64,000 bases of DNA from assembly GCA_017440465.1 (NCBI GenBank), contig JAFSHF010000024.1:298-64297 (forward strand), in the 5' to 3' direction. The position numbers and the translations under genes were made by a program. A model generated the notes under the pieces. It made no database searches. It had not been told where the DNA came from and worked only from the letters and a program-made list of their open reading frames with translations. How positions within the stretch are numbered: position 1 is the first letter of the stretch; each line of letters begins with the position of its first letter. Positions 1-64,000 of this stretch are shown in pieces. Origin of the DNA: Clostridia bacterium (lineage in GTDB: Bacteria > Bacillota > Clostridia > Oscillospirales > QAKW01).

Positions 1-525
1 CACAATATTGGTGACATTGGGGGTCAATTTGATAATGATCGGTTTTTTGGTGACTTTCCGCACTTCACGCACCACCGAAGCCGCCGCCTGCGGATCGGTA
101 CCGAAGCTCATTCCGCCGCCATGGACATTGGGGCAGGAGATATTGATCTCAAACCAGGCGATCTGCTCTTCTTCGTCCAATTTACGGACGGTCTCGCGGT
201 ATTCATCTAAAGAAAACCCGCTGACATTCGCCATAATCGGGCCGTCAAAGCACGCCTTTAATTTCGGCAGTTCTTCGGCAATAACTTTGTCCACACCGGG
301 ATTCTGCAACCCTACCGAATTGAGCATTCCCTCATAACATTCAGCGATACGGGGGGTGGGGTTACCGAAACGAGGCTCTAAGGTCGTCCCCTTAAAGGAA
401 AGGGAGCCAAGAACGTTGATATCATAAAGCTCGGCAAATTCATAGCCGAACCCAAAGGTACCGCTGGCGGGGACAATGGGGTTTTTCATTTCCACACCGC
501 AAAGGTTGACTTTTAAATTTACCAT
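1..525 (-). CDS. pyrD: Dihydroorotate dehydrogenase (class 1B) catalytic subunit, N-terminal part; gene runs off the left edge
   Basis: Own translation from ATG 525..523: MVNLKVNLCGVEMKNPIVPASGTFGFGYEF... The frame stays open to position 1, and it is absent from the ORF track because no stop lies in the window. The ATG overlaps the pyrK stop, the usual pyrK-pyrD pairing. Confidence 0.85.
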   Translation of the reverse strand, partial: MVNLKVNLCGVEMKNPIVPASGTFGFGYEFAELYDINVLGSLSFKGTTLEPRFGNPTPRIAECYEGMLNSVGLQNPGVDKVIAEELPKLKACFDGPIMANVSGFSLDEYRETVRKLDEEEQIAWFEINISCPNVHGGGMSFGTDPQAAASVVREVRKVTKKPIIIKLTPNVTNIV

Positions 526-1250
526 AGGATCTCCTCCCGTTCCAGCACCGGACCATCCTTGCAGATGCGCTTATTGCCGTATTTGGTCTTGCAGGAGCAA
601 CCCATGCAAGCACCGAACCCGCAACCCATCCGCTCTTCAAAACTATACTGACCCGAAACGGTAACGGTGCGCTCAATGGCGCGGAACATCGGTTCGGGGC
701 CGCAGGTGAAGAAATAATCATAGTCGAGGTCTTTCATCGCGTCGGTGACAAAGCCCTTGACGCCCACCGAGCCATCGGCGGTGGCGACGGTGACGGTCGC
801 GCCCAGCGCTTCAAATTCGTCTTTCAAAAAGACCTCTTCCGCCTTATTAAAGCCCAAAACGACTTGGGGCTTTTTGCCTTCGGCGATCAGTTTTTTGCAA
901 AGAGCATAGAGGGGCGGAACACCGACCCCGCCGCCGATCAACAGCGGCTTTGCCCCGCTTTTGGCGGTGTTATAGCCATTGCCCAAGCCGACTAAAAGGT
1001 CGAGTTTCTCACCGATGGGCATTTTTGCCATCTGCTCGGTGCCGCCGCCCACCACCTTATAGATCAGGGTGATGGAGTCCCCATCCCAATCGCAGATGGA
1101 GATGGGGCGGCGCAGATATTTGCCCTCCAGCAGGATATTGACAAACTGACCGGTGGCGGTGATGGCGGAAGTATCCCCCGCCAACACCATCTTATAAACG
1201 TCTTTGGCAATTTTTACATTGCTTTTAATTTCATAAATTCCTTGTTTCAT
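519..1250 (-). CDS. pyrK: Dihydroorotate dehydrogenase electron-transfer subunit (FAD / 2Fe-2S)
   Basis: 243-aa ORF with C-terminal Cys cluster MGCGFGACMGCSC. Lies between carB and pyrD. Confidence 0.9.
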   Translation of the reverse strand: MKQGIYEIKSNVKIAKDVYKMVLAGDTSAITATGQFVNILLEGKYLRRPISICDWDGDSITLIYKVVGGGTEQMAKMPIGEKLDLLVGLGNGYNTAKSGAKPLLIGGGVGVPPLYALCKKLIAEGKKPQVVLGFNKAEEVFLKDEFEALGATVTVATADGSVGVKGFVTDAMKDLDYDYFFTCGPEPMFRAIERTVTVSGQYSFEERMGCGFGACMGCSCKTKYGNKRICKDGPVLEREEILW

Positions 1251-1260
1251 TCACTTAACC

Positions 1261-4200
1261 TCAAGCGTCAATGGTCGAGATGCAAAGGGTGGTCTCTTCC
1301 AGAACGTCCAGCAGCACCCGCACGGTATCCAGCGAGGTGAAGAGGGTGACGTTATTCTCGGTGGCGCAACGACGGATCTGATGCCCATCGCTCTGCACCC
1401 CTGCGGAATTGATGTCCTTGGTGTTGATGACATAAGCGATATGCCCTTGGCGCAACGCATCGGGGATCTCATCACTGCCCTCGCCGATCTTGCCCAGTGC
1501 GTGGGTACGGATGCCGTTCTTTTTCAAGAACTCGGCGGTACCGACGGTCGCCTGGATATTAAAGCCCAGATTATAGAAACGGCGGATCAGCGGCAAGGCT
1601 TCTTCCTTATCATCGTCGGCAATCGTTGCCAGAACAGTACCGTAGTTTTGCAGTTTCATCCCCGAAGCCTGCAGGCCTTTATAAAGGGCGCGGTTGAACT
1701 TATCATCATAACCGATCGCCTCACCGGTGGACTTCATTTCGGGGGAAAGATAAGCGTCCAAGCCGCGGATCTTGCTGAAGGAAAAGACAGGGACCTTCAC
1801 ATAATGACGCTTCTTTTCCTCGGGATAAATATCGAAGATGCCCTGCTCTTTGAGGGATTTGCCCAAAATGACCTCGGTGGCAATATCCGCCAGACTATAG
1901 CCGGTCGCCTTAGAAAGGAACGGCACCGTTCTGGAGGAACGGGGGTTGACTTCGATGATGAAGACGTTATCGTCCTTATCGACGATGAACTGAATGTTAT
2001 AAAGACCGATGATGCCGATGCCCAGACCCAGCTTCTTGGCATATTGCAGAATAATGCCCTTGACGCGGTCGGAGATAGAGAAGGTGGGATAGACGCTGAT
2101 GGAGTCGCCGGAGTGGATACCGGTACGCTCGACCAGCTCCATAATACCGGGGACAAAGACATCGCGGCCATCGCAGATGGCATCGATCTCGACTTCCTTA
2201 CCAAAGATATATTTATCCACCAAGACCGGCTTATCTTCATCGATCTCAACCGCGGTCTTGAGGTAGTTTCTCAACTGTTCTTCATCGGCAACGATCTGCA
2301 TCGCTCTGCCACCCAGAACGAACGAAGGACGAACCAGAACCGGATAGCCGATCTCGGCGGCGGCGGCGACACCGTCTTCAATCTTGGTGACAGCGCGGCC
2401 CTTAGGCTGGGGAATCTCCAATTCCCGCAGGATCCGCTCAAAACTGCCGCGGTCCTCGGCGCGCTCGATGGCGGCGCAATCGGTACCGATGATCTTCACC
2501 CCGCGCTCCATCAAAGGCTCTGCCAGATTGATGGCGGTCTGACCGCCCAAGGAGGCGATGACGCCGATGGGCTTTTCAAACTCGATGATGTTCATCACAT
2601 CTTCGGTGGTCAGCGGCTCGAAATACAGCTTATCGGAGCAGGTATAGTCGGTGGAAACGGTTTCGGGGTTATTATTGATGATAATGGCTTCATAGCCGGA
2701 ATTTTTAATTGTGGTAACCGCGTGGACGGTGGAATAGTCAAATTCCACGCCCTGACCGATGCGGATGGGGCCTGCGCCCAGAACGATGATCTTTTTGCGG
2801 TCGGTCAAAACAGATTTATTCTCGCCCTCATAGGAGGAGTAGAAATAAGGAATATAAGCGTTGGTATGGCAGGTATCCACCATCTTATAGACGGGGATGA
2901 TCCCCTTTTCGCGGCGCAGGTTATAGACCTCGACCTCTTTCATCTCCCAAAGGCGGGCAATGAACTTATCGCCAAAGCCCATCTTCTTGGCTTCCGCCAG
3001 CAAAGCGACATCGCCTTTGGCGGCGGCGAGCTTCTTTTCCATCGCGACGATCCGTTCAAAGGCTTCCAGGAAATAGGAAGTGATCTTGGTCAGCTCGTGC
3101 AGTTCTGCCACCGAAACGCCGCGGCGCATCAGTTCGGTGACGGCGAAGATATTATCGTCTTTGAATTCCAAAATATAATCCCGCAGTTCGGCTTCGCTCA
3201 TACCGTCGAACTTGGGCAGGTGGAAATGGCAAGCGCCGATCTCCAGCGAGCGCACGGATTTGAGCAAACACTCTTCCAGATTGGAACCAATGCCCATAAC
3301 CTCACCGGTGGCTTTCATCTGGGTGCCCAAGGTGTTGGGCGCGGTGGGGAACTTATCGAAGGGGAAGCGGGGCAGTTTTGCCACCACATAGTCCAACCGC
3401 GGCTCAAAGGCGGCGTTGGTATTGGCGATCTCGATCTCTTCCAAAGCCATACCCACCGCGATCTTGGCGGTGACGCGGGCGATGGGATAACCCGATGCCT
3501 TGGATGCCAAAGCAGAAGAGCGGGAAACGCGAGGATTGACCTCGATGAGATAATATTCGCTGGTCTCAGGATTCAACGCAAACTGCACGTTACAGCCGCC
3601 CTCGATCTTCAAGGCGCGGATGATCTTGATGGCGCTGTCGTTGAGCATCTTAAGATCGTGGTCATTGAGGGTCATAATGGGAGCGACCACCAAAGAGTCG
3701 CCGGTATGGACACCGACAGGGTCGATATTCTCCATTCCGCAGATGGTGATGGCTTTATCGTTGGAATCCCGCATCACTTCAAATTCGATCTCTTTGTAGC
3801 CCTTGACGGACTTTTCGATCAGAACCTGATGGACCGGAGAAAGTTTAAAGGCGTTGAGACCCAATTCCACCAATTCTTCTTCGTTATAGGCAAAACCGCC
3901 GCCGGTACCGCCCAAAGTGAAAGCGGGGCGCAAAACGACCGGGTAGCCGATCCGCTTGGCGGCTTCCTTGGCTTCCTCCACGCTATAGGTGATCTCGGAG
4001 GGGATGGTGGGCTCGCCGATCTCGATGCAAAGCTCTTTAAAGAGTTCGCGGTCCTCGGCGCGCTTGATGCTTTCGCTGGAGGTACCCAACAGCTCCACTT
4101 CACATTCCTTCAAAATACCCTTCTTTTCCAACTGCATCGCAAGGTTCAAGCCGGTCTGACCGCCGATGCCGGGGACAATGGCGTCGGGACGCTCATAGCG

Positions 4201-4434
4201 CAGGATCTTTGCCACATATTCCAAGGTCAAAGGCTCCATATACACCTTATCGGCGATGGTGGTATCGGTCATAATGGTGGCGGGGTTGGAGTTGCAGAGG
4301 ACCACTTCATAGCCCTCTTCCTTCAATGCCAGACAAGCCTGAGTGCCCGCATAGTCGAATTCCGCCGCCTGACCGATGACGATCGGGCCGGAACCAATGA
4401 TCAAAATCTTTTTCAAATCTGTTCTTTTTGCCAT
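1261..4434 (-). CDS. carB: Carbamoyl-phosphate synthase large subunit
   Basis: ORF 1261..4467. Preferred start is ATG 4434 (MAKRTDLKKILIIGSGPIVIGQAAEFDYAGTQ), which avoids overlap with pyrC. A duplicated ATP-grasp half begins at KKIIVLGAGPIRIGQGVEFDY. Confidence 0.95.
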   Translation of the reverse strand: MAKRTDLKKILIIGSGPIVIGQAAEFDYAGTQACLALKEEGYEVVLCNSNPATIMTDTTIADKVYMEPLTLEYVAKILRYERPDAIVPGIGGQTGLNLAMQLEKKGILKECEVELLGTSSESIKRAEDRELFKELCIEIGEPTIPSEITYSVEEAKEAAKRIGYPVVLRPAFTLGGTGGGFAYNEEELVELGLNAFKLSPVHQVLIEKSVKGYKEIEFEVMRDSNDKAITICGMENIDPVGVHTGDSLVVAPIMTLNDHDLKMLNDSAIKIIRALKIEGGCNVQFALNPETSEYYLIEVNPRVSRSSALASKASGYPIARVTAKIAVGMALEEIEIANTNAAFEPRLDYVVAKLPRFPFDKFPTAPNTLGTQMKATGEVMGIGSNLEECLLKSVRSLEIGACHFHLPKFDGMSEAELRDYILEFKDDNIFAVTELMRRGVSVAELHELTKITSYFLEAFERIVAMEKKLAAAKGDVALLAEAKKMGFGDKFIARLWEMKEVEVYNLRREKGIIPVYKMVDTCHTNAYIPYFYSSYEGENKSVLTDRKKIIVLGAGPIRIGQGVEFDYSTVHAVTTIKNSGYEAIIINNNPETVSTDYTCSDKLYFEPLTTEDVMNIIEFEKPIGVIASLGGQTAINLAEPLMERGVKIIGTDCAAIERAEDRGSFERILRELEIPQPKGRAVTKIEDGVAAAAEIGYPVLVRPSFVLGGRAMQIVADEEQLRNYLKTAVEIDEDKPVLVDKYIFGKEVEIDAICDGRDVFVPGIMELVERTGIHSGDSISVYPTFSISDRVKGIILQYAKKLGLGIGIIGLYNIQFIVDKDDNVFIIEVNPRSSRTVPFLSKATGYSLADIATEVILGKSLKEQGIFDIYPEEKKRHYVKVPVFSFSKIRGLDAYLSPEMKSTGEAIGYDDKFNRALYKGLQASGMKLQNYGTVLATIADDDKEEALPLIRRFYNLGFNIQATVGTAEFLKKNGIRTHALGKIGEGSDEIPDALRQGHIAYVINTKDINSAGVQSDGHQIRRCATENNVTLFTSLDTVRVLLDVLEETTLCISTIDA

Positions 4435-4447
4435 TTTGCGTTTCTCC

Positions 4448-5653
4448 TTATTCTTCGATATATACAACTTTATTATTATACACAGTCAGCAGGCATTTTC
4501 CGCAAACCTCCCAATCTTGAAAGGGGGTTGCTCTGCCTTTGGATAAAAAGGTCTCGGGATCGATTCTGTATTCCGCGCCCAGATCCCAGACACTGTAGCC
4601 GCTCTCAGCGATATCAAACCGCTTGCGCGGGTTTTCGGTCAGCAACTCGATCAACCGCTCTAATGGGATGATGCCCTTTTTCACCAGCCCGCTATAGAGG
4701 GTGGCAAAGGCGGTCTCGATCCCGACAACGCCCATCGCGCTTTTTTCCAGCCCGCGGCTCTTCTCTTCGGCGGAATGGGGCGCGTGGTCGGTGGCGATCA
4801 TATCGATGGTGCCATCGATGATGCCTTGGATCAACGCTTTTTGATCTTCTTCGCTCCGCAAGGGCGGGTTCATTTTAAATCGCCCATCTTCCTGCAGCAT
4901 CGAATCGTTCATCAATAGGTAATGAGGGCCGGTCTCGCAGGTGACATCCACCCCCCGCGCCTTGGCTTGCCGGATCAGCTCCACGCTCTCTTTGGTGGAG
5001 ATATGGCAGACATGGTAGGCGCAGCCGATCTCTTCGGCTAATTTCAAATCGCGGGCGATGGGGCCCCACTCGCTTTCGGAGCAGATGCCTTGATGCCCGT
5101 GGGCTTTGGCATATTCGCCGTCGTGGATATATCCGCCGCGCAGCAGCGCATTATCTTCGCAATGGGCGACGATGATTTTGCCCAATTCCTTGGCTTTGAT
5201 CATCGCTGCGCGCATCATCTCTTCCGATTGGACACCGCGCCCATCGTCCGAAAAAGCGATGGCATCCTTTGCCATCCCCGCAAGGTCGGAAAGTTCCTCT
5301 CCTTGCTGCCCTATGGTGATGGAACCATAAGGGTGCACCCCGATCACCGCATCCTTGCGGATGATGGCAAGCTGCTCTTCCAGATGCTCCACGCTATCGG
5401 GAACGGGATTGAGATTCGGCATACTGCAGACATCGGTATACCCGCCCGCGGCGCAGGCTTTCGTTCCGCTTTCAATCGTCTCTTTATAAGAAAAACCCGG
5501 CTCTCGCAGATGAACGTGAACATCGCAAAAACCGGGAAAAACAGCAATTCTTCGATTGGCAAAAAGGGAATAGAAATCCTTAGAAACAGGAAGGGCGATC
5601 TCGCGTTCCTGCATTGTTCCGTTTTCAAATACTTGCGCTTTGATTTTCAACAT
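4448..5653 (-). CDS. pyrC: Dihydroorotase
   Basis: 401-aa amidohydrolase with the metal-binding motif DVHVHLREPG. SD-like GGAAAGGAAC lies upstream of ATG 5653. pyr operon context. Confidence 0.9.
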   Translation of the reverse strand: MLKIKAQVFENGTMQEREIALPVSKDFYSLFANRRIAVFPGFCDVHVHLREPGFSYKETIESGTKACAAGGYTDVCSMPNLNPVPDSVEHLEEQLAIIRKDAVIGVHPYGSITIGQQGEELSDLAGMAKDAIAFSDDGRGVQSEEMMRAAMIKAKELGKIIVAHCEDNALLRGGYIHDGEYAKAHGHQGICSESEWGPIARDLKLAEEIGCAYHVCHISTKESVELIRQAKARGVDVTCETGPHYLLMNDSMLQEDGRFKMNPPLRSEEDQKALIQGIIDGTIDMIATDHAPHSAEEKSRGLEKSAMGVVGIETAFATLYSGLVKKGIIPLERLIELLTENPRKRFDIAESGYSVWDLGAEYRIDPETFLSKGRATPFQDWEVCGKCLLTVYNNKVVYIEE

Positions 5654-5668
5654 CTCGGTTCCTTTCCA

Positions 5669-5945
5669 TAAGCAAACACAAATAATCCGAACCTGCCTAA
5701 AATGGCAGAATTTCGGCGCTTTTCGGCTTGGCGTCGTTTGTAGGCGCCGGCCTTACGAAACTCCTTCGCACCAAAAATCATCCAAAATTCTGCTCATTTA
5801 TAGGTCGTAGAATTTTAAGGGAGAGGATTTTTGGTTTTGCAAGGCATAAAACACAGCGCATCCTTTCGGATGGGCGAGTATTTTAACACAGCAAAGACGA
5901 AAATCCTCCCCTTAAAATCAGGTTGGGATTATTCGTGTTTGCTTA
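5669..5945. mobile_element. MITE-like non-coding element, copy E1 (277 bp, 27-nt terminal inverted repeats, TA at both ends)
   Basis: Left end TAAGCAAACACAAATAATCCGAACCTG (5669-5695) matches the reverse complement of 5919-5945 at 25/27 positions. An internal long stem pairs 5813-5829 with 5900-5917. Homologous to the inverted element at 52111-52390. Confidence 0.5.
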
Positions 5946-5978
5946 AAAAAACAGCCCTGCCGCAGAGCGCAGCAAGGC
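5945..5978 (-). terminator. Intrinsic terminator-like hairpin in the pyr leader (or 3' end of a small RNA)
   Basis: In the minus sense, CCUUGCUGC-GCUCU-GCGGCAGGG is followed by CUGUUUUUUU. The two G-U pairs exist only in the minus-sense RNA. Confidence 0.45.
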
Positions 5979-6090
5979 CTTCATAAACACAGCAAAGCGA
6001 AAGCGCTCCTTGCGCTCTCTTCCTTATGAACATCTTGCCGAACTCACGGGATCGACTTAAAGAATATTATCTCTATATTTAACTTTAATA

Positions 6091-6119
6091 ATTATACTAC
6101 TATACGCAAAAATTGTCAA
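6091..6119 (-). promoter_or_regulatory. Consensus sigma-A type promoter reading toward pyrC
   Basis: Minus strand reads TTGACA (6119-6114), a 17-nt spacer, then TATAAT (6096-6091). Confidence 0.55.
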
Positions 6120-6174
6120 CGAAAAATTAGAGCTAAAAATACCATAAAACCGCGCCCCCTTTTTCGTCAATATG

Positions 6175-6210
6175 ACAAAAAAATAAGTCGCCAAAAAATG
6201 ACGACTTATT
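6175..6210 (-). terminator. Rho-independent terminator after divIC
   Basis: Arms AATAAGTCG / CGACTTATT (6182-6190 and 6202-6210) are followed by a T-run on the minus strand. Confidence 0.6.
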
Positions 6211-6523
6211 CATCGGTAATATTATCATAGACACGCTCGCCCACCGAGCCATAACCCAAGTCGCGGGCAACGCTTTCCACATAGGCACTATCGACTTCGG
6301 CGTTGAGAATGTCGTTAAGTTCCTCATTCAAAACGGTCTGGGAGGAAATCTTTTGGGTTACATCTTTCAGCTCGGCTTGCTTTTCTTGAATACGAACCTG
6401 AAGCTTGACGCAGGTGACGATCATATTGCCCGCCACATAGACCAGCAACACCGCCAGCAATGCCTTAACGACGGGATTCATCTTTTTTGCGCGCTTTGCT
6501 TTTGCGATGGATCTTGTTTTCAT
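6206..6523 (-). CDS. divIC: Septum formation initiator (FtsB/DivIC family)
   Basis: Single N-terminal TM segment followed by a coiled coil (LQVRIQEKQAELKDV). Start moved to ATG 6523, which is preceded by AGGAGG. Sits in yabP-yabQ-divIC order. Confidence 0.75.
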   Translation of the reverse strand: MKTRSIAKAKRAKKMNPVVKALLAVLLVYVAGNMIVTCVKLQVRIQEKQAELKDVTQKISSQTVLNEELNDILNAEVDSAYVESVARDLGYGSVGERVYDNITDE

Positions 6524-6965
6524 GCGATTTCCTCCTTTCTGCATACCTTGACTTTTCTATTCTAACCCATTCTTTCAAAAAAATAAAGGGTTTTTTTGAA
6601 AAATTCATAAATTTCTCAAAAAATCGCCTAAAAATCCGTTCCAGCCACCGCAAAAGGCGCGCCACCCACCGCGCCACCGCGCCGATGAAGACCCCTAAGG
6701 TGCAATGCCAGACCATAAAGCCCAAGCCCTCCCCCGCCAGCAAAAAGAGCCGCACCTGCCCAAAATTGGTCCAGGTAAAGCAGGAGGCGGTGGCAAGGGC
6801 GGCGATCAAGGCAAAGAGCAGATCTTCCAAAAAGACAAGGACAGGGCGATCCCTGCCCCGCAAGATCCGTACCACCCGAAAGATATCATAGACTCCGCCC
6901 AATCCGCCGCCCAACACCACCGCCCATAAAAAGGCGATGGCTTGATCGGAAAGATAGGTTTCCAT
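6465..6965 (-). CDS. yabQ: Spore cortex biosynthesis protein YabQ
   Basis: Polytopic small membrane protein directly after yabP with an ATGA overlap. Basic C-terminal tail. Confidence 0.7.
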   Translation of the reverse strand: METYLSDQAIAFLWAVVLGGGLGGVYDIFRVVRILRGRDRPVLVFLEDLLFALIAALATASCFTWTNFGQVRLFLLAGEGLGFMVWHCTLGVFIGAVARWVARLLRWLERIFRRFFEKFMNFSKKPFIFLKEWVRIEKSRYAERRKSHENKIHRKSKARKKDESRR

Positions 6966-7237
6966 CAGCGAAAGAGCCCCTTAAAGACCCCGCCCTTTTC
7001 TTTCAGATCGCTATACTGCAGGCAGTCGATTTCGCCCTCGATGGCGATCTCCCCCGATTCCACATTCAGCCGATTGATGTGCAGATCCTCGCCCTCGACG
7101 GTCAGCACCCCCATATTGGTCAACACCACCACCGCCTTTTCATCGAACCGATCCACATCCAATACCCCCGATGCCATCACCTGCTTGCGATTTTCTACGG
7201 ATAATAAATGATTTCCGCTTCTGCGTTCTTCTTCCAT
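6965..7237 (-). CDS. yabP: Sporulation protein YabP
   Basis: 90 aa with the YabP-like core LLSVENRKQVMASGVLDVDRFDEKAVVVLTNMGVLTVEGEDLHI. Confidence 0.85.
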   Translation of the reverse strand: MEEERRSGNHLLSVENRKQVMASGVLDVDRFDEKAVVVLTNMGVLTVEGEDLHINRLNVESGEIAIEGEIDCLQYSDLKEKGGVFKGLFR

Positions 7238-7295
7238 CTTATCACCTCTTCTTTTTTATATCATATTTATTCATATATTGAAAAGAAAATGCACT

Positions 7296-7330
7296 AAAAA
7301 AACAGTCGCGCCGAAAGGGCACGACTGTTC
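7296..7330 (-). terminator. Rho-independent terminator after the ferredoxin gene
   Basis: GC-rich stem ACAGTCGCGCC / GGCACGACTGT with a GAAA-type loop. A T6 run follows on the minus strand. Confidence 0.7.
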
Positions 7331-7349
7331 TTTTATTCATATGTTCGAA

Positions 7350-7550
<201 letters not shown>

Positions 7551-7572
7551 CTATCACACTTGGTGATTGATT

Positions 7573-8466
7573 TCAAGTATTTTTTTCATTTTCTGCGGTT
7601 TTGACTGCCGCTTTTTCGCCTTTTTTCTTCCGATCGTCTTTGCGGGGGTGGTCGGGACGGCGGAATTTCAGCGCAGATGCGTCATAGTTGCCAAAAGTTA
7701 CCGTTCCGTCCTCGGCGGTAAATTTTACCTTGACCTTGCCCGCCAGAACTGCCACTTCCGCCACCGTTCCGCGGCCGTCGGGGGTATCGATCTGGGAGCC
7801 GACTTTAGGCATATGTTTACCCAATTCTTCATAGGTGGCTTGCTCATAATTGAGGCAACACATCAAAATACCGCAGACACCGCTGATCTTGACCGGATTT
7901 AAGGGCAAGCCCTGATCCTTGGCGCTTTTGATGGTGACGCGGTCGAAATTATTTAAAAACTGATTGCAGCAGAAGGGACGACCGCACATTCCGATGCCGC
8001 CCATCATCTTACATTCGTCCCGCACTCCGATCTGCCGCAATTCGATGCGGGTCTTGAAGACCGAGGCCAGATCCTTGACCAACTCGCGGAAATCTACACG
8101 GCCTTCGGCGGTGAAGAAGAACAAGATCTTGCTTCCGTCGAAGGAATATTCCACATCCACCAAGGACATTTCCAGCTGATGCTTTTTGACCTTTTCGGCA
8201 AAGATCTCAGCCGCTCTCTTTTCCTTAGCGCGGTTGCTCTCCATCCGACGGTGGTCGGCGGCATCCGCCACCCGCAGGACCGGCTTTAAGGGCTGGACCA
8301 CATCCTGATCCGGCACTGCCTTTACCCCGATGGTGACCTCGCCGCATTCATTGCCGCGGGCGGTCTCCACCACGCAATAATCCCCTGCCTTTAAGTTCAG
8401 TTCGCGGGGATCGAAATAATATGTTTTGCCGTTTTCTTTGAAACGAACGCCTACAATCTTTGTCAA
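7573..8466 (-). CDS. ricT: PSP1-domain regulatory iron-sulfur protein RicT/YaaT
   Basis: N-terminus VGVRFKENGKTYYFDP and the Cys-rich segment GMCGRPFCC...GVCGILMCCLNYE. TTG start overlaps the holB stop. Confidence 0.9.
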   Translation of the reverse strand: MTKIVGVRFKENGKTYYFDPRELNLKAGDYCVVETARGNECGEVTIGVKAVPDQDVVQPLKPVLRVADAADHRRMESNRAKEKRAAEIFAEKVKKHQLEMSLVDVEYSFDGSKILFFFTAEGRVDFRELVKDLASVFKTRIELRQIGVRDECKMMGGIGMCGRPFCCNQFLNNFDRVTIKSAKDQGLPLNPVKISGVCGILMCCLNYEQATYEELGKHMPKVGSQIDTPDGRGTVAEVAVLAGKVKVKFTAEDGTVTFGNYDASALKFRRPDHPRKDDRKKKGEKAAVKTAENEKNT

Positions 8467-9395
8467 CGCAGTAATTCTCCCATCTCTGCAATGAAGCAGG
8501 TTTTTACCAGATTTTCATTGCCGTTTTGCTTTAGCATATTAATTGTATCCAGCGTCAGCGCTGCGATTTTATACAGTTGCTCCAACCTCATTCTACCTAA
8601 AAAAGGCTTGATTTGCAAGACACTTTCCAAAAAAACAATATTTTCCTCGCCGCTGCCGGTCTTATACAAAAGAAAGTCATGCGCCAGCCGAGAAAAGCTG
8701 CTCAGAAAGACAACAAAATCCCCTTTGGGCAGCGCAGCAAGCATCCGATCCGCCTCCAGCATTTTATTGCGGCAGAGCTTACCCAAAAAGCGAATACCAA
8801 GGTCGCCGTAGGTCAGCAGATTGCCGCCCTCTAAATATTCCATCGCCTTACCGAGATTGCCGCCCGCCGCCTTCAGCAACGTTTCGATCCGCTCGGCTTC
8901 GGGATAGCGTTCTCTCAAAAAGGGAACGCCCTCTTCCGCTGAAATCGGTTGCATCTCCCAAATGACGCAGCGGGAACGAATGGTCGCCAGCATCTCTTCG
9001 CGGGAGGATGCCAGAAGCAAAAAGACCGCGTGCGCCGGCGGCTCTTCCAAAATCTTTAAAATCGCATTCTGCCCGTTCTCATTGAGCTTTTCGCATTGGT
9101 CGATGATCAACACCTTTTTGGGTGCTTGGTTGGGCAAGGTATAGGCTTCGCGGCGAAATTCCCGCACCGCGTCCACAGGGATGTTCTTGCCCGCATCCTT
9201 CGGTGCCAGCCAAAGAACATCGGGATGGATATCCTGCAACGCCAACCCTGCGCGGTCTTCCGTCAGTTTGGCGGCAAAGATGCGCGCCAAGGTCTTCTTG
9301 CCGCTGCCCGCCGCGCCCGCGATCAGATAAGCGTGGGCAAAATTGCCCCGCTCCAATTCTTTTTTGATTTCTTGATTTCCCAGCAGTTTATTCAT
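8463..9395 (-). CDS. holB: DNA polymerase III delta-prime subunit
   Basis: AAA+ motif HAYLIAGAAGSGKKTLA. Conserved holB-yaaT order. Confidence 0.85.
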   Translation of the reverse strand: MNKLLGNQEIKKELERGNFAHAYLIAGAAGSGKKTLARIFAAKLTEDRAGLALQDIHPDVLWLAPKDAGKNIPVDAVREFRREAYTLPNQAPKKVLIIDQCEKLNENGQNAILKILEEPPAHAVFLLLASSREEMLATIRSRCVIWEMQPISAEEGVPFLRERYPEAERIETLLKAAGGNLGKAMEYLEGGNLLTYGDLGIRFLGKLCRNKMLEADRMLAALPKGDFVVFLSSFSRLAHDFLLYKTGSGEENIVFLESVLQIKPFLGRMRLEQLYKIAALTLDTINMLKQNGNENLVKTCFIAEMGELLR

Positions 9396-10461
9396 AGATC
9401 CGCTCCACTGTTCCGTTGATCTGCAGCGGCGAAAGCGCGATCACCATTGTTTGACCGGGGCGGATCTCCAGCCCCGAAACATCAAAGAAGCTATGGGTGG
9501 TGGCAGGACGCCCGATCATTTTGGCGATCTTACCGTCCACCGTTCCGAAGACCGCAGGTTTCTTCAACAGCAGTTTAAGATCGTGGAAAAGATAGCGGGC
9601 GATATCCATCAAGCGGAAAAGATCTCTCCGCTCGCTTTGGTAAAACCCATCCGCCGAGCCGAGGCCCACCACCGCAACGGTGGTTTCTTTCTTTAATTTA
9701 TAAACCGAGCCGTAGCCGATATTACTGCCCGCAGGCAGAGTACGCACCGAAAGAACCTCCGCTTCCAGCCGCTCGGCTTGCTTTAAAGGCAGACTTGTGG
9801 CGACAGGCAACCGCCCGATCAACGCCGAGCCGATCCGCACCGCATCCAAGGCAAAGCCGCCCTTGACCGCGGCGGTGGAATTGGCGATATGCCGCATCGG
9901 AACCTGCAGACCGCGGTTGGTCAACTCTTCGCAGACCCCATCAAACAATGCCTTTTGCTTTTGGGCAGACCCATCCGCCAAAAAAGCACTGCTCAGATGG
10001 CTGAAGATGCCGCAGATCTCCAAGCCCTTTTGGGCAAAGACGGCGGCGACGGCATCGATTTCGGCAGGCAAAAAGCCGAACCGACCCATTCCGGTATCGA
10101 TCTTGATATGCACCCTGGCTTTTTTGCCTTGGGCGATCGCCTGCGCCGAAAGTTCTTGCGCGAAGGCAAGGTCGCCGACGGTGCAGGTGATCTCTTTTTC
10201 CAAAATGGCAGAAATTGCATTTTCGCCCACGCAGGAAAGAAGCAAGATCTCCACCCCCTGCCCGCTCAAGGACAGGGCTTCTTCCAAGCGGCTGACCGCT
10301 ATTAAAGAGCAGCCTTCTCCCTTGAGAATCTCAAAAAGCCCTTGAGCACCCAAGCCATAGCCGTTGGCTTTCAGCACCGGAATGATCGGCACACCGCAAT
10401 GCTTCTGCAACAGCCGATAATTATCGATAATATCTTGTTTTTGAATGATCAGTTTTGCCAT
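9388..10461 (-). CDS. Alanine-racemase-fold PLP enzyme (non-canonical active site)
   Basis: PLP-lysine motif PVLKANGYGLG and C-domain GYGSV...GLGSADGF. The canonical R-x-G-x-A-L/M-Y-G segment reads VRIGSALIG, so the Tyr is absent. Confidence 0.7.
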   Translation of the reverse strand: MAKLIIQKQDIIDNYRLLQKHCGVPIIPVLKANGYGLGAQGLFEILKGEGCSLIAVSRLEEALSLSGQGVEILLLSCVGENAISAILEKEITCTVGDLAFAQELSAQAIAQGKKARVHIKIDTGMGRFGFLPAEIDAVAAVFAQKGLEICGIFSHLSSAFLADGSAQKQKALFDGVCEELTNRGLQVPMRHIANSTAAVKGGFALDAVRIGSALIGRLPVATSLPLKQAERLEAEVLSVRTLPAGSNIGYGSVYKLKKETTVAVVGLGSADGFYQSERRDLFRLMDIARYLFHDLKLLLKKPAVFGTVDGKIAKMIGRPATTHSFFDVSGLEIRPGQTMVIALSPLQINGTVERIYE

Positions 10462-10485
10462 TCTAAAACCCCTAATTTAAAAATT

Positions 10486-11544
10486 TTAACCTCTGTGTCT
10501 TAATTTAAATAAAATTCCGTTGATCTTGCGATAGACCTTGCTACCCCATTTGGACCACGCCAGCATCGCCTTATTATAGACCAGATCCATCTCGCCGATG
10601 AACTCGGTGAACTCGCCGTTGAAGCCTTTCTTAAAGCGGTAGAGCCCATAAAGAGGGTTGTCCTCCGAAAGGTCGCCTGAAACACCGCGGAAATCATAGA
10701 CCCGCGCGCCCCGCTCGATCGCCCATTTGATCATCTCCCATTGCAGCAGATAGTTGGGCATATAGTTGCGGTGTTCGTTGGAGGAGGCACCGTAGAGATA
10801 CCAGACCTTGTCCCCATACCCGATGGCAAGAGTGCCTGCGATGGCGACCCCATCCAGATACGCCATATACAGCCGCGCGTGATCGCCCAGCTCCCGCATC
10901 ATCCGGCGGAAATAATCCTCGGTACGGACCACAAATCCATCCCGAGAGCCGGTGGTCACCATGATCCGATGGAAATCGGGCAATGCCTCTTCCCCGCAGA
11001 TCTTGACTTCCACGCCTTTTTTGATGGCGACGCGGATATTATATCTCCATTTTTGATGGAAGGAGGCGAGCATCTCCTCTTCCCCGCGCCCTTGCAGGTA
11101 CAGGCGGAAAACAAACTTCGGCTGGATCCCCTCAAAGTTCTTGGAGCGGTTGGGGGCGGTAAAGCCCAACTTTTGGCAGATGGCATAGAATTCTTCATCA
11201 TCCGCCTTGGTATCGGTATCGATCTTCAAGGAGCAGGCGCGGTATTTCTTGCCCACTTCCTTGGCGGCGTTGACCAGCTTGGTCACCATCGCCTCATCGT
11301 GCAGATCGCAGACAGGGCCGCGGCAGGAATACATAATCGCCGTCCCCGGCACCTTGCGGATCAAAAGACCCATCGAGCCGGCAATTTCGCCCTTTTCATC
11401 CCGCTCGATGATGGCTTCAAACTCCCATTCCTTTTTCAGCCGCGCCCATTCCACCGATTGGGCAAAATGCCCCTTGGGATGACGCTCCAAAAATGCTTCG
11501 TATTCCGCGACCGCGGCAGGATTTTTAATATCTAATAATTCCAT
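10486..11544 (-). CDS. FemAB-family peptidoglycan interpeptide-bridge aminoacyltransferase
   Basis: ORF 10486..11565, trimmed to ATG 11544, which is preceded by AAGGAG. FemAB-like length and sequence (HFAQSVEWARLK..., YDFRGVSG). Confidence 0.8.
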   Translation of the reverse strand: MELLDIKNPAAVAEYEAFLERHPKGHFAQSVEWARLKKEWEFEAIIERDEKGEIAGSMGLLIRKVPGTAIMYSCRGPVCDLHDEAMVTKLVNAAKEVGKKYRACSLKIDTDTKADDEEFYAICQKLGFTAPNRSKNFEGIQPKFVFRLYLQGRGEEEMLASFHQKWRYNIRVAIKKGVEVKICGEEALPDFHRIMVTTGSRDGFVVRTEDYFRRMMRELGDHARLYMAYLDGVAIAGTLAIGYGDKVWYLYGASSNEHRNYMPNYLLQWEMIKWAIERGARVYDFRGVSGDLSEDNPLYGLYRFKKGFNGEFTEFIGEMDLVYNKAMLAWSKWGSKVYRKINGILFKLRHRG

Positions 11545-11636
11545 ACTGAACTCCTTAAAGAACATATTTATCCATAATAATTCAATTTAGTATAACACTT
11601 TTTTAAGGGAATGTAAACCAATTTTAAAAAATACCT

Positions 11637-11665
11637 TTGCAATTTCCTGAAAAATCGATTATAAT
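11637..11665 (+). promoter_or_regulatory. Sigma-A type promoter for the DUF1858 gene
   Basis: TTGCAA (11637-11642), a 17-nt spacer, then TATAAT (11660-11665). Confidence 0.5.
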
Positions 11666-11698
11666 ATTGTTGAAATAAATAAAAAGGAGATTAATACA

Positions 11699-11893
11699 AT
11701 GGTAACGAAAGATATGATCATTGCCGAAGTTTTGGATAATTATCCCCAGACCGCACCGCTCTTTTTGGAGATCGGTATGCATTGCCTGGGTTGCCCCTCC
11801 GCCCGCGGCGAGAGCGTGGAGCAGGCCTGCATGGTGCACGGCGCCGATTGCGACGCGCTGATCGAAAAGATCAACGCGATGATCGCAGAATAA
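11699..11893 (+). CDS. DUF1858 / hybrid-cluster-protein-associated redox disulfide domain protein
   Basis: 64 aa with MHCLGCP and the conserved ESVEQACMVHG. Confidence 0.75.
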   Translation: MVTKDMIIAEVLDNYPQTAPLFLEIGMHCLGCPSARGESVEQACMVHGADCDALIEKINAMIAE

Positions 11894-11988
11894 GAAATCA
11901 AAAATGATGCGAAGCATCGCATCATTTGCCGCAAGGCAACCATCATTGGCATCTGCCGACATCATTTGCACCTTGGCGCAAACATCAT

Positions 11989-12020
11989 AAAAATCCGCTT
12001 CTTTCGAAGCGGATTTTTTA
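11989..12020. terminator. Bidirectional terminator between convergent genes
   Basis: AAAAATCCGCTTC-TTTC-GAAGCGGATTTTT with A/T runs on both sides. Confidence 0.7.
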
Positions 12021-12035
12021 ATGTGTGTCCCGGAT

Positions 12036-12245
12036 TTATTTGAGTTTTCTCGGTTCGTTGGTCAGACCCAGAATATAATCTGCCGAAACGTTAAAATGCT
12101 TTGCCAATAAGATCAATTTTTGCCCGTCAATATCTGATTTTCCAAGTTCTATTTTACTATATTGCTGCTGTGTGGTTTTAATAATCTGCGCCATATCCTT
12201 TTGCAAAAGATCGTTGTCTTCGCGCAAATCTTTAATGCGATACAT
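12036..12245 (-). CDS. XRE-family helix-turn-helix transcriptional regulator
   Basis: 69 aa with an HTH_3-like segment LLQKDMAQIIKTTQQQYSKIELGKS. Confidence 0.85.
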   Translation of the reverse strand: MYRIKDLREDNDLLQKDMAQIIKTTQQQYSKIELGKSDIDGQKLILLAKHFNVSADYILGLTNEPRKLK

Positions 12246-12274
12246 TATCCACTCCCCCTTTTTTCAAATTATAC

Positions 12275-12322
12275 CATACACCTTAAAATTGTATTGACAT
12301 ATACAACTAATAGGTGTATGAT
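12275..12322 (+). promoter_or_regulatory. Promoter with flanking 9-bp inverted repeat (candidate XRE operator)
   Basis: TTGACA (12294-12299), a 17-nt spacer, then TATGAT (12317-12322). CATACACCT (12275-12283) is the reverse complement of AGGTGTATG (12312-12320). Confidence 0.45.
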
Positions 12323-12345
12323 AATGTTATGAGGGAGGTATTTTT

Positions 12346-12609
12346 ATGAACGAATTAAACTATTTTTTGGATCCGATATTTTTGGAACGCGCGCTTTCCG
12401 CGCCGCCCGACAGCGAAAGTTATCAACGAAAAAATAAGCACCATCGGGAAGCAATCCAAAAACTAAACGACCAACTAACATCGGAAGAACGGCAATTATT
12501 CTTTGATATCGAAGATTCTTATAATTCTTTGCGAAGCGACGAACTGATCTCTGCCTATCTTCAAGGACTGCGAGACGGTGCCTCGCTTTTGAAAACTTTA
12601 TTACTCTGA
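12346..12609 (+). CDS. Small uncharacterised helical protein divergent from the XRE regulator
   Basis: 87-aa ORF with a strong SD (GAGGGAGG). I do not confidently recognise the family. Confidence 0.55.
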   Translation: MNELNYFLDPIFLERALSAPPDSESYQRKNKHHREAIQKLNDQLTSEERQLFFDIEDSYNSLRSDELISAYLQGLRDGASLLKTLLL

Positions 12610-12683
12610 ACCCTTTACTTTTTTAAAAAACTATGCTATAATACAGAAAATGTGTTCCGTATGGTACAGATTGGAGGGGTTTG

Positions 12684-13301
12684 ATGAGCAGATCTCCGCT
12701 GAAAGAGTTGTTTTTATGGGAAGGGGTTGCGCCGGAAACGGTGGACACTTGCCTCAAAGAACTTTCGGTGCCGAAAACCTTTGAAAAGGGCGAAATCATC
12801 TATAGCGAGCGGGATTTTCCCCGCGCCTTTGCGGTGGTGCTTTCGGGCAAGATCGCCATCTGCTCCCACAGCGGTGCCGCGATGCGCACCTTGGAGCAGG
12901 GCGCGATCTTCGGCGTGACGGCGCTGTTTGGCAACGAGCGGTATGCCACCACCATCTCGGTGGTCTCCCGCGCCAAACTGCAATTCATCGAAGAGAAGCA
13001 GTTGACCCGCTGGATGGCGCGCGATCCGCAGATCTCGATGAACTATATTCGGTTGCTGCACCGCAAAATTCTCTATCTCAACGAGAAGATCCGGCTCTAC
13101 ACCGAAGGCTCGGTGGAGGAGCGGCTGATGGATCATATCGCGGCGCACACCGCCCCCGACGGTGAGATCCACTTCCCCGGCGGGCTGGCATCGGTGGCGC
13201 GGGAGCTGAACGTCGGGCGGACCAGCCTTTACCGCACGCTGGACACCTTAGCGGAAAAGAACATTATTTATAAAGAAGACCAGAAATGGTTTAAAAAGTA
13301 A
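12684..13301 (+). CDS. Crp/Fnr-family transcriptional regulator
   Basis: cNMP-binding-like N-domain and C-terminal HTH (GRTSLYRTLDTLAEKNII). ATG 12684 is preferred over TTG 12681 because of its spacing to GGAGG. Confidence 0.85.
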   Translation: MSRSPLKELFLWEGVAPETVDTCLKELSVPKTFEKGEIIYSERDFPRAFAVVLSGKIAICSHSGAAMRTLEQGAIFGVTALFGNERYATTISVVSRAKLQFIEEKQLTRWMARDPQISMNYIRLLHRKILYLNEKIRLYTEGSVEERLMDHIAAHTAPDGEIHFPGGLASVARELNVGRTSLYRTLDTLAEKNIIYKEDQKWFKK

Positions 13302-13318
13302 TAAAGGAGAACAAAGAA

Positions 13319-14260
13319 ATGAAAAACTTTAAAAGAATTGTTGCAATCGTTTTAGCGCTGACCTGCGCCTTGGCACTCTTCACCGCCTGCCAAAAGGCGG
13401 AACCGGAAGTGGCACCCAAGATCTATGCCATCAGCGGCCCCACCGGTGTGGGTATGGTGAATTTGATGGAAGACTACGACATCACCCTTTCTTCCGCTCC
13501 CGAAGAGGTGGTCGGCAAGGTTGCCAACGGCGAAGCCAATATCGCCGCCGTTCCCACCAATGTGGCATCCACCCTTTATAAGAAACTGAACGGCGAACTG
13601 AAGGTGCTCTGCGTCAACACCTTGGGCGTTCTTTACATTATGGATAAAGACGGTTCCGTCAAGAGTTTTGCCGATCTGGAGGGCAAGACCATCTACACCA
13701 TGGGTGAAGGTGCCAACCCCCAATACACGCTGGAATATCTCTTGAAGAAGAACAATGTCAACGCTACCTTGAAATTTGCCGCCACCAACGATGAGTTGGT
13801 TGCCAAGATGGCATCGGGCGAAGCGCAGATCGCGATGGTTCCCCAGCCGGTTGCCACCACCGCGGCCGCCAAGACCGGCTTCAAGATCGCTTTGGATGTG
13901 ACCGCCGAATGGGATAAGGTCAGCGAAGACAGCCAACTGATGATGGGCTGCATCGTGGTTCGCAACGACTATCTGCAAGCCAATCCCAAGACGGTGGAAA
14001 CCTTCCTTGCCGATTATAAGGCATCCATCGAGGCGGTCAACGCCGATGTTCCCGCCGCCGCCGCGCTCTGCGAGCAATATAAGATCATCCCCGCCGCCGC
14101 GGTTGCCGAAAAGGCCATTCCCAAGTGCAACATCGTCTATCTCGACGGTGCGGAGATGAAGAGCGGTCTGGAAGGCTACCTGAAGGTGCTCTTTGATGCC
14201 AACCCCGCCTCCATCGGCGGTGCGTTGCCTGCTGCCGATTTCTACTACAGCGCAAAATAA
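13319..14260 (+). CDS. ABC transporter substrate-binding lipoprotein (NMT1/ThiY-like, NitT/TauT type)
   Basis: Lipobox LFTAC. Periplasmic-binding fold of about 300 aa. Matching permease and ATPase genes lie downstream. Confidence 0.75.
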   Translation: MKNFKRIVAIVLALTCALALFTACQKAEPEVAPKIYAISGPTGVGMVNLMEDYDITLSSAPEEVVGKVANGEANIAAVPTNVASTLYKKLNGELKVLCVNTLGVLYIMDKDGSVKSFADLEGKTIYTMGEGANPQYTLEYLLKKNNVNATLKFAATNDELVAKMASGEAQIAMVPQPVATTAAAKTGFKIALDVTAEWDKVSEDSQLMMGCIVVRNDYLQANPKTVETFLADYKASIEAVNADVPAAAALCEQYKIIPAAAVAEKAIPKCNIVYLDGAEMKSGLEGYLKVLFDANPASIGGALPAADFYYSAK

Positions 14261-14273
14261 TCAAGAAATCATC

Positions 14274-14308
14274 AAAGCCCTTCTTGCAAAAAGAAGGGCT
14301 TTCTTTTA
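14274..14308 (+). terminator. Hairpin (attenuator or terminator) after the binding-protein gene
   Basis: AAAGCCCTTCTT-GCAAA-AAGAAGGGCTTT followed by CTTTTAT. Confidence 0.55.
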
Positions 14309-14334
14309 TAATATTTCAAAAAGGAGGGATCGAA

Positions 14335-15174
14335 TTGCTGGGTTTGGTTCTGGAAGGGGGCGCGATGCGCGCCATTTATACTGCGGGAGTCTTGGATGTT
14401 TTTATGGAACAAAATATTTGGCCCGATGGGTTGATCGGTGTTTCCGCCGGCGCCATCCACGGCAGTGTCTATCTGGGCAATCAGCCGGGGCGAACCATCC
14501 GTTATTACAAAAAATACAGCCGCCATAAAAACTTTATGAGTTTTTATTCCCTGCTGACCACCGGCGATCTGGTGGGAGAGCAATTTTGCTACCACGACCT
14601 GCCCGATTTTTTAGATCCGTTCGACTACGATACCTTTGCCCAATCCAAAACCGCCTACTACGTCACCTGCACCGATCTGGACAGCGGCAAAGCAATCTAC
14701 CGCCGCTGTACCGATCTGCATCAAGAGATGGAGTATATGCGCGCCTCGGCATCGATGCCCTATGTTTCCAAAATTGTGAAGATCGAGGGGCAAAAACTTT
14801 TGGACGGCGGGGTTGCCGACAGTATTCCCCTAAAGGCCTTTCAGCAGATGGGATACGATAAAAATATTGTTGTCCTGACCCAATGCGAAGGCTACCGCAA
14901 AAAGCCCCAAAAGCCTTGGCTTGCCAAGCTCTTTTATAGAAAATATCCCCGCTTTATCGATACGCTTTTACATCGGCACACCGCTTATAACCAAAGCGTG
15001 CGGGATGTAGAAGATGCCGCCGCAAAGGGCGACGTCTTTTTGATCCGCCCCTCGCAAGACCTCAAGATCGACCGGATGGAGCGGGATCCTGCCCGTCTGG
15101 AGGCGCAATATAATTTAGGGCGCGCCGATGCGCTTGCCGCATTGCCCGCCTTAAAGGAATGGATGAATCGATGA
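14335..15174 (+). CDS. Patatin-like phospholipase
   Basis: Oxyanion-hole-like EGGAMRA, nucleophile GVSAGA (GxSxG) and the dyad Asp in LLDGGV. The track start (TTG 14284) lies inside the hairpin. TTG 14335 lies 6 nt after AAGGAGGG. Confidence 0.8.
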   Translation: MLGLVLEGGAMRAIYTAGVLDVFMEQNIWPDGLIGVSAGAIHGSVYLGNQPGRTIRYYKKYSRHKNFMSFYSLLTTGDLVGEQFCYHDLPDFLDPFDYDTFAQSKTAYYVTCTDLDSGKAIYRRCTDLHQEMEYMRASASMPYVSKIVKIEGQKLLDGGVADSIPLKAFQQMGYDKNIVVLTQCEGYRKKPQKPWLAKLFYRKYPRFIDTLLHRHTAYNQSVRDVEDAAAKGDVFLIRPSQDLKIDRMERDPARLEAQYNLGRADALAALPALKEWMNR

Positions 15175-15923
15175 AAAAAATGCTTGATATGCCGATCTGG
15201 CTGAAAAAATCGCTGGGCGCGCTCTTTTGGCTGGCGCTCTGGTGGCTGATCAGCCTCATCATCAATAAAGAATTATTAGTCCCCTCCCCTGCCCAAACGG
15301 TGGCGGTGCTGGGGGTTCTTCTGGCGCAGCCCTCCTTTTGGTATGCCGCCGCCCTTTCGATGCTGCGGATCTTATTGGGCTTTGCCCTTGCCGCCCTGCT
15401 GGGAACGGTCGGCGGAATCCTTGCCGACCGCTGCCCGCCCTTTGATTGGCTCTTTTCCCCGCTGTTGCACCTGATTCGTTCGGTGCCGGTGGCATCCTTT
15501 ATCATCTTAGCCTTGGTATGGATCCACACCCCTTGGCTGCCGGTCTTTATCTCCTTTTTGATGGTTTTGCCGCTCTTTTGGGGCAACATCCGCACCGGTA
15601 TGGCGCATACCGATAGTAAGGAACTCGAGATGGGCAAGGTCTTGGGGCTCTCCCGCGGCAAGATCTGGAAGAGGATCCGCCTGCCCGCCTTGAAGCCCTA
15701 TTTCCGCTCCGCCTGCGTGACCGGGTTGGGCTTTGCTTGGAAAAGCGGGGTTGCCGCCGAGGTCATCTGCCGCCCCGATCTTTCGCTGGGCGATCTTTTG
15801 CAAAGCGCGAAACTGCAGTTGGAGACCCCGACGGTCTTTGCATTAACCATCGTTATCGCCATTCTTTCACTCCTTTTGGAATTGGCTTTAAATGCTTTAT
15901 GGAAGGAGGGTGAAGAACAATGA
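15171..15923 (+). CDS. ABC transporter permease (NitT/TauT family)
   Basis: Polytopic, with an EAA-like loop (GKVLGLSRGKIWKRIRLPALKP). ATG 15171 forms an ATGA overlap with the patatin stop. ATG 15159 is also possible. Confidence 0.8.
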   Translation: MKKMLDMPIWLKKSLGALFWLALWWLISLIINKELLVPSPAQTVAVLGVLLAQPSFWYAAALSMLRILLGFALAALLGTVGGILADRCPPFDWLFSPLLHLIRSVPVASFIILALVWIHTPWLPVFISFLMVLPLFWGNIRTGMAHTDSKELEMGKVLGLSRGKIWKRIRLPALKPYFRSACVTGLGFAWKSGVAAEVICRPDLSLGDLLQSAKLQLETPTVFALTIVIAILSLLLELALNALWKEGEEQ

Positions 15924-16474
15924 TTCAATTAAAAAATATTTCCTTTTCTTATCCCGAAAAAGAAGTGCTAAAGGACTTTTCTTTCACCCTCGGCAAAACC
16001 GAGCGCATCGCGCTGATGGGCCCCTCCGGTTGCGGCAAGACCACACTACTGCGGCTGATTATGGGCTTGGAAACCGCCCAAAGCGGCGAGGTGCAAGGAC
16101 TGCCCCATCCGGTTGCCGCGGTCTTTCAAGAGGACCGCCTGCTGGCGCATCTTTCCGCCTTGGAAAATGCTGCCCTTGCGGGCGAAGATCCCCAAAGAGC
16201 AGAAAAAATCTTAACCGCGCTGGGCTTGGGTGAGGAACTCCATAGCAAGCCCGATGCCCTATCGGGCGGGATGCGTCGACGCGTCGCCATCGCCCGCGCC
16301 CTTTGCACCGATTCTTCCCTTTTAATTTTGGACGAAGCCTTTAACGGCTTGGACGAAGAGACCAAAAAGCAAACCGCAAAGGTCATCTTGAGCGAATGGA
16401 ACGGCGCGATCTTAGCGGTCACCCATCTACCCGAAGAAGCGGCACTTTTAGAGGCAGAAATCCTGCAAATTTAA
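15920..16474 (+). CDS. ABC transporter ATP-binding protein (compact, 184 aa)
   Basis: Walker A GPSGCGKTT, signature LSGGMRRRV, Walker B LLILDEAF, H-loop VTH. ATGA overlap with the permease gene. Confidence 0.85.
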   Translation: MIQLKNISFSYPEKEVLKDFSFTLGKTERIALMGPSGCGKTTLLRLIMGLETAQSGEVQGLPHPVAAVFQEDRLLAHLSALENAALAGEDPQRAEKILTALGLGEELHSKPDALSGGMRRRVAIARALCTDSSLLILDEAFNGLDEETKKQTAKVILSEWNGAILAVTHLPEEAALLEAEILQI

Positions 16475-16479
16475 GTCAA

Positions 16480-16515
16480 AATCGCGGTGTAATTTTACAC
16501 CGCGATTGCTTTTTT
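16480..16515 (+). terminator. Rho-independent terminator
   Basis: AATCGCGGTGT-loop-ACACCGCGATT followed by GCTTTTTT. Confidence 0.7.
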
Positions 16516-16544
16516 GTATATTTTTTTATGGTTCGGGCAATCTA
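16516..16544 (+). promoter_or_regulatory. Candidate forespore sigma (sigma-G-like) promoter of spoVAC
   Basis: GTATA, a 17-nt spacer, then CAATCTA. Compared with the recalled consensus GHATR-N17/18-CATXHTA. Confidence 0.3.
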
Positions 16545-16566
16545 CCCTTGAGGTGATCAAAACGCT

Positions 16567-17001
16567 ATGAACAAGCAGGAATATAATCGTTTTTTAAAGA
16601 CCCGCACCCCCAATTCCCCCATTGGCAAAGACTGCCTTTGGGCATTTACGGTAGGTGGCGGCATCTGCTGTATCGGGCAGGGCATCAATGATCTTTTGAG
16701 CCTTTGGCTGCATACCGACGAAGTAAAGCTCTGGGTACCCATTTGTATGGTCTTCTTAGGCGCATTCTTCACCGCGCTGGGTGTTTATGACAAGCTCGCC
16801 AAGCACGCGGGCGGCGGCACCATCATCCCCATCACCGGCTTTGCCAATTCCGTCGCCAGCGCCGCCATCGAATTTAAACACGAGGGCTTTATCCTTGGGC
16901 TTGGTGCAAAAATTTTCACCATCGCAGGCCCTGTCATTGCCTACGGCACCTTGGCGAGCGTGGTTTATGGAATTATTTATTGGATTTTTAAAATGATATA
17001 G
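16567..17001 (+). CDS. spoVAC: Stage V sporulation protein AC
   Basis: 144 aa with the conserved PITGFANSVASAAIEFKHEGFILGLGAKIF. Confidence 0.85.
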   Translation: MNKQEYNRFLKTRTPNSPIGKDCLWAFTVGGGICCIGQGINDLLSLWLHTDEVKLWVPICMVFLGAFFTALGVYDKLAKHAGGGTIIPITGFANSVASAAIEFKHEGFILGLGAKIFTIAGPVIAYGTLASVVYGIIYWIFKMI

Positions 17002-17036
17002 AAAAAGGCTTGAGCGTATCGCTCAAGCCTTTTTCT
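17002..17036. terminator. Terminator hairpin A (left border of the AT-rich block)
   Basis: AAAGGCTTGAGCG-TAT-CGCTCAAGCCTTT followed by TT. Shares AAAGGCTTGA and TCAAGCCTTTTT with the hairpin at 21638-21671. Confidence 0.7.
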
Positions 17037-17665
17037 TAAATACCAATAGGTTTATCGGTATATAGTTCTTCTTTATATGTAATTTCATCGGTGATCCCAA
17101 GGGCAGGGACCACATAGGATAACACCTGCTCTGCAAACGCTTTGGTTCCCATCGATGTATAATAATGTACCTGATCGGAATGCGCTTCCTCAGGGAGCGC
17201 GGTGGAAACACGATACAAATCGTTTACTTCAAAACCGTATTTTTTCACCACTTCGACAGCGACTTTATTATATTCTTCGATTTCCTCGTTATAGCGCTTA
17301 AAATCCTTATCCATTTTTTCCGATTGCACCGAGGTGGAGGTTGCAAAAATCACCTTCGCTTCAGGAAAAACCTTTTTAATACGCTGGCAAAGACGGTCGA
17401 TATAATAGGCATAGACATCGATCGGCGTATGCGGTTCTTCTTCAAACAACCGCAGGCAATCCCAAAGACCTGCGTTCCAATGGATCACATCCACTTCCCC
17501 CTCTTCCACAAGCTTTTTATACCCATGGATATAGCGCAAAAGATAGGCGGCAAAACGGCAGTTTTCCGCCGGAAAATAAACATTTGCCTTTCCTTCCAAC
17601 GTTTTTTTAATCGATTTATCATACCCCATACGAATGGAGTCACCGATCAGTAAAAGATTTTTCAT
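17036..17665 (-). CDS. SGNH/GDSL-family hydrolase
   Basis: N-terminal LLIGDSIRMGY (GDS block) and a C-terminal D-x-x-H-like SDQVHY. Confidence 0.75.
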   Translation of the reverse strand: MKNLLLIGDSIRMGYDKSIKKTLEGKANVYFPAENCRFAAYLLRYIHGYKKLVEEGEVDVIHWNAGLWDCLRLFEEEPHTPIDVYAYYIDRLCQRIKKVFPEAKVIFATSTSVQSEKMDKDFKRYNEEIEEYNKVAVEVVKKYGFEVNDLYRVSTALPEEAHSDQVHYYTSMGTKAFAEQVLSYVVPALGITDEITYKEELYTDKPIGI

Positions 17666-17713
17666 CTGTTTATCCCTCCCTTTAAATTATTATAACATCG
17701 CTGAAAGTTAAAA

Positions 17714-18622
17714 TCAAATATAAGTATAATCTTTGGCAGTCAGACTCAACATTTTTATAAATTCATTTGTTAACTCCGATGTTTTTCTGTCGGTACGCAG
17801 AATATACCCTATCGTATAATAATCTTTGCTTTCAAGCGGTATACTTATTATTCTTCCCTCATTGAGCTGCGAAGGCATTATTCCTGTCCCCACAGTATAG
17901 CAATCGGTGGAAAGCAATACGTTCATCAAGGTAGCTCTATCGTTGATTGCTATGTGTTTATCGCTATGAATATCGACGATTTCTTCAGCGAAAAAGGAAA
18001 CGTTATGTTCCCCTTGTTCGTAGGTGACGTACGGATATTTTTCCAAATCCTTTAATGTGATCAACCGGTTCTTGGAAATAGGGTGGTCATTGCGGACAAA
18101 CACATGCGGAAACGCCTCTAAAAAAGAGGTGAATGATAACCCTTTTTTATTTAAATAGCGCTTCATAATACCGATATCGTTGGATCCGATCGCAATGATG
18201 CCAATATCGCAATATGCGGTTTCAACCTGATGGATCACATCATAGGTTTTCATTTCGGTCAATGAAAAATCGAAAAAGTCATCTTTGGTTTCATCAACCA
18301 GCTTTCCGAAAATATCTGCCACAAAATCATAATGTTGCGTAGCAACATATAAATGCTTGCTCAATTTTTTATCCGTATATCGATTGGCGATGAAATCACT
18401 TTGTTGCACAATATGTCTGGCATACCGCACAAATTCCGAGCCTTCTTCGGTCAAATAAACGCCGTTGCCGGAACGCTCAAAAATCCTTATATCAAATTCT
18501 TGTTCTAACTGCCGTACGCTGACAGAAAGGCTGGATTGCGCGATAAACAATTGCTTTGCCGCCTCGTTAAAAGAACCGCATTCTGCAATTTTAAGAATAT
18601 ATTTACACTGTGTTATCGTCAT
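17714..18622 (-). CDS. LysR-family transcriptional regulator
   Basis: N-terminal HTH ILKIAECGSFNEAAKQLFIAQSSLSVSVRQLEQEF. 302 aa. Confidence 0.9.
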   Translation of the reverse strand: MTITQCKYILKIAECGSFNEAAKQLFIAQSSLSVSVRQLEQEFDIRIFERSGNGVYLTEEGSEFVRYARHIVQQSDFIANRYTDKKLSKHLYVATQHYDFVADIFGKLVDETKDDFFDFSLTEMKTYDVIHQVETAYCDIGIIAIGSNDIGIMKRYLNKKGLSFTSFLEAFPHVFVRNDHPISKNRLITLKDLEKYPYVTYEQGEHNVSFFAEEIVDIHSDKHIAINDRATLMNVLLSTDCYTVGTGIMPSQLNEGRIISIPLESKDYYTIGYILRTDRKTSELTNEFIKMLSLTAKDYTYI

Positions 18623-18626
18623 ACTC

Positions 18627-19289
18627 TTACTCTCTCACCACATTATTTTTAAAATGGATCTTTGGTAATTTCCAATGGTATTTTGCCGCCAGGATCCTTA
18701 TAATTACTATTATAGGCATCGCAATAAAAAGTGCAACCAATTTATGACCGTTTATTCGAATTAAATAATAAAGCGTACCCCCAACAATAGACGCCAACGC
18801 ATAGATATGTTTCTTCAAAACATATGGCGTACGATCGACCAAAATATCGCGCATTATGCCGCCGCCAATGCCTGTAAGCACTCCCATAGAGATCGAAAAT
18901 ACCGCCATATCGCCGAAACCCGCCGCACACGCCATTTCGATACCAATCACCGAAAAGGTTGCAAGCCCCACCGCATCAAAAAAATTATTGACGCCTTCGA
19001 TACGCTTTTCTAAGGTTTCAAACTTATCGATATGGAAATAGGATACAATAAAAACAACGATCGAGGTGATGACGGCAACCATTAAAACAAAACCGTTATA
19101 AAATATATTGGGAGGAACTTTGCCTAAAAATAAATCCCTTAATATTCCTCCGCCGACCGAGGTAATGCAACCGACAAGTACCACACCAAATAAATCCAAA
19201 CTGCGTCTTACTGCAATTAATGCACCCGAGATCGCAAAAGCAATGGTACCGATCAGTTCCATTATGAAAATCACTGTCGTTTCGTTCAT
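18627..19289 (-). CDS. UPF0126 (TRIC-like / glycine-transporter family) membrane protein
   Basis: Two internal repeats, each with GGGILRD / GGGIMRD. Confidence 0.8.
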   Translation of the reverse strand: MNETTVIFIMELIGTIAFAISGALIAVRRSLDLFGVVLVGCITSVGGGILRDLFLGKVPPNIFYNGFVLMVAVITSIVVFIVSYFHIDKFETLEKRIEGVNNFFDAVGLATFSVIGIEMACAAGFGDMAVFSISMGVLTGIGGGIMRDILVDRTPYVLKKHIYALASIVGGTLYYLIRINGHKLVALFIAMPIIVIIRILAAKYHWKLPKIHFKNNVVRE

Positions 19290-19303
19290 ATTTCTAATAC
19301 GGC

Positions 19304-20485
19304 TTATAATCCCATTTCATTTTTTACTTCTTCAAAGCATTTTACAATATAGGCAATATCCTCTTCGCTTAAGGCCGCAGACATCTGCGTTCTTATTCTT
19401 GCCTTGCCGCGAGGAACGACCGGATATGAAAATGCGACCACATAAACGCCTTTATCCATCATACGTTTAGCCATTTCTACCGCTTTATGCTCATCATAAA
19501 GCATAACCGGAATGATCGGTGTACCGCCATCAATAACATCTAAGCCGATTTCTTTGATTTTTTGAGCAAACAACTTCGTATTGTTAAACAACTTTTCTCT
19601 GATAGAAGTATCGCTTTCCAACATTTCCAAAACCTTAATAGAACCTGCAGTAACGGCGGGCGCTAATGTGTTTGAGAAAAGGTATGGACGAGAGCGTTGA
19701 CGTAATAGGTCAATGATTTCTTTTTTGCCCGAGGTGAAACCACCGGATGCGCCACCAAGAGCCTTACCGAATGTGCCGGTAATAATATCCACTCTACCGC
19801 TAACACCGCAATGCTCCGGAGTGCCTCGGCCTGTATCACCCATAAAGCCAACGGCATGGCTGTCGTCCACCATAACGAGTGCATCGTATTCGTCGGCAAG
19901 GTCGCAGATTGCTTTTAAATTTGCAACAATACCGTCCATTGAAAAGACACCGTCTGTTGCAATAAGTTTGATGCGGCAGTCTTTGGCTTCTTCAAGTTTT
20001 GCACGGAGATCTTCCATATTGTTGTTTTTATAACGGAATCTTTTTGCTTTGCAAAGACGAACACCGTCAATAATACTTGCATGGTTGAGTTCATCGCTTA
20101 TTACCGCGTCTTCTTCGGTAAGCAGTGTTTCAAAAAGACCGCCGTTTGCATCAAAGCAAGAGGAATAAAGAATGGTATCTTCTGTCCCCAAAAAAGCGCT
20201 TAATTTATTTTCCAAATTCTTGTGTAATTCTTGTGTTCCGCATATAAATCTTACAGAGGAAAGACCGTAACCGTAACGATCATAGCTCTCTTTTGCAGCG
20301 TTGATAACATCGGGATTATTACCAAGACCCAAATAGTTATTCGCGCACATATTAATAACTTGTTTGCCATCCGAAAGTTTTACCTTTGCACCCTGCGGTG
20401 TGGTTATAATCTTTTCGTTTTTAGTAAGACCTTCTTTTTCGATGGTCTCACAAGTTTCTTTAAAATATTTAAGTGCAGTTTTCAT
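19304..20485 (-). CDS. kbl: Glycine C-acetyltransferase (2-amino-3-ketobutyrate CoA ligase)
   Basis: Alpha-oxoamine synthase fold with the PLP lysine in [12 protein letters not shown] 20485 is preceded by GAGGAG. Immediately downstream of tdh. Confidence 0.9.
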
Positions 20486-20496
20486 GTTGTTACTCC

Positions 20497-21531
20497 TCAA
20501 TCTAATTTTGTCCAGTCAAGAATAACCTTGCCGCATTTACCGCTGTTCATAGCTTCAAAACCTTTTTCATATTCGGTGATGTCTAATCTGTGGGTGATTA
20601 TGTTTGAAATATCAAGACCGCCTTGAAGCATTGCCGACATTTTATACCAGGTTTCGTGCATTTGTCTGCCGTAGATCCCCTTGATAACAAGACCGTTGAA
20701 TATAATCTTTGACCAATCTATTTTAGTATCACTTTTCAAAAGTCCCAATAATGCAATTCTGCCGCCGTGGATCATACAGTCGATCATAGAGTTAAAGGCA
20801 ATTTCGCTGCCCGACATTTCAAGACCTACGTCAAAGCCCTCTTTCATACCGATTTCATCCATAAAGGATTTTAAATCTGTTTTTGCTGTATTGACTGTAT
20901 ATTTAATACCAAGTGTTTTTGCAAGTTCCAATCTTTCGTCGTTAATATCTGTAATAACAACGTGTCGAGCGCCGACAAATTTGCAAACCGCCGCCGCCAT
21001 AATGCCGATCGGACCGGCACCGGTGATAAGCACATCTTCGCCTGTAAGATCAAAAGATAACGCCGTATGTACCGCATTACCAAACGGATCAAATATTGCG
21101 TACATCTCTTCGGGGATATCTTTTTCGCATCGGCGTACATTTTCTTGCGGTATAACCAAGTACTGTGCAAATGCACCGTCACGGTTTACGCCGACACCAA
21201 CGGTATCCTTACACAAATGACCGTTGCCGGCAAGACAGTTACGACATTTGCCGCAAACAATATGACCTTCACCCGATACTATATCGCCTATATTCCAATT
21301 TTTAACATTGGCACCCAGCTCGACAATTTCGCCGACATATTCGTGACCGATCACGCGCGGTGTCTCAATTGTTTTTTGGGACCATTCATCCCAATTATAA
21401 ATGTGCAGATCGGTTCCGCAGATCGCGGTTTTATGTATTTTTATTTTTACATCATTATCCGATACCTGCGGTTCCGGAACATCCTCAAACCACAAACCTT
21501 TTTGCGGAAACTTTTTAACAAGTGCTTTCAT
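20497..21531 (-). CDS. tdh: L-threonine 3-dehydrogenase
   Basis: Zn-ADH motifs [12 protein letters not shown] and [16 protein letters not shown]-terminus resembles Tdh and the gene is paired with kbl. Confidence 0.9.
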
Positions 21532-21637
21532 CGTGTATACCCCTTTTAAATATTATTCAAATAATATTGTAACATCTCAAATTTAAAAAGGATAATATTT
21601 AAAAACTATCGATATCGTTCAAAAAGCAGTTTGATAA

Positions 21638-21671
21638 GTAAAGGCTTGACCAATCGGTCAAGCCTTTTTTT
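21638..21671. terminator. Hairpin B (right border of the AT-rich block)
   Basis: AAAGGCTTGACC-AATC-GGTCAAGCCTTT followed by TTTT. The strong T-run is on the plus strand although both neighbouring genes are on the minus strand. Confidence 0.5.
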
Positions 21672-22872
21672 ATTTGTTTTCATAGAGTTTTGCAAGGCCG
21701 CCCTCGGAGGTCTCGCGGTAGAGGTGGGAGAGATCCTTGCCGGTCTGGTACATGGTTTCCACCACCACGTCAAAAGAAACTTTTCGGCTGGCAAAGAGGA
21801 AGTTTGCCAAGCTCAGCGCATTGATCGCCCGCATCGCCGCGACGGCGTTTCGCTCGATGCAGGGAATCTGCACCAGCCCGCAGACAGGGTCGCAGGTCAG
21901 ACCTAAATGATGCTCCATCGCCACTTCGGCGGCATATTCGATCTGGTCGATCCCCATTTCAAAGAGTTCTGCCAAAGCGGCCGCCGCCATACTGCAGGCG
22001 GTACCGACCTCGGCTTGGCAACCGCATTCCGCACCGCTGATGGAGGCATTGGTGGCTACAATGTTGCCGATCAGCCCCGCCACCGCAAGGGCGCGGAGGA
22101 TATCTTCGTCGGTAAAATTATTTTTATCCTGCATATACTTCAACACTGCGGGAACAACACCGCAGGAGCCGCAGGTAGGAGCGGTAACGATGATGCCGCA
22201 ATCGGCATTTTGCTCGCTGACCGCAAAGGCATAGGAGCAAACCAGGCGGTTCTCTCTGGTTTGGGGGCTTTCATCGATATGCTTTTGGTTAAACAAAAAC
22301 TGCGCTTTGCGCTCCACCGCAAGACCGCCCGGCAGGGTGCCGCTTTTGCTCAAGCCTTCGTTGATGGCATTTTGCATCGTCTGCCAAACCTTCATCAAGT
22401 AGTCCTTGATGTCGGGATCCTCATTTTCAAACACATAGTCCGAAAGTCGGATATTTTTGGATTTGCAAATCTTAGCGATGCTTTCGAAGGTATTTTCTTG
22501 GTAAATGTTCCTCTCGTCGGTGGGGCGATTTTCATCGGTCTGAATTTCGCCGCCGCCGATGCTGTAGTAAAACTTTCTGCCCAATTCCACCTTATTTTGA
22601 TAGGCAATAAATTCAACGGTATTGGGATGAACGGGAGTTTCGGTTTCGTAGTCAAAGACAATTTCGTGGGGAATATTTGATAAGGTTTCCGAGACCGCGC
22701 GGTCGGTGCCGTGCCCCTTTCCGGTCTTGGCAAGGGAGCCAAACAGCGTGACCTTGATTTGATCCGCTTGCGGATATACCTTCAAAAAATCTTCCGCCGC
22801 AAAGGAAGGGCCCATGGTATGCGAGCTGGAGGGCCCCAGCCCGATCTTATATAAGTTTTTTATCGATTTCAT
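21670..22872 (-). CDS. sdaA: L-serine ammonia-lyase (iron-sulfur dependent, single chain)
   Basis: N-terminal GLGPSSSHTMGP and an alpha-domain Cys pattern. 400 aa. Confidence 0.85.
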   Translation of the reverse strand: MKSIKNLYKIGLGPSSSHTMGPSFAAEDFLKVYPQADQIKVTLFGSLAKTGKGHGTDRAVSETLSNIPHEIVFDYETETPVHPNTVEFIAYQNKVELGRKFYYSIGGGEIQTDENRPTDERNIYQENTFESIAKICKSKNIRLSDYVFENEDPDIKDYLMKVWQTMQNAINEGLSKSGTLPGGLAVERKAQFLFNQKHIDESPQTRENRLVCSYAFAVSEQNADCGIIVTAPTCGSCGVVPAVLKYMQDKNNFTDEDILRALAVAGLIGNIVATNASISGAECGCQAEVGTACSMAAAALAELFEMGIDQIEYAAEVAMEHHLGLTCDPVCGLVQIPCIERNAVAAMRAINALSLANFLFASRKVSFDVVVETMYQTGKDLSHLYRETSEGGLAKLYENK

Positions 22873-22888
22873 TGCTTGCCCCTCTTTA

Positions 22889-23758
22889 TTAGTTGGTTTT
22901 GACGTGTTTAAAATTACCGTAGGTTTCGTTTACAACCTCAAAATATGAAAATGTATCATCGTAGCTTGCAACGATCTTATGAAAATCATTCAATTGATGC
23001 TTATTGATGACGCAGAGCAAGACGGTTTTCTTTGCGCCGGTATAGGAGCCGACCGCTTCGATCTCGGTACAGCCGTGGTGCAGTTTATGGGTGAGCTCTT
23101 CAACAAGCTCCTCCTTATGGGCGGTGATGACGGTGAATTTATAAGCGGTCTTGGTCGTCTTCAAAAGCAGATTGCCGACAAAGGTGGAGATAAAGCAATA
23201 TAGAATACACAACGCCATCGGCTTATAATTCAGGTTGCCTTCCGAATACACAAAGATCGAGGCGATCGCCACGATCGCGTTCAAGGTAAAGGTGACAACG
23301 AAGAAATTCGTTTCCGGTCTTATTTTATTAACATAGCGGGAGACAATATCGGTCCCGCCGGTGGAGGCGTTATTTCTGAAGCATACACCGTACACAACGC
23401 CGGCAAGGACACCACTCAGAATGACCGGATAGATGGTATCGTGCCCCTGGGCGTTATATTGAATAAACGACAAATCTGAACTTTGAAGAGCCAAAAATGC
23501 AAAGGAATAGACCAGCGAAAATACCATCGTTTTGATTGCAAAATCTTTTTGAACCAAGAAATAAGCAAGGATCGATAACGGAATATTGATCAACAGCGAC
23601 ATATAGCTGATGCTGAATCCGGTTTTATATTGAATCATCGTAGCGATACCGTTTAGACCGGCAGGCGCAAAACTGTTTGTGACAATAAAAATATAATAGA
23701 CATATGCCAATAACACCGCCGCCAAAATGACGCCGCCGTATTCGATACTTTTCTTCAC
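22889..23758 (-). CDS. YitT-family membrane protein (with DUF2179-like C-terminal domain)
   Basis: Polytopic N-terminal part plus a soluble C-terminal domain of about 80 aa. 289 aa. Confidence 0.75.
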   Translation of the reverse strand: MKKSIEYGGVILAAVLLAYVYYIFIVTNSFAPAGLNGIATMIQYKTGFSISYMSLLINIPLSILAYFLVQKDFAIKTMVFSLVYSFAFLALQSSDLSFIQYNAQGHDTIYPVILSGVLAGVVYGVCFRNNASTGGTDIVSRYVNKIRPETNFFVVTFTLNAIVAIASIFVYSEGNLNYKPMALCILYCFISTFVGNLLLKTTKTAYKFTVITAHKEELVEELTHKLHHGCTEIEAVGSYTGAKKTVLLCVINKHQLNDFHKIVASYDDTFSYFEVVNETYGNFKHVKTN

Positions 23759-23836
23759 ATTGATTCCCCCTTTTTCAAGTCACCTCGATTATACCTCTTA
23801 TTTTACTAAAAATCAACCGATATTAAGAGATAAACG

Positions 23837-23865
23837 GTATATTTTTTCTCCATTTGCAGATATTA
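23837..23865 (+). promoter_or_regulatory. Candidate forespore sigma (sigma-G-like) promoter of spoVAD-spoVAE
   Basis: GTATA, a 17-nt spacer, then GATATTA. Same architecture as upstream of spoVAC. Confidence 0.3.
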
Positions 23866-23894
23866 AATGCAAACAGTTGTTTGGGAGAGAAAAA

Positions 23895-24911
23895 ATGGCG
23901 AAAAAGAGCGGGCGATATGCCTTTACATTTGAAAAAGAGATCTATGTTAGCGGCTACGGCAACATTGTCGGTAAAAAAGAGGGGCAAGGTCCTTTGGGCA
24001 ACCTTTTCGACCGCATTGAGCCGGATCTTTATTGCGGCAAAAAGACGATGGAGCAGGCCGAGCAATACCTCCAGCAGACCGCGCTGGAAAATGCGCTCCA
24101 TCGCGCGGGGATGGAGCGGGAATCTTTAGATATTTTCTGCGCGGGGGATCTATTAAATCAATGCATCAGCTCGGCATTCGGGTTTCGGGAGAGCGATGTT
24201 CCCTATATCGGGCTCTACGGTGCCTGCTCCACCATGGCACTTTCCACCCTCATCGCCGCCTTGAACATCGAAGCGGGGCTTGCCCAAAAAGCCGCCGCCT
24301 GCACCTCCTCCCATTTCGGCACCGCCGAGCGGCAATACCGCTTCCCGCTGGAATACGGCGGGCAACGCCCGCCTGCCGCCCAGCATACCGCCACCGCCTC
24401 AGGCGCGGTGGTGCTGACCACCCAAAAAAGCAACATTCGTCTGCACGGCGGTGCCTTCGGTTCCATTCAAGATTTAGGGGTGACCGACCAGAACAATATG
24501 GGCGGGGCAATGGCACCCGCCGCCTTGAAACTGATCTTGGACTATCTGCAGGAAACCCGCACCACACCGCAAGATTACGATCTTATTTTAACCGGCGATT
24601 TGGGTGCTGTCGGCGCGGCGGTGGTGGTGGAATTGGCGCAAGAACGCGGTGTAAATTTACACCAAAACTATCAAGACTGCGGACTTTTGCTCTACGATCG
24701 CCAAACGCAGGATATGCACGCGGGCGGCAGCGGATGCGGCTGCAGCGCGGCGGTGTTGACCGCCTATGTTCTGCCCAAATTGGCGCAGGGGACGCTGAAA
24801 AACGTGCTGTTTCTATCCACCGGCGCGCTACTGAGCCCCACCTCGGTACTGCAGGGAGAATCCATTCCCTCCATCGCCCATTTAATCCATCTGAAAGGAG
24901 AAGCCCGATGA
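23895..24911 (+). CDS. spoVAD: Stage V sporulation protein AD
   Basis: Thiolase-like fold (GLYGACSTMA...). The track ORF starts at 23727, but ATG 23895 (MAKKSGRYAF) follows the promoter-like region. Confidence 0.9.
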   Translation: MAKKSGRYAFTFEKEIYVSGYGNIVGKKEGQGPLGNLFDRIEPDLYCGKKTMEQAEQYLQQTALENALHRAGMERESLDIFCAGDLLNQCISSAFGFRESDVPYIGLYGACSTMALSTLIAALNIEAGLAQKAAACTSSHFGTAERQYRFPLEYGGQRPPAAQHTATASGAVVLTTQKSNIRLHGGAFGSIQDLGVTDQNNMGGAMAPAALKLILDYLQETRTTPQDYDLILTGDLGAVGAAVVVELAQERGVNLHQNYQDCGLLLYDRQTQDMHAGGSGCGCSAAVLTAYVLPKLAQGTLKNVLFLSTGALLSPTSVLQGESIPSIAHLIHLKGEAR

Positions 24912-25270
24912 ATCTTCTTCCCTATCTGCAAGCCTTTCTTGTGGGCGGTATTCTTTGCGTTATCGCCCAGATTTTAATTGATAAGACCCAATGGACGCCG
25001 GCGCGGATCGTCGTCCTTTATGTCTGCAGCGGCGTGGCGCTGACCGCCATCGGCATCTATGATAAGATCGTCGATTTCGGCAAGGCGGGCGCCACCGTCC
25101 CCTTAACCGGCTTTGGCTATTCCCTTGCCAAAGGGGTGGAGCAGGCGGTGGATACCTACGGGCTGTTGGGTGCCTTTTTAGGGGGCTTACGTGCCACCGC
25201 AGGCGGCATCGCCGCCGCCATCTTCTTTGCCATTCTCTTTGCTTGCTTTGCCAAACCCAGAGATAAATAA
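24908..25270 (+). CDS. spoVAE: Stage V sporulation protein AE
   Basis: Own reading: MNLLPYLQAFLVGGILCVIAQILID...PLTGFGYSLAKG. ATGA overlap with spoVAD. In the track it is buried in the 3' end of a longer spurious ORF (24032..25270). Confidence 0.85.
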   Translation: MNLLPYLQAFLVGGILCVIAQILIDKTQWTPARIVVLYVCSGVALTAIGIYDKIVDFGKAGATVPLTGFGYSLAKGVEQAVDTYGLLGAFLGGLRATAGGIAAAIFFAILFACFAKPRDK

Positions 25271-25304
25271 AAAATGCACCGAGTGTCGCTCGGTGCATTT
25301 TATT
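25271..25304. terminator. Bidirectional terminator
   Basis: AAAATGCACCGAG-TGTCG-CTCGGTGCATTTT. Confidence 0.7.
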
Positions 25305-25308
25305 CGTC

Positions 25309-26049
25309 TTAATAATTATTCCAATAATCTTTTTCGTAGGGTGCCATTATTGCCTCAAAGGTCGGTTGCAATTCTGCCGGAATTTCATAAAGCATATCCT
25401 CCGGACCGGGGACGATGATACGGTATTGCCCGTTCAGCACGCTGATATAGCAAAGCATTTCGCGGAAGATATGATTTTCGCTGCTGCGATAGAGGTCGAT
25501 ACTATACTCTTCATCATAGCCGTTATAGCCCAGCGAAATCGGATTGGTTTTCAATACGGTTTCTACCGCCTGCTTTTGCTCATCCGTAAAGCAGACCATA
25601 TGGTTTAAATCATCCTCAAAACTCCAATAGGTGTATACGATCTTTGGCATCTGCACCCCTTCGGTGATCTGCTTGACCAACTCATCATACCGATCGGCGC
25701 GGCAATAAAAGACCGGATAATCATTTTCAGACCAATGGATGGATTGCAGCAATACTTCATCCTTACTGCAGTTCAACGGGCTTCCGAATTGCTCTATAAG
25801 CAGGGCAGGAACATCGGGGGCGGTTACAAAAACATTCTTTTCGCTGTGATCCCAGATCTCCAGCGTGGAGCTGGTCGGCAACTTTTTGTAGGTCGCTCCG
25901 TTCCATTCCAATGCGGTTTGCTCTTTATCCGTCCAGACGGCGTGGCTTGCCTTCATTTCGTCTAAATTCGCGCAGCCGGCGCAACTCAATACCAACACGC
26001 AGAGCAGCAACGCTGCAATCAGTTTTTTCATTCTTTTCATAAGCGTCAC
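25309..26049 (-). CDS. Uncharacterised lipoprotein
   Basis: Signal peptide plus lipobox LSCAGC. Last gene of the GntR-ABC operon. Confidence 0.6.
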   Translation of the reverse strand: MTLMKRMKKLIAALLLCVLVLSCAGCANLDEMKASHAVWTDKEQTALEWNGATYKKLPTSSTLEIWDHSEKNVFVTAPDVPALLIEQFGSPLNCSKDEVLLQSIHWSENDYPVFYCRADRYDELVKQITEGVQMPKIVYTYWSFEDDLNHMVCFTDEQKQAVETVLKTNPISLGYNGYDEEYSIDLYRSSENHIFREMLCYISVLNGQYRIIVPGPEDMLYEIPAELQPTFEAIMAPYEKDYWNNY

Positions 26050-26858
26050 TCCAAATTCAGTTTATTACGAATCACCCAGCGGATGATGAAGAAATAAATT
26101 GCCGCAAACAATGCCGACCAGAACAACAGGGCACACAAAATGAGGTGCACTGAGATTTCGGGCTGAGCGTCGATAAACTCGCCGATGGCTTGGAATAAAC
26201 CGCTATCGGCAAGGAAGGTGCAGATAATGATAAAGACGGTAGCGACCACCTGAGTAATGGCATAGTAGATGAAATAGACCCCCACCGCGCCGATGACGCG
26301 ATTCTTTTTAAAGGTCTGCCCCAAGGCAATGCAGGCATAATAGAGCAGATACATCATCAGAATATAGGCGGCGACAAGCAGAACTCCCTCAACAACATAG
26401 GCAACGGTATTGCCCGCGCCGAACTCGGCGGAAAACCGCTTGATGAGATAGCCGACCGCTTTCATCACTTCAACAAAGACTTCCCCTGCGGAAAAGAGCA
26501 TAAAGGAAACAAATGCGACCAAAACGGTCCCCACCATCGAAGCCCCTGCCACTAAGGTCTTGACCATAATATGTTGGGTGGCGGTCACCGGCAGGGTGAA
26601 AGAAAGATACCCTTCACAACTGAACATATTTTTATAAAAACGAACGATGCCGAAGATCAAGGTCAGCATCAGCGATGCGATCAGCGCGATGACATAGATG
26701 ACGGTCGCCGAACCGAAGACAATGCGATACGCCTGGGTATCGGTCTCAAAAAACTGAATGATCCGCCCAAACAGCGCCACCGCCATCAGAATGATCTGCA
26801 TCGGCAACCAAAGGCGCAGGACTGCAAAAAGTTCGTGTTTAAATAATTTCTTTACCAT
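26046..26858 (-). CDS. ABC-2-like membrane component
   Basis: 270-aa polytopic protein translationally coupled to the ATPase gene. Confidence 0.6.
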   Translation of the reverse strand: MVKKLFKHELFAVLRLWLPMQIILMAVALFGRIIQFFETDTQAYRIVFGSATVIYVIALIASLMLTLIFGIVRFYKNMFSCEGYLSFTLPVTATQHIMVKTLVAGASMVGTVLVAFVSFMLFSAGEVFVEVMKAVGYLIKRFSAEFGAGNTVAYVVEGVLLVAAYILMMYLLYYACIALGQTFKKNRVIGAVGVYFIYYAITQVVATVFIIICTFLADSGLFQAIGEFIDAQPEISVHLILCALLFWSALFAAIYFFIIRWVIRNKLNLE

Positions 26859-27553
26859 CGGAACACCTCCCGGAAAAGCTCATCCACGCTCTTCCCATGC
26901 TCTTGTCGGATCTCATCCACCGATTGATCCAGCACCAATCTGCCGTTTTTGAGGAACAGCACCCGATCCAAGATCTCTTCGATATCGGAGATCAAATGGG
27001 TGGAGATCAATACAGTGGAATCGGGGTTATAATTGTTGATGATGGTGGAGATGACATAGTCCCGCGCGGCAGGATCCACCCCCGCGATGGGCTCATCCAA
27101 GACATACAGTTTGGCATTACGCGCCATCACCAAGATCAAGCAGACCTTTTCCTTATTGCCCTTGGAAAGGGTCTTCAGCCGCCGCTGGGGGCGGATATCC
27201 AGCCGCTCCAGCATCGATAATGCTAAATCGGGGCGGAAATCTTCATAAAAATCTGCAAAATAATCGACGATCTGCTGAATGGTCATCCAGGAATTGAGAT
27301 AGCTGTTATCGGGCAGATAAGCCACCAGCTTTTTACTCTCGACCCCCGGTGCATACCCATCGATCACCACTCTGCCGCCCGAAGGGGTCAGCAGGCCGTT
27401 GATGATCTTGATCAAGGTCGTCTTGCCCGAGCCGTTGGGGCCCAGCAGACCGACGATCTTGCCCGAATCCAAGGTTAAATTCAATCCGTCCAAGGCGACG
27501 GTATGGGCACCGTATTTCTTGGTCAGATTTTCGCAACGCAAAATTTCGCTCAT
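26852..27553 (-). CDS. ABC transporter ATP-binding protein
   Basis: Walker A GPNGSGKTT, signature LSKGNKEKV, Walker B LYVLDEP. ATG 27553 forms an ATGA overlap with the GntR stop. Confidence 0.9.
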   Translation of the reverse strand: MSEILRCENLTKKYGAHTVALDGLNLTLDSGKIVGLLGPNGSGKTTLIKIINGLLTPSGGRVVIDGYAPGVESKKLVAYLPDNSYLNSWMTIQQIVDYFADFYEDFRPDLALSMLERLDIRPQRRLKTLSKGNKEKVCLILVMARNAKLYVLDEPIAGVDPAARDYVISTIINNYNPDSTVLISTHLISDIEEILDRVLFLKNGRLVLDQSVDEIRQEHGKSVDELFREVFRW

Positions 27554-27909
27554 TCGCTCCACTCCTTTACATAGGCTTTCACCGCTTCGGGTGCTACCCC
27601 CAAAGCCGCCATCTCTTTGAAATAAGCGGCGGTCTTTTCGCCGATGATGGCTTCCAGCACCGCCTTGGCGCGGGAGATATCCGCACCCACAAACCAGCCC
27701 GAGCCGCGCACTGAATATAAAATGCCGCTCCGCTCCAGCTCTTCAAAGGCGCGCTGGACAGTATTGGGATTGACTCCCGCCGCTACCGCCACCTCGCGCA
27801 CCGACATCAGCCGCTGATCCGGCTGAAATTCGCCGCCGGCAATTCCAACGCAGATCTGTTCGCAGATCTGCGGGCAAAGGGGGCGATCTTTATTCAATGT
27901 CCAAACCAT
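27550..27909 (-). CDS. GntR-family (YtrA-type) transcriptional regulator
   Basis: 119 aa with the winged helix SVREVAVAAGVNPNTVQRAFEELERSGILYSVRGSGWFV. Confidence 0.85.
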   Translation of the reverse strand: MVWTLNKDRPLCPQICEQICVGIAGGEFQPDQRLMSVREVAVAAGVNPNTVQRAFEELERSGILYSVRGSGWFVGADISRAKAVLEAIIGEKTAAYFKEMAALGVAPEAVKAYVKEWSE

Positions 27910-27922
27910 GGATCCACCTCCA

Positions 27923-27947
27923 TACTGTACTACTGTACTAATACAGT
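27923..27947. promoter_or_regulatory. Candidate YtrA-type operator
   Basis: Tandem TACTGTAC TACTGTAC, then the palindrome ACTGTA-CTAA-TACAGT (27932-27947), just upstream of the GntR start. Confidence 0.35.
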
Positions 27948-27982
27948 AACACAGTTTATGTCGATTGTCAATAGCTTATGAC

Positions 27983-28016
27983 AAAAAAATTCCCTTGCGC
28001 GTTGCAAGGGAATTTT
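27983..28016 (-). terminator. Rho-independent terminator
   Basis: AAATTCCCTTGC-GCGT-GCAAGGGAATTT with a T7 run on the minus strand. Confidence 0.65.
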
Positions 28017-28018
28017 CA

Positions 28019-28744
28019 TTATATAAAGTAATAGATCAAGAAAAACAGACCAAACAAAATCGGCTGATGGGCGATATAGATCCAAAGAGAGTTTCTGCCG
28101 ATCCATTCGATGGGGCGCAGACGCGCGGTATAAAACCACTTGGGCAGCTTGCCGTCCTTCACCGCGGGACCTAAGAATGTTCCCGCCAAGAATAAGAAGA
28201 AATAGGGCAGGAGCGGATAGTAGTCGGCGGAATAGAACCCCGCGGGGGTAATTCCCACCACCGCTTTGCAGTTTTCCGCCCAAGCCATACCTTCACAGGT
28301 GATGACCGCCAGCCAAAAGATAAATAATGCCGCCGCGGTCGCGATGGGCACCCAACGCTTTTGGCAGGTGAACAGCCCATAAAGGAGCATCGAAAGCCCA
28401 AACATATGCAAAATGCCGAACCAGATCTGCAAGCCATCGATGCCGATGGCGGGCAACACCACACCGGTCGCCAGCGTCACCAGCAACGCCGCTCCGCTGA
28501 CGATCAGCCCGCGGCGCAGAACGCTGCGGGAGAAGGCGGTGCAGATACCGCTGATCAGCAAAAACAGCCCGACAAAAATTTCCTGCAATACCCAAAAGGT
28601 TTTGGTCTGCAACACCCAAAATTCAATCGGCGCGCCAAACATATAGGAGACCTGCTCCAAGGCAAACAGCCCGTGATGAAGCACCATCCCGCAGACCGCG
28701 ATGCCCCGCAGCCAATCCAATATATAGATGCGGGATTGGGTCAT
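28019..28744 (-). CDS. DUF1624 / heparan-alpha-glucosaminide N-acetyltransferase-like membrane protein
   Basis: N-terminal RIYILDWLRGIAV motif. Polytopic, 241 aa. Confidence 0.65.
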   Translation of the reverse strand: MTQSRIYILDWLRGIAVCGMVLHHGLFALEQVSYMFGAPIEFWVLQTKTFWVLQEIFVGLFLLISGICTAFSRSVLRRGLIVSGAALLVTLATGVVLPAIGIDGLQIWFGILHMFGLSMLLYGLFTCQKRWVPIATAAALFIFWLAVITCEGMAWAENCKAVVGITPAGFYSADYYPLLPYFFLFLAGTFLGPAVKDGKLPKWFYTARLRPIEWIGRNSLWIYIAHQPILFGLFFLIYYFI

Positions 28745-29193
28745 GCCTTTTTCTTCAGAACGGATTTGCGGGTCTCTTCGATCGCCGCGCTGCTCTTATT
28801 GAGGCTATCGGCGGTACGCGCCAAGATACTGTCGCAATATTCAACAACGGAATTGCGCAGTTCTTTGGCGTTTTGCTGGGCCTGCGCGATGATCTCCTGC
28901 GCTTGCTGCTGCGCCTCGCGATAGACGTTCTCCTGGGAGATCAGTTTATCGGCCTTGGCGCGGGCGGTATTAATGGTCAATTCCGCTTCCTCGCGGCCCT
29001 GCAGAATAATGCGGTCCCGCTTGGCAATGATCTCGTTGCTCTGGCGGATCTCTTCGGGCAGAGAAGCGCGCAGGTCGGTGATCATCTCCTGCAACTCCAC
29101 AGTGCTGACCACGCACTTACCGCCGGAAAGGGGCATACTCCAAGCGTCTTCCAAAAGGTCTTCCATTGCTACCAAAATTTCTTCGATCTTCAT
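28741..29193 (-). CDS. Coiled-coil protein of unknown function
   Basis: 150 aa, highly charged with heptad-like character (AQQQAQEIIAQAQQNAKEL). Coupled downstream of coaD. Confidence 0.5.
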   Translation of the reverse strand: MKIEEILVAMEDLLEDAWSMPLSGGKCVVSTVELQEMITDLRASLPEEIRQSNEIIAKRDRIILQGREEAELTINTARAKADKLISQENVYREAQQQAQEIIAQAQQNAKELRNSVVEYCDSILARTADSLNKSSAAIEETRKSVLKKKA

Positions 29194-29214
29194 CCTAATA
29201 GTCTCCTTTATTTT

Positions 29215-29706
29215 TTATCTATTATCTGTTGCGTCTATTGCGTTTTTAATATCATCAATTACTGCGGGATGGACAAAGTCCGATATATCCCCGCCGTTGC
29301 GCGCCACTTCCTTGACAATGCTGGAGGAAAGGTACATATACTTGGCGTTGGTATTTAAGAACAAGGTCTCCACCTCGCGATTGAGTTTCTTATTAATCAG
29401 CGCCATCTGGAATTCATACTCAAAATCCGTCACCGCGCGCAGGCCCTTGACAATGGCGATGGCGTCGTTTTCTTTGGCGCAATCCACCAAAAGCCCCGAA
29501 AAGGTAATGACCTCCACATTGGGTAGATCGGTGATGCACCGCTCTAAAAGTTCGATCCGCTTTTCCACCGAAAAGAGCGGTTTTTTGGAGCTGTTCTTCA
29601 GCACCGCCACATAAACCTTATCAAAAAGTTTGGCGGAGCGGGAGATGATATCCAAATGCCCCAAGGTCACCGGATCAAAGGAACCGGGGCAGATCGCTAT
29701 TCTCAT
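29215..29706 (-). CDS. coaD: Phosphopantetheine adenylyltransferase
   Basis: [21 protein letters not shown] (nucleotidyltransferase T/HxGH motif). 163 aa. Confidence 0.9.
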
Positions 29707-30257
29707 TCTTCTGTCCTCCTCTTTTCCAAGAGCGTGATTTTCACTGTCCCCTGGCGGTATTCCTTGCGCAGAGCCAAGCCCTCAAAGGAAAATTCCTCAT
29801 CGCTGCCGCTCTCCACCGCCACCAAGGAACCCTCCGCCAACAGCGGTGTCAGACGCTTTAAAGCATCCTCCGCCAGCCCTTTGCGGTAGGGCGGGTCCAA
29901 AAAGACCAGATCGGGCCTTTTCATATCCCTTTCTATCATTTTAACACACATAATATAGTCTGTGCAAGTCACTTTTGCATCTTTTTCAAATCCACATTCC
30001 TGCAGATTTTTTTGAATGATCCGAACCGCCGCGGGATTGCTGTCGTTGAAATGGCAAAAGGCCGCCCCGCGGGATAGGGCCTCCAGCCCCAGCTGACCGC
30101 TGCCGCCGAAGAGATCCAGAACATAGCGGTCGGCAAGTTCAAATTGGATCGCCGAAAAGAGTGCTTGCTTCAGCCGCTCCAAGGTCGGGCGGGTATCTTC
30201 TCCCTCCAAGGTGGCAAGGCGTTTGCCCCGCTTGGTTCCTGCGATAATTCGCATCAT
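29703..30257 (-). CDS. rsmD: 16S rRNA (guanine966-N2)-methyltransferase
   Basis: [12 protein letters not shown]...[17 protein letters not shown] and DPPY motifs. rsmD-coaD order. Confidence 0.85.
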
Positions 30258-32053
30258 TGCTTTGTTCCTCCGTAATACGCAAAAATCTGCTCCGCCAAGG
30301 AAAGCGGGATGCCCGCCTTGGTTGCGATCTCCTGCGCGGTACTCTCGCCGATCCCCTTGGGGAAGGCTTTTTTAAATTTCTTCAGCCGCGCAGGGCCCAT
30401 CCCCGCCAGATCCAATAAGGGGGAACGGACCATCTTTTTGCTGTGTTTTTTCTTCATATAGGTGATGGCGTAGCGGTGGACCTCCTCCTGCAGGGCAGAA
30501 AAGAAGCCATAGAGCGTAGGATCGCTCCGCAGGTCCACTTCCCCATCGAAAGAGACCAGCCCGCGGGTCTTATGCCTGCGGTCCTTCACCAAGCCGAATA
30601 AGGGGATCTCCCCGCAGAGCTCCTTCACCGCGTTGATATGCTGCAATCCGCCGTCCATCAAGATCAGATCGGGCTTGCCGCCGAATTCCTCATCGCCCAG
30701 ATGGGCAAGGCGGCGGGAGAGCATCTGCCGCGTGGCGGCATAATCATCCTGCTGATATTGGTCGCGGATCTCAAATTTTCGATAGGCACTGCGCTTGAAT
30801 TTGCCGTCTTCCCAGACGATCATCCCGCCCACCATCGATTCACTGCCGAAATTGGAAATATCATACATTTCGATGCGGTTGGGCGGCTCTTTCAGCCCCA
30901 AGGTCTGGGCGATGAGCAGGGCGGTCTTGCGAACGCGATCTCCGCCCGCCTGCCGCTCCGCCAATTTTTCCGAAGCGTTTTTACGGCAAAGCTCCAAAAG
31001 CTCCGCCCCCTTGCCTCGCTGCGGGCAACGCAGATGCACCGCCGAGCCCCGCAGATCCGAAAGGTACTGTGTCAAAAGTTCTGCCTCCTGCGGCAGAGCA
31101 GGCAACAAGATTTCCTTCGGCACCTGCTCTTTCTCTCGATAATACCGTTGCAAAAAGGCACCGATCCAATCGTCCTCCAGCCCCTCCTGCAAAATCTCGG
31201 TATCCTGCATCAGCAGGCGGCCGTTGCGGATCACCAAAACCCCCACCGCCAAAAGGTCGCCCAACCGAACCGCATCCAGAACATCGCGGTCCAGATGCTC
31301 CTTATCGGTGACGATCTGGCTTTGGCGCAGGTTTTCAATTTTACGGATGCGATCTCTGAGGGCTGCCGCCTTTTCAAACTGCAGATGGTCGGCGGCGCGC
31401 TCCATCTTTGCCTGCAGTTCCTGCAGCAACAGGCGGTAGTCCCCTTTCAAAAAGTCCATTACCTCGCCCAATCGCTCCCGATACTGCTCTTGCGAGACCT
31501 TGCCGGTGCAGACCCCCATACAACAACCGATATGGTGCCTTAGGCACGGCCGCCCCTTGCGGAAATCCCGCGGGAACTTGCGGTTGCAGGTGACCAGCCC
31601 GAAAAGATCATTGGCGGTGCGGACAATCTCTGCCGCCGCGCCCATTTGAGGGTAGGGGCCATAGACCTGCATCCCCTCCCGATTTTCGCGGCGGATCACC
31701 TTTAATTGCGGGTAAGGCTCCCGCAGATCCAACGCCACATAGGGATAAGTTTTATCGTCCTTTAAAAGAATGTTGTATTTCGGGTTATGCTCCTTGATGA
31801 GGACATTTTCCAAAATCAGCGCTTCCATCTCGGAATTGACGCAGATATAATCGAAATCCGCCACCTTCTGCACCATCGCCATCACCTTGGCGGTATGGCT
31901 TTTGACGCCGGTGAAATAGGAGGTCACGCGGTTTTTCAGATTCTTTGCCTTGCCGATGTAAATAATCGTTCCGTCCCGATCTTTCATCAGGTAAACCCCC
32001 GGGCGGGCGGTGAGCACCTTGAGCTTATCGGTGACTGCTTTTGGAAATTGCAT
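30254..32053 (-). CDS. uvrC: Excinuclease ABC subunit C
   Basis: GIY-YIG (GVYLMKDRDGTIIYIGKAKNLKNRV), UVR domain and C-terminal HhH. ATG 32053 is preceded by AGGAGG. Confidence 0.95.
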   Translation of the reverse strand: MQFPKAVTDKLKVLTARPGVYLMKDRDGTIIYIGKAKNLKNRVTSYFTGVKSHTAKVMAMVQKVADFDYICVNSEMEALILENVLIKEHNPKYNILLKDDKTYPYVALDLREPYPQLKVIRRENREGMQVYGPYPQMGAAAEIVRTANDLFGLVTCNRKFPRDFRKGRPCLRHHIGCCMGVCTGKVSQEQYRERLGEVMDFLKGDYRLLLQELQAKMERAADHLQFEKAAALRDRIRKIENLRQSQIVTDKEHLDRDVLDAVRLGDLLAVGVLVIRNGRLLMQDTEILQEGLEDDWIGAFLQRYYREKEQVPKEILLPALPQEAELLTQYLSDLRGSAVHLRCPQRGKGAELLELCRKNASEKLAERQAGGDRVRKTALLIAQTLGLKEPPNRIEMYDISNFGSESMVGGMIVWEDGKFKRSAYRKFEIRDQYQQDDYAATRQMLSRRLAHLGDEEFGGKPDLILMDGGLQHINAVKELCGEIPLFGLVKDRRHKTRGLVSFDGEVDLRSDPTLYGFFSALQEEVHRYAITYMKKKHSKKMVRSPLLDLAGMGPARLKKFKKAFPKGIGESTAQEIATKAGIPLSLAEQIFAYYGGTKQ

Positions 32054-32109
32054 CGCGTTGCCTCCTTTCTTTTTCTTCATTATATGCTTGTGTCAAGTTA
32101 GGAACAAAT

Positions 32110-32511
32110 TTAACCATCGGCTCCCTCTGACGAGGGAGCTGTCAGCGAAGCTGACTGAGGGAGAGATTTCTTAACAGTCAAGTCAATATATTCGCATACA
32201 CCGCTAAAATTACGGTCAATATCTAAATTGCAAATTCTTAAAACTGTTAAATTCATACTCTCTAATTCTTTTGTGCGAACTTTATCTTTTTCTGTTTGTT
32301 CGGCAGTATAATGTCCACCACCGTCAAGCTCAACTATAAGTCTTGCTTTTGCACAATAAAAATCCGCTATGTAATTTCCAATAGTTTTTTGCCTTTGAAA
32401 CCTTATGGGGTAATATCTTAAAAACTCATACCAAAGTTTTCGTTCCCAAGGTGTCATATTTTTCCTTAAAGTTCTCGCAAGAGGGATATTGGCTTTATTA
32501 TACTCTTTCAT
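32110..32511 (-). CDS. DUF559 (Vsr-like endonuclease fold) domain protein
   Basis: ARTLRKNMTPWERKLWYEFLR...YIADFYCAKARLIVELDGGGH...D..R...L. ATG 32511 (MKEYNK). The C-terminal tail LPQSASLTAPSSEGADG is translated from the hairpin repeat. Confidence 0.8.
   Translation of the reverse strand: MKEYNKANIPLARTLRKNMTPWERKLWYEFLRYYPIRFQRQKTIGNYIADFYCAKARLIVELDGGGHYTAEQTEKDKVRTKELESMNLTVLRICNLDIDRNFSGVCEYIDLTVKKSLPQSASLTAPSSEGADG
32121..32138. repeat. Self-complementary 18-nt motif CTCCCTCTGACGAGGGAG (left flank / 3' end of the DUF559 gene)
   Basis: Exact reverse complement of 32547-32564. A second hairpin GTCAGC-GAA-GCTGAC follows at 32141-32155. Confidence 0.85.
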
Positions 32512-32546
32512 TGTCTCTCCCTCCGTCAAAACTAAAGTTTTGCCAC

Positions 32547-32564
32547 CTCCCTCGTCAGAGGGAG
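32547..32564. repeat. Self-complementary 18-nt motif CTCCCTCGTCAGAGGGAG (right flank of the DUF559 gene)
   Basis: Exact reverse complement of 32121-32138. Confidence 0.85.
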
Positions 32565-32666
32565 GCTAAGGCTGTATTTCCTCAAGTTGGAATTTCTGCA
32601 TAATAACAAGTATTTTTTAGTTTTAATATAACATTTATCACTAAGATTTTCAAGTTAAATATATAA

Positions 32667-32705
32667 ATAGAGTTATCCCGTTATTTCGGGATAACTCTAT
32701 TTTTT
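32667..32705. terminator. Terminator hairpin after the lipoprotein gene
   Basis: ATAGAGTTATCCCG-TTATTT-CGGGATAACTCTAT followed by TTTTT. Confidence 0.65.
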
Positions 32706-32757
32706 GATGGTATGACGGCTATTCCTGCCTTACTTTTACTTTATTTCTAATCGAGCA

Positions 32758-33873
32758 TTAAAACAGTGGTGAAAAATCTGCATTATAATAATGACATTTC
32801 TTGGAATTCATACCGCCGCTTACCAACAATATTATTCCGTCTTCAATATAACCTGTTGACAAATTATCAACGCTCAGTTCTCCCACCAATTCACCTTTGC
32901 TATTAAAGCTACTAAGTTTCTTCATAGGTTTATCATAAAAAACAGTGTTCTCGCCATCGAATTTAATCCAACTCCACATAAACTCAGTAAAATTCACCAT
33001 TTCCACAGGTTCAAATAAAAACTCCCCTTTTTCATCAACAAGAGTCCAAAAACGTTTCCCGGCTTGTTGATTACGGAAAATAACAGGCACTTTACCATTT
33101 TTATAAGTATTATTACCGGTACTTTCAATATTACTAAGATTACTCAAATTCACCATTATTTCTTCGTTACTGTTTCTGAATGTATTATCCGTATAACACA
33201 TCCAGGTTTCCGAAGGAAATTTAATATTTACCGATTCCGATACCTCGCCTGTTTTTACATTTAAATATTTTTTGCAACCATCAAAATAAACTATCTCATT
33301 CGCAAAAAATGACTCTGTGTTTTGTGCAGAAGTCGTCCATAAATTTTCACTCAATTCATTATAAAGCTTTTCAGAAGGTTGTAATACCCATTCAAAGTCT
33401 GTGTTCATAATACCAAGTTCATTTTTAGAAGAACTATAATCGGCTGTTTCTTTGGTTGCAACAATGTAGCCCCCATTAAGTGCAACTCCATAAAAATATG
33501 TAGCTCCTACATCCTGAGGATAAGTGATTTTTCCGTTTATATCACAAATTCCTCCATCAACTAAGGCATATCCGTTTATAAATTTTTCATAAATCTCGCC
33601 AAAAACAGGTTGAATTTTATTTTCAAGTTCGAAAACGATATTGCCCTGTTTGTCAATACAATATGCCTTTTCTTTATTGCCATCAAGACAAACAAATGCA
33701 AGACCGTTCGAAAAAACTGATGCGGCAGTAATTTCGCCCTTTATTTTTTTGCCTGTATGTTCAACTACAATTTTCTCTGAATCGTCACCATCAATTTTCG
33801 TCTTTTCCTCACCACAAGCAGATAGCGACAACACCATAGCCACTACTAATACTAACGACAAAATTCTCTTCAT
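32758..33873 (-). CDS. Uncharacterised lipoprotein (WG/KWG-repeat-like), AT-rich gene
   Basis: Lipobox LSLSAC. 371 aa. Recurrent aromatic-Gly beta-repeat-like segments (NGLAFV, NGYALV, NGGYIV). Confidence 0.55.
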   Translation of the reverse strand: MKRILSLVLVVAMVLSLSACGEEKTKIDGDDSEKIVVEHTGKKIKGEITAASVFSNGLAFVCLDGNKEKAYCIDKQGNIVFELENKIQPVFGEIYEKFINGYALVDGGICDINGKITYPQDVGATYFYGVALNGGYIVATKETADYSSSKNELGIMNTDFEWVLQPSEKLYNELSENLWTTSAQNTESFFANEIVYFDGCKKYLNVKTGEVSESVNIKFPSETWMCYTDNTFRNSNEEIMVNLSNLSNIESTGNNTYKNGKVPVIFRNQQAGKRFWTLVDEKGEFLFEPVEMVNFTEFMWSWIKFDGENTVFYDKPMKKLSSFNSKGELVGELSVDNLSTGYIEDGIILLVSGGMNSKKCHYYNADFSPLF

Positions 33874-33890
33874 TATTTTTCCTCCTTTAT

Positions 33891-33936
33891 ATTAACCGAT
33901 ATTGGTTAATATTATTATATACCAAAATCGGTTAAT
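33891..33936. promoter_or_regulatory. Candidate operator set in the divergent lipoprotein/XRE intergenic region
   Basis: Near-palindrome ATTAACCGAT/ATTGGTTAAT (33891-33910) plus a third exact half-site ATCGGTTAAT (33927-33936). Confidence 0.4.
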
Positions 33937-33961
33937 ATGTCAATATGGAGGATTGTATTTT

Positions 33962-34171
33962 ATGATTTCCTATGACAAGTTATGGCAAACTATGAAAGAA
34001 AAAGGTGTCACACAGTATACGCTTATTAAAAAATATAATATCAGTCCCGGTCAAATCACACGATTAAAGCGAAACGAAAGTGTCAGTACACATACAATAG
34101 AAATGTTTTGTAAAATTTTAAAATGTAATGTCGAAGATATTATGCAATATGTCGATGATGAAAATTTATAA
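33962..34171 (+). CDS. XRE/Cro-type helix-turn-helix regulator
   Basis: MISYDKLWQTMKEKGVTQYTLIKKYNISPGQITRLKRNESVSTHTIEMFCKIL. ATG 33962 follows GGAGG. Confidence 0.8.
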   Translation: MISYDKLWQTMKEKGVTQYTLIKKYNISPGQITRLKRNESVSTHTIEMFCKILKCNVEDIMQYVDDENL

Positions 34172-34173
34172 CC

Positions 34174-34204
34174 AAGCAGGGAACCAATCCCTGCTTTCGT
34201 TTTG
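34174..34204 (+). terminator. Terminator hairpin
   Basis: AAGCAGGGA-ACCAA-TCCCTGCTT followed by TCGTTTT. Confidence 0.55.
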
Positions 34205-34234
34205 CCCTATTGTAAAGCACATCATAGGTTTTGC

Positions 34235-34263
34235 TTGAATGCTACTGTTTAATATGGTAGAAT
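34235..34263 (+). promoter_or_regulatory. Sigma-A type promoter for the HAD/thrH genes
   Basis: TTGAAT, a 17-nt spacer, then TAGAAT. Confidence 0.45.
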
Positions 34264-34297
34264 GATAGAAAAATAAAGCAAAAGGACGCATATACCA

Positions 34298-34936
34298 ATG
34301 ATCAAACTCATCGCATTTGATATGGACGGCACCTTGACCGATTCCGGCAGGCTGATCACCGCCTTTGCCAATCGGGTCTTGGCGCACTACGGAAAGGAGC
34401 CGCTGCCCGCCAAACGCATCCACAGTTATGTGGGCGCGGGCGCCAAATATCTGCTGCAGGGCGTGCTGGAGGAAGCGGGTGCCAAGGTCTCTGCCGACGA
34501 AGCCTATCCTTATTACGACAGTCTTTATGCGGAGGTATCCCCCGACCTCGTTTCCGCCTACGACGGTGTGAAGGAAATGCTGACCGCCTTGGGCGAGAAA
34601 GGCATTCGGCGGGTGGTGCTCTCCAACCGCCCCCATAATCAGACCTTACGCATCTGCAAGGTGGCATTACCGGGGTTGCTGGACGAAGTATACGGCCAGC
34701 GGGAAGGCATCCCCATGAAGCCCGACCCCACCGCGCTGCACACCATTCTGAAAGAGAACAGCGTATCCTTGGAGGAATGCCTTTATGTGGGCGATATGCA
34801 TTTCGATGTGGACGTTGCCATCAATGCGGGGGTGAAGTCCGTCGGCTGCGTTTGGGGCTTGGGCGGCTACGAGCAGGTAAAAAATGCCGACTTTGTCATC
34901 GAAAATGCGATGGATCTCTTGAAAATACTTGAATAA
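34298..34936 (+). CDS. HAD-IA hydrolase (phosphoglycolate-phosphatase-like)
   Basis: Motif I FDMDGTL and motif IV YVGDMHFD. 212 aa. Confidence 0.8.
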   Translation: MIKLIAFDMDGTLTDSGRLITAFANRVLAHYGKEPLPAKRIHSYVGAGAKYLLQGVLEEAGAKVSADEAYPYYDSLYAEVSPDLVSAYDGVKEMLTALGEKGIRRVVLSNRPHNQTLRICKVALPGLLDEVYGQREGIPMKPDPTALHTILKENSVSLEECLYVGDMHFDVDVAINAGVKSVGCVWGLGGYEQVKNADFVIENAMDLLKILE

Positions 34937-34991
34937 TCGCCAAAATTTTGGTATGATTACTTATAGACAAAAACTATGGGAGGCTATCATT

Positions 34992-35591
34992 ATGAATATT
35001 GTTTGTTTAGATATGGAAGGTGTATTGGTTCCGGAGATCTGGATCGCTTTTGCCGAAGCCAGCGGCATCCCCGCCTTAAAACGTACCACGCGGGACGAGC
35101 CGGACTATGATAAATTGATGCAATATCGCTTGGATATTTTGAAGGAGCACGGACTGGGCTTGAAAGAAATTCAGGAGACCATCGCCAAGATCGATCCCCT
35201 GCCCGGTGCCAAAGAGTTTTTGGACGAACTGCGCCGCACCACCCAGACCATCATTCTGAGCGATACCTTTGAGCAATTTGCCGCACCGCTGATGGAAAAA
35301 TTGGGGATGCCCACCATCTTCTGCAACACCTTGGAGGTGGCGGAGGACGGCACCATCACCGGCTATAAAATGCGGGTGGAAAAATCCAAGCTCTCCACCG
35401 TCAAAGCCCTGCAATCCATCGGATTTGATACCATCGCCGCCGGCGACAGTTTCAACGATTTAGGAATGATCCTCAACAGTAAAGCAGGGTTCCTTTTCAA
35501 ATCCACCGATGCCATCAAAAAGGAGTATCCCGAACTTCCTGCTTATGAAGAGTTCGACGATTTACTCGCTGCTATTAAGGCAGCTCTGTAA
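34992..35591 (+). CDS. thrH: Phosphoserine phosphatase / homoserine phosphotransferase ThrH
   Basis: MNIVCLDMEGVLVPEIWIAFAE...ILSDTFEQFAAPLM...AAGDSFND closely follows the ThrH sequence I recall. ATG 34992 follows GGGAGG. Confidence 0.85.
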   Translation: MNIVCLDMEGVLVPEIWIAFAEASGIPALKRTTRDEPDYDKLMQYRLDILKEHGLGLKEIQETIAKIDPLPGAKEFLDELRRTTQTIILSDTFEQFAAPLMEKLGMPTIFCNTLEVAEDGTITGYKMRVEKSKLSTVKALQSIGFDTIAAGDSFNDLGMILNSKAGFLFKSTDAIKKEYPELPAYEEFDDLLAAIKAAL

Positions 35592-35732
35592 TCAACAAAA
35601 AACATATAAAAAACACCGCGCAGAGCCAATTCTGCGCGGTGTAAAAATACACTGCCACCGGGTAGCATTCGCTTGCATCGTTAGGTCTTTGAAGATGCAA
35701 AACAGCGGATGCTTCTTTTTTTGGAGATGTTT

Positions 35733-36416
35733 ATGAAACAACAATACTTTACCAAAATAGAACTTTATTTATGGTTCGGTTCCATCGGGCTGATCCTCGG
35801 TTCCTTTATCCTTTTTGACCGCGCCAATGTTCTCACCTTGATCGCTTCTCTGATCGGGGTGACCTCTTTGATCTTCAGCGCCAAGGGCAATCCCATCGGG
35901 CAGCTTTTGATGCTGTTCTTCAGCGCGCTCTACGGCATCATCTCCTATCGATTTGCCTATTACGGCGAGATGATCACCTATCTGGGTATGACCGCGCCGA
36001 TGGCACTTTTTGCATTGATCGCCTGGCTGCGCCATCCCTTTAAGGGCAACAAAGCAGAGGTGGAGATTCGCCACATCAACGGCTTGGAGCTTGGGATCAT
36101 CGCCGCCCTTTCGGCGTTGGTCACGCTGCTTTTTTATTTCATCTTAAAATATTTCCATACCGCCAATCTTGCTTTAAGCACCCTTTCGGTCACCACCAGC
36201 TTTATTGCCGTCGCCCTCACCTATCGACGCAGCCCCTATTACGCGCTGGCTTATGCCGCCAACGATGTCGTTTTGATCGTCCTTTGGGTCTTGGCCACCG
36301 TGCAGGATCGCTCCTATCTTTCGGTAACGGTCTGCTTTATCATCTTTTTAATCAACGATCTTTACGGTTATTTCAATTGGAAACAGATGCGTAAAAAGCA
36401 AACAGAGAAGGATTAA
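35733..36416 (+). CDS. pnuC: Nicotinamide riboside/mononucleotide transporter PnuC family
   Basis: Polytopic protein of about 227 aa with a C-terminal NDLYGYFNW motif. ATG 35733 is preferred. Confidence 0.75.
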   Translation: MKQQYFTKIELYLWFGSIGLILGSFILFDRANVLTLIASLIGVTSLIFSAKGNPIGQLLMLFFSALYGIISYRFAYYGEMITYLGMTAPMALFALIAWLRHPFKGNKAEVEIRHINGLELGIIAALSALVTLLFYFILKYFHTANLALSTLSVTTSFIAVALTYRRSPYYALAYAANDVVLIVLWVLATVQDRSYLSVTVCFIIFLINDLYGYFNWKQMRKKQTEKD

Positions 36417-37018
36417 TCCTTCTCTGTTTTATATTGCAACCAACCAATAATTTGCCCCGACAATAAAACCGTCAATAAGGAATAGCCCAGCCGTTGCCAA
36501 GGGATATAGGTGGCGGAAAGAGCCAAGACCGAAAGATCGCTGATAAGATAGACCCATTGGATCTTGCATTTCATCGCCGAAGATAAACTCATTGCCAAGG
36601 CATCATCGCCGGTGGGCGCGCCGCCCATCCGCACGCAAAGCCCTACCCCGACACCGACAAAGCAAGCACCCAGCACCGCCGCCAAGAGCGGATGGTCGGC
36701 GATTGGGGGATACAGCGGCGGGAAACATTCCAAAATGCGATAAAAGACCGAAAAGCCCCCAGCCGCGATGGCGGAGTAGGCAAGGAATTGCTTACCGAGC
36801 AATTTCCAACCCAAAAGGTAGCAAAGCGCATTTAACACCAAGCCCGAAAGGGCGGGCGAAAGCTCCAGCCAATGATCCAGCAGCAAGGAAAGGCCCAAAA
36901 CGCCCCCTTCGGTCACCGCCGAGATCGAATGAATGTTATATAATCCAAACGCCAGGATCATACTCCCCAAAAGGCTGACCAAAATATTTTTTGTTTTTAA
37001 ACTTTTCAGCAAATTCAT
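36413..37018 (-). CDS. YitT-like (DUF161) membrane protein without the C-terminal soluble domain
   Basis: 201 aa, polytopic. GGAPTGDDALAM-type segment as in the YitT family. Confidence 0.65.
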   Translation of the reverse strand: MNLLKSLKTKNILVSLLGSMILAFGLYNIHSISAVTEGGVLGLSLLLDHWLELSPALSGLVLNALCYLLGWKLLGKQFLAYSAIAAGGFSVFYRILECFPPLYPPIADHPLLAAVLGACFVGVGVGLCVRMGGAPTGDDALAMSLSSAMKCKIQWVYLISDLSVLALSATYIPWQRLGYSLLTVLLSGQIIGWLQYKTEKD

Positions 37019-37115
37019 AAGGATATTATACGCTCTTGCGCTGAGAAAAGCAAATAAAAAACCTTTATTTTTCCATCATTCTATGCTATGATAAAGAAAA
37101 AGGAGGAATGTTCCT

Positions 37116-37838
37116 ATGTTGAAATATGAAATTGAAGGCGGGAATCTCCCCGTTGTCATTTGCTATCCCGAAGCCAATCAGACCCTCTGCTCCGAGCGGG
37201 GCTCGATGAGCTGGATGAGCCCCAATATGCAGATGGAGACCCATACCGGCGGGTTTAAAAAAGCCATCGGGCGGCTCTTTTCGGGAGAATCCATCTTTTT
37301 GAATGAATATACCGCGTTGGGCGGCAGCGGTATGATCGCCTTTGCCTCCACCTTCCCCGGCTCCATCATCCCCTTTGAGGTGCATCCCGGCAACGGATTG
37401 ATCATCCAAAAGAAAGGCTTTTTGGCGATGGAAAAGGGGTTGGATCTTTCGGTCCATTTCCAAAAGAAATTGGGCTCCGGCTTTTTCGGCGGCGAAGGCT
37501 TTATCCTGCAAAAGGTTTCGGGCGAAGGGACGGTCTTTTTGGAGATCGACGGCCATTGCAAGGAATATACGCTGGCGGCAGGGGAGACCATCATCGTCGA
37601 CACCGGCTATTTAGCGGCAATGACCGAATCCTGCTCGATGGATATTCAGACAGTGAAGGGTGCCAAAAATATTTTCTTCGGCGGGGAGGGCCTATTCCAT
37701 ACCCGCATCACCGGTCCCGGTAAGGTCTATCTCCAATCGATGCCCTTATACCAGACCGCCCAAGCGTTGATCCCCTATCTCCCCCATTCTTCGTCCGACG
37801 GAGACGGCGGAATCAAGATCAATTTCGGCAATGACTAA
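37116..37838 (+). CDS. TIGR00266 / AIM24-family protein
   Basis: Beta-rich, 240 aa, with FFGGEGFILQKVSGEGTVFLE and FFGGEGLFHTRITGPGKVYLQS repeats typical of AIM24/DUF124. Confidence 0.8.
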   Translation: MLKYEIEGGNLPVVICYPEANQTLCSERGSMSWMSPNMQMETHTGGFKKAIGRLFSGESIFLNEYTALGGSGMIAFASTFPGSIIPFEVHPGNGLIIQKKGFLAMEKGLDLSVHFQKKLGSGFFGGEGFILQKVSGEGTVFLEIDGHCKEYTLAAGETIIVDTGYLAAMTESCSMDIQTVKGAKNIFFGGEGLFHTRITGPGKVYLQSMPLYQTAQALIPYLPHSSSDGDGGIKINFGND

Positions 37839-37844
37839 TCAATA

Positions 37845-37887
37845 AAAAAAAACTCTCAACCGCAATGCGGTTGAGAGATTTTTTTAT
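37845..37887. terminator. Bidirectional terminator
   Basis: A-run, then CTCTCAACCGC-AAT-GCGGTTGAGAG, then a T-run. Confidence 0.7.
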
Positions 37888-39149
37888 TCGCCTTCTTCCG
37901 AGTCTTCCTCTTCGGGAAGGACCTCTACCTTCAACCGCTCAATGCGGCGGTTATCGGTTTCCAAAACAGTGAAGGAAAGATTTTCATAATCCACCTGATC
38001 TCCGGTTTCGGCATAGTGCCCCAACTGCTCCACAACGAAGCCGCCGACGGTGGCATTATCATCATCTAAATCGCGGTCGTCGAATTCCACCTCATCGAAG
38101 AAATCTTCGATACGCATATCGCCGTCGACCTCCAAGATTCCGTCGGAAAGTTCCACAACTTCGGGCTCGATCTCGTCGTTTTCGTCCCAGATATCGCCCA
38201 CCAACTGCTCCATGGCATCTTCCATCGTCAGAATACCCATAACACCGCCGTATTCATCGGTGACCACCACGATATGGCTGCGTTTTTTGCGCATCAGTTC
38301 AAAGACTTCATCCAACGCCATGGTCTTATGCACAAAGACCGGCTCCATCATCGTTGCCAAGATATCGGCATCGGGATCCTCGGTCAGCGCGCGAATAACC
38401 AGATTGATATGCAAAATACCGATGATATTATCGATGGTATCTTTATAAACAGGGATGCGGGTATAGACCGAATCCAGCAAGATCTCCAGCATCTCTTCCC
38501 GCGTGCTTTCGGCATCGATGGCGACCATATCCACCCGCGGGGTGATGATCTCATACGCCTGCACCTCATCAAAATCAAAGGCACTTTGCAGAAGATCGCA
38601 TTTTTCTTCGTCGAGGACCCCTTCATCCTCCACGGTATCCAGAATGGTCTCCAATTCTTCTTCGCTGATGGGGCTGTTGTCGATCCCCTTTTTCCAAAGG
38701 TGAGAGACCAGCTTCACGATCGCATCCACAAGGATGACGATCGGCTTGGTAATGATCATCAGCACATAAAGCGGAATCGCATAGATGGTCGAAACCGCCT
38801 CGGGCATCGTCTTTGCCACGATCTTCGGCACGATCTCGCCGCAGATCAAGACAAGAATGGTCATTCCGATGGTGGCGATCCAGGCATTGGAGGAGCCCAA
38901 CCAACCGATGACGATGACGGTTGCCACCGATTCCGAGGCGATATTCACCAGGTTATTACCGATCAGAATGGTCGCCAAGGCATTTTCATAATTATTATAG
39001 ATCTTATAAGCCAGCTTGGCAGCGGTCGTCCCTTTTTCTTCGGCGGCACGCTTCAAACGCAGGTTATTGGCGGAAGCGTAGGCGATCTCCGAAGAGGAAA
39101 AGAACGCAGAAAACAGCAAGCAAACAACAATGATAATTGCATTAAGCAT
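37884..39149 (-). CDS. CNNM/CorC-type hemolysin-family protein (DUF21 + CBS pair + CorC_HlyC)
   Basis: 421 aa. N-terminal 4-TM DUF21, a CBS pair and a C-terminal transporter-associated domain. Confidence 0.85.
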   Translation of the reverse strand: MLNAIIIVVCLLFSAFFSSSEIAYASANNLRLKRAAEEKGTTAAKLAYKIYNNYENALATILIGNNLVNIASESVATVIVIGWLGSSNAWIATIGMTILVLICGEIVPKIVAKTMPEAVSTIYAIPLYVLMIITKPIVILVDAIVKLVSHLWKKGIDNSPISEEELETILDTVEDEGVLDEEKCDLLQSAFDFDEVQAYEIITPRVDMVAIDAESTREEMLEILLDSVYTRIPVYKDTIDNIIGILHINLVIRALTEDPDADILATMMEPVFVHKTMALDEVFELMRKKRSHIVVVTDEYGGVMGILTMEDAMEQLVGDIWDENDEIEPEVVELSDGILEVDGDMRIEDFFDEVEFDDRDLDDDNATVGGFVVEQLGHYAETGDQVDYENLSFTVLETDNRRIERLKVEVLPEEEDSEEGE

Positions 39150-40170
39150 TGGCTACGCCCCCTTCCGTCTCGTCATAGATCTCGCCGACCAGTTCCTCTA
39201 AAATATCCTCAACGGTAATAATACCGAGGATCTTTCCCATCGATTGAACATAGGCAATATGGGTGCGGTTGGCAGAAAGGGTGCTCAGCAGATCGTCCAC
39301 CGGGGTGGTGGCATCGATCATTGCCGCACTGCGCATAATCTGGCGCACGTTAAAGGTCTCTTTTTTATAATGACGTTTCAAGAAGTCACGAATACTCAGC
39401 GTTCCCACAACCCAGCCTTCGTCGTTGACAACCGGCAGGCGGGAAAAATTGCTGCTCCGGATCAGCTCCAGAACCTTCTCGTTACTGTCGTCCTCGTGGA
39501 TATGTAACACCTTTTGCCAGGGAGTCATCACGTCCTTAGCGGTACGCTCGGAAAACTCGATGGCGTTTTGCACCAATTCTTCGGTGTCTTCATCGATATC
39601 ATTTTCCTTAACAAAGGTCTCGATGATATCGTATAATTCGTCCTCCGTCACCGTGGGAGTCTCCTGCGCCTTTTGTTTAAAGGGGCGGCTGACCCACTCG
39701 CTGATGGCGGAGAAGCAGATACTGACCGGGGTCAGAACCTTCATCAAAAAGATCAACGATCCCGCAATGGCAAGGGCAAATTTTTCGTTGCACGCCTTAC
39801 CGAACGCCTTGGGGATCATCTCGCCGATCAAAAAGACTACAATGGTGGAAATAATCGTCGAAAGTGTTACCGCGTAATCCGGCATTGCTTCGATGCTGTC
39901 AAAAAGCGCATATGTAAAAACGGTGGAAAGGGTCGCGATCCCCGCATGGGTCACATTGGTACCGATCAGCAGGGTGGTCAACGCCTTATCGAAATGCTCC
40001 AAAATATAAAGCACCCGCTTGGCGCGCTTATCGCCATCCTCCGCCCGATTGGTCAACCGAATCCGATTCACCGATGCCAAAGCGATCTCCGCTCCGGCAA
40101 AATATGCGGCCAATAATAACAAAATAAAAATCGAAATCAAATACCACATACTACTGTCGTCCACGAACAA
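39142..40170 (-). CDS. CNNM-type protein (DUF21 + CBS pair, no CorC_HlyC domain)
   Basis: 342 aa, paralogous to the downstream gene. TTG start lies 5 nt after AGGAG. The protein ends right after the CBS pair. Confidence 0.8.
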   Translation of the reverse strand: MFVDDSSMWYLISIFILLLLAAYFAGAEIALASVNRIRLTNRAEDGDKRAKRVLYILEHFDKALTTLLIGTNVTHAGIATLSTVFTYALFDSIEAMPDYAVTLSTIISTIVVFLIGEMIPKAFGKACNEKFALAIAGSLIFLMKVLTPVSICFSAISEWVSRPFKQKAQETPTVTEDELYDIIETFVKENDIDEDTEELVQNAIEFSERTAKDVMTPWQKVLHIHEDDSNEKVLELIRSSNFSRLPVVNDEGWVVGTLSIRDFLKRHYKKETFNVRQIMRSAAMIDATTPVDDLLSTLSANRTHIAYVQSMGKILGIITVEDILEELVGEIYDETEGGVANA

Positions 40171-40310
40171 ACCAACTCCTTTTGTTTCTATAATCGGAAT
40201 TATTTTATCATACTTTTTTACTAATTACAATATGTTAATTGATTTTATGGCAAAACAGCGGTTTATTTTTGCTCTATTCTACATATACTTTGAAAAAAGG
40301 GGGAATTATT

Positions 40311-40844
40311 ATGAAAAGGACCATCAACCTTTGGCAATGGTTAGGGTTTATCGTCACCGGAATTTTAGGAGTACTTCTCCATTATTTATATGATTGGCTG
40401 GGGCAAAACCCGCTCATCGCCCTCATTTCAGCGGTCAATGAATCCACCTGGGAACATATGAAACTGCTCTTCTTCCCGATGTTCTTGTTTGCGCTGTTGC
40501 AGGCGCATTTCTGGAAGGATCGCCCGCAAAATTTTTGGTGCATCAAACTCTATGGGATCTTGATCGGGCTTGCGCTGATCCCCATCATTTTTTATACCTT
40601 CAACGGCGTTTTCGGTAAATCGCCCGATTGGTACAACATCACCATCTTTTTTCAGGCATCCGCCATCGCTTATTTAGCAGAGACCGCGCTCTTCAAAAGC
40701 GAAAAAGACGGCTGCTGCGCCGCAAAGCTTGCCCTTATCGCCCTGCTCGCCATCGCTGCACTCTTTGCCGCCTTTACCTTCTTTCCGCCCAATATCCCGC
40801 TCTTTCGGGACCCCATTACTATGCAATACGGTATTATTTCATAA
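40311..40844 (+). CDS. Uncharacterised polytopic membrane protein (177 aa)
   Basis: ATG 40311 follows GGGGGA. Five to six hydrophobic segments. Its last ~24 codons plus terminator are duplicated at 59191-59294. Confidence 0.6.
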   Translation: MKRTINLWQWLGFIVTGILGVLLHYLYDWLGQNPLIALISAVNESTWEHMKLLFFPMFLFALLQAHFWKDRPQNFWCIKLYGILIGLALIPIIFYTFNGVFGKSPDWYNITIFFQASAIAYLAETALFKSEKDGCCAAKLALIALLAIAALFAAFTFFPPNIPLFRDPITMQYGIIS

Positions 40845-40875
40845 AAGAAGCCTTGGAATCATCTGATTCCAAGGC
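40772..40875 (+). repeat. Direct repeat, left copy (gene 3' end + terminator hairpin)
   Basis: Ungapped hand alignment with 59191-59294 gives 98/104 identical. The hairpin GCCTTGGAATC...GATTCCAAGGC is conserved. Confidence 0.9.
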
Positions 40876-40916
40876 ATTTTTTGTTTTATAAATTTCCGCT
40901 CTTTAGAGAATACTTA

Positions 40917-41834
40917 TTATATCGCAGTACTTGCATCCCGAAGAAGGTTTATTGCATACTTGGCATAGTCTGAAAGGTATTGCCCACGGCGGGTAACGAT
41001 CACCGGTTGACGGCGGAAGGTATCGTTCTTTATTTTAAATAAGGAAAGATTTGTTTGATCCAAAGATTCACCATCCAAAAACTGCAGCGGCAGTAGGGTA
41101 GCTCCGATGCCTGCTCGCGCCATCGCCCAAGCTGTAGTAAGTCCAACCACTTCCATTGCTATCGGCGGATGGATTTCTTCTGCGGCACAAAGTTGTTCAA
41201 ACAACCGCCGCATCTCCTTGGCAGGTTCCACCACAATACAGGGAAGATTTCGACAATCCTTAAAATCAATCTCAGTAAACTTGTCCCCTTGCTTTAAATC
41301 AAGTCGATCCAGCATCTCATTGGGCACCGCCAACACCAAAATATCCGGCTCAATAGGAATATAGTCCAGCACCGATTCGTCTACCGGCAGGTTCACAATG
41401 GCGAAATCTAATTTTCCCTCAACCACATCCTTGCGGATCTGCTCGCTGTTTGTATCCGAAATGCTGATCTCCACCCCCGGAAAGCGGGCACGAATCTTTT
41501 TAGCGATCTGAGGGATCAAATATAGGCTGCGAAAGGGCGATAGGCCAATAGAAAGCCGCCCATATTCCCCGGAGCGATATTGGTCCATCGATCGCTTAAG
41601 CTGGTCTTCCCTATAAAGCAATTCTTTTGCTTCTTTAATAAAATGCTCCCCCGCCGCAGTGAGTCTCATCGGAACACACTTGCGGTCGAACAGCTTTACC
41701 CCCAAATCATTTTCTAAATTAATAATTTGCTTGCTGAGTGCAGGCTGAGAAATGTTCAATTTTTCCGATACCTTTGAAAAATTACAAACCTCTGCCAATT
41801 CAATGGCATATTGCAATTGTTTTGAATTCATCAC
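40917..41834 (-). CDS. LysR-family transcriptional regulator
   Basis: HTH LQYAIELAEVCNFSKVSEKLNISQPALSKQIINLENDLGVKLFDR. Divergent from the permease gene. Confidence 0.9.
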   Translation of the reverse strand: MMNSKQLQYAIELAEVCNFSKVSEKLNISQPALSKQIINLENDLGVKLFDRKCVPMRLTAAGEHFIKEAKELLYREDQLKRSMDQYRSGEYGRLSIGLSPFRSLYLIPQIAKKIRARFPGVEISISDTNSEQIRKDVVEGKLDFAIVNLPVDESVLDYIPIEPDILVLAVPNEMLDRLDLKQGDKFTEIDFKDCRNLPCIVVEPAKEMRRLFEQLCAAEEIHPPIAMEVVGLTTAWAMARAGIGATLLPLQFLDGESLDQTNLSLFKIKNDTFRRQPVIVTRRGQYLSDYAKYAINLLRDASTAI

Positions 41835-41915
41835 TTTTCTTCCTTATTATAGACAAATCTTTATATAAATGATAACCCTTTCGATATAATTTTGCAAGAA
41901 AAATTTGAAAAATAC

Positions 41916-41944
41916 TTGACATTTCCTTTAGACGGTTGTATTAT
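41916..41944 (+). promoter_or_regulatory. Sigma-A type promoter for the DctM-like permease
   Basis: TTGACA, a 17-nt spacer, then TATTAT. Confidence 0.45.
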
Positions 41945-42010
41945 AACTTACAGGAAATAGATCTTATAACATTTTTCCTATAATCATTTCAAATTCAGGA
42001 GGAAACAAAA

Positions 42011-43375
42011 ATGCCTATCGAAGTATGGTATTTGGTGGCGGTATTCGCAGTTGCGATTACCGGCTTTGTTGTTCTGAAACGTCCCTTATACGAATGTATG
42101 CTTGCAGCGTTCGTTGTTCTGGTTGCCATCACCGGCACCTGGGCCGATATCGGAACATTCATCTGGGATGCTTTGCAAGAATCCACCCTTTATGTGATCT
42201 TTGCATTCATTCTTTCGGCAGCATTGCTTTCAAAAACCTCAGTAATCGACGATTGTATCGCGATCATTCTTTCCATTTTTGGCCGTTTCAGAGGCGGTGC
42301 AGGCTTTGTTGCTGTCATCGGCAGTTCCTACATGGGCTCTCTCTCCGGCTCCGGTCCGGGAAATGTGGCAACCACCGGTGTGTTCACCATTCCTGCTATG
42401 ATCCGTTCCGGTTTCCCGCCCCATTTGGCCGCCAACGTGGAAGCCCATGCCAGCACCATGGGTAATATGATTCCCCCGGCAGGTATGATTGGTGTTGCTT
42501 TTGCCATTTTGGATGGATTGTATCCCAATACCTATACTTTCCCGCAGTATTGGATGCTGCTTTGGGGCATTGCGATCTGGTTCATTCTTCAAAGAATCCT
42601 TACCTTATACTTTATGTGCAGATATTATAAGGTAGAGCCGATGCAAAAAGCTGATATCCCCAGCTTCAAAGAGTCTGTCAAACGCGGTTGGAAGGCGGTA
42701 TTTTTGCCCATCATCGTTTTTGTTCCCTTCCTGCTGACCACCGAATTTGATTATTTCTTTACCGCTCGCTTGGGTGAAGCCGGAGCCAAGGCGCTCAACA
42801 GCAGCCTTCTGCTGATCATCCCCGCATTGATCGTTATCTGCGGTATCTTCCTTTCCGATAAGAAGACCCGCAAGGAAATGACCTTGAAAAATATGTATAA
42901 GGGCATCAACGATGGTATGCTCAAGGTGGTTCCCACCGCGGCTTTGGTTCTCTTTGCTTATTTTGTAAGTAACGTTTTTGAAGCTCTTAAGGTAGAGCAG
43001 GCCATCGGTGACTACTTTGCGGTTTTGAATCTGCCTCGTGTGGTCCTCTGCTTCTTGATCCCGCTGATCTGCGCCATCCTTGGTATGCTGTTGCCCGGTT
43101 CTTCTCAGGTGAAGATCTTTGGCGGCATCATCATCACCATTATGGCCACTGCCGGCTGTAATCCGATGTTGGTTGCCGGTATGCTGCCCTGCATCTGCGG
43201 TTCAATGCACGGTGTTACTCCGCCCTACTGCGCTTGTGTTTACACCGGTATGGGCATAGCCCAAGCGGAATTGAAGCCTACATTGCTCAACTGCGGAATA
43301 TGGGTTGCCTTGCATTATCTGCTCTCGGTTTTGATCCTGCTTGGTTGGCTCCCTGTCTGGGGCCTGATCGGTTAA
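42011..43375 (+). CDS. DctM-like (TRAP large permease family) membrane protein, no DctP/DctQ partner seen
   Basis: 454 aa, polytopic, with GSSYMGSLSGSGPGNVATTGVFTIPAM and NMIPPAG resembling DctM signatures. Confidence 0.65.
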   Translation: MPIEVWYLVAVFAVAITGFVVLKRPLYECMLAAFVVLVAITGTWADIGTFIWDALQESTLYVIFAFILSAALLSKTSVIDDCIAIILSIFGRFRGGAGFVAVIGSSYMGSLSGSGPGNVATTGVFTIPAMIRSGFPPHLAANVEAHASTMGNMIPPAGMIGVAFAILDGLYPNTYTFPQYWMLLWGIAIWFILQRILTLYFMCRYYKVEPMQKADIPSFKESVKRGWKAVFLPIIVFVPFLLTTEFDYFFTARLGEAGAKALNSSLLLIIPALIVICGIFLSDKKTRKEMTLKNMYKGINDGMLKVVPTAALVLFAYFVSNVFEALKVEQAIGDYFAVLNLPRVVLCFLIPLICAILGMLLPGSSQVKIFGGIIITIMATAGCNPMLVAGMLPCICGSMHGVTPPYCACVYTGMGIAQAELKPTLLNCGIWVALHYLLSVLILLGWLPVWGLIG

Positions 43376-43390
43376 GGAGGTTGAAGAATT

Positions 43391-43687
43391 ATGCGTAAAA
43401 AGATTTTTGATGTTTTAAATAAGATCTATGGCGTTCTGATGACCGTCTCCTTCTTCGGCGGTGTTCTTCCGCTGGTTCCCTTCTTGGTAGCCTTGGTTAT
43501 CGGCGGTGAGGCTGCCGAAAAGATTTCGGTATTTTTCTCCGAACAGTATTATCCTTGGGTTATCATCATCGGCTCCATTGCTATTGTCTTTGGATTGATC
43601 GCGATGTATGTGGGCAAGCTGGAAGGCTTGAGTGTCAAGAGCGTTACAGCGGATAAAAAAGCCAAAGAACAACCCGAAGAAAAATAA
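43391..43687 (+). CDS. Small two-TM membrane protein coupled to the permease
   Basis: 98 aa. AGGAGG SD. Lys/Glu-rich tail. Confidence 0.5.
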   Translation: MRKKIFDVLNKIYGVLMTVSFFGGVLPLVPFLVALVIGGEAAEKISVFFSEQYYPWVIIIGSIAIVFGLIAMYVGKLEGLSVKSVTADKKAKEQPEEK

Positions 43688-43696
43688 TAAACTAAT

Positions 43697-43731
43697 AAAA
43701 AAAGAGATCTCTGATAGAGATCTCTTTTTGC
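43697..43731. terminator. Bidirectional terminator
   Basis: AAAAGAGATCTCT-GAT-AGAGATCTCTTTT. Confidence 0.7.
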
Positions 43732-43733
43732 TT

Positions 43734-44975
43734 TTATTTCAAATCCAAAGGCTTAATATCAGTAAGCAAATCGCGGCGCAGCATATCTTCACCCTCGGTG
43801 TTGATAATTCGGATACGTGCCTTGGCTGCATTATGCTTTTCCACCAACTCCTCATAGGAATTTGCTTGAATGGTGATACTGGCAATGCGATCACTGCTGG
43901 TGGCAGCATTAAAGATCTCAGCACCTTGGTGCTTAAATTGCCAATATTCTGCCAAAATTCCTTCTTGCTTCAGTTCCTCAAAGCCTTCCAAATGGTCGAA
44001 ATGACCAAGTTTTCCATATAAGAATTCATTGGTGATATATTTGCTTTCCGAACGGATCTCGCCAACCTCTACCTTTTCACCCAAGGTGAGGTCTACCACA
44101 GCCTTGATGGGATCAAATCCGCTGGCCATCTTCAACAACAGATATTTGGCACCGCCGCCGTTACGAGCACAAAACTCCAGCACCGATTCTCTTTTATCGT
44201 CGGTAAGGAGCTGAACCAACATCGGCGTATTTTTTAAGCCAAATGCATCGGCAATCTTTTGCCCGATCTCGCGGATACGCTCCAAGGTTTCGGGTTTAAT
44301 TGCAGCAGGGTAGCGGGTACGGAATGCCAGAAAGCGATCCTTATAGTCTACCTTTTCGGTATTGGATGCGCTGAGCAAATAGGACTTGCCATCTACAATC
44401 TGGTAATCAACTGTAATCTCCGCGCCTTCCACAAATTCTTCCACAATGACAATGCCTGATCGGCTGATATTGGCAGCCTCAGCAAAGAATTGCTTTAATT
44501 CCTCTTCGTTGGTAGCCTTGCGCACACCTTTAGAGCTATAGGCATCAGCGGGCTTTACCACCAACGGATATTGGATTTCGGCGACCTTTTGCATATCCAA
44601 TGTTTTCATAAACATATGCTTTGAGGATGGAATGCCGTATTGATGGAATATCGCTTTCATATGGCTCTTATCGGATACTGCGCAAGCGGTTTCATAATCA
44701 ATATAGCAAGGCAAGCCCAGCATTTCCGAAACCTTTGCCACAGTGATCAACACTTGATCTGCACAGACGGTGATCAAAAAGTCTACCTTTTCTTCTTCGG
44801 CAACCTTTTTCACCGCCTCCACATTCAGCAGATCTACCTTGACAAATTGGTCGGCATACGGGCGTGCAACCGCATTCACATTATTATCGGCGAGGATTGT
44901 ATAAATTCCTCTTTCTTTCAACTGACCGAGCAGCACCGCCTGAGAAGGACTGCCGGCAAGAACTAATGCTTTCAT
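43734..44975 (-). CDS. ATP-grasp ligase (glycan locus, ATP-grasp 4)
   Basis: ATG 44975 (MKALVLAGSP...) and YPLVVKPADAYSSKGVRKATNEEEL. Paralogous to 49807..51117 and 52381..53589. Confidence 0.8.
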   Translation of the reverse strand: MKALVLAGSPSQAVLLGQLKERGIYTILADNNVNAVARPYADQFVKVDLLNVEAVKKVAEEEKVDFLITVCADQVLITVAKVSEMLGLPCYIDYETACAVSDKSHMKAIFHQYGIPSSKHMFMKTLDMQKVAEIQYPLVVKPADAYSSKGVRKATNEEELKQFFAEAANISRSGIVIVEEFVEGAEITVDYQIVDGKSYLLSASNTEKVDYKDRFLAFRTRYPAAIKPETLERIREIGQKIADAFGLKNTPMLVQLLTDDKRESVLEFCARNGGGAKYLLLKMASGFDPIKAVVDLTLGEKVEVGEIRSESKYITNEFLYGKLGHFDHLEGFEELKQEGILAEYWQFKHQGAEIFNAATSSDRIASITIQANSYEELVEKHNAAKARIRIINTEGEDMLRRDLLTDIKPLDLK

Positions 44976-44988
44976 TTTGATTCCCCTA

Positions 44989-45633
44989 TTAATTTTTACG
45001 TACCGTAAGATCGTCGTATTTATTAAAAGCGACTCCCTTACCGCCAAGAACGGTGCCCACTGTGCGGAAAAGGATCTTGATGTCTAACCAGAGGCTGAAG
45101 TGATCAATGTATTGGATATCCAATTTGATCTTCTCGGTCCAAGTAAGCTCATTGCGGCCGTTAACCTGCGCCCAACCGGTAACCCCGGGGCGCATTTCCA
45201 TCCGTCTACGCTGTTCCTCGGAATATTGCTCCACCTGATACGGAAGAGTGGGCCGCGGACCAACAAAGCTCATGGTTCCGTTTAAGATATTAAATAACTG
45301 CATCAACTCATCCAAACTGGTCTTGCGCAAAAAGGCACCAACTTTATTAATGCGGTCCTCAGATTTGAGCAATTCGCCGTTGGCTTGATAGAGAACCCCG
45401 TTCTCTACATAGGAATCTTCCGGCGGAAGATCCATGGTGCGGAATTTATATATTTTAAAAATCTTGCCGTCCTTGCCCACACGATCCTGAACAAACACCG
45501 CCGGCCCCTTGGAGGTCAACTTGATGACAATGGGAACCACGATCAACACAGGGATCGCAATTAAAATAAGAATCATCAGCGCGCTGGCAATGATATCAAA
45601 GGTTCGTTTTAATGCCAATTGAAGTTTTCTCAT
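44989..45633 (-). CDS. Small monotopic phosphoglycosyl transferase (PglC/WbaP C-terminal type, initiating sugar transferase)
   Basis: KRTFDIIASALMIL..., KFRTM, FVGPRPTLPYQ and RPGVTGWAQVNGR. Confidence 0.85.
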   Translation of the reverse strand: MRKLQLALKRTFDIIASALMILILIAIPVLIVVPIVIKLTSKGPAVFVQDRVGKDGKIFKIYKFRTMDLPPEDSYVENGVLYQANGELLKSEDRINKVGAFLRKTSLDELMQLFNILNGTMSFVGPRPTLPYQVEQYSEEQRRRMEMRPGVTGWAQVNGRNELTWTEKIKLDIQYIDHFSLWLDIKILFRTVGTVLGGKGVAFNKYDDLTVRKN

Positions 45634-45653
45634 TTACTCCATCTCCATCTGAT

Positions 45654-46679
45654 TTATCGGTTTTCATACATATTCTTATAGTAGTTCTGATATTCGCCCG
45701 AAATGATGGTTTCCCACCATTCGCGGTTATCCAGATACCATTGGATTGTTTTCTGAATGCCCTCTTCAAACCTTGTTTCGGGCAGCCAACCCAATTCGTT
45801 ATGGATCTTGGTGGGATCAATGGCATAGCGCATGTCGTGTCCCTTCCGATCCGCCACATAGGTGATGAGACTTTCCGGCTTATCCAGTGCCTTGCAGATC
45901 AATCGAACAATATCGATATTCCGCATCTCATTATGACCGCCGATATTATAGACTTCACCGATCCGCCCCTTATGCAGAATCAAATCAATTGCCTTGCAGT
46001 GATCCTCCACATAAAGCCAGTCGCGTACATTCAGCCCTTCCCCATAAACCGGCAAGGGCTTATCGTTTAGCGCATTGGCAATCATCAGCGGGATTAACTT
46101 TTCGGGGAAATGATAGGGACCATAGTTATTGGAGCAGCGGCTGATGGTCACCGGCAGGCCAAAGGTACGATGATATGCCTGCACCATCAAATCCGCCGAC
46201 GCCTTCGCCGCCGAATAGGGCGAACTTGTATGGATCGGGGTCTCCTCGGTAAATAAAAGATCAGGACGATCCAGCGGAAGATCTCCATAAACCTCATCGG
46301 TTGAAACCTGATGAAAGCGGATATTGCCGAATTTGCGGCAGGCATCCATCAGAATCTGCGTTCCCAAAATATTGGTTTTGAGAAACACCTCGGGATCCTC
46401 AATGGAGCGATCTACATGGGATTCCGCCGCAAAATTGACCACAACATCGGGCTTCTCTTCTTCAAACAATTGATAGATCCCTTCACGATCGCAGATATCA
46501 ATTTTAACGAAACGGAAGTTTTCCTTCTTCAGCACTGATGCCAGGGTAGAAAGATTTCCCGCATAAGTAAGTTTATCCAGACAGACAATGCGATACGCAG
46601 GATATTTGTCCATCATATGAAATATGAAATTCGAGCCGATAAAGCCGGCACCGCCGGTAACAAATACAGTTTTAGACAT
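45654..46679 (-). CDS. rfbB: dTDP-glucose 4,6-dehydratase
   Basis: VTGGAGFIGSNF, YSAAKASAD (YxxxK). 341 aa. Confidence 0.95.
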   Translation of the reverse strand: MSKTVFVTGGAGFIGSNFIFHMMDKYPAYRIVCLDKLTYAGNLSTLASVLKKENFRFVKIDICDREGIYQLFEEEKPDVVVNFAAESHVDRSIEDPEVFLKTNILGTQILMDACRKFGNIRFHQVSTDEVYGDLPLDRPDLLFTEETPIHTSSPYSAAKASADLMVQAYHRTFGLPVTISRCSNNYGPYHFPEKLIPLMIANALNDKPLPVYGEGLNVRDWLYVEDHCKAIDLILHKGRIGEVYNIGGHNEMRNIDIVRLICKALDKPESLITYVADRKGHDMRYAIDPTKIHNELGWLPETRFEEGIQKTIQWYLDNREWWETIISGEYQNYYKNMYENR

Positions 46680-46680
46680 C

Positions 46681-47550
46681 TTATTTCTCCTTAATCAATG
46701 AGAGCAGATACTGCCCATAATCGGTCATCTTCAGACTTTCACCGATGGCACACAACTGCGCATCGGAAATAAATCCGCGTCGCCAGGCGATCTCTTCAAT
46801 ACAAGATACATAGAAACCTTGCCGATCCTGTACTGCTTCCACAAACTGAGCCGCTTTGAGCATTCCATCGGGCGTACCTGTGTCAAGCCACGCGATTCCG
46901 CGCCCCATTAACTCTACGCGCAACTCGCCCAGCTCCAGATAAGCGTTGTTGACCGCGGTGATTTCGATCTCTCCGCGAGCAGATGGTTTTACCTTCTTTG
47001 CAATTTCAACCACTCTGTTATCATAAAAATACAATCCCGGAACGGCATAATTGGATTTGGGTTGTGCCGGTTTTTCCTCGATGGAAACAACACGGTGGTC
47101 TTTATCAAATTCTACCACACCGAAAGCGGTCGCATCTTTCACAGGGTAACCGAAGATGGTGGCACCGGAAGAATTTTCGATGGCACGTTTGAGAATTTTG
47201 GTCATATCCTGCCCAAAAAACACATTGTCGCCCAATATCAAGCAGACGCTGTCTCTACCGATAAATTCCTCGCCGAGGATAAATGCGTCCGCCAGCCCAC
47301 GCGGCGTTTCCTGCACCTTATAGGAGATAGATACGCCGATAGTGCTGCCATCACCCAAAAGTTTTTCATAAATAGGGGTATCCTCCGGAGTGGAGATAAT
47401 CAAAATTTCCCGAATCCCTGCCAATAGCAGCATCGACAAGGGATAATAGATTAACGGCTTATCATAAATAGGCAGAAGTTGCTTGGAAACTACCTTTGTC
47501 ATGGGATACAAACGAGTTCCTTTTCCGCCGGCCAGAATAATTCCTTTCAT
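46681..47550 (-). CDS. rfbA: Glucose-1-phosphate thymidylyltransferase
   Basis: ATG 47550 ([18 protein letters not shown]), preceded by GGGAGG. Confidence 0.95.
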
Positions 47551-47569
47551 AGATACAACCTCCCTGTTT

Positions 47570-48670
47570 TTATTGCAAAATAATATCGCAGATTCGATCG
47601 ACATCCTCCAAAGAAAGATCCGCATAGAGCGGAAGAGTCAACACACGCTCTGCAAAATAATCAGCAATCGGTGTCTTTTCCTTTCCCGCAGAGGGCAAGG
47701 CCTGATAGCAGGAAAAGGCATTGGTCAGCGGATAAAAATACTTCCGCGCAAGAATTTCCTTTTCCTTCAAAAGCGCAACGACCTGATCTCTTGAATATTT
47801 ATACCCGTCGAACACAACGGGGAAATAGGCATAATTAGATTGCACATCCTTTTGGATCACCGAAAGCTTAATGCCGGGGATGTTTTCCAACCGCGCCCGA
47901 TACCGTTCCACTACCGCCTTGCGTTTGGCGATCTCTTGGTCGATATGGCGCAGATTGCAGATCCCCATCGCCGCCTGAAACTCGTTCATTTTGGCATTGC
48001 CGCCGACATATAAACACTCTTCTTGCCCATGCAATCCGAAGTTACGGATATCGCTCAGCTTTTCGACCAGCAACTCATCCCCATAGCAAAGGCAACCGCC
48101 CTCAATGGTATGATAGACCTTAGTGGCATGGAAACTAAACATGGATGCATCGCCAAAACTACCGATCCCCGCGCCCCGATATTTCACACCGAAGGCATGA
48201 GCGGCATCATAGATCACCTTCAGACCGTGGCGGTCAGCAATCTCTTGGATCGTATCCACGTCGCAGATATTGCCGTATACATGGACGGGAACGATCGCGC
48301 AGGTCTTTTCGGTGATCAGCCCCTCGATCTTGGTAACATCCATCGTATAATCCCGCTCATTGACATCGCAGAAAACAGGCACCAGACCGTTTCGAGCAAT
48401 AGCATGGGTGGTGGAAACAAAGGTAAAAGGCGTTGTTATCACTTCGGAGCCCTTCGGAAAATCCAATGCCGCAATGATATTCTCCAGCGCCAGATGCCCG
48501 TTGGTATACAGTGCCACCTGCGGCACACTCAAATAATTTTCCAATTCTGCCTGCAGTTGCTGATGCTTGGCTCCCATATTAGTCAGCCAGCGGCTCTCCC
48601 ATAAATCCTTGATTTCTTCGCAATATTCTTCATAAGAAGGCATAGAGGAACGGGTAACGTTAATCGCCAT
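47570..48670 (-). CDS. DegT/DnrJ/EryC1/StrS-family sugar aminotransferase
   Basis: PLP lysine in [14 protein letters not shown]. 366 aa. Adjacent to rfbA/rfbB, and no rfbC/rfbD is present. Confidence 0.85.
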
Positions 48671-48681
48671 AAATTCTCCTT

Positions 48682-49794
48682 TTACATCCGGGCAATATAA
48701 TCTTCAATCTCTTTCTTTATGCCCTTTTGTGTTGCTATTTGTATTACAAATTGACCGCAAGGATTCCCTTCGATCATCTTCCAACCATCCTCTGTCAGCG
48801 CAAGATCCCAACCGACATAACGGTTGCCTTCTATAATTTCTGCCAATTCTTTGACAAGCGCCACAGCTTCATCCCAGCGAGGAATCCGGAATCCGGGCAA
48901 TACAATTCCTGTATCAGGGTGACGAAGATAGCGATTACCCAATTCGTCGACCCCTTCGGAAGAACATATCCCTGTATCAGCGTCTACCGCCACAAACACC
49001 CCGCCGCTTGCTGCATTATCAACAATAGAATTGCCGCGACCGATGCGCAAAAACGGGCGATAAATAACAATACGATCTTTGAGTTTTAAGGTCGGAACAC
49101 GAACACTGTTGAGCGAAGAGGGATGCAGTGCCGCCATTTCATCCACCTGACACACCAATTCTTCAACAACAACTGCGCCTTTCTTTCTGATATCGGTAAA
49201 CATGGCGGTTATATCCTTATATTGATCCGTTGAAACAACGGAAACACCTTTTCCACCGCTTCCTGCAATCGGCTTTACAATAAAACGACGATGCCGTTCT
49301 GCAAAATCGCAAAATTTATTCAAATCGTTATCATCTATAATTTCGATCAATTCCCGTTTATAGTATTTTCTGAAAATTTCATACGCTTTTCGTTTATTAT
49401 CAAATATCGCCTTATTTGCGTCTATGTTCATGCAGGAATAATATTTCCAACGATTTTTATCCGTTAAAAACGAGTCTCGTCCCAATGTGTTTAAATGAGG
49501 GAAATCAAATAAAAAATATTCGTCAAACATACAGCCAAATCGATGAAGAGAGTAGACCATATCATATATATAGTTCTTCTTTTGCTTGTTTGAGACCGCA
49601 CCTGCAAATACTTGGATATTCTTTTCTATAAAAGACAGACCTTTTACATAGTAGTCTTTGTCAAAAACCTTGTAAAAATTTACATATAAGATTTTACCAA
49701 TGTAGCATCTGTCGGCAAGCCAAGAAAGCCACCGCTCGATTGGATGATCTATCTTCCAAGGTGCTATTCCGAGATTATTCTTAAATTTTTTCAT
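48682..49794 (-). CDS. Sugar-transfer-associated ATP-grasp protein (RimK-like; ATP-grasp 3)
   Basis: FIVKPIAGSGGKGVSVV, VVEELVCQ, NAASGGVFVAVD and GWDLALTEDGWKMIEGN. Very AT-rich gene. Confidence 0.7.
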   Translation of the reverse strand: MKKFKNNLGIAPWKIDHPIERWLSWLADRCYIGKILYVNFYKVFDKDYYVKGLSFIEKNIQVFAGAVSNKQKKNYIYDMVYSLHRFGCMFDEYFLFDFPHLNTLGRDSFLTDKNRWKYYSCMNIDANKAIFDNKRKAYEIFRKYYKRELIEIIDDNDLNKFCDFAERHRRFIVKPIAGSGGKGVSVVSTDQYKDITAMFTDIRKKGAVVVEELVCQVDEMAALHPSSLNSVRVPTLKLKDRIVIYRPFLRIGRGNSIVDNAASGGVFVAVDADTGICSSEGVDELGNRYLRHPDTGIVLPGFRIPRWDEAVALVKELAEIIEGNRYVGWDLALTEDGWKMIEGNPCGQFVIQIATQKGIKKEIEDYIARM

Positions 49795-49806
49795 TTCTTT
49801 ACTCTT

Positions 49807-51117
49807 TTACCTCAAACAAATAGTACTTGTTCTCTCCAGAGCGCGTTCAAAAGTCAGTGGCTCCAACTGCATCTCATTTCCTTCTTCGTCCAAGATTTGC
49901 AGGGTGCTGCTGATCTTGCTCAAGGTATGAGCCAACGCTTCGGCGGTATCATCCATCACATGCATACGATATACTACGCTATCCAGCGAATTGGTTTTGG
50001 AAATCTCATCACCAATCTTATGGCAAATTGCAATGTCCAGAACCTGCGGCATCTTCCGAACCTCTTCCAGACCCGAAATTTCCTTAATCTTGCCCGGCTT
50101 GAGCGGAACATAATAGTTGCAACAGGCCTTACTGAAAACGGGGTTATCCTTTTCCTTCAGATCGGCAGATATGATCGTTCCGGAAACCGCGTATTCAATC
50201 ATCATATCCAGTGCGCTGATGTCATTCAAACGTTCAGTGAAAACATAGGAACGCCCGCCGCCCATACGGTAACCGGTTTCATGAAAATAGAACTTACCGT
50301 TATCAACAAAGCCCTGCAGCGATAAAATGGCATTCTTAACACCCAGCCCCTTCAGCATTTCAATAAACTTCGGTTCCACCGTATCCCGATATAATTGAAT
50401 ATACGGAGAGGAATACATATGCAAAATGGCGGGCGCCGCATTGGTTTCTGCATTTTTGACATGATGGCACATAAATGTAGCGGATAAGCTGGCATACCCA
50501 TCCTGAACGGTATAGTTTAAAAAGATTTCATTGGGACATTCCATGAATTTTTCGCAAATGATCTTTTTGCTTGCTGATTCCTCATAAAGCTTTTGGTAAT
50601 AGGCTACCAATTCTTCTTCGGTATCGCATCTGCGAACACCGCGACTGCCGCTGCTATCGGCCGGCTTTACCATAGCGGGATATTCGATCTTATCCAGATC
50701 TTCTCTGCGTAGGTTGATATCCAGATGATATTCTTTTACTGTGGGAACTCCATATTTATCGCAGGCTTGTTTGAACATCCTCTTATCATTAGAAAGGGTT
50801 TCAAACTGCTCCGCCGTTCCGATACAAGGAAGACCTGCCTGCTTGCAGATTTCCGCATAAAAAGGCAGATGTGAATCAGTCCAGCCGACAAAAACACCAT
50901 CGACCTTCCGCTCTTTGATCAATGCAACCATTGCATCAATATCAGAAATATCAATATCCACCTTTTCGTCAGCAATTTGCTTGGACGGGGAATCTTCCTC
51001 CGGATAGAAGTTGGCAACGATGGTATTCAGCCCCAACTCCTTTGCGCGCCGAACCGCGCAGGCCCCCAATGCAGTCCGATCCATAACAAGCAGTTTTTTT
51101 CCTTTTAAATGGTGCAT
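49807..51117 (-). CDS. ATP-grasp ligase (ATP-grasp 2)
   Basis: YPAMVKPADSSGSRGVRRCDTEEEL. 436 aa. Confidence 0.8.
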   Translation of the reverse strand: MHHLKGKKLLVMDRTALGACAVRRAKELGLNTIVANFYPEEDSPSKQIADEKVDIDISDIDAMVALIKERKVDGVFVGWTDSHLPFYAEICKQAGLPCIGTAEQFETLSNDKRMFKQACDKYGVPTVKEYHLDINLRREDLDKIEYPAMVKPADSSGSRGVRRCDTEEELVAYYQKLYEESASKKIICEKFMECPNEIFLNYTVQDGYASLSATFMCHHVKNAETNAAPAILHMYSSPYIQLYRDTVEPKFIEMLKGLGVKNAILSLQGFVDNGKFYFHETGYRMGGGRSYVFTERLNDISALDMMIEYAVSGTIISADLKEKDNPVFSKACCNYYVPLKPGKIKEISGLEEVRKMPQVLDIAICHKIGDEISKTNSLDSVVYRMHVMDDTAEALAHTLSKISSTLQILDEEGNEMQLEPLTFERALERTSTICLR

Positions 51118-51147
51118 TTTTTACCCTCCAAAAAGTATCTCTTTTGT

Positions 51148-52110
51148 TTATCTTTTATTATTTAAAATAATTCCAACGATCCGATCCATATCTTCTTCGC
51201 CGTAGCGTTGATCGCAGGGCAACGGTAAAATATTCTCCGCCAATTCTTTTTCAAGCGTTGCATCATATTCCAGAACGTTTGGCCATAGAGTAGCAACGTA
51301 TATTTTTTCGCGCGCGAGCATTTTCTTTAATTCCATTCCGTTTTTACAATAAAACGGATAGCAATAAGGACCAATAGGCGCGCAAAGTTTTAAGGGATTT
51401 GTTTCCCCCAGCGCCGCTTCTAATACAGCGTAGTTTTCTTCGCGCCTACGGCGAACTGCCGCATAATCGATCCCACGCAAGATATTCTCCGTCAGTACCG
51501 ACATTTTCCTTAACGGTAGATCATAAAATAATTCATCGTTTTGCTGAAAGGCAGCATAATGCTCCGCTGCGGTTTCTTCCAATCGCCCCAAAATATGCTC
51601 CATCCGCTCCTTGGATTGATCCCGCTCCAAAGGCTCGTCCAATCGCTGCTCGGTGGAAACATATCCGCCGTCGGGCACGCCGAAAAACTTTCTGCAGGAA
51701 TAGATCGTATCGATTCCGGGAACCGCTTGCTGAAAGAACGCCTGAACGTTATCAAAAATCAGATTGCCCCAACGCTCCTTCATCTCCTGCGCTTCTTGGT
51801 TGGAGATCTGTCCATAAAAGTTGACCACATAGATCGCTTCATCCGGCTGCAACTCCCGCTCAAAAACAGGGCGGAAGGAAGCATCGATGGGATATTCTTC
51901 ATAGGCAATTCCTTCCCGCACGCAGAGCTTATAAACGCTATCGCATAAAAAGCGTGGAATATAAAGTTTGCGATACCGCCGCGCCCGTAGCAGATATAAA
52001 AGCGCATTGCGCCCGCTGTTTACACCGATAGCACCGCAATGATATTCTTCGCCGCCATATTGCTCAAATCCAAAATAACCGCCGATTTCTTTCACAAAAT
52101 CACATCTCAC
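51148..52110 (-). CDS. Divergent DegT-fold (PLP-dependent-transferase-like) protein
   Basis: 320 aa. YSCRKFFGVPDGGY resembles the S-x-x-x-K...GG PLP-lysine block. Only GTG starts are available (52110 or 52095), abutting the MITE-like element. Confidence 0.5.
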   Translation of the reverse strand: MRCDFVKEIGGYFGFEQYGGEEYHCGAIGVNSGRNALLYLLRARRYRKLYIPRFLCDSVYKLCVREGIAYEEYPIDASFRPVFERELQPDEAIYVVNFYGQISNQEAQEMKERWGNLIFDNVQAFFQQAVPGIDTIYSCRKFFGVPDGGYVSTEQRLDEPLERDQSKERMEHILGRLEETAAEHYAAFQQNDELFYDLPLRKMSVLTENILRGIDYAAVRRRREENYAVLEAALGETNPLKLCAPIGPYCYPFYCKNGMELKKMLAREKIYVATLWPNVLEYDATLEKELAENILPLPCDQRYGEEDMDRIVGIILNNKR

Positions 52111-52390
52111 TTTAGGGTGAGCAATTAAATTTGAACACCGTTTTGAAAAGGTGTTTTTCGCTCACTCATTGTTATAATACTCGCCAATACGACAGTATTG
52201 ACTGCGTTTTTGCCTTGATTGAACAAAAAACACTCTTTTCAAAATCTTTGACCGCAAAGCGAGAAGATTTTGTGGGATTTTTGTTCAATTTGGGTGATGT
52301 AAGGCTGCCGCCTTACGAGAACAAATAGGGCAAAAAGCACCAAAATGTTCCGCTTTGAGGCGGAGTTCAAATTTGATTGCTCACCCTAAA
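52111..52390. mobile_element. MITE-like non-coding element, copy E2 (280 bp, 30-nt terminal inverted repeats, TA at both ends), inverted relative to E1
   Basis: TTTAGGGTGAGCAATTAAATTTGAACACCG (52111-52140) matches the reverse complement of 52361-52390 at 28/30. Shares GGCGAGTATT(T/A)TAACA and the GTA(A)GG...CCTTAC hairpin with E1 at mirrored distances from the ends. Confidence 0.5.
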
Positions 52391-53589
52391 AGAACTTTAA
52401 CGAATTTTTCTTGGTTTTCCAAAACTTCAACCAGCCGCTGCTGGGAATCAAATTGCAACACCAGCGTTCCAATGGCTTCGTTGGCACCGGAAAAATCGCC
52501 AACTGCATCTCCACTGCGAATCCAGAGGTCCTCTTCCACCACATTGGCTTTAATTTCATCGGCGATCCAAAGGGAATCGAAGGTTCCTGCCTTAGAGCTA
52601 TGCAAAATGATCTCTGCCCAGCATCCATTATAGGGCTTTTGCTCTATATCGATCACCGGCATTCCAACCGCCGCCCGCACTGCGCCTTCGATCAGATCCA
52701 CTCCGGTTGCATACCGGAGCATCTCCGCCAAGCGATTTCCGCCGCCGCGGGGGGAAAGTTCCATAATATAGTTCTTGCCATCGGTACATTCGCGGGTTTC
52801 AATATTATAAATAGAGGTCTTCATATCCAGAAGTTTCAGCAACCGCTGGATCTCTGAAGCCAATTCTCTTTGGTTTTCGTCAGCGATGGTAGCAGGCCAG
52901 CTATACGCCGAGGGTGTATAGGGATTGCCTGCCCGATCATCAAATCTCTGCGCCGAAAAGGATACAAACTTCAATTCGCCATCCACCGAAAAACTATCGG
53001 TATCGGAAGAATGACCTTTCTTTTCAAGAAAATCCTCAATGATAAATTCATCTGAATGGGAGAAGGAAAGGGCATAGCGGATGCTTTCTTCCAGCTTGGC
53101 GGGATCATCCACGCGGGTAACGCCCTTGCTTCCGGCCGAATCTGTGGGTTTCACAATCACCGGCCAATGAAAGATATCTTTCTCCGCCAACGCATCTTCA
53201 ATGCTATGGTAACCCTTCGCGGTAGGAACGTTAAACCCATTCTCCGCTAAAAACTTACGGAACCGCCCCTTGTTTTGCAAAATGCTGACCGATTCATAAG
53301 AACCGCAAGAAGGAAGCCCCAGCTTTTCCGCCACATAAGCCGCAGTTGCCACTCCCGGATCGCAAGCAAAGGACATAATGCCATCTACGTTTAGCTCCTT
53401 GGCTGCCTGCAAAACCGCATCCTTATCGATGATGCTCACATTGCAATATTCATCGGAATATTGATGGGCAATATTATCGGGCAGATAATCGCAAGAGATG
53501 GTATAGATTCCCAATTTTTTCGCCGCTTCAATCACCGGCAACAAATAACGGGATCCGCCCAGCAACAATAGTCTTTTTTGATTGGCCAT
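52381..53589 (-). CDS. ATP-grasp ligase (ATP-grasp 1)
   Basis: WPVIVKPTDSAGSKGVTRVDDPAKL. 402 aa. The stop TGA (52381-52383) lies inside the E2 terminal repeat. Confidence 0.8.
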   Translation of the reverse strand: MANQKRLLLLGGSRYLLPVIEAAKKLGIYTISCDYLPDNIAHQYSDEYCNVSIIDKDAVLQAAKELNVDGIMSFACDPGVATAAYVAEKLGLPSCGSYESVSILQNKGRFRKFLAENGFNVPTAKGYHSIEDALAEKDIFHWPVIVKPTDSAGSKGVTRVDDPAKLEESIRYALSFSHSDEFIIEDFLEKKGHSSDTDSFSVDGELKFVSFSAQRFDDRAGNPYTPSAYSWPATIADENQRELASEIQRLLKLLDMKTSIYNIETRECTDGKNYIMELSPRGGGNRLAEMLRYATGVDLIEGAVRAAVGMPVIDIEQKPYNGCWAEIILHSSKAGTFDSLWIADEIKANVVEEDLWIRSGDAVGDFSGANEAIGTLVLQFDSQQRLVEVLENQEKFVKVLLG

Positions 53590-53590
53590 A

Positions 53591-55060
53591 TTAAGAATTC
53601 CTCTTTTTCTTCGGCATAATTTTTTTCACTGTTTCCATAAACAACATAAACGGAGGCAGTTTCAGCAGCCACGAGATCCCCAGATAGATGGCAACCCCTG
53701 CCACCACCTGCAACGAAATGATGATCCATTCGTTGAACTGCAGCCGGCCGAGCGCCAAAACTCCGGCCAACATCACTATAGAGGCCAGCATGGAGGGAAG
53801 GATATCTGCAATCTGCTCCCGATAAAAATAATTTACCAACTTTCGATTGGGACCGGCGTTGATAAAACAACTGATGATCCCGGTGATGATCCCGGTCATC
53901 GCAATGGCGATGGGGGAATTAAAGCAAAACACCGCAATGGTCAATGCGGTAACCCCCATGGCTTTTTTGATGATCTCCAGTTTTAAGAAGATATCGCTTC
54001 TTCCCATCGCGTTGATCGCTTGCAGATTGCAGGAATGAACCGGATAAAACGCAAATGTAAAACAATAAATTTGCATATAGGGCACGCAAGGAAGCCATTT
54101 TTCGGTGAGTAATATTTTTACCAACGGTTCCGCCACGCCGGCAAGCCCTGCCATCATCGGAAAAATAATATAGGAGCTGAGTATGATGGAATTACGCATC
54201 ATACCCTTCACCTTTTCTTTCTCGCTTTGATTTTTAGAAAAGGCGGGCAGCATCACCGATTGAACGGTGGTATTGATGGCGTTGATGATAAATTGCGGAA
54301 ATTGCTTACCGCGATTATAATAACCCAGTGTGCCCGAATCGTATTTCTTGCCGATCACCAGGCTGCGCAGATCCTGATACAAGGTATCGATCAGTCCGGA
54401 AACCAATAATTTCCAACCATAGGCAAAAAGCACCTTGATCCGCGCAAAGTTGCAGACCAAGCGCGGTCGGAACTTAACGGTGAGCCACATCACAATACAG
54501 GCAACGAAAACATTCAATAAGTTTTGAGCCACCAGCGCCCAAAGCCCTGCGCCAAGATAGGCCAACACCACTCCGGTTACTCCTGCGACCAAAATGGCGG
54601 CAACATTGCTGAAAAAGATCTTTTTAAACTGTAAATTGCGGCTGATCTTGGCGATCTGGATGGAATTGAGCGCACCGGGGAACAGCACCAGGCAAAGAAC
54701 CCGGAAGGGCTGAACCAGATCCGGCATTTCATAGAATTTTGCGATCCAAGGCGCAGCAAAGAATAACACGCCGTAAAGCCCCGCGGCGATGACCATGGTG
54801 ACCCAGAAGACCGAAGAATAATCCTCTTCCGTAACATCCTTGTTTTGAATCAACGCGGTATTAAACCCACGCTGGATAAAAACATTCGCCAACGTAGTAA
54901 AGATAATCATCATCGAAAGAACACCGTAGTGCTCCGGATCTAAGATACGGGCAAGAACGATCTGCAGAACAAATTGCGTTCCCTGAACGCCGAATCGTTC
55001 CAAGAACTTCCATATCAACGCAGAAGATATTGATGATTGTTTGTTTTTCTTACTTTCCAT
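53591..55060 (-). CDS. wzx: Wzx-type oligosaccharide flippase (MOP superfamily)
   Basis: 489 aa, about 12-14 TM segments. N-terminus FLERFGVQGTQFVLQIVLARIL is typical of polysaccharide biosynthesis (PST) proteins. Confidence 0.8.
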   Translation of the reverse strand: MESKKNKQSSISSALIWKFLERFGVQGTQFVLQIVLARILDPEHYGVLSMMIIFTTLANVFIQRGFNTALIQNKDVTEEDYSSVFWVTMVIAAGLYGVLFFAAPWIAKFYEMPDLVQPFRVLCLVLFPGALNSIQIAKISRNLQFKKIFFSNVAAILVAGVTGVVLAYLGAGLWALVAQNLLNVFVACIVMWLTVKFRPRLVCNFARIKVLFAYGWKLLVSGLIDTLYQDLRSLVIGKKYDSGTLGYYNRGKQFPQFIINAINTTVQSVMLPAFSKNQSEKEKVKGMMRNSIILSSYIIFPMMAGLAGVAEPLVKILLTEKWLPCVPYMQIYCFTFAFYPVHSCNLQAINAMGRSDIFLKLEIIKKAMGVTALTIAVFCFNSPIAIAMTGIITGIISCFINAGPNRKLVNYFYREQIADILPSMLASIVMLAGVLALGRLQFNEWIIISLQVVAGVAIYLGISWLLKLPPFMLFMETVKKIMPKKKRNS

Positions 55061-56030
55061 AAGCAGATTTTATCATCCTTGCTATCGGTTTCATAACTAT
55101 TTCATATAGGCGCGGGAATTTGCATCGAATCAATGTTGAAAAGCGGAACAGCGCACTTCTAGACTTATGAATTTCCTCTAATTCTTTTGAATGAAGCGTT
55201 TTCAGATCGTGTTCCATCATAGCCTGCATATAACGATGACGCTTCCTTCTTTTGTTTACTGCCTCTTCATATTTATGATCGGTTGCTTCATTAAAGGCAT
55301 CTAAGCCTTCGATCATCTGCCGACTGATTTTTGCGCGCGCATCATCATTATCCATACGTACAGTCCAGGAATTTTTTGAATAAAACCGATACACCGCCAT
55401 AGTGTCTGCCAACATTCGCACCTTTCCATTTAATGCCGCATTTAACGCCAACGGATAATCACCGATTGGAAAGGCTCTACACCACAAAGGCATCCCCACC
55501 CAAACATCGGTTTTCATAAACACGGTAGCATATTGAAAGATTCGGCCGTTTTCCTCCAAAATAATCTCCTTCAGGGAAATATCACGATCTTCCTTGATCC
55601 TTCCCCTGTTTTCCAGGTGGCCGGTCTTTATATTATACCAGTCTGTTGAACATATACAAAGGGAGTATTCCGGATGTGCCTCCATAAAATCGTATTGCTT
55701 TTGCAATTTCAAAGGATCGGTCCAATAATCATCTCCCTCACACATAGCAACATATTTTCTTTTTGCGCGAGGTTTCTGAAATGTTCTATCAATGCCGATT
55801 CTTTTTGAATATTGATTCTCTGTCTGATAAATCGGTTTGATGATCGACGGATACTTTTCTTCATATTCGCGAATGATCTCCGCGGTACCGTCGGTCGATG
55901 CATCGTCGTGAATCAATACTTCAAAAGCAAAATTTGTCTTTTGATTTACAAAGCCTTCCAATGCATCGCGAATATATTTTTCATGGTTATATGCGTTGCA
56001 GATAATGCTTACTTGAACTGTAGGATCCAT
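55050..56030 (-). CDS. Family-2 glycosyltransferase
   Basis: VSIICNAYNHEKYIRDALEGFVNQKT, VLIHDDASTDGT and a DxD-like EGDDYW. Confidence 0.85.
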   Translation of the reverse strand: MDPTVQVSIICNAYNHEKYIRDALEGFVNQKTNFAFEVLIHDDASTDGTAEIIREYEEKYPSIIKPIYQTENQYSKRIGIDRTFQKPRAKRKYVAMCEGDDYWTDPLKLQKQYDFMEAHPEYSLCICSTDWYNIKTGHLENRGRIKEDRDISLKEIILEENGRIFQYATVFMKTDVWVGMPLWCRAFPIGDYPLALNAALNGKVRMLADTMAVYRFYSKNSWTVRMDNDDARAKISRQMIEGLDAFNEATDHKYEEAVNKRRKRHRYMQAMMEHDLKTLHSKELEEIHKSRSALFRFSTLIRCKFPRLYEIVMKPIARMIKSAYGK

Positions 56031-56047
56031 TGTTTTCTCCCTTAATT

Positions 56048-57172
56048 CTAATTCAGAAAAACGAAACTATAGGGAACTGTTTCGCTGGCATTCCTTAAAA
56101 CATAAATATAAAACCAATAAACCAAAGCGGCAGCCAAAACTAAACCGCTGACAGTCCATTTTTTCTTTTTATCCGTCTGTGCTCTTTCAACCAGCGCAAT
56201 CAATGCAAAAAACGGCAACGCGCAGTAAATTGAAAACCGTTTTCCGTATATAATGCTCCAAGAAAACTGAAGCAACAGAAGATATATGATCCCGCTCAAT
56301 GCCCAAAAATCAAATTTATCACAACTCTTTGCCATCGACTTTCTGAAATAAAAAACCAAACAAAGCCCTGCAACAACATAAACAGACGCGATAAAGGCGG
56401 GGCTGATCACATCGGTACGGAAATAAAACGCATATTTTTGGCTGAATATTCCTATTCTTATAAACCAAGTGGCCACCGGCTTCATCAGAACGATCGCCAT
56501 CAAAACCAGCGCGATCATAATGCCCCAACGGTACCACCGTTTTTTATTGAGCGGCTCCCAATTCCAATTCAAAATAAAATACAAAACAGGATAAATCAAC
56601 GCCAGCAACGCCGTTGTGTGAACGAAGGCGGCAAGCAACACAACGATACAATATCTTAAAAATTTTCCTTCCTGAATATCGGCAAACACCATAAAGACAA
56701 TTGCCATCACCATATGCTGTCGCGTCAGATTCAACGACTGGTTATATAAAAATAAATAATATAATAATAGGATCCAAGCGGGTTCTACATACTTTTTCAG
56801 TCGAAACGAACCAATATAGATTCCTGAAATAATAACTGCGTGCATCGCAATCAAAAACACGCTGAAATTATGCGTGATCCTCGATATCAGGCCAACAAGC
56901 AGGGCAAAAAGAGGCTCAAAATAACCGGTGGCAAAATAACGTTTGAAATATTCTATCAGCGTGTCGCTTTTAATTGCCGCCGACCAATACGCCTGATGCT
57001 CTTTATAGTTCATAGTATCAATACCAATACTATAATCTCGCAAGCCCGCAAGCAAAACAGTTATTAATATGCTGATTGCAGAAAAAAGGTAAAACAGCGT
57101 TTTCTTTTTGGTTCGGTTTGCCCAATAGGCAAAACCAACCGATATGGAAAAACAAACAAGATATATTAACAA
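56048..57172 (-). CDS. EpsG/Wzy-type polysaccharide polymerase
   Basis: 374 aa, highly hydrophobic polytopic protein with an EpsG-like N-terminal region. TTG start. Confidence 0.65.
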   Translation of the reverse strand: MLIYLVCFSISVGFAYWANRTKKKTLFYLFSAISILITVLLAGLRDYSIGIDTMNYKEHQAYWSAAIKSDTLIEYFKRYFATGYFEPLFALLVGLISRITHNFSVFLIAMHAVIISGIYIGSFRLKKYVEPAWILLLYYLFLYNQSLNLTRQHMVMAIVFMVFADIQEGKFLRYCIVVLLAAFVHTTALLALIYPVLYFILNWNWEPLNKKRWYRWGIMIALVLMAIVLMKPVATWFIRIGIFSQKYAFYFRTDVISPAFIASVYVVAGLCLVFYFRKSMAKSCDKFDFWALSGIIYLLLLQFSWSIIYGKRFSIYCALPFFALIALVERAQTDKKKKWTVSGLVLAAALVYWFYIYVLRNASETVPYSFVFLN

Positions 57173-57198
57173 TCTATCTATGCCTCCAAATAATAATC

Positions 57199-57756
57199 TT
57201 ACACATTTCTTTGCCCTGCAAACTCATCCCACATAAAATCTGCCAGCGGAGCAGAAATCACCTGGTGAGCCGGCTTAAGTTCTGTGGGATAGCTAGTTGT
57301 TCTGTTCTTTAAATAATCATCCATACTGCAGATTACCTTTGCAGGAACACCACCCACAACCGAATTTGAAGGAACATCCTTCGCTACCACCGCGCCGGCG
57401 GCAACGATCGAATTTTCACCGATACGAACATTGTTTAAAATCGTTGCATTTGTACCGATAAAAACATTATCCATAATCTCAATACAGCCAATGATCTCAT
57501 TATAGTCATCTGTATCATTTTTTGTGTTCAACATATAATGAGTAACATCGTGGGTTGCAAAGGTTACATGCGATGCAATGCGCACATTATTATGGATCTT
57601 TATCAAATTTGCATAAAGTGGAATTTTTCGATCCATAATCGTTACGTTCTCTCCAAGTTCCGCAAATATATGCTTCTTTCTCATATAATCAACGCGGTCT
57701 TTGCTGCTGATCATCGACCAAAGCCGAATGGTTTGCCATAAACGCTTCCCGGTCAT
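57199..57756 (-). CDS. Hexapeptide-repeat acetyltransferase (LacA/Maa/WbbJ-like)
   Basis: Left-handed beta-helix repeats [43 protein letters not shown]. Confidence 0.8.
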
Positions 57757-57793
57757 ACTTCCTCCTAATTCTATACAACTTTATCTTCATTTC

Positions 57794-59020
57794 TTATTCA
57801 AAGCAGCTGCGGATGACCTCGATGATCACATCCTGCTGCTCAGGGGTCATCTTATTATCGCTGGGCAGGCATAAGCCCCGCTCAAATAAGTCCATACCGA
57901 CGTCTTCACCTGCGCCGGCGATATAGGCGTTGGTGCAGGCGCGTCCGTCTCCCTTTCGGGTGACAAAATCGTGCATCCGGAAGATCGGCTGCATATGCAT
58001 CGGCTTCCAGATAGGGCGCCCCTCCGCATTGATCGCCGCGAGCTTTTCCAAAATCTCTGTCGGGCAGGATTTGCCGGGTTCGGAGATATAGAGCGCATCG
58101 GTCTCACTGCGCACTTGCTTACACATCGCATCCCGATCAATGATCATACAACTAAGCCAGAAGTTCGGCTCGGCGTTTTGTTCATCATAAGGATTCATTT
58201 GGATGGGCAGATCCTTGAGCCCTTCTTTATAGCGCATATAGATCGCTTTTTTCTGGGCAATATGCTCTTCCAAATAGGGAAGCTGACCGCGGACCACACC
58301 GGCAATGACGTTGCTCATCCGATAGTTATAACCGATTTCTTCGTGCTGATACCAAGCGGCATTTTCACGGCTTTGGGTGGACCATTTTCTTGCTTTATTC
58401 GCCTGCTCGATATCATTGGTCAGCAACATACCGCCGGAAGAACCGGTAATGATCTTATTGCCGTTGAAAGAAACAATGCTCAGATCACCAAAGGTGCCGG
58501 TCTGCTTCCCCTTATAGGTTGCGCCCATCGATTCTGCCGCATCTTCGATCAGGATGGCATGGTGCTTATCGCAGATGGCGCGGATCTCATCCAGCTTGCC
58601 GGGTACACCATACAGATTGACCAAAACCACGTGCTTGACATCAGGATGCAATTCAAAGGCCTTTCCCAACGCCGCAGGATCCATATTCCAGGTATCCATC
58701 TCGGTATCGATGAAGATCGGAATGCCGCCCTCATATACCACAGGGTTTACCGTCGCGGCAAAGGTGACATCTGAGCAGAAGACCTTGGTGCCCCGAGAGA
58801 TCCCCGCCAGCTTCATACATAAATGCAAGGCCGAGGTGCCGGAAGCCAAACCGACCGCATACTTACATCCGATCTTTTCGGCGACGATCCGCTCGACTTC
58901 ATTGATGTTTTCCCCTACCGTAGACATCCAGTTGGTCTCATATGCTTTTTGGACGTATGCCAATTCCTCTCCGTGCATTGTAGGTGTTGCGAGCCAAACT
59001 TTATTTTCAAAAGCGTTCAT
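57794..59020 (-). CDS. DegT/EpsN/PglE-type sugar aminotransferase (408 aa)
   Basis: PLP lysine in SFNGNKIITGSSGGML. First gene of the locus. Confidence 0.85.
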   Translation of the reverse strand: MNAFENKVWLATPTMHGEELAYVQKAYETNWMSTVGENINEVERIVAEKIGCKYAVGLASGTSALHLCMKLAGISRGTKVFCSDVTFAATVNPVVYEGGIPIFIDTEMDTWNMDPAALGKAFELHPDVKHVVLVNLYGVPGKLDEIRAICDKHHAILIEDAAESMGATYKGKQTGTFGDLSIVSFNGNKIITGSSGGMLLTNDIEQANKARKWSTQSRENAAWYQHEEIGYNYRMSNVIAGVVRGQLPYLEEHIAQKKAIYMRYKEGLKDLPIQMNPYDEQNAEPNFWLSCMIIDRDAMCKQVRSETDALYISEPGKSCPTEILEKLAAINAEGRPIWKPMHMQPIFRMHDFVTRKGDGRACTNAYIAGAGEDVGMDLFERGLCLPSDNKMTPEQQDVIIEVIRSCFE

Positions 59021-59089
59021 TTATTCTTCCATCCTTTTAACGATGTTCTGCACTGCATATTTATTACATAGCACAATGTTTCATTGTAT

Positions 59090-59118
59090 ATTATATACTA
59101 CTCATCGATTTTTTTCAA
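59090..59118 (-). promoter_or_regulatory. Sigma-A type promoter of the glycan operon
   Basis: Minus strand reads TTGAAA (59118-59113), a 17-nt spacer, then TATAAT (59095-59090), about 70 nt upstream of ATG 59020. Confidence 0.5.
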
Positions 59119-59170
59119 GTCTTTATATAATAATATATTATATTTATACTCACTTGTCTTCCTAATCTCC

Positions 59171-59263
59171 GGTGCCTTATTATTTGCGATCTTTACCTTC
59201 TTTCCGCCCAATATCCCGCTCTTTCGGGACCCCATTACAATGCAATACGGTATCATTTCATAA
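59171..59263 (+). pseudogene. Orphan 3' fragment of a gene homologous to 40311..40844
   Basis: Reads GALLFAIFTFFPPNIPLFRDPITMQYGIIS-stop. No start codon or N-terminal body lies upstream. Both nucleotide differences from the intact copy within the shared coding part are synonymous. Confidence 0.7.
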
Positions 59264-59294
59264 AAACAGCCTTGGAATCTTTTGATTCCAAGGC
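59191..59294 (+). repeat. Direct repeat, right copy
   Basis: 98/104 identity to 40772-40875 (hand alignment). Confidence 0.9.
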
Positions 59295-59300
59295 TGTTTC

Positions 59301-60203
59301 TTATTTGATTTCAACATAAATATCGCCGGTGTCGGTGATGATTTCGCATTTGCCGCCGCTTGCGGTCTTGGGTGTGGTCACACTACCGGTATCGGTTTCG
59401 GTAAAGAAGATCTTTTCGGTGAGCAGGGTGCCCCGCACATCGCCGGTATCGGTCTTGATAAAGATCTCTGCCGCATCGCAATCCCAAAGGCGAACCCGAC
59501 CGGTACTGCGCTTAACGGAAAGGGCTCCGTCCGCCACGGTATTTTTCAAGGTGATATCACCGGTAGAGCCGATGGACTCCAAGCTCTTGCAGGCGATATT
59601 TTCCAAAGTACTATCGCCGGTGGAGACTTCCAGCTCCAGCGCACCTATTTTACCGTCTTTCAGGTGGATCTCCCCTGTACTCGTTCGGATCTTCATCCGC
59701 TCAGCGGCAGAGGCGTAGCAATTTACTCTACCGGTGCTCTGGTTGATCTCAACATTTTGAAATTCAAGGTCATTTTTGATGAGCGTATTGCCGGTGGTGG
59801 TGCGGACGGTAAGGGTGTCGTAGGTCTTCTTCGGCAGATAGACGGTAATTTCGAGGCTTTGGAAGGAGATGCCGATATGATCATACCATTTGCGTTCATC
59901 CTGCAGTTCGATCGATAAGGTATCCCCTACCATCGAAACGGTGTGTTTTGCTTTGGTATGTTCGTAACATTCTACCCTTAGTTCCCCATCACTCGACGGA
60001 TAAAAATAAACATTGGCGGTATCGGTTTTCAGGGTTATATTTTGGACCTCTTCTTCCAATTGATATTTATTCATCTCAAAGGATTCATACTTTAAGGTCT
60101 CATAATTCCAATCCACCGCCATCGATGCCCCCGCAAAAAGCGCACCGCCGACCAAAATCAACGCTACGGCGAGGATCAAAGCAATTTTCGTTGTTTTTTT
60201 CAT
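59301..60203 (-). CDS. DUF4097-family beta-helix repeat protein (putative adhesin-like)
   Basis: N-terminal TM anchor and repeated STGD/TDTGD beta-strand units. Third gene of the PadR-DUF1700-DUF4097 module. Confidence 0.8.
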   Translation of the reverse strand: MKKTTKIALILAVALILVGGALFAGASMAVDWNYETLKYESFEMNKYQLEEEVQNITLKTDTANVYFYPSSDGELRVECYEHTKAKHTVSMVGDTLSIELQDERKWYDHIGISFQSLEITVYLPKKTYDTLTVRTTTGNTLIKNDLEFQNVEINQSTGRVNCYASAAERMKIRTSTGEIHLKDGKIGALELEVSTGDSTLENIACKSLESIGSTGDITLKNTVADGALSVKRSTGRVRLWDCDAAEIFIKTDTGDVRGTLLTEKIFFTETDTGSVTTPKTASGGKCEIITDTGDIYVEIK

Positions 60204-60802
60204 ACTGCTTTCCCCTTTCGCACAATGGCATTTTTTATGATCCGGATCGGCAGTTTCGTCAGCCAGATCAAGCCCTTGGTTGCCAACTTACAGCCAAAAA
60301 AGAGCAAGATCGACACACCGATGCAGGCAAGACCTGCGCCGATCAGAATGAGACCTGTGATGATCGGATTGATACCGATAAAATAGATCCCACCGGCCAA
60401 AATGCCGAGACCGCTGACCGCCACCGCCGCAAAGGATGCCCAAAGAGAAAGGATGACCGACCAAAGGGAGATATACACCGCAAATACCACCGAAACAGCA
60501 GCGAGCAACAGAGAAAGCCAAAGAGGTGACCCCAGCACCAGCAGGGCGATCACCCAACCGCTCATGCGTTTTTTGGGTTTGATCTTTTCTTTGACCAAGG
60601 TTGCCAGCGGAATCTCCGCCACGATTTGCGCGATGATCTCCTCCGCCGAGCCCACCGCCGCCACCGCATCTTCTTCCGAACAGCCTTCTTCGATGCGGTC
60701 TTCGATCATTTCGCTATAGAACAGCAACCGCTCCTCCAGCTCCGCTTGGGGGAGTCCCGCCAACCCTTGGCGCAGTTGCGTCAAAAATTCCTTTTTATTC
60801 AT
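60200..60802 (-). CDS. DUF1700-family membrane protein
   Basis: MNKKEFLTQLRQGLAGLPQAELEERLLFYSEMIEDRIEEG N-terminal domain followed by a TM bundle. ATG 60802. Confidence 0.75.
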   Translation of the reverse strand: MNKKEFLTQLRQGLAGLPQAELEERLLFYSEMIEDRIEEGCSEEDAVAAVGSAEEIIAQIVAEIPLATLVKEKIKPKKRMSGWVIALLVLGSPLWLSLLLAAVSVVFAVYISLWSVILSLWASFAAVAVSGLGILAGGIYFIGINPIITGLILIGAGLACIGVSILLFFGCKLATKGLIWLTKLPIRIIKNAIVRKGKAV

Positions 60803-61112
60803 CGCTGTCCTCCTTTGCAATGAAGCTTGCGATTGCTTTCATTTCTTTCCATTCTTCTTTAAATTCTTCGATCCGCCGCACGCCTGCCGCGGTAATATGA
60901 TAATATTTCCGCAGTCTGCCGCAATGCTCCGCGGTGCGCACGGTCAACATCCGGGCGGTCTCCAGCCGCTTCAGAATGGTATATAAGGTGGATTCGGAAA
61001 GTTCCACATAAGGTTTGAGATCCTTGATGATCTTATATCCGTAGGAATCCGCGCTTTTGATCGCCGCCAAGACGCAAACGTCCAAAAGCCCGCGTTTTAA
61101 TTGAATATCCAC
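60795..61112 (-). CDS. PadR-family transcriptional regulator
   Basis: LDVCVLAAIKSADSYGYKIIKDL...STLYTILKRLE. Confidence 0.9.
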   Translation of the reverse strand: MDIQLKRGLLDVCVLAAIKSADSYGYKIIKDLKPYVELSESTLYTILKRLETARMLTVRTAEHCGRLRKYYHITAAGVRRIEEFKEEWKEMKAIASFIAKEDSDE

Positions 61113-61171
61113 AGAATACCCCCTCTCACGATATACATCGTATCACGAAGTATAGATTTTGTCAAGCGATT

Positions 61172-61705
61172 TTATCGGCCTCTGTATTCTTGCTTCAGCA
61201 CTTCTGCCATCTCTTCCGGCGATTCTTGGCAGCCGCCGGCCAGCCACAGCTTGATGATAGCATTCAAGCCGTTTCGAAAAAACTCAATATGATATTTGAT
61301 GTTGCCGTCCAACTGCTCTTTTTCTGCCCGCTTGGGATCATACACCGAAACCAGATGCTTATCGTCATAGCATAGTTTAAAATAGGTATTATAAAACAGT
61401 TGATTTTCCTTAATATGAGTAAACATTTTCAGCGCGCCGCTGCGCTCATTAAAATAATCATAATCGGCAAAGAGATTGGAAAACTCCTTTTCTAAAATCT
61501 CCCGTGTCTGATCCGCAAGATCAAAAATATCCATATAATTCGCATAAAAGGTACTGCGATTCAGCCCTGCTCTTTTAATAATATCCGATACGGTAATCTC
61601 CTTGATCTCCCGCTCCTGCAGCAGCCCGATAAACGCCCGCTCGATCTTTTCCCGCGATGCGCGGCGGCGTTTATTATTTTTCACATTCATTGGTTTTTCC
61701 TCCAT
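61172..61705 (-). CDS. TetR/AcrR-family transcriptional regulator
   Basis: HTH ITVSDIIKRAGLNRSTFYANY. The start may be ATG 61690 (MNVKNN). Confidence 0.85.
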   Translation of the reverse strand: MEEKPMNVKNNKRRRASREKIERAFIGLLQEREIKEITVSDIIKRAGLNRSTFYANYMDIFDLADQTREILEKEFSNLFADYDYFNERSGALKMFTHIKENQLFYNTYFKLCYDDKHLVSVYDPKRAEKEQLDGNIKYHIEFFRNGLNAIIKLWLAGGCQESPEEMAEVLKQEYRGR

Positions 61706-61813
61706 TATTCCAACACTTGTTGCAATTTTGATGATTGTTTTGCTTTGGTGAAAAGATTATACTATAAATGCAATAAAAGAACAAGTGTCGGTTTAATGAA
61801 AGGAGATTTCAAA

Positions 61814-62182
61814 ATGAAAAAGAGTAGTTTTGTTGCACTCATTATGGGAACGGTAAGCGGTGTGCTTTTCGCACTTGGTATGTGTATGGCTCTTCTGCCT
61901 GAATGGGATGCCTTTGCAGAAGGTGTAGTTTTCGGAGCAGTTGGTATTGTGTTCGGTATTATCACGGCACTTATCTGGTGCAAAATGGAAAACAAAAAGT
62001 TGCCGAAAATGAATGGAAAAAACGTATTCCGCACCATATATGCCATTGTTGCTGTCTTAGTTTTGGGCGTAGGGATGTGTATGTGCCTTGTGTGGGAGCA
62101 AATTATTTGGGGCACACTCGTCGGTTTGCTTGGTATCATTATGCTGATTGCTCTCATTCCGATGATTAAGGGCATCCGATGA
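61814..62182 (+). CDS. Small membrane protein (about 122 aa)
   Basis: ATG 61814 follows AAGGAG. Four hydrophobic segments. Divergent from TetR. Confidence 0.55.
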   Translation: MKKSSFVALIMGTVSGVLFALGMCMALLPEWDAFAEGVVFGAVGIVFGIITALIWCKMENKKLPKMNGKNVFRTIYAIVAVLVLGVGMCMCLVWEQIIWGTLVGLLGIIMLIALIPMIKGIR

Positions 62183-62997
62183 ACGCATTAAATCTTGTAA
62201 AAAATCCTTATACAAGTCTTGCGCTGAATGCCGCTTATGCGCTTGGAAACTGTTTTATCGGTTTTCTCACACATTCGTGGTGGTTTATTACAGTCGGTGC
62301 GTATTATACCGTACTTGCTATTACAAGATTTTCTGTATTGCAGGTCCGACGAAGAGCAAACGGCAACTATGATACCGAGCTTTTTGCACGGCGTATTACG
62401 GGAATTTTATTGGTGGTGCTTTCATTCTGCATCGTAGGGGTGAACATCCTATCCGCCATCAAAGAGCGGGGTACCGCCTTCCACGAAATTTTGATGATCA
62501 CCATCGCCACCTATACCTTTACCAAAATCACATTGGCAATCATCGGGATGGTAAAGGCTTCCCGCACCCTCTCCCCCGCATTAAAAACCCTGCGCAACAT
62601 TGCATTGGCGGATGCATTTGTTTCCATTTATACAATGCAGCGGTCGATGCTCGTCTCCTTCCCCGGAATGGAGCCGAAGGAAATTCAATTATTTAATATT
62701 TTAACCGGGACAGCGGTATGGTTGATCCTTCTGCTGCTCGGAATCAATCTGATCGGAGGAAAATATACAGAAATGGCTAAATCAAAACTCATCGAAGCCA
62801 ACAAAAAAATTGCAGAGGCGACCACCGAGGGCTTCAAAAAAATTGAAAAAGGTGTGGTGGACGGATACAAAAAAATCGAGCAAGGCGTTGTTGGCGGTTA
62901 CACTAAAATCGAAGATAAGTTTGTAGACGCTTACCTCACTAAAGACGGCGAAACCGTAGAAGAAGCCAAAGCGCGCTTAAAAAAAGATAACAAGTAA
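62179..62997 (+). CDS. Membrane protein with C-terminal tandem amphipathic repeats
   Basis: ATGA overlap with the previous gene. Five to six TM segments, then EGFKKIEKGVVDGYKKIEQGVVGGYTKIEDKFVDAY. Confidence 0.55.
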   Translation: MNALNLVKNPYTSLALNAAYALGNCFIGFLTHSWWFITVGAYYTVLAITRFSVLQVRRRANGNYDTELFARRITGILLVVLSFCIVGVNILSAIKERGTAFHEILMITIATYTFTKITLAIIGMVKASRTLSPALKTLRNIALADAFVSIYTMQRSMLVSFPGMEPKEIQLFNILTGTAVWLILLLLGINLIGGKYTEMAKSKLIEANKKIAEATTEGFKKIEKGVVDGYKKIEQGVVGGYTKIEDKFVDAYLTKDGETVEEAKARLKKDNK

Positions 62998-63007
62998 TAA
63001 TAACACA

Positions 63008-63040
63008 GCCCTTCGCAAATTGCGAAGGGCATTGGTTTTT
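63008..63040 (+). terminator. Terminator hairpin
   Basis: GCCCTTCGCA-AAT-TGCGAAGGGC followed by ATTGGTTTTT. Confidence 0.6.
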
Positions 63041-63124
63041 ACCGAATATACCCTTAATTCCCCTTGCAATCATTTCCTTATAGGTGTATAATGGGAAAGC
63101 AAATATAAAAAAGAGGTAGAAAAT

Positions 63125-64000
63125 ATGAATCTTGTGTCGTTACTTGTCTTGATCGCGGTGATTGCCGCCGCCTTCATTTTTAAGGTCAATACCGGCCTTG
63201 CCGCCATTATGGCGTCGTTGGTGCTGGTGTTTGCCACCGGTACACCGGAGAAGTTTATCCTCTCCGCCTTCGACAGTAAAATGTTTCTTATGCTGTTCGG
63301 GGTGATGTATCTCTTTTGCATCGCCCAGGAGAATAAGACTCTGGATGTTCTGGCAAGAAAAGTACTTACTCTTTGCAAGGGAAATGCAAAGATCTTCCCC
63401 ATCATTTTATTCCTGTTGGGCGCAGTCCTTTCTGCGGTCGGCCCCGGCCCGATCTCCATCACCGCTTTGATGGCGGCGATCATTGTCGCCTTGGCAAAGC
63501 AGACCGGCTGCACCCCCATCAGCCTGCTACCCTTTGGCGCGTTGGGTGCCTTTGCCGGCGGTCTTTCCCCCATCACCCCTTCGGGTATTGTGGCGGTCAC
63601 AAAAGCAACCGAATCCGGCATCCAAGGGATCGCAGGTCCTTTGAATTTGAAGATGGCACTGATCAACGCGGTGTTTGCGGCGGTTCTGTATTTCTTCGTA
63701 TTCAAGTGGCATAAGTTCAAAGTTACCACCGTTGCAGGCGCAGAAAAAAAAGTGGCGCCCTTCACCGGCAAGCAATGGGCGACTTTGGGCGGGATTGCCG
63801 CTGTCGCCGTGATGGCGTTTTTGGGCATCAATGTGGGCTTGGCGGCGATCAGCGTCGCTGTGATCCTCACCATCTTCCGTTGCGCCGACGAAGTTGCCGC
63901 GTTGAAAAAGGTCTCTTGGGGCACCCTGCTGATGATCACCGGTGTGGGCATCCTGATCTCTTTGGTCACCGAGCTGGGCGGCATTGACCTGCTCTGCACC
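63125..64000 (+). CDS. Anion/ion permease of the ArsB/NhaD (citrate-transporter-like) superfamily, 5' part; runs off the right edge
   Basis: Own translation from ATG 63125: MNLVSLLVLIAVIAAAFIFKVNTGLAAIMASL...GPGPISITALMAAIIVALAKQTG... 292 codons with no stop. Absent from the track because it is open-ended. The track instead shows a spurious antisense ORF (63070..63999). Confidence 0.7.
   Translation, partial: MNLVSLLVLIAVIAAAFIFKVNTGLAAIMASLVLVFATGTPEKFILSAFDSKMFLMLFGVMYLFCIAQENKTLDVLARKVLTLCKGNAKIFPIILFLLGAVLSAVGPGPISITALMAAIIVALAKQTGCTPISLLPFGALGAFAGGLSPITPSGIVAVTKATESGIQGIAGPLNLKMALINAVFAAVLYFFVFKWHKFKVTTVAGAEKKVAPFTGKQWATLGGIAAVAVMAFLGINVGLAAISVAVILTIFRCADEVAALKKVSWGTLLMITGVGILISLVTELGGIDLLCT

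Follow-up and report, generated by a model that had tools for sequence, protein, structure and literature searches.

A strain-variable surface-glycan island bounded by a duplicated gene end in an uncultured ruminant-gut bacterium

In the window (the whole stretch of DNA analysed, 64,000 nt), the gene for a DUF6512 membrane protein is followed by a LysR-family regulator, a DctM-type permease with a small hydrophobic partner, a long glycan operon, a second copy of the DUF6512 gene end, and the DUF4097-HAAS-PadR operon (Table 1). DUF6512 orthologues share 87–99% aa identity and lie in syntenic AIM24-CNNM-CNNM-DUF6512 contexts; at least 587 DUF6512 loci occur in genome contigs. The left copy of the duplicated segment contains the last 23 codons of the gene, its stop codon, the terminator and a T-tail. 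The sequence-only reading had taken this copy to be the genuine gene end with its terminator, and the intact 177-aa ORF with its DUF6512 match bears this out. The right copy reads ...LVFLISGALLFAIFTFFPPNIPLFRDPITMQYGIIS-stop, and upstream of it lie stop codons and an AT-rich promoter region. As had been proposed, the gene body is absent there, and only the last ~36 codons remain, as an orphan, together with the terminator, the tail of which runs on into the DUF4097 flank as it does at the empty sites described below. The order is that of a 3'-end displacement (intact gene, new DNA, start-less orphan 3' fragment), and there are direct repeats at both ends, one overlapping the 3' end of the target gene, as in integrative elements.

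Table 1. Coordinates of features at the island and its junctions (positions in the window)
Feature	Position (nt)	Strand	Remarks
DUF6512 membrane-protein gene, intact, 177 aa	40311–40844	+	Pfam PF20122, E=1e-28; target, 3' end duplicated
Left copy of duplicated segment	40734–40889	+	Core 40772–40875; similarity to empty sites up to 40889
Left terminator hairpin	40850–40875		11-bp stem, loop ATCT; common to convergent DUF6512 and LysR genes
LysR-family regulator, first cargo gene	40917–41834	-	Pfam HTH_1 and LysR_substrate
DctM-type permease (454 aa) and 98-aa hydrophobic protein (p98)	42011–43687	+	Pfam DctM, E=2e-50
14-gene glycan operon	43734–59020	-	Pfam scans
Promoter-like site	59090–59118	-	TTGAAA-17-TATAAT, 11/12, consensus match only; 5' of glycan operon, within island
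Diverged upstream part of orphan DUF6512 end	59153–59190	+	13 codons (LVFLISGALLFAI) in the same frame and register as the core
Right copy	59191–59308	+	Orphan last 23 codons and stop (to 59262), terminator, tail
Right terminator hairpin	59264–59299		Stem extended to 16 bp, loop TTTT; terminator of convergent DUF4097 operon
DUF4097-HAAS-PadR operon, right backbone flank	59301–61112	-	Pfam and synteny; directly adjoins DUF6512 in empty-site genomes

Ungapped alignment of nt 40772–40875 with nt 59191–59294 gave 98 identities in 104 positions, the same count as in the sequence-only reading. A repeat search of the window extended the pair to nt 40734–40887 and 59153–59306 (154 nt at 82%, spacing 18,419), and comparison with empty sites puts the target duplication at ~126 nt (40764–40889 and 59183–59308). 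The six differences within the core lie where they had been placed: two are synonymous (40820, T/A, ACT/ACA; 40835, T/C, ATT/ATC), two are immediately 3' of the stop codon (40847–40848, GA/AC), and two are within the 4-nt hairpin loop (40861 and 40863). The argument that this synonymous-only pattern marks both copies as having evolved as functional ends is statistically weak, since there are only two such changes and the chance of both being synonymous is 0.05. Regardless of this, the right hairpin is selected because it terminates the convergent DUF4097 operon. Both hairpins are strong (-19 to -28 kcal/mol, z-scores -6 to -9), with the left one folding at -23.7 kcal/mol on the + strand and -19 kcal/mol on the - strand. 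The orphan end is a mosaic, in which 38 diverged nt precede 104 nt that are nearly identical to the intact copy. The diverged part (59153–59190 vs 40734–40771; 21/38 identities, shuffle p=3e-4) is a membrane segment too short for an HMM to be informative. It matches the resident gene and the empty-site alleles alike at only 21/38, and so resident-like sequence does not extend over the whole length of the orphan. The same 38 nt are retained in X5, an island-bearing strain that is 3% diverged.

The DNA between the two copies forms a self-contained unit with a LysR regulator, a DctM-type importer and its small membrane partner, a Wzx/Wzy-type glycan operon and a putative promoter of its own. Pfam scans recovered all of the cargo listed earlier from the sequence (LysR, DctM, the 98-aa ORF and 14 glycan genes), with p98 lacking a match to any Pfam family. 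The nearest non-identical homologue of the LysR protein in a set of 5.8 billion proteins is 84% identical, and all others are at 75% or less. The glycan operon is rich in ATP-grasp ligases, and its genes encode, in order, an ATP-grasp protein, an initiating sugar transferase, RmlB, RmlA, a DegT aminotransferase, ATPgrasp_ST, a second ATP-grasp protein, a 320-aa protein of unknown function, another ATP-grasp protein, a Wzx flippase, a GT2 glycosyltransferase, an EpsG/Wzy-like protein, a hexapeptide acyltransferase and a further DegT aminotransferase (DegT2). The Pfam families that characterise a Wzx/Wzy locus are thus present (Bac_transf, Polysacc_synt_3, EpsG, Glycos_transf_2, RmlA, RmlB and two DegT), while a chain-length regulator or export co-polymerase (Wzz, CpsC/D type) is absent among the island ORFs and may be encoded elsewhere. 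The G+C content is 45.0%, compared to 50–51% in the syntenic backbone, and GC3 is 0.38–0.59 against 0.58–0.69, in keeping with the lower G+C first noticed from spot counts. The cargo lies close to the repeats at both edges: 41 nt separate the LysR stop codon from the left copy, and 132 nt lie between the DegT2 start codon and the beginning of the orphan end upstream of it.

None of the 17 cargo ORFs matched a recombinase family, either in Pfam scans or in the precomputed Pfam lists of the contigs, which agrees with the earlier remark that no integrase, recombinase or transposase ORF is present inside. Pfam scans of the island also found no recombinase, relaxase or replication gene, nor remnants of these, and no transfer, mobilisation or phage genes. 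No recombinase was found near the island and no tRNA with it, and megablast gave no plasmid or phage match to it. In a set of 137 ORFs that lie downstream of DUF6512 in 70 other genomes, the 25 most frequent families include no recombinase family (single occurrences are possible). With no recombinase in or near the island, and no frequent one behind DUF6512 in these genomes, the suggestion that the repeats are attL/attR-like recombinase substrates gains no support.

Related genomes show the site without the island. In nine contigs from four related lineages, with flanks of 90–98% nt identity, DUF6512 is followed directly by the DUF4097 operon; the DUF6512 stop codon is separated by 36 nt from that of DUF4097, and the duplicated segment is present once and is scar-free. 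The closest of these (L093/L094) have 97.6% nt identity in the left flank and 95.5% in the right, followed by L095 (96.5%), L089–L092 (93%) and L010 (90–92%), and contigs from bovine and goat gut runs have the same empty arrangement. An empty site in relatives, with the membrane-protein gene next to the DUF4097 operon, was one of the things that the sequence-only reading had proposed to look for, and it is found in L010 and L089–L095. The backbone in these relatives is a convergent gene pair, DUF6512 and the DUF4097 operon, with one bidirectional terminator in common. As the relatives carry DUF6512 directly beside the DUF4097 operon with a single copy of the segment, the enclosed 18.3 kb (nt 40890–59182) represent an accessory island, and it is very probable that the polarity of the event was one of insertion. 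This region is a strain-variable genomic island of an uncultured Oscillospiraceae/Eubacteriales bacterium of the ruminant gut.

The filled state was seen in only one tight group of contigs (flanks 99.6–100% identical) and in strains 1–3% away from it, and divergence within the island reaches 4–6% among island-bearing strains. All island-bearing contigs, including those of a strain with an island 94–99% identical, have the same two junctions, and both also appear in assemblies made independently from several samples and studies. A 30.5-kb scaffold that starts at window nt 32408 is expected to reach ~62,960, beyond both junctions; the sequence retrieved from it comprises 18.4 kb, i.e. the left junction and the island to nt 50844. 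Logan contigs of further runs also include the empty form, with an island depth about half that of the DUF6512 flank, the runs being represented by assembled contigs that break inside the repeat. Relative to the closest empty genome, the right flank shows 95% identity, compared with 98–99% for the left flank and the region beyond nt 63350. Since this right flank is more diverged, the present copy of the island may derive from another strain by flank recombination, which would hide the primary event. Three other indels relative to conspecific genomes are without flanking repeats, indicating that the duplication is peculiar to the island event.

Within the island the glycan genes vary. L007 represents a second strain type with different inner glycan genes, and in run X5 a part of the operon (nt 55311–57938) is missing. 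The sequence-only reading had envisaged alternative cargo between the same repeats. Other cargo does exist, but it was not exchanged at the repeats, as L007 and the window share 100% identity between nt 61929 and nt 58290, a stretch that includes the right repeat and promoter, and diverge only inside DegT2. L099, from the same sample as L007, has the same DUF6512-LysR-DctM-p98 left end. With identity running through the right repeat, a breakpoint in DegT2 and this shared left end, the difference is an inner replacement by homologous recombination. Capsule and O-antigen loci switch in a comparable way, through homologous recombination in conserved flanking genes, as in the pneumococcal cps locus between dexB and aliA. 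The likeness extends to variable inner glycan genes (L007, X5) with breakpoints in conserved edge genes (DegT2), raised flank divergence and a low, mosaic G+C content. The differences are that no strain lacks a locus in those systems, whereas here most relatives have nothing at the site, and that the island is bounded by a duplicated gene end. In other species (L103–L106), the LysR-DctM-p98 trio adjoins ATP-grasp or glycan genes. L103, L105 and L106 carry related LysR-DctM-p98-ATP-grasp/glycan arrangements at other chromosomal sites, and the unit in L104, next to Amidohydro_2 and an NMN transporter, has ten genes with 57–86% aa identity. Since homologous units occupy other chromosomal sites in other species, the block behaves as a transferable unit.

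How the block entered is less certain. We favour, at a little under even confidence, an account that combines an accessory island, entry by a single crossover, and later spread and swapping; the crossover origin taken separately is a tentative proposal. Incoming DNA would have carried a DUF6512 3'-end fragment, and one reciprocal crossover between this fragment and the resident gene end would have inserted the whole block and duplicated ~126–154 nt. One copy would then complete an intact DUF6512 gene with the cargo behind it, while the orphan copy would still terminate the DUF4097 operon. Because the island encodes no recombinase, either the homologous recombination of the host or a recombinase supplied in trans would have carried out the crossover. 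Inheritance and strain-to-strain passage through flank homologous recombination would have followed, with inner glycan genes swapped likewise.

Campbell-type single crossover of circular DNA leaves a direct duplication of the shared segment at the ends of the insert, with reciprocal parentage around the crossover. Both copies here are direct, each is complete through the hairpin, and the 38 diverged but in-register nt of the orphan are what a gene-end fragment carried in on the incoming DNA would have left. The informative sites, of which there are only ~5, are reciprocal: the left copy agrees with the empty sites in the coding part (ACT, ATT) and departs from them after the stop codon, and it is there that the right copy, with AAAAAC and the tail TTATTTGATTTC..., agrees with the closest empty site. 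A single crossover predicts one switch point, however, whereas the 63-nt coding core is resident-like in both copies, so that this account also requires either a conversion tract or gene conversion at a later time. A variant that reads CCC in both window copies, CCT in the closest empty contigs (L093/L094, L095, L089/L090) and CCG in L010 hints at gene conversion between the copies. Two further points count against a single crossover. It requires an incoming fragment that was already mosaic, with 55% identity over 38 nt and 94% over the following 104 nt, and a tract of 104–154 nt is short for RecA-type recombination. Listed on the same side are the lack of any mobility-gene remnant in the island and the repeats abutting working genes. 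Unlike textbook Campbell integration, the core is resident-like in both copies, which calls for the extra conversion step, and the block has no known circular form or replicon.

A rather unlikely alternative is a one-sided event, in which homologous recombination anchors a linear donor (DUF6512 3' part, terminator and island) in or to the left of DUF6512, and the far end is joined illegitimately ~36 codons before the resident stop codon, displacing the resident end as an orphan. C-terminal displacement that leaves orphan 3' ends is described for Rhs, CDI and T6SS effector loci and has been ascribed to such homology-facilitated illegitimate recombination (PMC5361080, citing Jackson et al. 2009, PMC2935791). 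The architecture matches that of the Rhs and T6SS loci, with incoming DNA that supplies a new gene end and extra genes, the old end lying start-less downstream, and no dedicated recombinase; the absence of mobility genes and the clean junctions fit as well. Displaced ends at those loci are variable toxin tips that change the protein, whereas the two ends here encode the same peptide, the gene serves as a landing site only, and the cargo is 18 kb of unrelated function. Similar duplications occur at ~1–2% of gene ends in these genomes, including two recombinase-free inserts behind DUF6512 in other species: in L077, 43 nt of the gene end are duplicated around a 1.1-kb insert of one gene, and in L078 a 38-nt terminator is duplicated around a 2.6-kb insert of two genes. 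The junction positions vary between these and the island, which argues against one site-specific enzyme. The first 38 nt of the orphan ought to be resident under one-sided joining, but they differ by 45% from the resident gene and all empty alleles, in contrast to 94% identity over the 104 nt that follow. Two-sided homologous recombination would, moreover, work much more efficiently between such close relatives without producing an orphan, and as the donor already needed the island behind a near-identical DUF6512 end, one-sided joining explains transfer and not origin.

The polarity could also be reversed, with island and orphan ancient in the clade and the empty sites produced by repeat-mediated deletion or replacement by empty alleles; the 38-nt part would have decayed neutrally and the 104-nt core been kept alike by gene conversion from the intact copy. 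Recombination between the 104-nt repeats would give exactly the scar-free single copy of the empty sites, the shared CCC fits conversion between copies, the 45% divergence of the 38 nt would correspond to long neutral decay, low G+C is frequent in glycan loci even when old, and the divergence among island-bearing strains shows that the island is not very recent. This history is nevertheless improbable: with four lineages at 2–10% divergence all empty and one tight group filled, it needs several independent losses. It also leaves the origin of the duplication unexplained, related units occur at other sites in other species, and the more distant L009 (84–87%), whose contig ends at the DUF6512 gene, lends no support. 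Still less probable is a decayed ICE, IME or prophage that, after site-specific integration at the 3' end of DUF6512, lost its integrase and transfer genes but retained attL and attR, with the glycan genes as its cargo or a later accretion. Elements in this state are known as cis-mobilizable elements (CIMEs; PMC5704250). Like these and other 3'-end-integrated islands, ICEs and IMEs, the island leaves its target gene intact, one repeat copy supplying the end, and has an empty site in related strains and a foreign-looking composition; as in a CIME, genes for integration and transfer are absent. Repeats that include a protein-coding target end, with an element-borne replacement, are typical of such elements, and the diverged in-register 38 nt resemble the outer arm of an attachment site. 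Yet the island contains neither pseudogene remnants nor spare non-coding DNA, the 18.3 kb being a complete chromosomal-type glycan locus that fills the entire element and abuts the repeats, and the repeat is long (104–154 nt) and mosaic. Plasmid and phage matches are lacking, and no integrase-bearing relative with the same site specificity was found within the 25 commonest families of the 137 ORFs from 70 genomes; nearby second copies are not significantly enriched at DUF6512 ends (2/78 vs 18/894 overall). Chance similarity, a dispersed repeat or an assembly artefact can practically be dismissed, given a 98/104 match in gene-end register that recurs in independent assemblies. The only other long direct repeat in the window is an unrelated 68-nt pair at 71% identity, and the repeat is not dispersed, a possibility that the sequence-only reading had allowed for: it corresponds to the orthologous gene end, of which every empty genome has a single copy.

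The island is an ordinary recombinase-free genomic island and a further member of an already known kind. Three independent cases behind DUF6512 (the island, L077 and L078) are cited for recurrent recombinase-free insertion. It is doubtful that recombinase-free insertion at convergent-gene terminators (e.g. hairpin-primed), accompanied by duplication of a terminator or gene end, is recurrent and mechanistically distinct in these gut Clostridia, or that the LysR-DctM-glycan unit represents a novel type of site-seeking island, equipped with a copy of the end of its target gene and wholly dependent on host recombination. The mosaic orphan end provides a tidy natural example for the insertion of islands that lack a recombinase, and alone reveals no new mechanism. 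Across species, a LysR regulator and a DctM-type importer occur together with ATP-grasp ligases and glycan genes. This conserved association points to a possible link in which an imported acid is ligated onto the sugar. Together with its empty sites and second inner variant, the island documents gain and loss of a surface-glycan locus between strains of an uncultured ruminant-gut bacterium. Surface-glycan loci are main determinants of phage and host-immune recognition, and the presence or absence of the island and the serotype-like variation at this site are therefore useful strain markers.

The window was placed, by a scan with one genome per species, among uncultured ruminant-gut Clostridia labelled Eubacteriales or Oscillospiraceae. 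One relative (contig L010) carries a 95%-identical DUF6512 gene followed directly by DUF4097-HAAS-PadR-TetR-p272, and look-ups of the closest DUF6512 proteins (98–99% and 90% identical) gave seven more empty contigs (L089–L095), in which 36 nt separate the DUF6512 stop codon from that of DUF4097. Identity to the left and right flanks of the window is 97.6% and 95.5% in L093 and L094, 96.5% and 94.2% in L095, and about 93% and 89% in L089–L092. In these seven contigs similarity to the window ends at nt 40889 from the left and restarts at nt 59183, so that about 126 nt of the empty site match both copies of the repeat in the window. The empty site by which the sequence-only reading had proposed to recognise an accessory segment, with the DUF6512 gene directly beside the DUF4097 operon, is thus present in L010 and L089–L095, and the segment is accessory. 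The objection that the repeat might be a dispersed one fails, since it is an orthologous gene end in the empty genomes. Further public runs (bovine and goat gut) hold contigs with the intact gene running into the right-hand flank, and in island-holding runs the depth of the island is about half that of the DUF6512 gene; the Logan contigs break inside the repeat, and are informative on presence and depth, not on joints.

The 104-nt direct repeat read at the two ends of the island was reproduced, the copies aligning ungapped with 98/104 identities. Their six differences fall as described: two are synonymous, two lie after the stop codon and two in the hairpin loop. A repeat finder returned two long direct repeats only in the 64-kb window, the island pair (154 nt, 82%, spacing 18,419 nt) and an unrelated 68-nt pair (71%). 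The left copy is the end of an intact 177-aa ORF that matches Pfam DUF6512 (E=1e-28), followed by a hairpin with an 11-bp stem and a T-tail. The right copy reads in frame ...LVFLISGALLFAIFTFFPPNIPLFRDPITMQYGIIS-stop and is an orphan gene end, as it is preceded by stop codons and by the AT-rich region that holds the promoter of the adjacent operon. Shuffled sequences fold far less well than either hairpin. The synonymous changes had been taken as a sign that both copies evolved as functional ends; both coding changes are indeed synonymous, but the argument is weak because there are only two, and the chance that both would be so is 0.05.

For another 38 nt upstream of the core (the 104-nt near-identical part) the orphan still matches the resident gene, in frame and in register, at 21/38 positions (shuffle p=3e-4), a match equalled by 0.04% of the 38-mers in the window; beyond these 38 nt there is no similarity. 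Identity to the resident gene jumps abruptly from 55% in this 38-nt part to 94% in the core, and the orphan is therefore a mosaic. When the 13 upstream orphan codons were tested for DUF6512-likeness with an HMM, even the true resident segment scored only 2 bits. A protein search for a donor allele with the 41-aa orphan-end peptide gave no candidates. An exact-pattern scan of the JGI metagenomes for the repeat core found no match, so the species seems to be absent from that collection.

The three closest empty-site lineages read as the left copy does at both coding differences (ACT, ATT), and L010 has ACA at the first. In the right copy ATC is unique, and ACA is otherwise found only in L010, the most distant empty-site contig. 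After the stop codon the left copy (AAAAGA, loop ATCT, GGCA, TTGTTTTAT) departs from the closest empty site, L093, and the right copy matches it (AAAAAC and the tail TTATTTGATTTCAACATAAATATCGCC). CCC is common to both window copies; the three closest lineages have CCT and L010 has CCG. A single crossover close to the stop codon would be expected to produce this reciprocal pattern, which comprises about five sites only; a conversion tract would be needed as well to account for the resident-like state of the 63-nt coding core in both copies. Across all lineages the terminator stems do not vary, and the loops are all different (AAAA, GGTG, AACC, ATCT, TTTT). TTTT is the reverse complement of AAAA, which looks as though the loop had been turned round. 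A Xer/dif-type site in the hairpin was considered but not favoured: the 11-bp palindrome is perfect, has a loop of 4 nt and is followed by a T-tail, as in an ordinary terminator.

Both junctions are covered in several samples by contigs identical or nearly identical to the window. Samples that contain the island include the XIEF21-1 series and runs X1–X5. A 30.5-kb scaffold starts at nt 32408 and is expected from its length to extend beyond both junctions, to about nt 62,960; the 18.4 kb retrieved covers the left junction and the island to nt 50844. From the right flank through the right repeat and the promoter to the first 730 nt of DegT2 (the second DegT aminotransferase gene), a filled relative, L007, is 100% identical to the window; within DegT2 identity then falls to about 80%, after which different glycan genes follow. 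From the same sample, L099 has the left end DUF6512-LysR-DctM-p98 as in the window. Run X5, with island contigs 94–99% identical, lacks one inner block (see table) yet retains the orphan end with its upstream 38 nt. There is thus one insertion, common to strains that have since diverged; homologous recombination exchanges its interior, and the breakpoints lie within the island rather than at the repeats. Alternative cargo between the same repeats, which had been anticipated, is therefore found in L007 as different inner glycan genes, although the breakpoint is within DegT2 and not at the repeats. A 3-kb contig (L100/L004, ERZ28653748 scaffold_55237), which is either chimeric or a third variant of the island, does not differ from the window in DUF6512 and LysR and, from the equivalent of nt 41875, has a 92-aa dsrm-domain ORF in place of DctM.

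Identity to L093, the closest empty genome, is about 98% in the left flank, about 95% in the DUF4097 operon (nt 59183–61166) and 98–99% beyond nt 63350. The TetR-p137-p272 block is present in the window and L010 and missing in L089 and L093. Together these features suggest that the region to the right of the island was also exchanged by recombination, leaving an import tract beside it. The island copy in the window may itself derive, together with its flank, from another strain, and such an import would mask the primary event. Flanking repeats were rejected as a general feature of indels in this lineage, the three others listed having no flanking direct repeats.

Features of the window and of compared contigs (positions refer to the window unless another contig is named)
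Feature	Position (nt)	Strand	Remarks
Indel	32085–34222		33–36% G+C block, 374-aa ORF and HTH_26 gene; vs conspecific or near-conspecific genomes
Indel	35597–36432		NMN-transporter gene; vs same genomes
Indel	61167–63050		TetR / 137-aa / 272-aa block; vs same genomes
DUF6512 ORF	40311–40844		intact
Left repeat copy	40772–40875
Island	40890–59182
38-nt part	59153–59190		diverged, upstream of right core
Right repeat copy	59191–59294
Terminator loops (4 nt)	40861–40864, 59280–59283		same position in L010, L089, L093
LysR regulator	first cargo gene	-	Pfam scan
DctM-type permease, 98-aa hydrophobic ORF (p98)	after LysR	+	Pfam scan
Glycan genes 1–5 of 14		-	ATP-grasp, small initiating sugar transferase, RmlB, RmlA, DegT aminotransferase; Pfam scan
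Glycan genes 6–9 of 14		-	ATPgrasp_ST, ATP-grasp, 320-aa ORF without family, ATP-grasp; Pfam scan
Glycan genes 10–14 of 14		-	Wzx flippase, GT2, EpsG (Wzy-like), hexapeptide acyltransferase, second DegT aminotransferase; Pfam scan
Strong promoter-like site (11/12)	59118–59090		upstream of second DegT aminotransferase gene
Block missing in run X5	55311–57938
Dispersed element	52140–52361		intergenic, between 320-aa ORF and ATP-grasp 3
Dispersed element	5684–5949	other strand
Dispersed element	L093 11820–12086
Insert behind DUF6512	L077 1511–3200		region with duplicated gene end and insert; uncultured Ruminococcus sp., CAZQTN010000043.1
Insert behind DUF6512	L078 10525–13180		region with duplicated hairpin and insert; MAG Clostridia bacterium, JAGASL010000026.1
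Recombinase and inverted repeats	L103 11396–12708		beside LysR homologue

Pfam scans of the cargo ORFs gave no match to recombinase, relaxase, replication or phage families, which bears out the reported absence of mobility genes, and the island has no match in plasmid and phage collections. A tRNA or tmRNA-type target was ruled out by tRNA and Rfam scans of the window, which returned nothing. The lower G+C content first noted in spot counts extends to the whole island, at 45.0% vs 51.3% and 50.4% in the syntenic backbone on either side; GC3 is 0.38–0.59 in island genes vs 0.58–0.69 in the backbone, with the exception of DegT2 (0.62). DegT2, last in list order, is the first gene of the operon, which has the defining features of a Wzx/Wzy-dependent locus except a chain-length regulator. 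Four ATP-grasp genes lie in the island itself. A dispersed non-coding sequence, about 270 nt long and bounded by terminal inverted repeats (GGTGAGCAAT.AAATTTGAAC ... GTTCAAATTTGATTGCTCACC), looks like a MITE-type element; its copies are 69–80% identical, its depth in metagenome contigs is 5–7x that of the surrounding island, and it has no match in Rfam.

DUF6512 loci number at least 587 in genome contigs, of which 80 were kept for analysis. In L077 the last 43 nt of the DUF6512 gene are repeated 1.1 kb downstream, with two synonymous changes and a different stop codon, behind a single inserted 324-aa ORF without family match; this is a small-scale analogue of the structure in the window. In L078 a 38-nt terminator hairpin behind DUF6512 lies on both sides of a 2.6-kb insert of two genes (a 330-aa ORF and a 458-aa AAA-type ATPase), which could be a small defence-like cassette. 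Neither insert has a recombinase. A nearby direct second copy was found for 18/894 gene ends in the same loci vs 2/78 DUF6512 ends, and no recombinase family is frequent in the genes that follow DUF6512 in 70 genomes. Given this similar background, neither a special hot spot at the DUF6512 3' end nor a dedicated attachment site is claimed.

The island is strain-variable, with a duplicated target end, no mobility genes and an interior swapped by recombination. It works like islands that integrate at a gene's 3' end and supply a new end in its place; the recombinase and transfer genes that define ICEs, IMEs and prophages were, however, looked for in the island and are absent, which places it outside that class. 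Overall it belongs to a known kind, as an accessory glycan island that has no recombinase and is bounded by a displaced gene end. The duplication is tentatively attributed to incoming DNA that carried a DUF6512 3' fragment and recombined with the resident gene end in a single reciprocal crossover; this would account at once for the direct duplication, for the 38 diverged but in-register nt at the far end of the island and for the reciprocal variants.

One-sided homologous plus illegitimate insertion, the mechanism put forward for the orphan ends of Rhs and T6SS loci (PMC5361080), would fit both the missing mobility genes and the variable duplication extents in L077 and L078, but is rather unlikely here, leaving the diverged 38 nt unexplained. 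An old locus, with its core kept by gene conversion and repeated loss through the repeats, is a self-consistent but improbable reading that requires several independent losses. A decayed integrative element in the strict CIME sense (as defined in PMC5704250) is a remote possibility, as neither a remnant of the element nor a cognate element was found.

Among non-identical LysR homologues the nearest has 84% identity and the others at most 75%. Beside four of them (66–74% identical; L103–L106, other species) LysR, DctM and an ORF of 94–102 aa again lie together. An ATP-grasp gene is directly beside this trio in three of the four units, followed by glycan genes in two of those three; L105 has glycan genes a few kb off, on the other side of the trio. 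Ten genes of L104 (JAZPNJ010000025.1) are 57–86% aa identical to those of the island, in the same relative arrangement beside LysR-DctM-p98, and their neighbours are Amidohydro_2, an NMN transporter and MTHFR, not DUF6512. In L106 the trio and one ATP-grasp gene lie amid housekeeping genes. A 280-aa tyrosine recombinase and then long inverted repeats of about 95 nt, beside the LysR homologue of L103, are an unrelated small mobile element at the edge of the unit. No LysR homologue occurs within 10 kb of DUF6512 at the other DUF6512 loci (0/78). The LysR-DctM-glycan block is thus a functional unit whose place in the chromosome differs from species to species.

Across species, LysR, the DctM-type permease, the 94–102-aa membrane ORF and an ATP-grasp ligase are linked, often near glycan genes (nt 40917–45047 in the window). 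Most worth following up are the mosaic orphan end and this conserved regulator-importer-ligase-glycan unit, which suggests that an imported acid is ligated onto amino sugars.

Follow-up and report, generated by a model that had tools for sequence, protein, structure and literature searches.

The 15.4-kb gene cluster described here is read, with moderate confidence, as a sigma-70-driven operon for a Wzx/Wzy surface polysaccharide containing a 4-amino-6-deoxy sugar that would carry an amino-acid-derived side chain in amide linkage. The operon belongs to a ruminant-gut Clostridia bacterium, uncultured and of the Oscillospiraceae/Faecousia type. The repeat unit is probably a disaccharide, and N-linkage of the amino acids to the 4-amino sugar is plausible by analogy with known systems; comparative genomics links the cassette to dTDP-4-amino-sugar genes, not to ugd. 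What appears to be new is the combination of ATP-grasp and DegT-like enzymology and possibly a longer chain.

Organization of the operon and its sugar-nucleotide genes

The operon consists of 14 genes on the minus strand, bounded by a promoter (59118-59090) and a terminator (43729-43699); a further terminator hairpin at 59264-59299 marks the end of the gene upstream. Its features, in order of transcription, are as follows.

59090-59118, minus: sigma-70-type promoter, TTGAAA-N17-TATAAT, 5' of the first gene; top promoter match of the region (11/12)
57794-59020, minus: DegT aminotransferase 1, LegC/PglE/EpsN-like, 408 aa (PF01041, E 9e-81)
57199-57756, minus: hexapeptide-repeat acyltransferase, 185 aa (PF00132, E 5e-12)
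56048-57172, minus: EpsG-family Wzy-type polymerase (PF14897, E 6e-34, full-length)
55050-56030, minus: GT2 glycosyltransferase (PF00535, E 6e-20; partial TuaG/EpsE matches)
53591-55060, minus: Wzx (MOP) flippase (PF13440, E 1e-98)
52381-53589, minus: ATP-grasp 1 (AG1), L-amino-acid-ligase (LAL)-like, 402 aa (ATP-grasp_4 and CPSase_L_D2 matches)
52115-52386, no strand: MITE, 272 bp, with TA target duplication, between AG1 and the DegT-like gene
51148-52095 (ORF to 52110), minus: DegT-fold PLP-type protein, 315 aa (AF2 model and Foldseek)
49807-51117, minus: ATP-grasp 2 (AG2), LAL-like with LAL_C2 C-terminal domain, 436 aa (LAL_C2 35.9 bits, cut-off 29.4; CPSase_L_D2; Biotin_carb_N)
48682-49794, minus: ATP-grasp 3 (AG3), ATPgrasp_ST, 370 aa (PF14397, 164.5 bits, cut-off 31)
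47570-48670, minus: DegT aminotransferase 2, DesI/VioA-like, 366 aa (PF01041, E 3e-97)
46681-47625, minus: RmlA, glucose-1-phosphate thymidylyltransferase (TIGR01207, 469.5 bits, cut-off 360.65)
45654-46679, minus: RmlB, dTDP-glucose 4,6-dehydratase (TIGR01181, 500 bits, cut-off 365.1)
44989-45633, minus: small monotopic polyprenyl-phosphate glycosylphosphotransferase (PGT), PglC/EpsL-like, 214 aa (PF02397, E 6e-65)
43734-45047, minus: ATP-grasp 4 (AG4), LAL/Ddl-like (Dala_Dala_lig_C, E 3e-15; ATP-grasp_4)
43699-43729, no strand: bidirectional terminator-like hairpin, 14-bp stem with a T run behind it on each strand, immediately 3' of the last gene

The original prediction of 14 co-directional genes behind a TTGAAA-N17-TATAAT promoter was borne out; all 14 ORFs lie on the minus strand where it had placed them, with strong Pfam/NCBIfam profile matches except for the DegT-like ORF at 51148-52110, and the promoter is real. 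It had also been held that rfbC, rfbD, ugd, a chain-length regulator, LCP, and UDP-HexNAc 4,6-dehydratase were absent, and profile searches found none of them in the segment or in the other scanned ORFs of the window, the whole 64-kb stretch of DNA that was analyzed.

RmlA and RmlB both score above their equivalog cut-offs and are accompanied by a DesI/VioA-like DegT aminotransferase and no RmlC/D, in agreement with the expectation of a dTDP-4-amino-4,6-dideoxyhexose. Among NCBIfam models, aminotransferase 2 scores best against DesI (274.7 bits, cut-off 650), and the protein is 47% identical to the product of a Proteus VioA-like gene; because it falls below equivalog cut-offs, Qui4N and Fuc4N, which differ in C4 stereochemistry, are both compatible. 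The RmlA match to TIGR01207 starts at residue 27, and the real start is probably near 47550. Aminotransferase 1 is likewise closest to a model whose cut-off it does not reach (LegC family, 315.8 bits, cut-off 420), the hexapeptide acyltransferase partly matches the NeuD/PglB/VioB and DapD families of NCBIfam, and the Wzx protein matches the O-glycosylation flippase model NF058658 at 279 bits, below cut-off. Of the WbaP/WcaJ models, the PGT matches just the catalytic C-terminal portion. Since the operon has a single PGT and a single GT2, its sole Leloir glycosyltransferase, the anticipated very short repeat unit is supported. The proposal of a bacillosamine-like reducing-end sugar is not supported, the required 4,6-dehydratase being absent from the 64-kb window.

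The ATP-grasp ligases and the DegT-like protein

All four ATP-grasp genes are intact, none is degenerate, and they encode predicted amide ligases; Pfam/HMM and structure-based annotation assigns AG1, AG2, and AG4 to the LAL type and AG3 to a RimK-, LysX-, and PsnB-like fold. Among PDB sequences, AG1 matches 4dim (E 2e-28) and, at E 5e-21, the characterized L-amino-acid ligase BL00235 (3vot); AG2 matches the same two entries (E 7e-18 and 1e-9), and AG4 matches 4dim (E 8e-24), 3vot (E 1e-19), and BacD (E 7e-9). An E-x-G-x-R motif is common to BL00235, AG1, AG2, and AG4, and AG2 also keeps the VKPxDxxGSxGV and E..R.GG motifs. AG3 has a helical N-terminal domain ahead of its RimK-like core (AF2 pLDDT 92.2), and the top Foldseek matches of its model are RimK, PsnB, and ArgX/LysX. 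In AG1, Lys107, Lys147, Glu185, and Arg281 are invariant, with Glu or Asp at position 264 in 61 of 62 relatives and at position 277 in all 62; in AG3, Lys174, Glu211, Asp330, Glu342, and Asn344 are invariant across 25 homologues. As judged from this retention of ATP-binding and Mg-ligand residues, the ATP-grasp enzymes look functional. The AG4 start is probably the ATG at 44975, and its gene adjoins that of the PGT in the present locus and in three other loci (L019, L033, and L040).

The protein encoded at 51148-52110 has no Pfam, NCBIfam, or PDB sequence match; the most likely start codon of its gene is the GTG at 52095, which gives 315 residues. A divergent DegT fold had been proposed for it; sequence profiles are silent, and a confident AF2 model (pLDDT 84.9) confirms the proposal. 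The best PDB neighbors of this model are DegT-family sugar aminotransferases (WlaRG, PseC, DesV, ArnB, and Per; Foldseek probability 1.0, TM 0.55-0.64). Asp115 and Lys136 are invariant and align with the DegT aspartate and the PLP lysine, and the family shares an SG-x-x-AL motif, but its lysine loop is shorter than that of the DegT family and the protein is shorter by ∼50 residues. At a 50% identity threshold the family falls into some 4,196 clusters, and no profile model covers it. Natural fusions carry a C-terminal GNAT (three cases) or an ATP-grasp domain (one case), which fits a hand-over of the product to the next acylating enzyme.

The neighbors of the DegT-like gene were surveyed in 80 species genomes, with "nearby" taken as within 10 kb. 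The gene immediately upstream encodes an AG1-type ATP-grasp in 50 of the 80, a WbqC-like protein in 8, and a FemAB-like protein in 5; on the downstream side, 31 genomes have an ATP-grasp gene and 17 a GNAT gene. A DesI/VioA-type DegT is found nearby in 54 genomes and RmlA in 49, but ugd in only 10. In most loci the module lies between wzx and the dTDP-sugar genes, on the same strand and with abutting or overlapping ORFs. Clostridium peptidivorans and Gudongella have the order Wzx-WbqC-DegT-like-GNAT-DegT-RmlA-RmlB, and L014 and L019 match the present locus almost gene for gene, all four ATP-grasps included. Cultured carriers of the cassette include Clostridium magnum DSM 2767, C. peptidivorans, Ruminococcaceae bacterium P7, and Erysipelotrichaceae bacterium NK3D112. 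The search for syntenic loci thus found the core cassette to be widespread, in hundreds of species. The near gene-for-gene copies, which occur in Faecousia and Oscillospiraceae MAGs, rule out that the locus is one of a kind.

Proposed pathway and comparison with known systems

By family membership, RmlA and RmlB would produce dTDP-4-keto-6-deoxyglucose, which the DesI/VioA-like DegT would convert to dTDP-4-amino-4,6-dideoxyhexose. The conserved sub-cassette AG1-DegT-like-AG2-AG3 is predicted to build the amide-linked side chain on the 4-amine, following gene order. AG1 would turn the carboxylate of an amino acid or 2-oxo acid into the acyl phosphate and then acylate the sugar 4-NH2, the step inferred for the WbqC family in Escherichia coli O121. 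The DegT-like PLP enzyme may act at the α-carbon of the added residue, by transamination of a keto-acyl group or by epimerization or other modification of an aminoacyl group, to give a free amine. To this amine AG2 would add a second amino acid, whereas the GNAT that occupies its position in related loci would cap the amine with acetyl, and the RimK-like AG3 may use a free carboxylate to lengthen or branch the chain. A further module, made up of aminotransferase 1, the hexapeptide acyltransferase, the small PGT, and AG4, would provide a reducing-end amino sugar, possibly also aminoacylated, whose 4,6-dehydratase gene would lie elsewhere, outside the 64-kb window. GT2 would link both sugars, Wzx would flip the unit, and the EpsG-type Wzy would polymerize it. 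We infer the stepwise assembly and the substrates of the ligases and the DegT-like enzyme from gene position and family, and the model is weakest in the role it gives to the PLP step. The occurrence of cassette genes away from dTDP-sugar genes in L043, L029, and Planococcus, described below, also tells against it.

The E. coli O121 cluster (rfbB-rfbA-DegT(VioA-type)-WbqC-GNAT), which encodes the dTDP-Qui4N genes, has a like architecture, in which AG1 corresponds by position to WbqC and AG2 to the GNAT. The N-acetylglycine of its O antigen is presumably attached to Qui4N. This is consistent with the listing of N-acetylglycyl-Qui4N, together with the N-acetyl-D-alanyl and N-(3-hydroxybutyryl)-L-alanyl derivatives, among published Qui4N N-substituents (PMC3210612), and the O121 N-acetylglycine is amide-linked, as are other amino acids reported in E. 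coli O antigens (PMC7685785). Since aminoacyl-Qui4N and amide-linked amino acids have been published, the suggestion of a glyco-amino-acid polymer of unrecognized kind is not sustained. It should be noted that O121 has no DegT-like protein and yet attaches N-acetylglycine, so that the PLP step is dispensable for simple aminoacylation.

Alternative readings and the MITE

In one alternative, the DegT-like protein would be a second nucleotide-sugar aminotransferase and each ATP-grasp (or GNAT in relatives) would add one amino acid or acyl group per sugar amine, giving several single substituents and no peptide-like chain. The pairing of an aminotransferase with an N-acyltransferase is classical in amino-sugar synthesis (WecE/WecD, PseC/PseH). 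The GNAT fusions match it, the closest structural neighbors of the DegT-like model are all sugar aminotransferases, and the operon sets five N-acylating enzymes beside three DegT-fold proteins. This reading is nevertheless unlikely: profile searches of the operon genes found no 3,4-ketoisomerase, 2,3-dehydratase, or second 4,6-dehydratase to feed another keto-sugar, the DegT-like protein misses PF01041 and every NCBIfam sugar-aminotransferase model, besides its short lysine loop and smaller size, and in Planococcus its gene stands beside FemAB-like and LtaS-like genes without sugar-nucleotide genes. The ATP-grasps might instead activate a uronic acid of the growing glycan at its C6 carboxylate and amidate it there with amino acids or small amines, as in Campylobacter, with the DegT-like enzyme making the amine donor and ugd located elsewhere in the genome. 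The Campylobacter partner PLP enzymes Cj1436 and Cj1437 belong to the DegT family. They make the amine donor for the Cj1438 amidoligase. The ATP-grasp Cj1438C joins serinol phosphate or ethanolamine phosphate to GlcA as an amide (PMC11800379), a precedent that suits a PLP enzyme beside a ligase, as does the ugd gene 6 kb downstream in the syntenic locus L004. We regard this as quite improbable, given that no ugd was found in the operon or the scanned ORFs of the window, that ugd is so much rarer than the DesI-like DegT near the DegT-like gene, that none of the four ligases matches the TupA-like ATP-grasp model found for Cj1438C, and that AG1 holds the position of WbqC in Qui4N-type cassettes. 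It is very improbable that the module yields a small peptide or other amino-acid-derived metabolite that stays unattached to the glycan, with co-regulation as its only tie to the glycan genes. AG1, AG2, and AG4 are nearest to ligases that yield free dipeptides, and two loci (L043 and L029) have the AG1-DegT-like-AG2-AG3 module without a DesI-like DegT or RmlAB within 10 kb, but against this stand the usual position of the module between wzx and the dTDP-sugar genes, the definition of the ATPgrasp_ST family through association with sugar-transfer genes, and the presence in the operon of no exporter besides Wzx.

A low probability is also given to an impaired locus in the present strain, in which the MITE would uncouple or terminate the nine downstream genes and the glycan would be absent or undecorated. 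The MITE-like element that had been predicted is a genuine multi-copy MITE, with 30-nt inverted-repeat arms (52111-52140 and 52361-52390, 93% complementary), a read depth ∼10 times that of its flanking DNA in four gut metagenomes, numerous loose ends at either terminus, and an empty-site allele in which one contig skips from 52112 to 52387, so that both alleles coexist in the population. It is missing from the matching junction in L014, where 7 nt separate the AG1 stop from the DegT-like start, and in the other 83 loci. Here it places 272 bp within this tight junction, carries weak terminator-like hairpins, and leaves the DegT-like gene with its GTG start and a poor ribosome-binding site; it may exert polarity on the genes that follow. 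On the other side, the element contains no strong terminator, and its insertion in the last sense codon of AG1, for which it supplies the final codon and stop, alters only the terminal residue. All ORFs downstream of it are intact, and near-identical copies of the locus recur in several metagenomes. Such impairment would be compatible with the main explanation of the coding content, an operon for an aminoacylated surface polysaccharide.

The DegT-like family and its operon

The seventh gene of the operon encodes a 315-residue protein belonging to a very large DegT-fold family that has no profile model and is tied to amide-forming enzymes, and this association is new. The operon contains 14 slightly overlapping or abutting ORFs on the minus strand, which, from Pfam and NCBIfam matches, encode in transcription order a DegT closest to LegC/PglE, a hexapeptide acyltransferase, an EpsG-family Wzy, a GT2, Wzx, the ATP-grasp protein AG1, the DegT-like protein (with no family match), the ATP-grasp proteins AG2 and AG3, a DesI/VioA-like DegT, RmlA, RmlB, a 214-aa monotopic phosphoglycosyltransferase (PGT), and the ATP-grasp protein AG4. 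The best promoter match of the region precedes the first gene, a strong hairpin ends the gene upstream, and a terminator-like bidirectional hairpin lies 3' of AG4; this is therefore a self-contained 15.4-kb operon. The gene layout in the original prediction was confirmed in every checkable detail. The G+C content of the operon (0.41–0.47) is lower than that of most of the remaining window (about 0.50–0.56).

Features of the operon
59118-59090, minus strand: promoter match, TTGAAA-N17-TATAAT
43734-59020, minus strand: the 14 ORFs
57794-59020, minus strand: aminotransferase 1, DegT family (LegC/PglE-like)
52381-53589, minus strand: AG1
52115-52386: MITE, 272 bp
51148-52095, minus strand: DegT-like protein
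49807-51117, minus strand: AG2
48682-49794, minus strand: AG3, an ATPgrasp_ST protein
47570-48670, minus strand: aminotransferase 2, DegT family (DesI/VioA-like)
43734-45047, minus strand: AG4
43699-43729: terminator-like bidirectional hairpin

Among the approaches to the DegT-like protein, structure prediction alone was informative. The protein has no Pfam match at E ≤ 0.001, no NCBIfam match at E ≤ 0.01, and no PDB sequence match by phmmer or by hmmsearch with a 21-sequence profile, and the Pfam entry is "-" in all 120 of its listed homologues. The family is nevertheless large: 4,603 relatives were retrieved by a word-indexed search, with identities of 60–70% for the best 120, and cluster representatives, when searched exhaustively, gave 4,196 clusters at E ≤ 1e-3. 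In the AlphaFold model, built from 21 homologues (pLDDT 84.9, pTM 0.87), the best PDB neighbors by Foldseek are WlaRG, PseC, DesV, ArnB, GDP-perosamine synthase (Per), and QdtB, all DegT-family sugar aminotransferases (probability 1.0, TM 0.55–0.64, identity 11–18%). Three invariant motifs correspond to DegT PLP-binding elements: VNSGRNAL to the PLP-phosphate motif, FDNVQAF to the pyridine-N aspartate and the O3' glutamine, and YSCRKFFGVPDGG to the Schiff-base lysine, in a loop that is 2 residues shorter. Lys136 and Asp115 are invariant in the 21 homologues, and their counterparts in the window's own canonical DegT are its lysine and aspartate; the hhalign comparison of these two proteins gave a sensible alignment that is consistent with the fold match, but at only 5.8% probability, and it is used only together with that match. 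The DegT-like protein thus shares the fold, the PLP lysine, the pyridine-N aspartate, and the phosphate-binding SG-x-x-AL motif with the DegT/DnrJ/EryC1/StrS sugar aminotransferases, but is about 50 residues shorter, has an S-x-x-K rather than an S-x-x-x-x-K lysine loop, and lies, at 11–18% identity, beyond PF01041 and every NCBIfam model. It has the DegT fold but is outside PF01041 as currently modelled, and the "divergent DegT-fold" assignment made from the sequence was right. From the modeled fold and these motifs, it most likely binds PLP.

The DegT-like domain also occurs in natural fusion proteins, followed by a C-terminal GNAT in three and by a C-terminal ATP-grasp in one, and such proteins are a possible guide to work on substrate channelling. 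Either an N-terminal extension of 123 unannotated residues or a complete ATP-grasp domain at the C-terminus is present in the homologues P0139 (439 aa) and P0163 (757 aa).

When one genome per GTDB species was scanned, relatives of the DegT-like protein were encoded in at least 508 stretches; the genes around the best 80 of these loci are summarized in the table.

Table. Neighbors of the DegT-like gene in the best 80 of at least 508 loci, with 10-kb flanks each
Directly upstream, AG1-type ATP-grasp: 50/80
Directly upstream, WbqC-family protein: 8/80
Directly upstream, FemAB-like acyltransferase: 5/80
Directly downstream, AG2/AG1-type ATP-grasp: 31/80
Directly downstream, GNAT: 17/80
Within 10 kb, DesI/VioA-like DegT: 54/80
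Within 10 kb, RmlA: 49/80
Within 10 kb, Wzx: 42/80
Within 10 kb, RmlB: 40/80
Within 10 kb, ugd: 10/80

Two of the loci in other genomes, L014 (Faecousia) and L019 (Oscillospiraceae), are nearly gene-for-gene counterparts of the window locus, with all four ATP-grasps present. L014, the closest syntenic locus (MAG JAZNIL010000070.1), has six ATP-grasp genes in the regions 668-2947 and 8782-17688, these being homologues of AG1–AG4 and two extra ATPgrasp_ST-like genes at the head of the locus. The module is found apart from the Rml genes in loci L043 and L029. In Planococcus/Planomicrobium (L063, Planococcus notacanthi, 9023-13257; L038, L064, L076, and L080), the DegT-like gene has no nucleotide-sugar genes around it and lies between a FemAB-like/Acetyltransf_6 gene and a gene for an LtaS-like sulfatase-domain protein, a setting that hints at modification of teichoic acid or some other polymer of the wall. 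The cassette occurs commonly in Clostridia of ruminant and other guts, and likewise in Synergistaceae, Spirochaetaceae, Planococcus, and Proteus. Cultured carriers include Clostridium magnum DSM 2767 (L055), Clostridium peptidivorans (L067), Ruminococcaceae bacterium P7 (L053), Erysipelotrichaceae bacterium NK3D112 (L052), Herbivorax sp. ANBcel31 (L077), and Proteus mirabilis H63 (L087). The locus type is thus common among gut Clostridia. No paper on the cassette was found in the literature on ATP-grasp enzymes with viosamine, O antigens, or amino-sugar N-acylation. Searches by blastn of 5,426 E. coli genomes with AG1/DegT-like/AG2 and with the corresponding Proteus WbqC/DegT-like region gave no match at the DNA level, a result that leaves room for distant protein homologues.

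Sugar-nucleotide enzymes and ATP-grasp ligases

RmlA (469.5 bits) and RmlB (500 bits) both score above the equivalog cut-offs, and no RmlC or RmlD was the best match of any operon protein in the profile search. The operon thus has the gene set for a dTDP-4-amino-4,6-dideoxyhexose of the viosamine/Fuc4N type, namely RmlA, RmlB, and a C4 aminotransferase, with RmlC and RmlD absent. The best matches of aminotransferase 2 are the DesI, PseC, and WecE-type models, but all of the DegT scores are below the equivalog cut-offs and do not discriminate between the possible C4 configurations. For assembly, the Wzx/Wzy set is complete with respect to the initiating PGT (PF02397), flippase (PF13440), and polymerase (PF14897). 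As had been predicted, several genes are absent: no chain-length regulator (Wzz or CpsC/D type) or ligase (LCP or WaaL type), and no ugd, RmlC/D, or UDP-HexNAc 4,6-dehydratase, was found in the operon or in the approximately 40 other ORFs of the window that were scanned. The chain-length regulator and ligase may be encoded elsewhere in the genome.

The modules for UDP-diNAcBac synthesis and transfer are PglF/E/D/C in C. jejuni and EpsC/N/M/L in B. subtilis. The operon resembles them in having a LegC/PglE-like aminotransferase, a hexapeptide acetyltransferase, and a small monotopic PGT, but differs in that the PglF/EpsC-type 4,6-dehydratase, which is present in the related locus L004, is missing from the operon and the window, and in the addition of AG4 beside the PGT. 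Because AG4 also adjoins the PGT in loci L019, L033, and L040, its position suggests that it belongs to the module for the reducing-end sugar and not to that for the dTDP-sugar.

AG1, AG2, and AG4, which are 23–30% identical to one another, all match ATP-grasp profiles (ATP-grasp_4, CPSase_L_D2, Dala_Dala_lig_C, and ATPgrasp_N among the matches). Their best solved relatives are 4dim, an Anaerococcus ATP-grasp protein of unknown function, and then the characterized L-amino-acid ligase BL00235 of Bacillus licheniformis (3vot; E values of 5e-21, 1e-9, and 1e-19 for AG1, AG2, and AG4, respectively), followed by carbamoyl-phosphate synthase, PurT, Ddl, and BacD (E 7e-9 with AG4). The three proteins keep the glycine-rich VKPxDxxGSxGV loop and the E-F-E and E..R.GG motifs, and in 62 relatives of AG1, Lys107, Lys147, Glu185, and Arg281 are invariant, and the Mg ligands Glu264 and Glu277 are Glu or Asp in 61/62 and 62/62, respectively. 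The LAL_C2 domain (PF18603) is matched by AG2 (35.9 bits, above the 29.4 cut-off) and, below the cut-off, by AG4 (23.7 bits), but not by AG1. The similarity to the L-amino-acid ligases (BL00235 and BacD/YwfE) covers the architecture over the full length and the ATP-grasp motifs, E-x-G/S-x-R-x-GG among them, and, in AG2, also the LAL_C2 domain, but identity is low (E values from 1e-9 to 5e-21), and the known enzymes couple two free amino acids, whereas the acceptor proposed for the operon ligases is a sugar-bound amine.

AG3 is of a different type. It matches PF14397 at 164.5 bits (gathering score 31.4) and has no PDB relative detectable by sequence, but its AF2 model (pLDDT 92.2) superimposes best by Foldseek on RimK, PsnB, and ArgX/LysX. 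Lys174, Glu211, Asp330, Glu342, and Asn344 are invariant among its homologues, and the E-x-N Mg motif is kept. The catalytic core is thus similar to those of RimK/LysX/ArgX/PsnB, all of which extend or cross-link the carboxylates of peptide substrates, but AG3 falls in ATPgrasp_ST and has, in place of the usual pre-ATP-grasp domain, an unusual all-helical N-terminal domain of about 145 residues (residues 18–145).

Degeneracy of the ATP-grasp genes was also considered. The last motif of AG1, AG2, and AG4 lacks the Asn of E-x-N, but this Asn is also missing in the active ligase BL00235 (an E-V-G-A-R variant), and degeneracy, which would have counted as a refutation of the original prediction, was rejected for all four genes.

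Proposed pathway and alternatives

The O-antigen cluster of E. coli O121 (Shigella dysenteriae type 7) has the order rfbB - rfbA - DegT (vioA) - WbqC - GNAT - wzx. Both it and the operon have genes for a dTDP-4-amino-4,6-dideoxyhexose near wzx, followed by inferred amino-acid-adding and amine-capping enzymes. However, the operon has no GNAT protein or PF08889 (WbqC) protein, the latter being absent from the whole window; by position, the WbqC slot is held by the LAL-type ATP-grasp AG1 and the GNAT slot by AG2, with the DegT-like PLP enzyme inserted between them and two further ATP-grasps added. The clostridial loci L067 and L079 (Clostridium peptidivorans and Gudongella), with the order Wzx - WbqC - DegT-like - GNAT - DegT - RmlA - RmlB, have the O121 design plus the inserted DegT-like gene and bridge the two designs. 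The O121 O antigen carries amide-linked N-acetylglycine (PMC7685785), and N-acetylglycyl-Qui4N is among the known Qui4N derivatives (PMC3210612). By elimination, WbqC is a candidate for the glycyl-adding enzyme and GNAT for the capping enzyme; no functional study of WbqC was found in the literature, and when E. coli was searched for other serogroups with WbqC-GNAT, nearly all matches were O121-type genomes.

A Proteus mirabilis O-antigen locus beside cpxA has the order VioA-like DegT - GT2 - WbqC - DegT-like (40% identity) - SDR ... FnlABC - ugd. The 4.08-Mb "plasmid" of P. mirabilis H63 in PLSDB (NZ_OL790811.1, locus L087), which carries cpxA and the O-antigen cluster, is evidently the chromosome. 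On a 37-kb plasmid of E. coli LAU-OXA (NZ_CP045280.1, 25477-26243; match H5), a DegT-family gene with 70.6% DNA identity to the Proteus VioA-like gene adjoins a gene annotated "lipopolysaccharide biosynthesis protein."

Family membership, with scores above the curated cut-offs, shows RmlA and RmlB as the predicted source of dTDP-4-keto-6-deoxyglucose, which, judging from family resemblance, the DesI/VioA-like DegT would convert to a 4-amino sugar. The subsequent roles are assigned from gene position, fusions, and family chemistry. AG1 would acylate the 4-amine with an amino or 2-oxo acid via an acyl phosphate; the DegT-like enzyme would then act at the α-position, transaminating a keto-acyl group or epimerizing or otherwise modifying an aminoacyl group; AG2 would acylate the resulting amine, at the point where relatives would add an acetyl cap; and the RimK-like AG3 might extend the product at a free carboxylate. 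Aminotransferase 1, the hexapeptide transferase, the PGT, and AG4 would provide the first sugar, probably a diamino sugar, although the 4,6-dehydratase that this requires is absent from the window, and GT2, Wzx, and Wzy would complete a polymer of disaccharide repeats. Of these steps, that of the PLP enzyme is the least secure, given that N-acetylglycyl-Qui4N is made in O121 without one; an attraction of an epimerase or transaminase is that it would explain the D-configured or allo amino acids in such glycans.

The original interpretation is supported in part: the stepwise N-linking of amino acids to amino sugars is reasonable chemistry with comparative backing, but its novelty does not stand. 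Both 4-(N-acetyl-D-alanyl)amino- and N-[(R)-3-hydroxybutyryl]-L-alanyl-Qui4N are on record (PMC3210612), and Gly, Ala, N-acetyl-Ser, and D-allo-Thr occur in amide linkage in E. coli O antigens (PMC7685785); products of the predicted class are thus already known from Gram-negative O antigens. What is new is that LAL- and RimK-type ATP-grasps are the enzymes that probably aminoacylate nucleotide amino sugars, and that four of them are stacked in one operon, from which a longer, peptide-like side chain may result. A bolder reading, which we offer tentatively and regard as rather doubtful, is that the DegT-like proteins are a new PLP family for amide-bound acyl or aminoacyl groups of a nucleotide amino sugar, catalyzing transamination or epimerization at Cα with keto-sugars not being substrates, and that together with up to four ligases (six in relatives) they build a sugar-anchored oligopeptide without ribosome, NRPS, or tRNA. 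If so, the surface of gut Clostridia would bear a true glyco-oligopeptide polymer, in which D- or non-proteinogenic residues might occur.

These proposals need to be weighed against other uses of the same enzymes. In the C. jejuni HS:2 capsule system, the C-terminal amidoligase of Cj1438 acts with the partner PLP enzymes Cj1436 and Cj1437 and the phosphatase Cj1435. An analogous amidation of a uronic acid, with the DegT-like enzyme making the amine donor, has this precedent of an ATP-grasp from a polysaccharide locus that forms a glycan amide in partnership with neighboring PLP enzymes (PMC11800379). It is nevertheless disfavoured: Cj1438C is TupA-like and activates the carboxylate of GlcA, whereas the operon ligases are LAL- and RimK-like, with no PF14305 (TupA-like) match listed for any of the four; the operon has no ugd or HAD phosphatase; and the synteny statistics indicate that the cassette tracks with 4-amino-sugar genes. 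A further possibility is that the DegT-like protein simply serves as a second aminotransferase for sugars, with one residue added per ligase; this would suit its fold, but is weakened by the Planococcus context and by profile searches of the locus, which found no extra enzyme for forming a second keto-sugar. The module might instead make a free peptide metabolite, but this is unlikely for a module embedded in glycan operons.

N-Aminoacylated 6-deoxy-amino sugars are recurrent and immunodominant in bacterial surface glycans, including those of E. coli O121, O91, and O114, Pseudoalteromonas, and Aeromonas, and are also found in Proteus and Providencia. If N-aminoacylation by the proposed pathway is correct, the locus and its relatives represent a testable solution to amino-acid attachment in such glycans that uses interchangeable parts: an amide-forming LAL-type ATP-grasp or a WbqC-like or FemAB-like protein for the first step, the PLP enzyme without a family model for the second, and a GNAT or further ATP-grasp as the cap. 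Confirmation of the chemistry would annotate thousands of "hypothetical proteins," explain a route by which D- or unusual amino acids enter glycans, and provide ligases for the chemoenzymatic synthesis of glyco-amino-acid antigens.

The MITE, flanking genes, and source

The element between AG1 and the DegT-like gene, originally described as MITE-like, is a true MITE. Its 30-nucleotide arms are 93% complementary, a duplicated TA flanks it on both sides, and no ORF of ≥80 aa is wholly inside it. The insertion site is the TA in the TTA|AAG codons that end AG1, so that AG1 of the window terminates in ...KVLLG-stop, read out of the MITE; in L014, AG1 ends ...KVLLK-stop, the ATG of the DegT-like gene follows 7 nucleotides later, and there is no MITE at the orthologous junction. 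Sequence depth across the MITE is approximately 10 times that of its flanks in four independent metagenomes of gut or faecal origin, many contigs exit it at both termini into unrelated sequence, and one contig joins 52112 to 52387, representing the empty site. The element is therefore a high-copy element of this bacterial population that is active or recently active, its multi-copy status being based on read and contig depth; a search of JGI metagenome contigs for its terminus gave no exact match. It is possible that the MITE impairs the locus in this strain, and this would be compatible with any of the other readings.

The flanking genes are ordinary. TetR, PadR-HAAS-DUF4097, and DctM genes adjoin the operon, with LysR, serine dehydratase, UvrC, and SpoVA genes farther away and CarB, HolB, alanine racemase, and FemAB genes at the far end. 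The set of three genes directly upstream of the operon (59301-61112, minus strand) encodes a PadR regulator, a HAAS-domain protein, and a DUF4097 "toastrack" protein, and beyond it is the TetR gene (61172-61705). Proteins identical to those of the locus are encoded on contigs of ruminant-gut metagenomes, its DNA was found solely in gut and faecal metagenome runs, and no RNA run containing it was found among the sequencing runs matched. The nearest named relatives are MAGs of Faecousia, Acutalibacteraceae, and Oscillospiraceae, and the SpoVA gene fits a spore-forming host among the Clostridia. An origin in Bacillales, prompted by the Eps-like names, was rejected because the close relatives are all MAGs of these three groups.

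A sharp dip in G+C to 0.35 at 32001-34000 may mark a small insertion of foreign DNA; it lies around a 371-aa ORF (32758-33873, minus strand) whose sole match, to the WG repeat, is weak. At 9388-11565 (minus strand), the alanine racemase gene adjoins that for a FemAB-family peptidyltransferase, and the pair therefore points to a peptidoglycan interpeptide bridge and a local supply of D-alanine, which could feed the ATP-grasp ligases.
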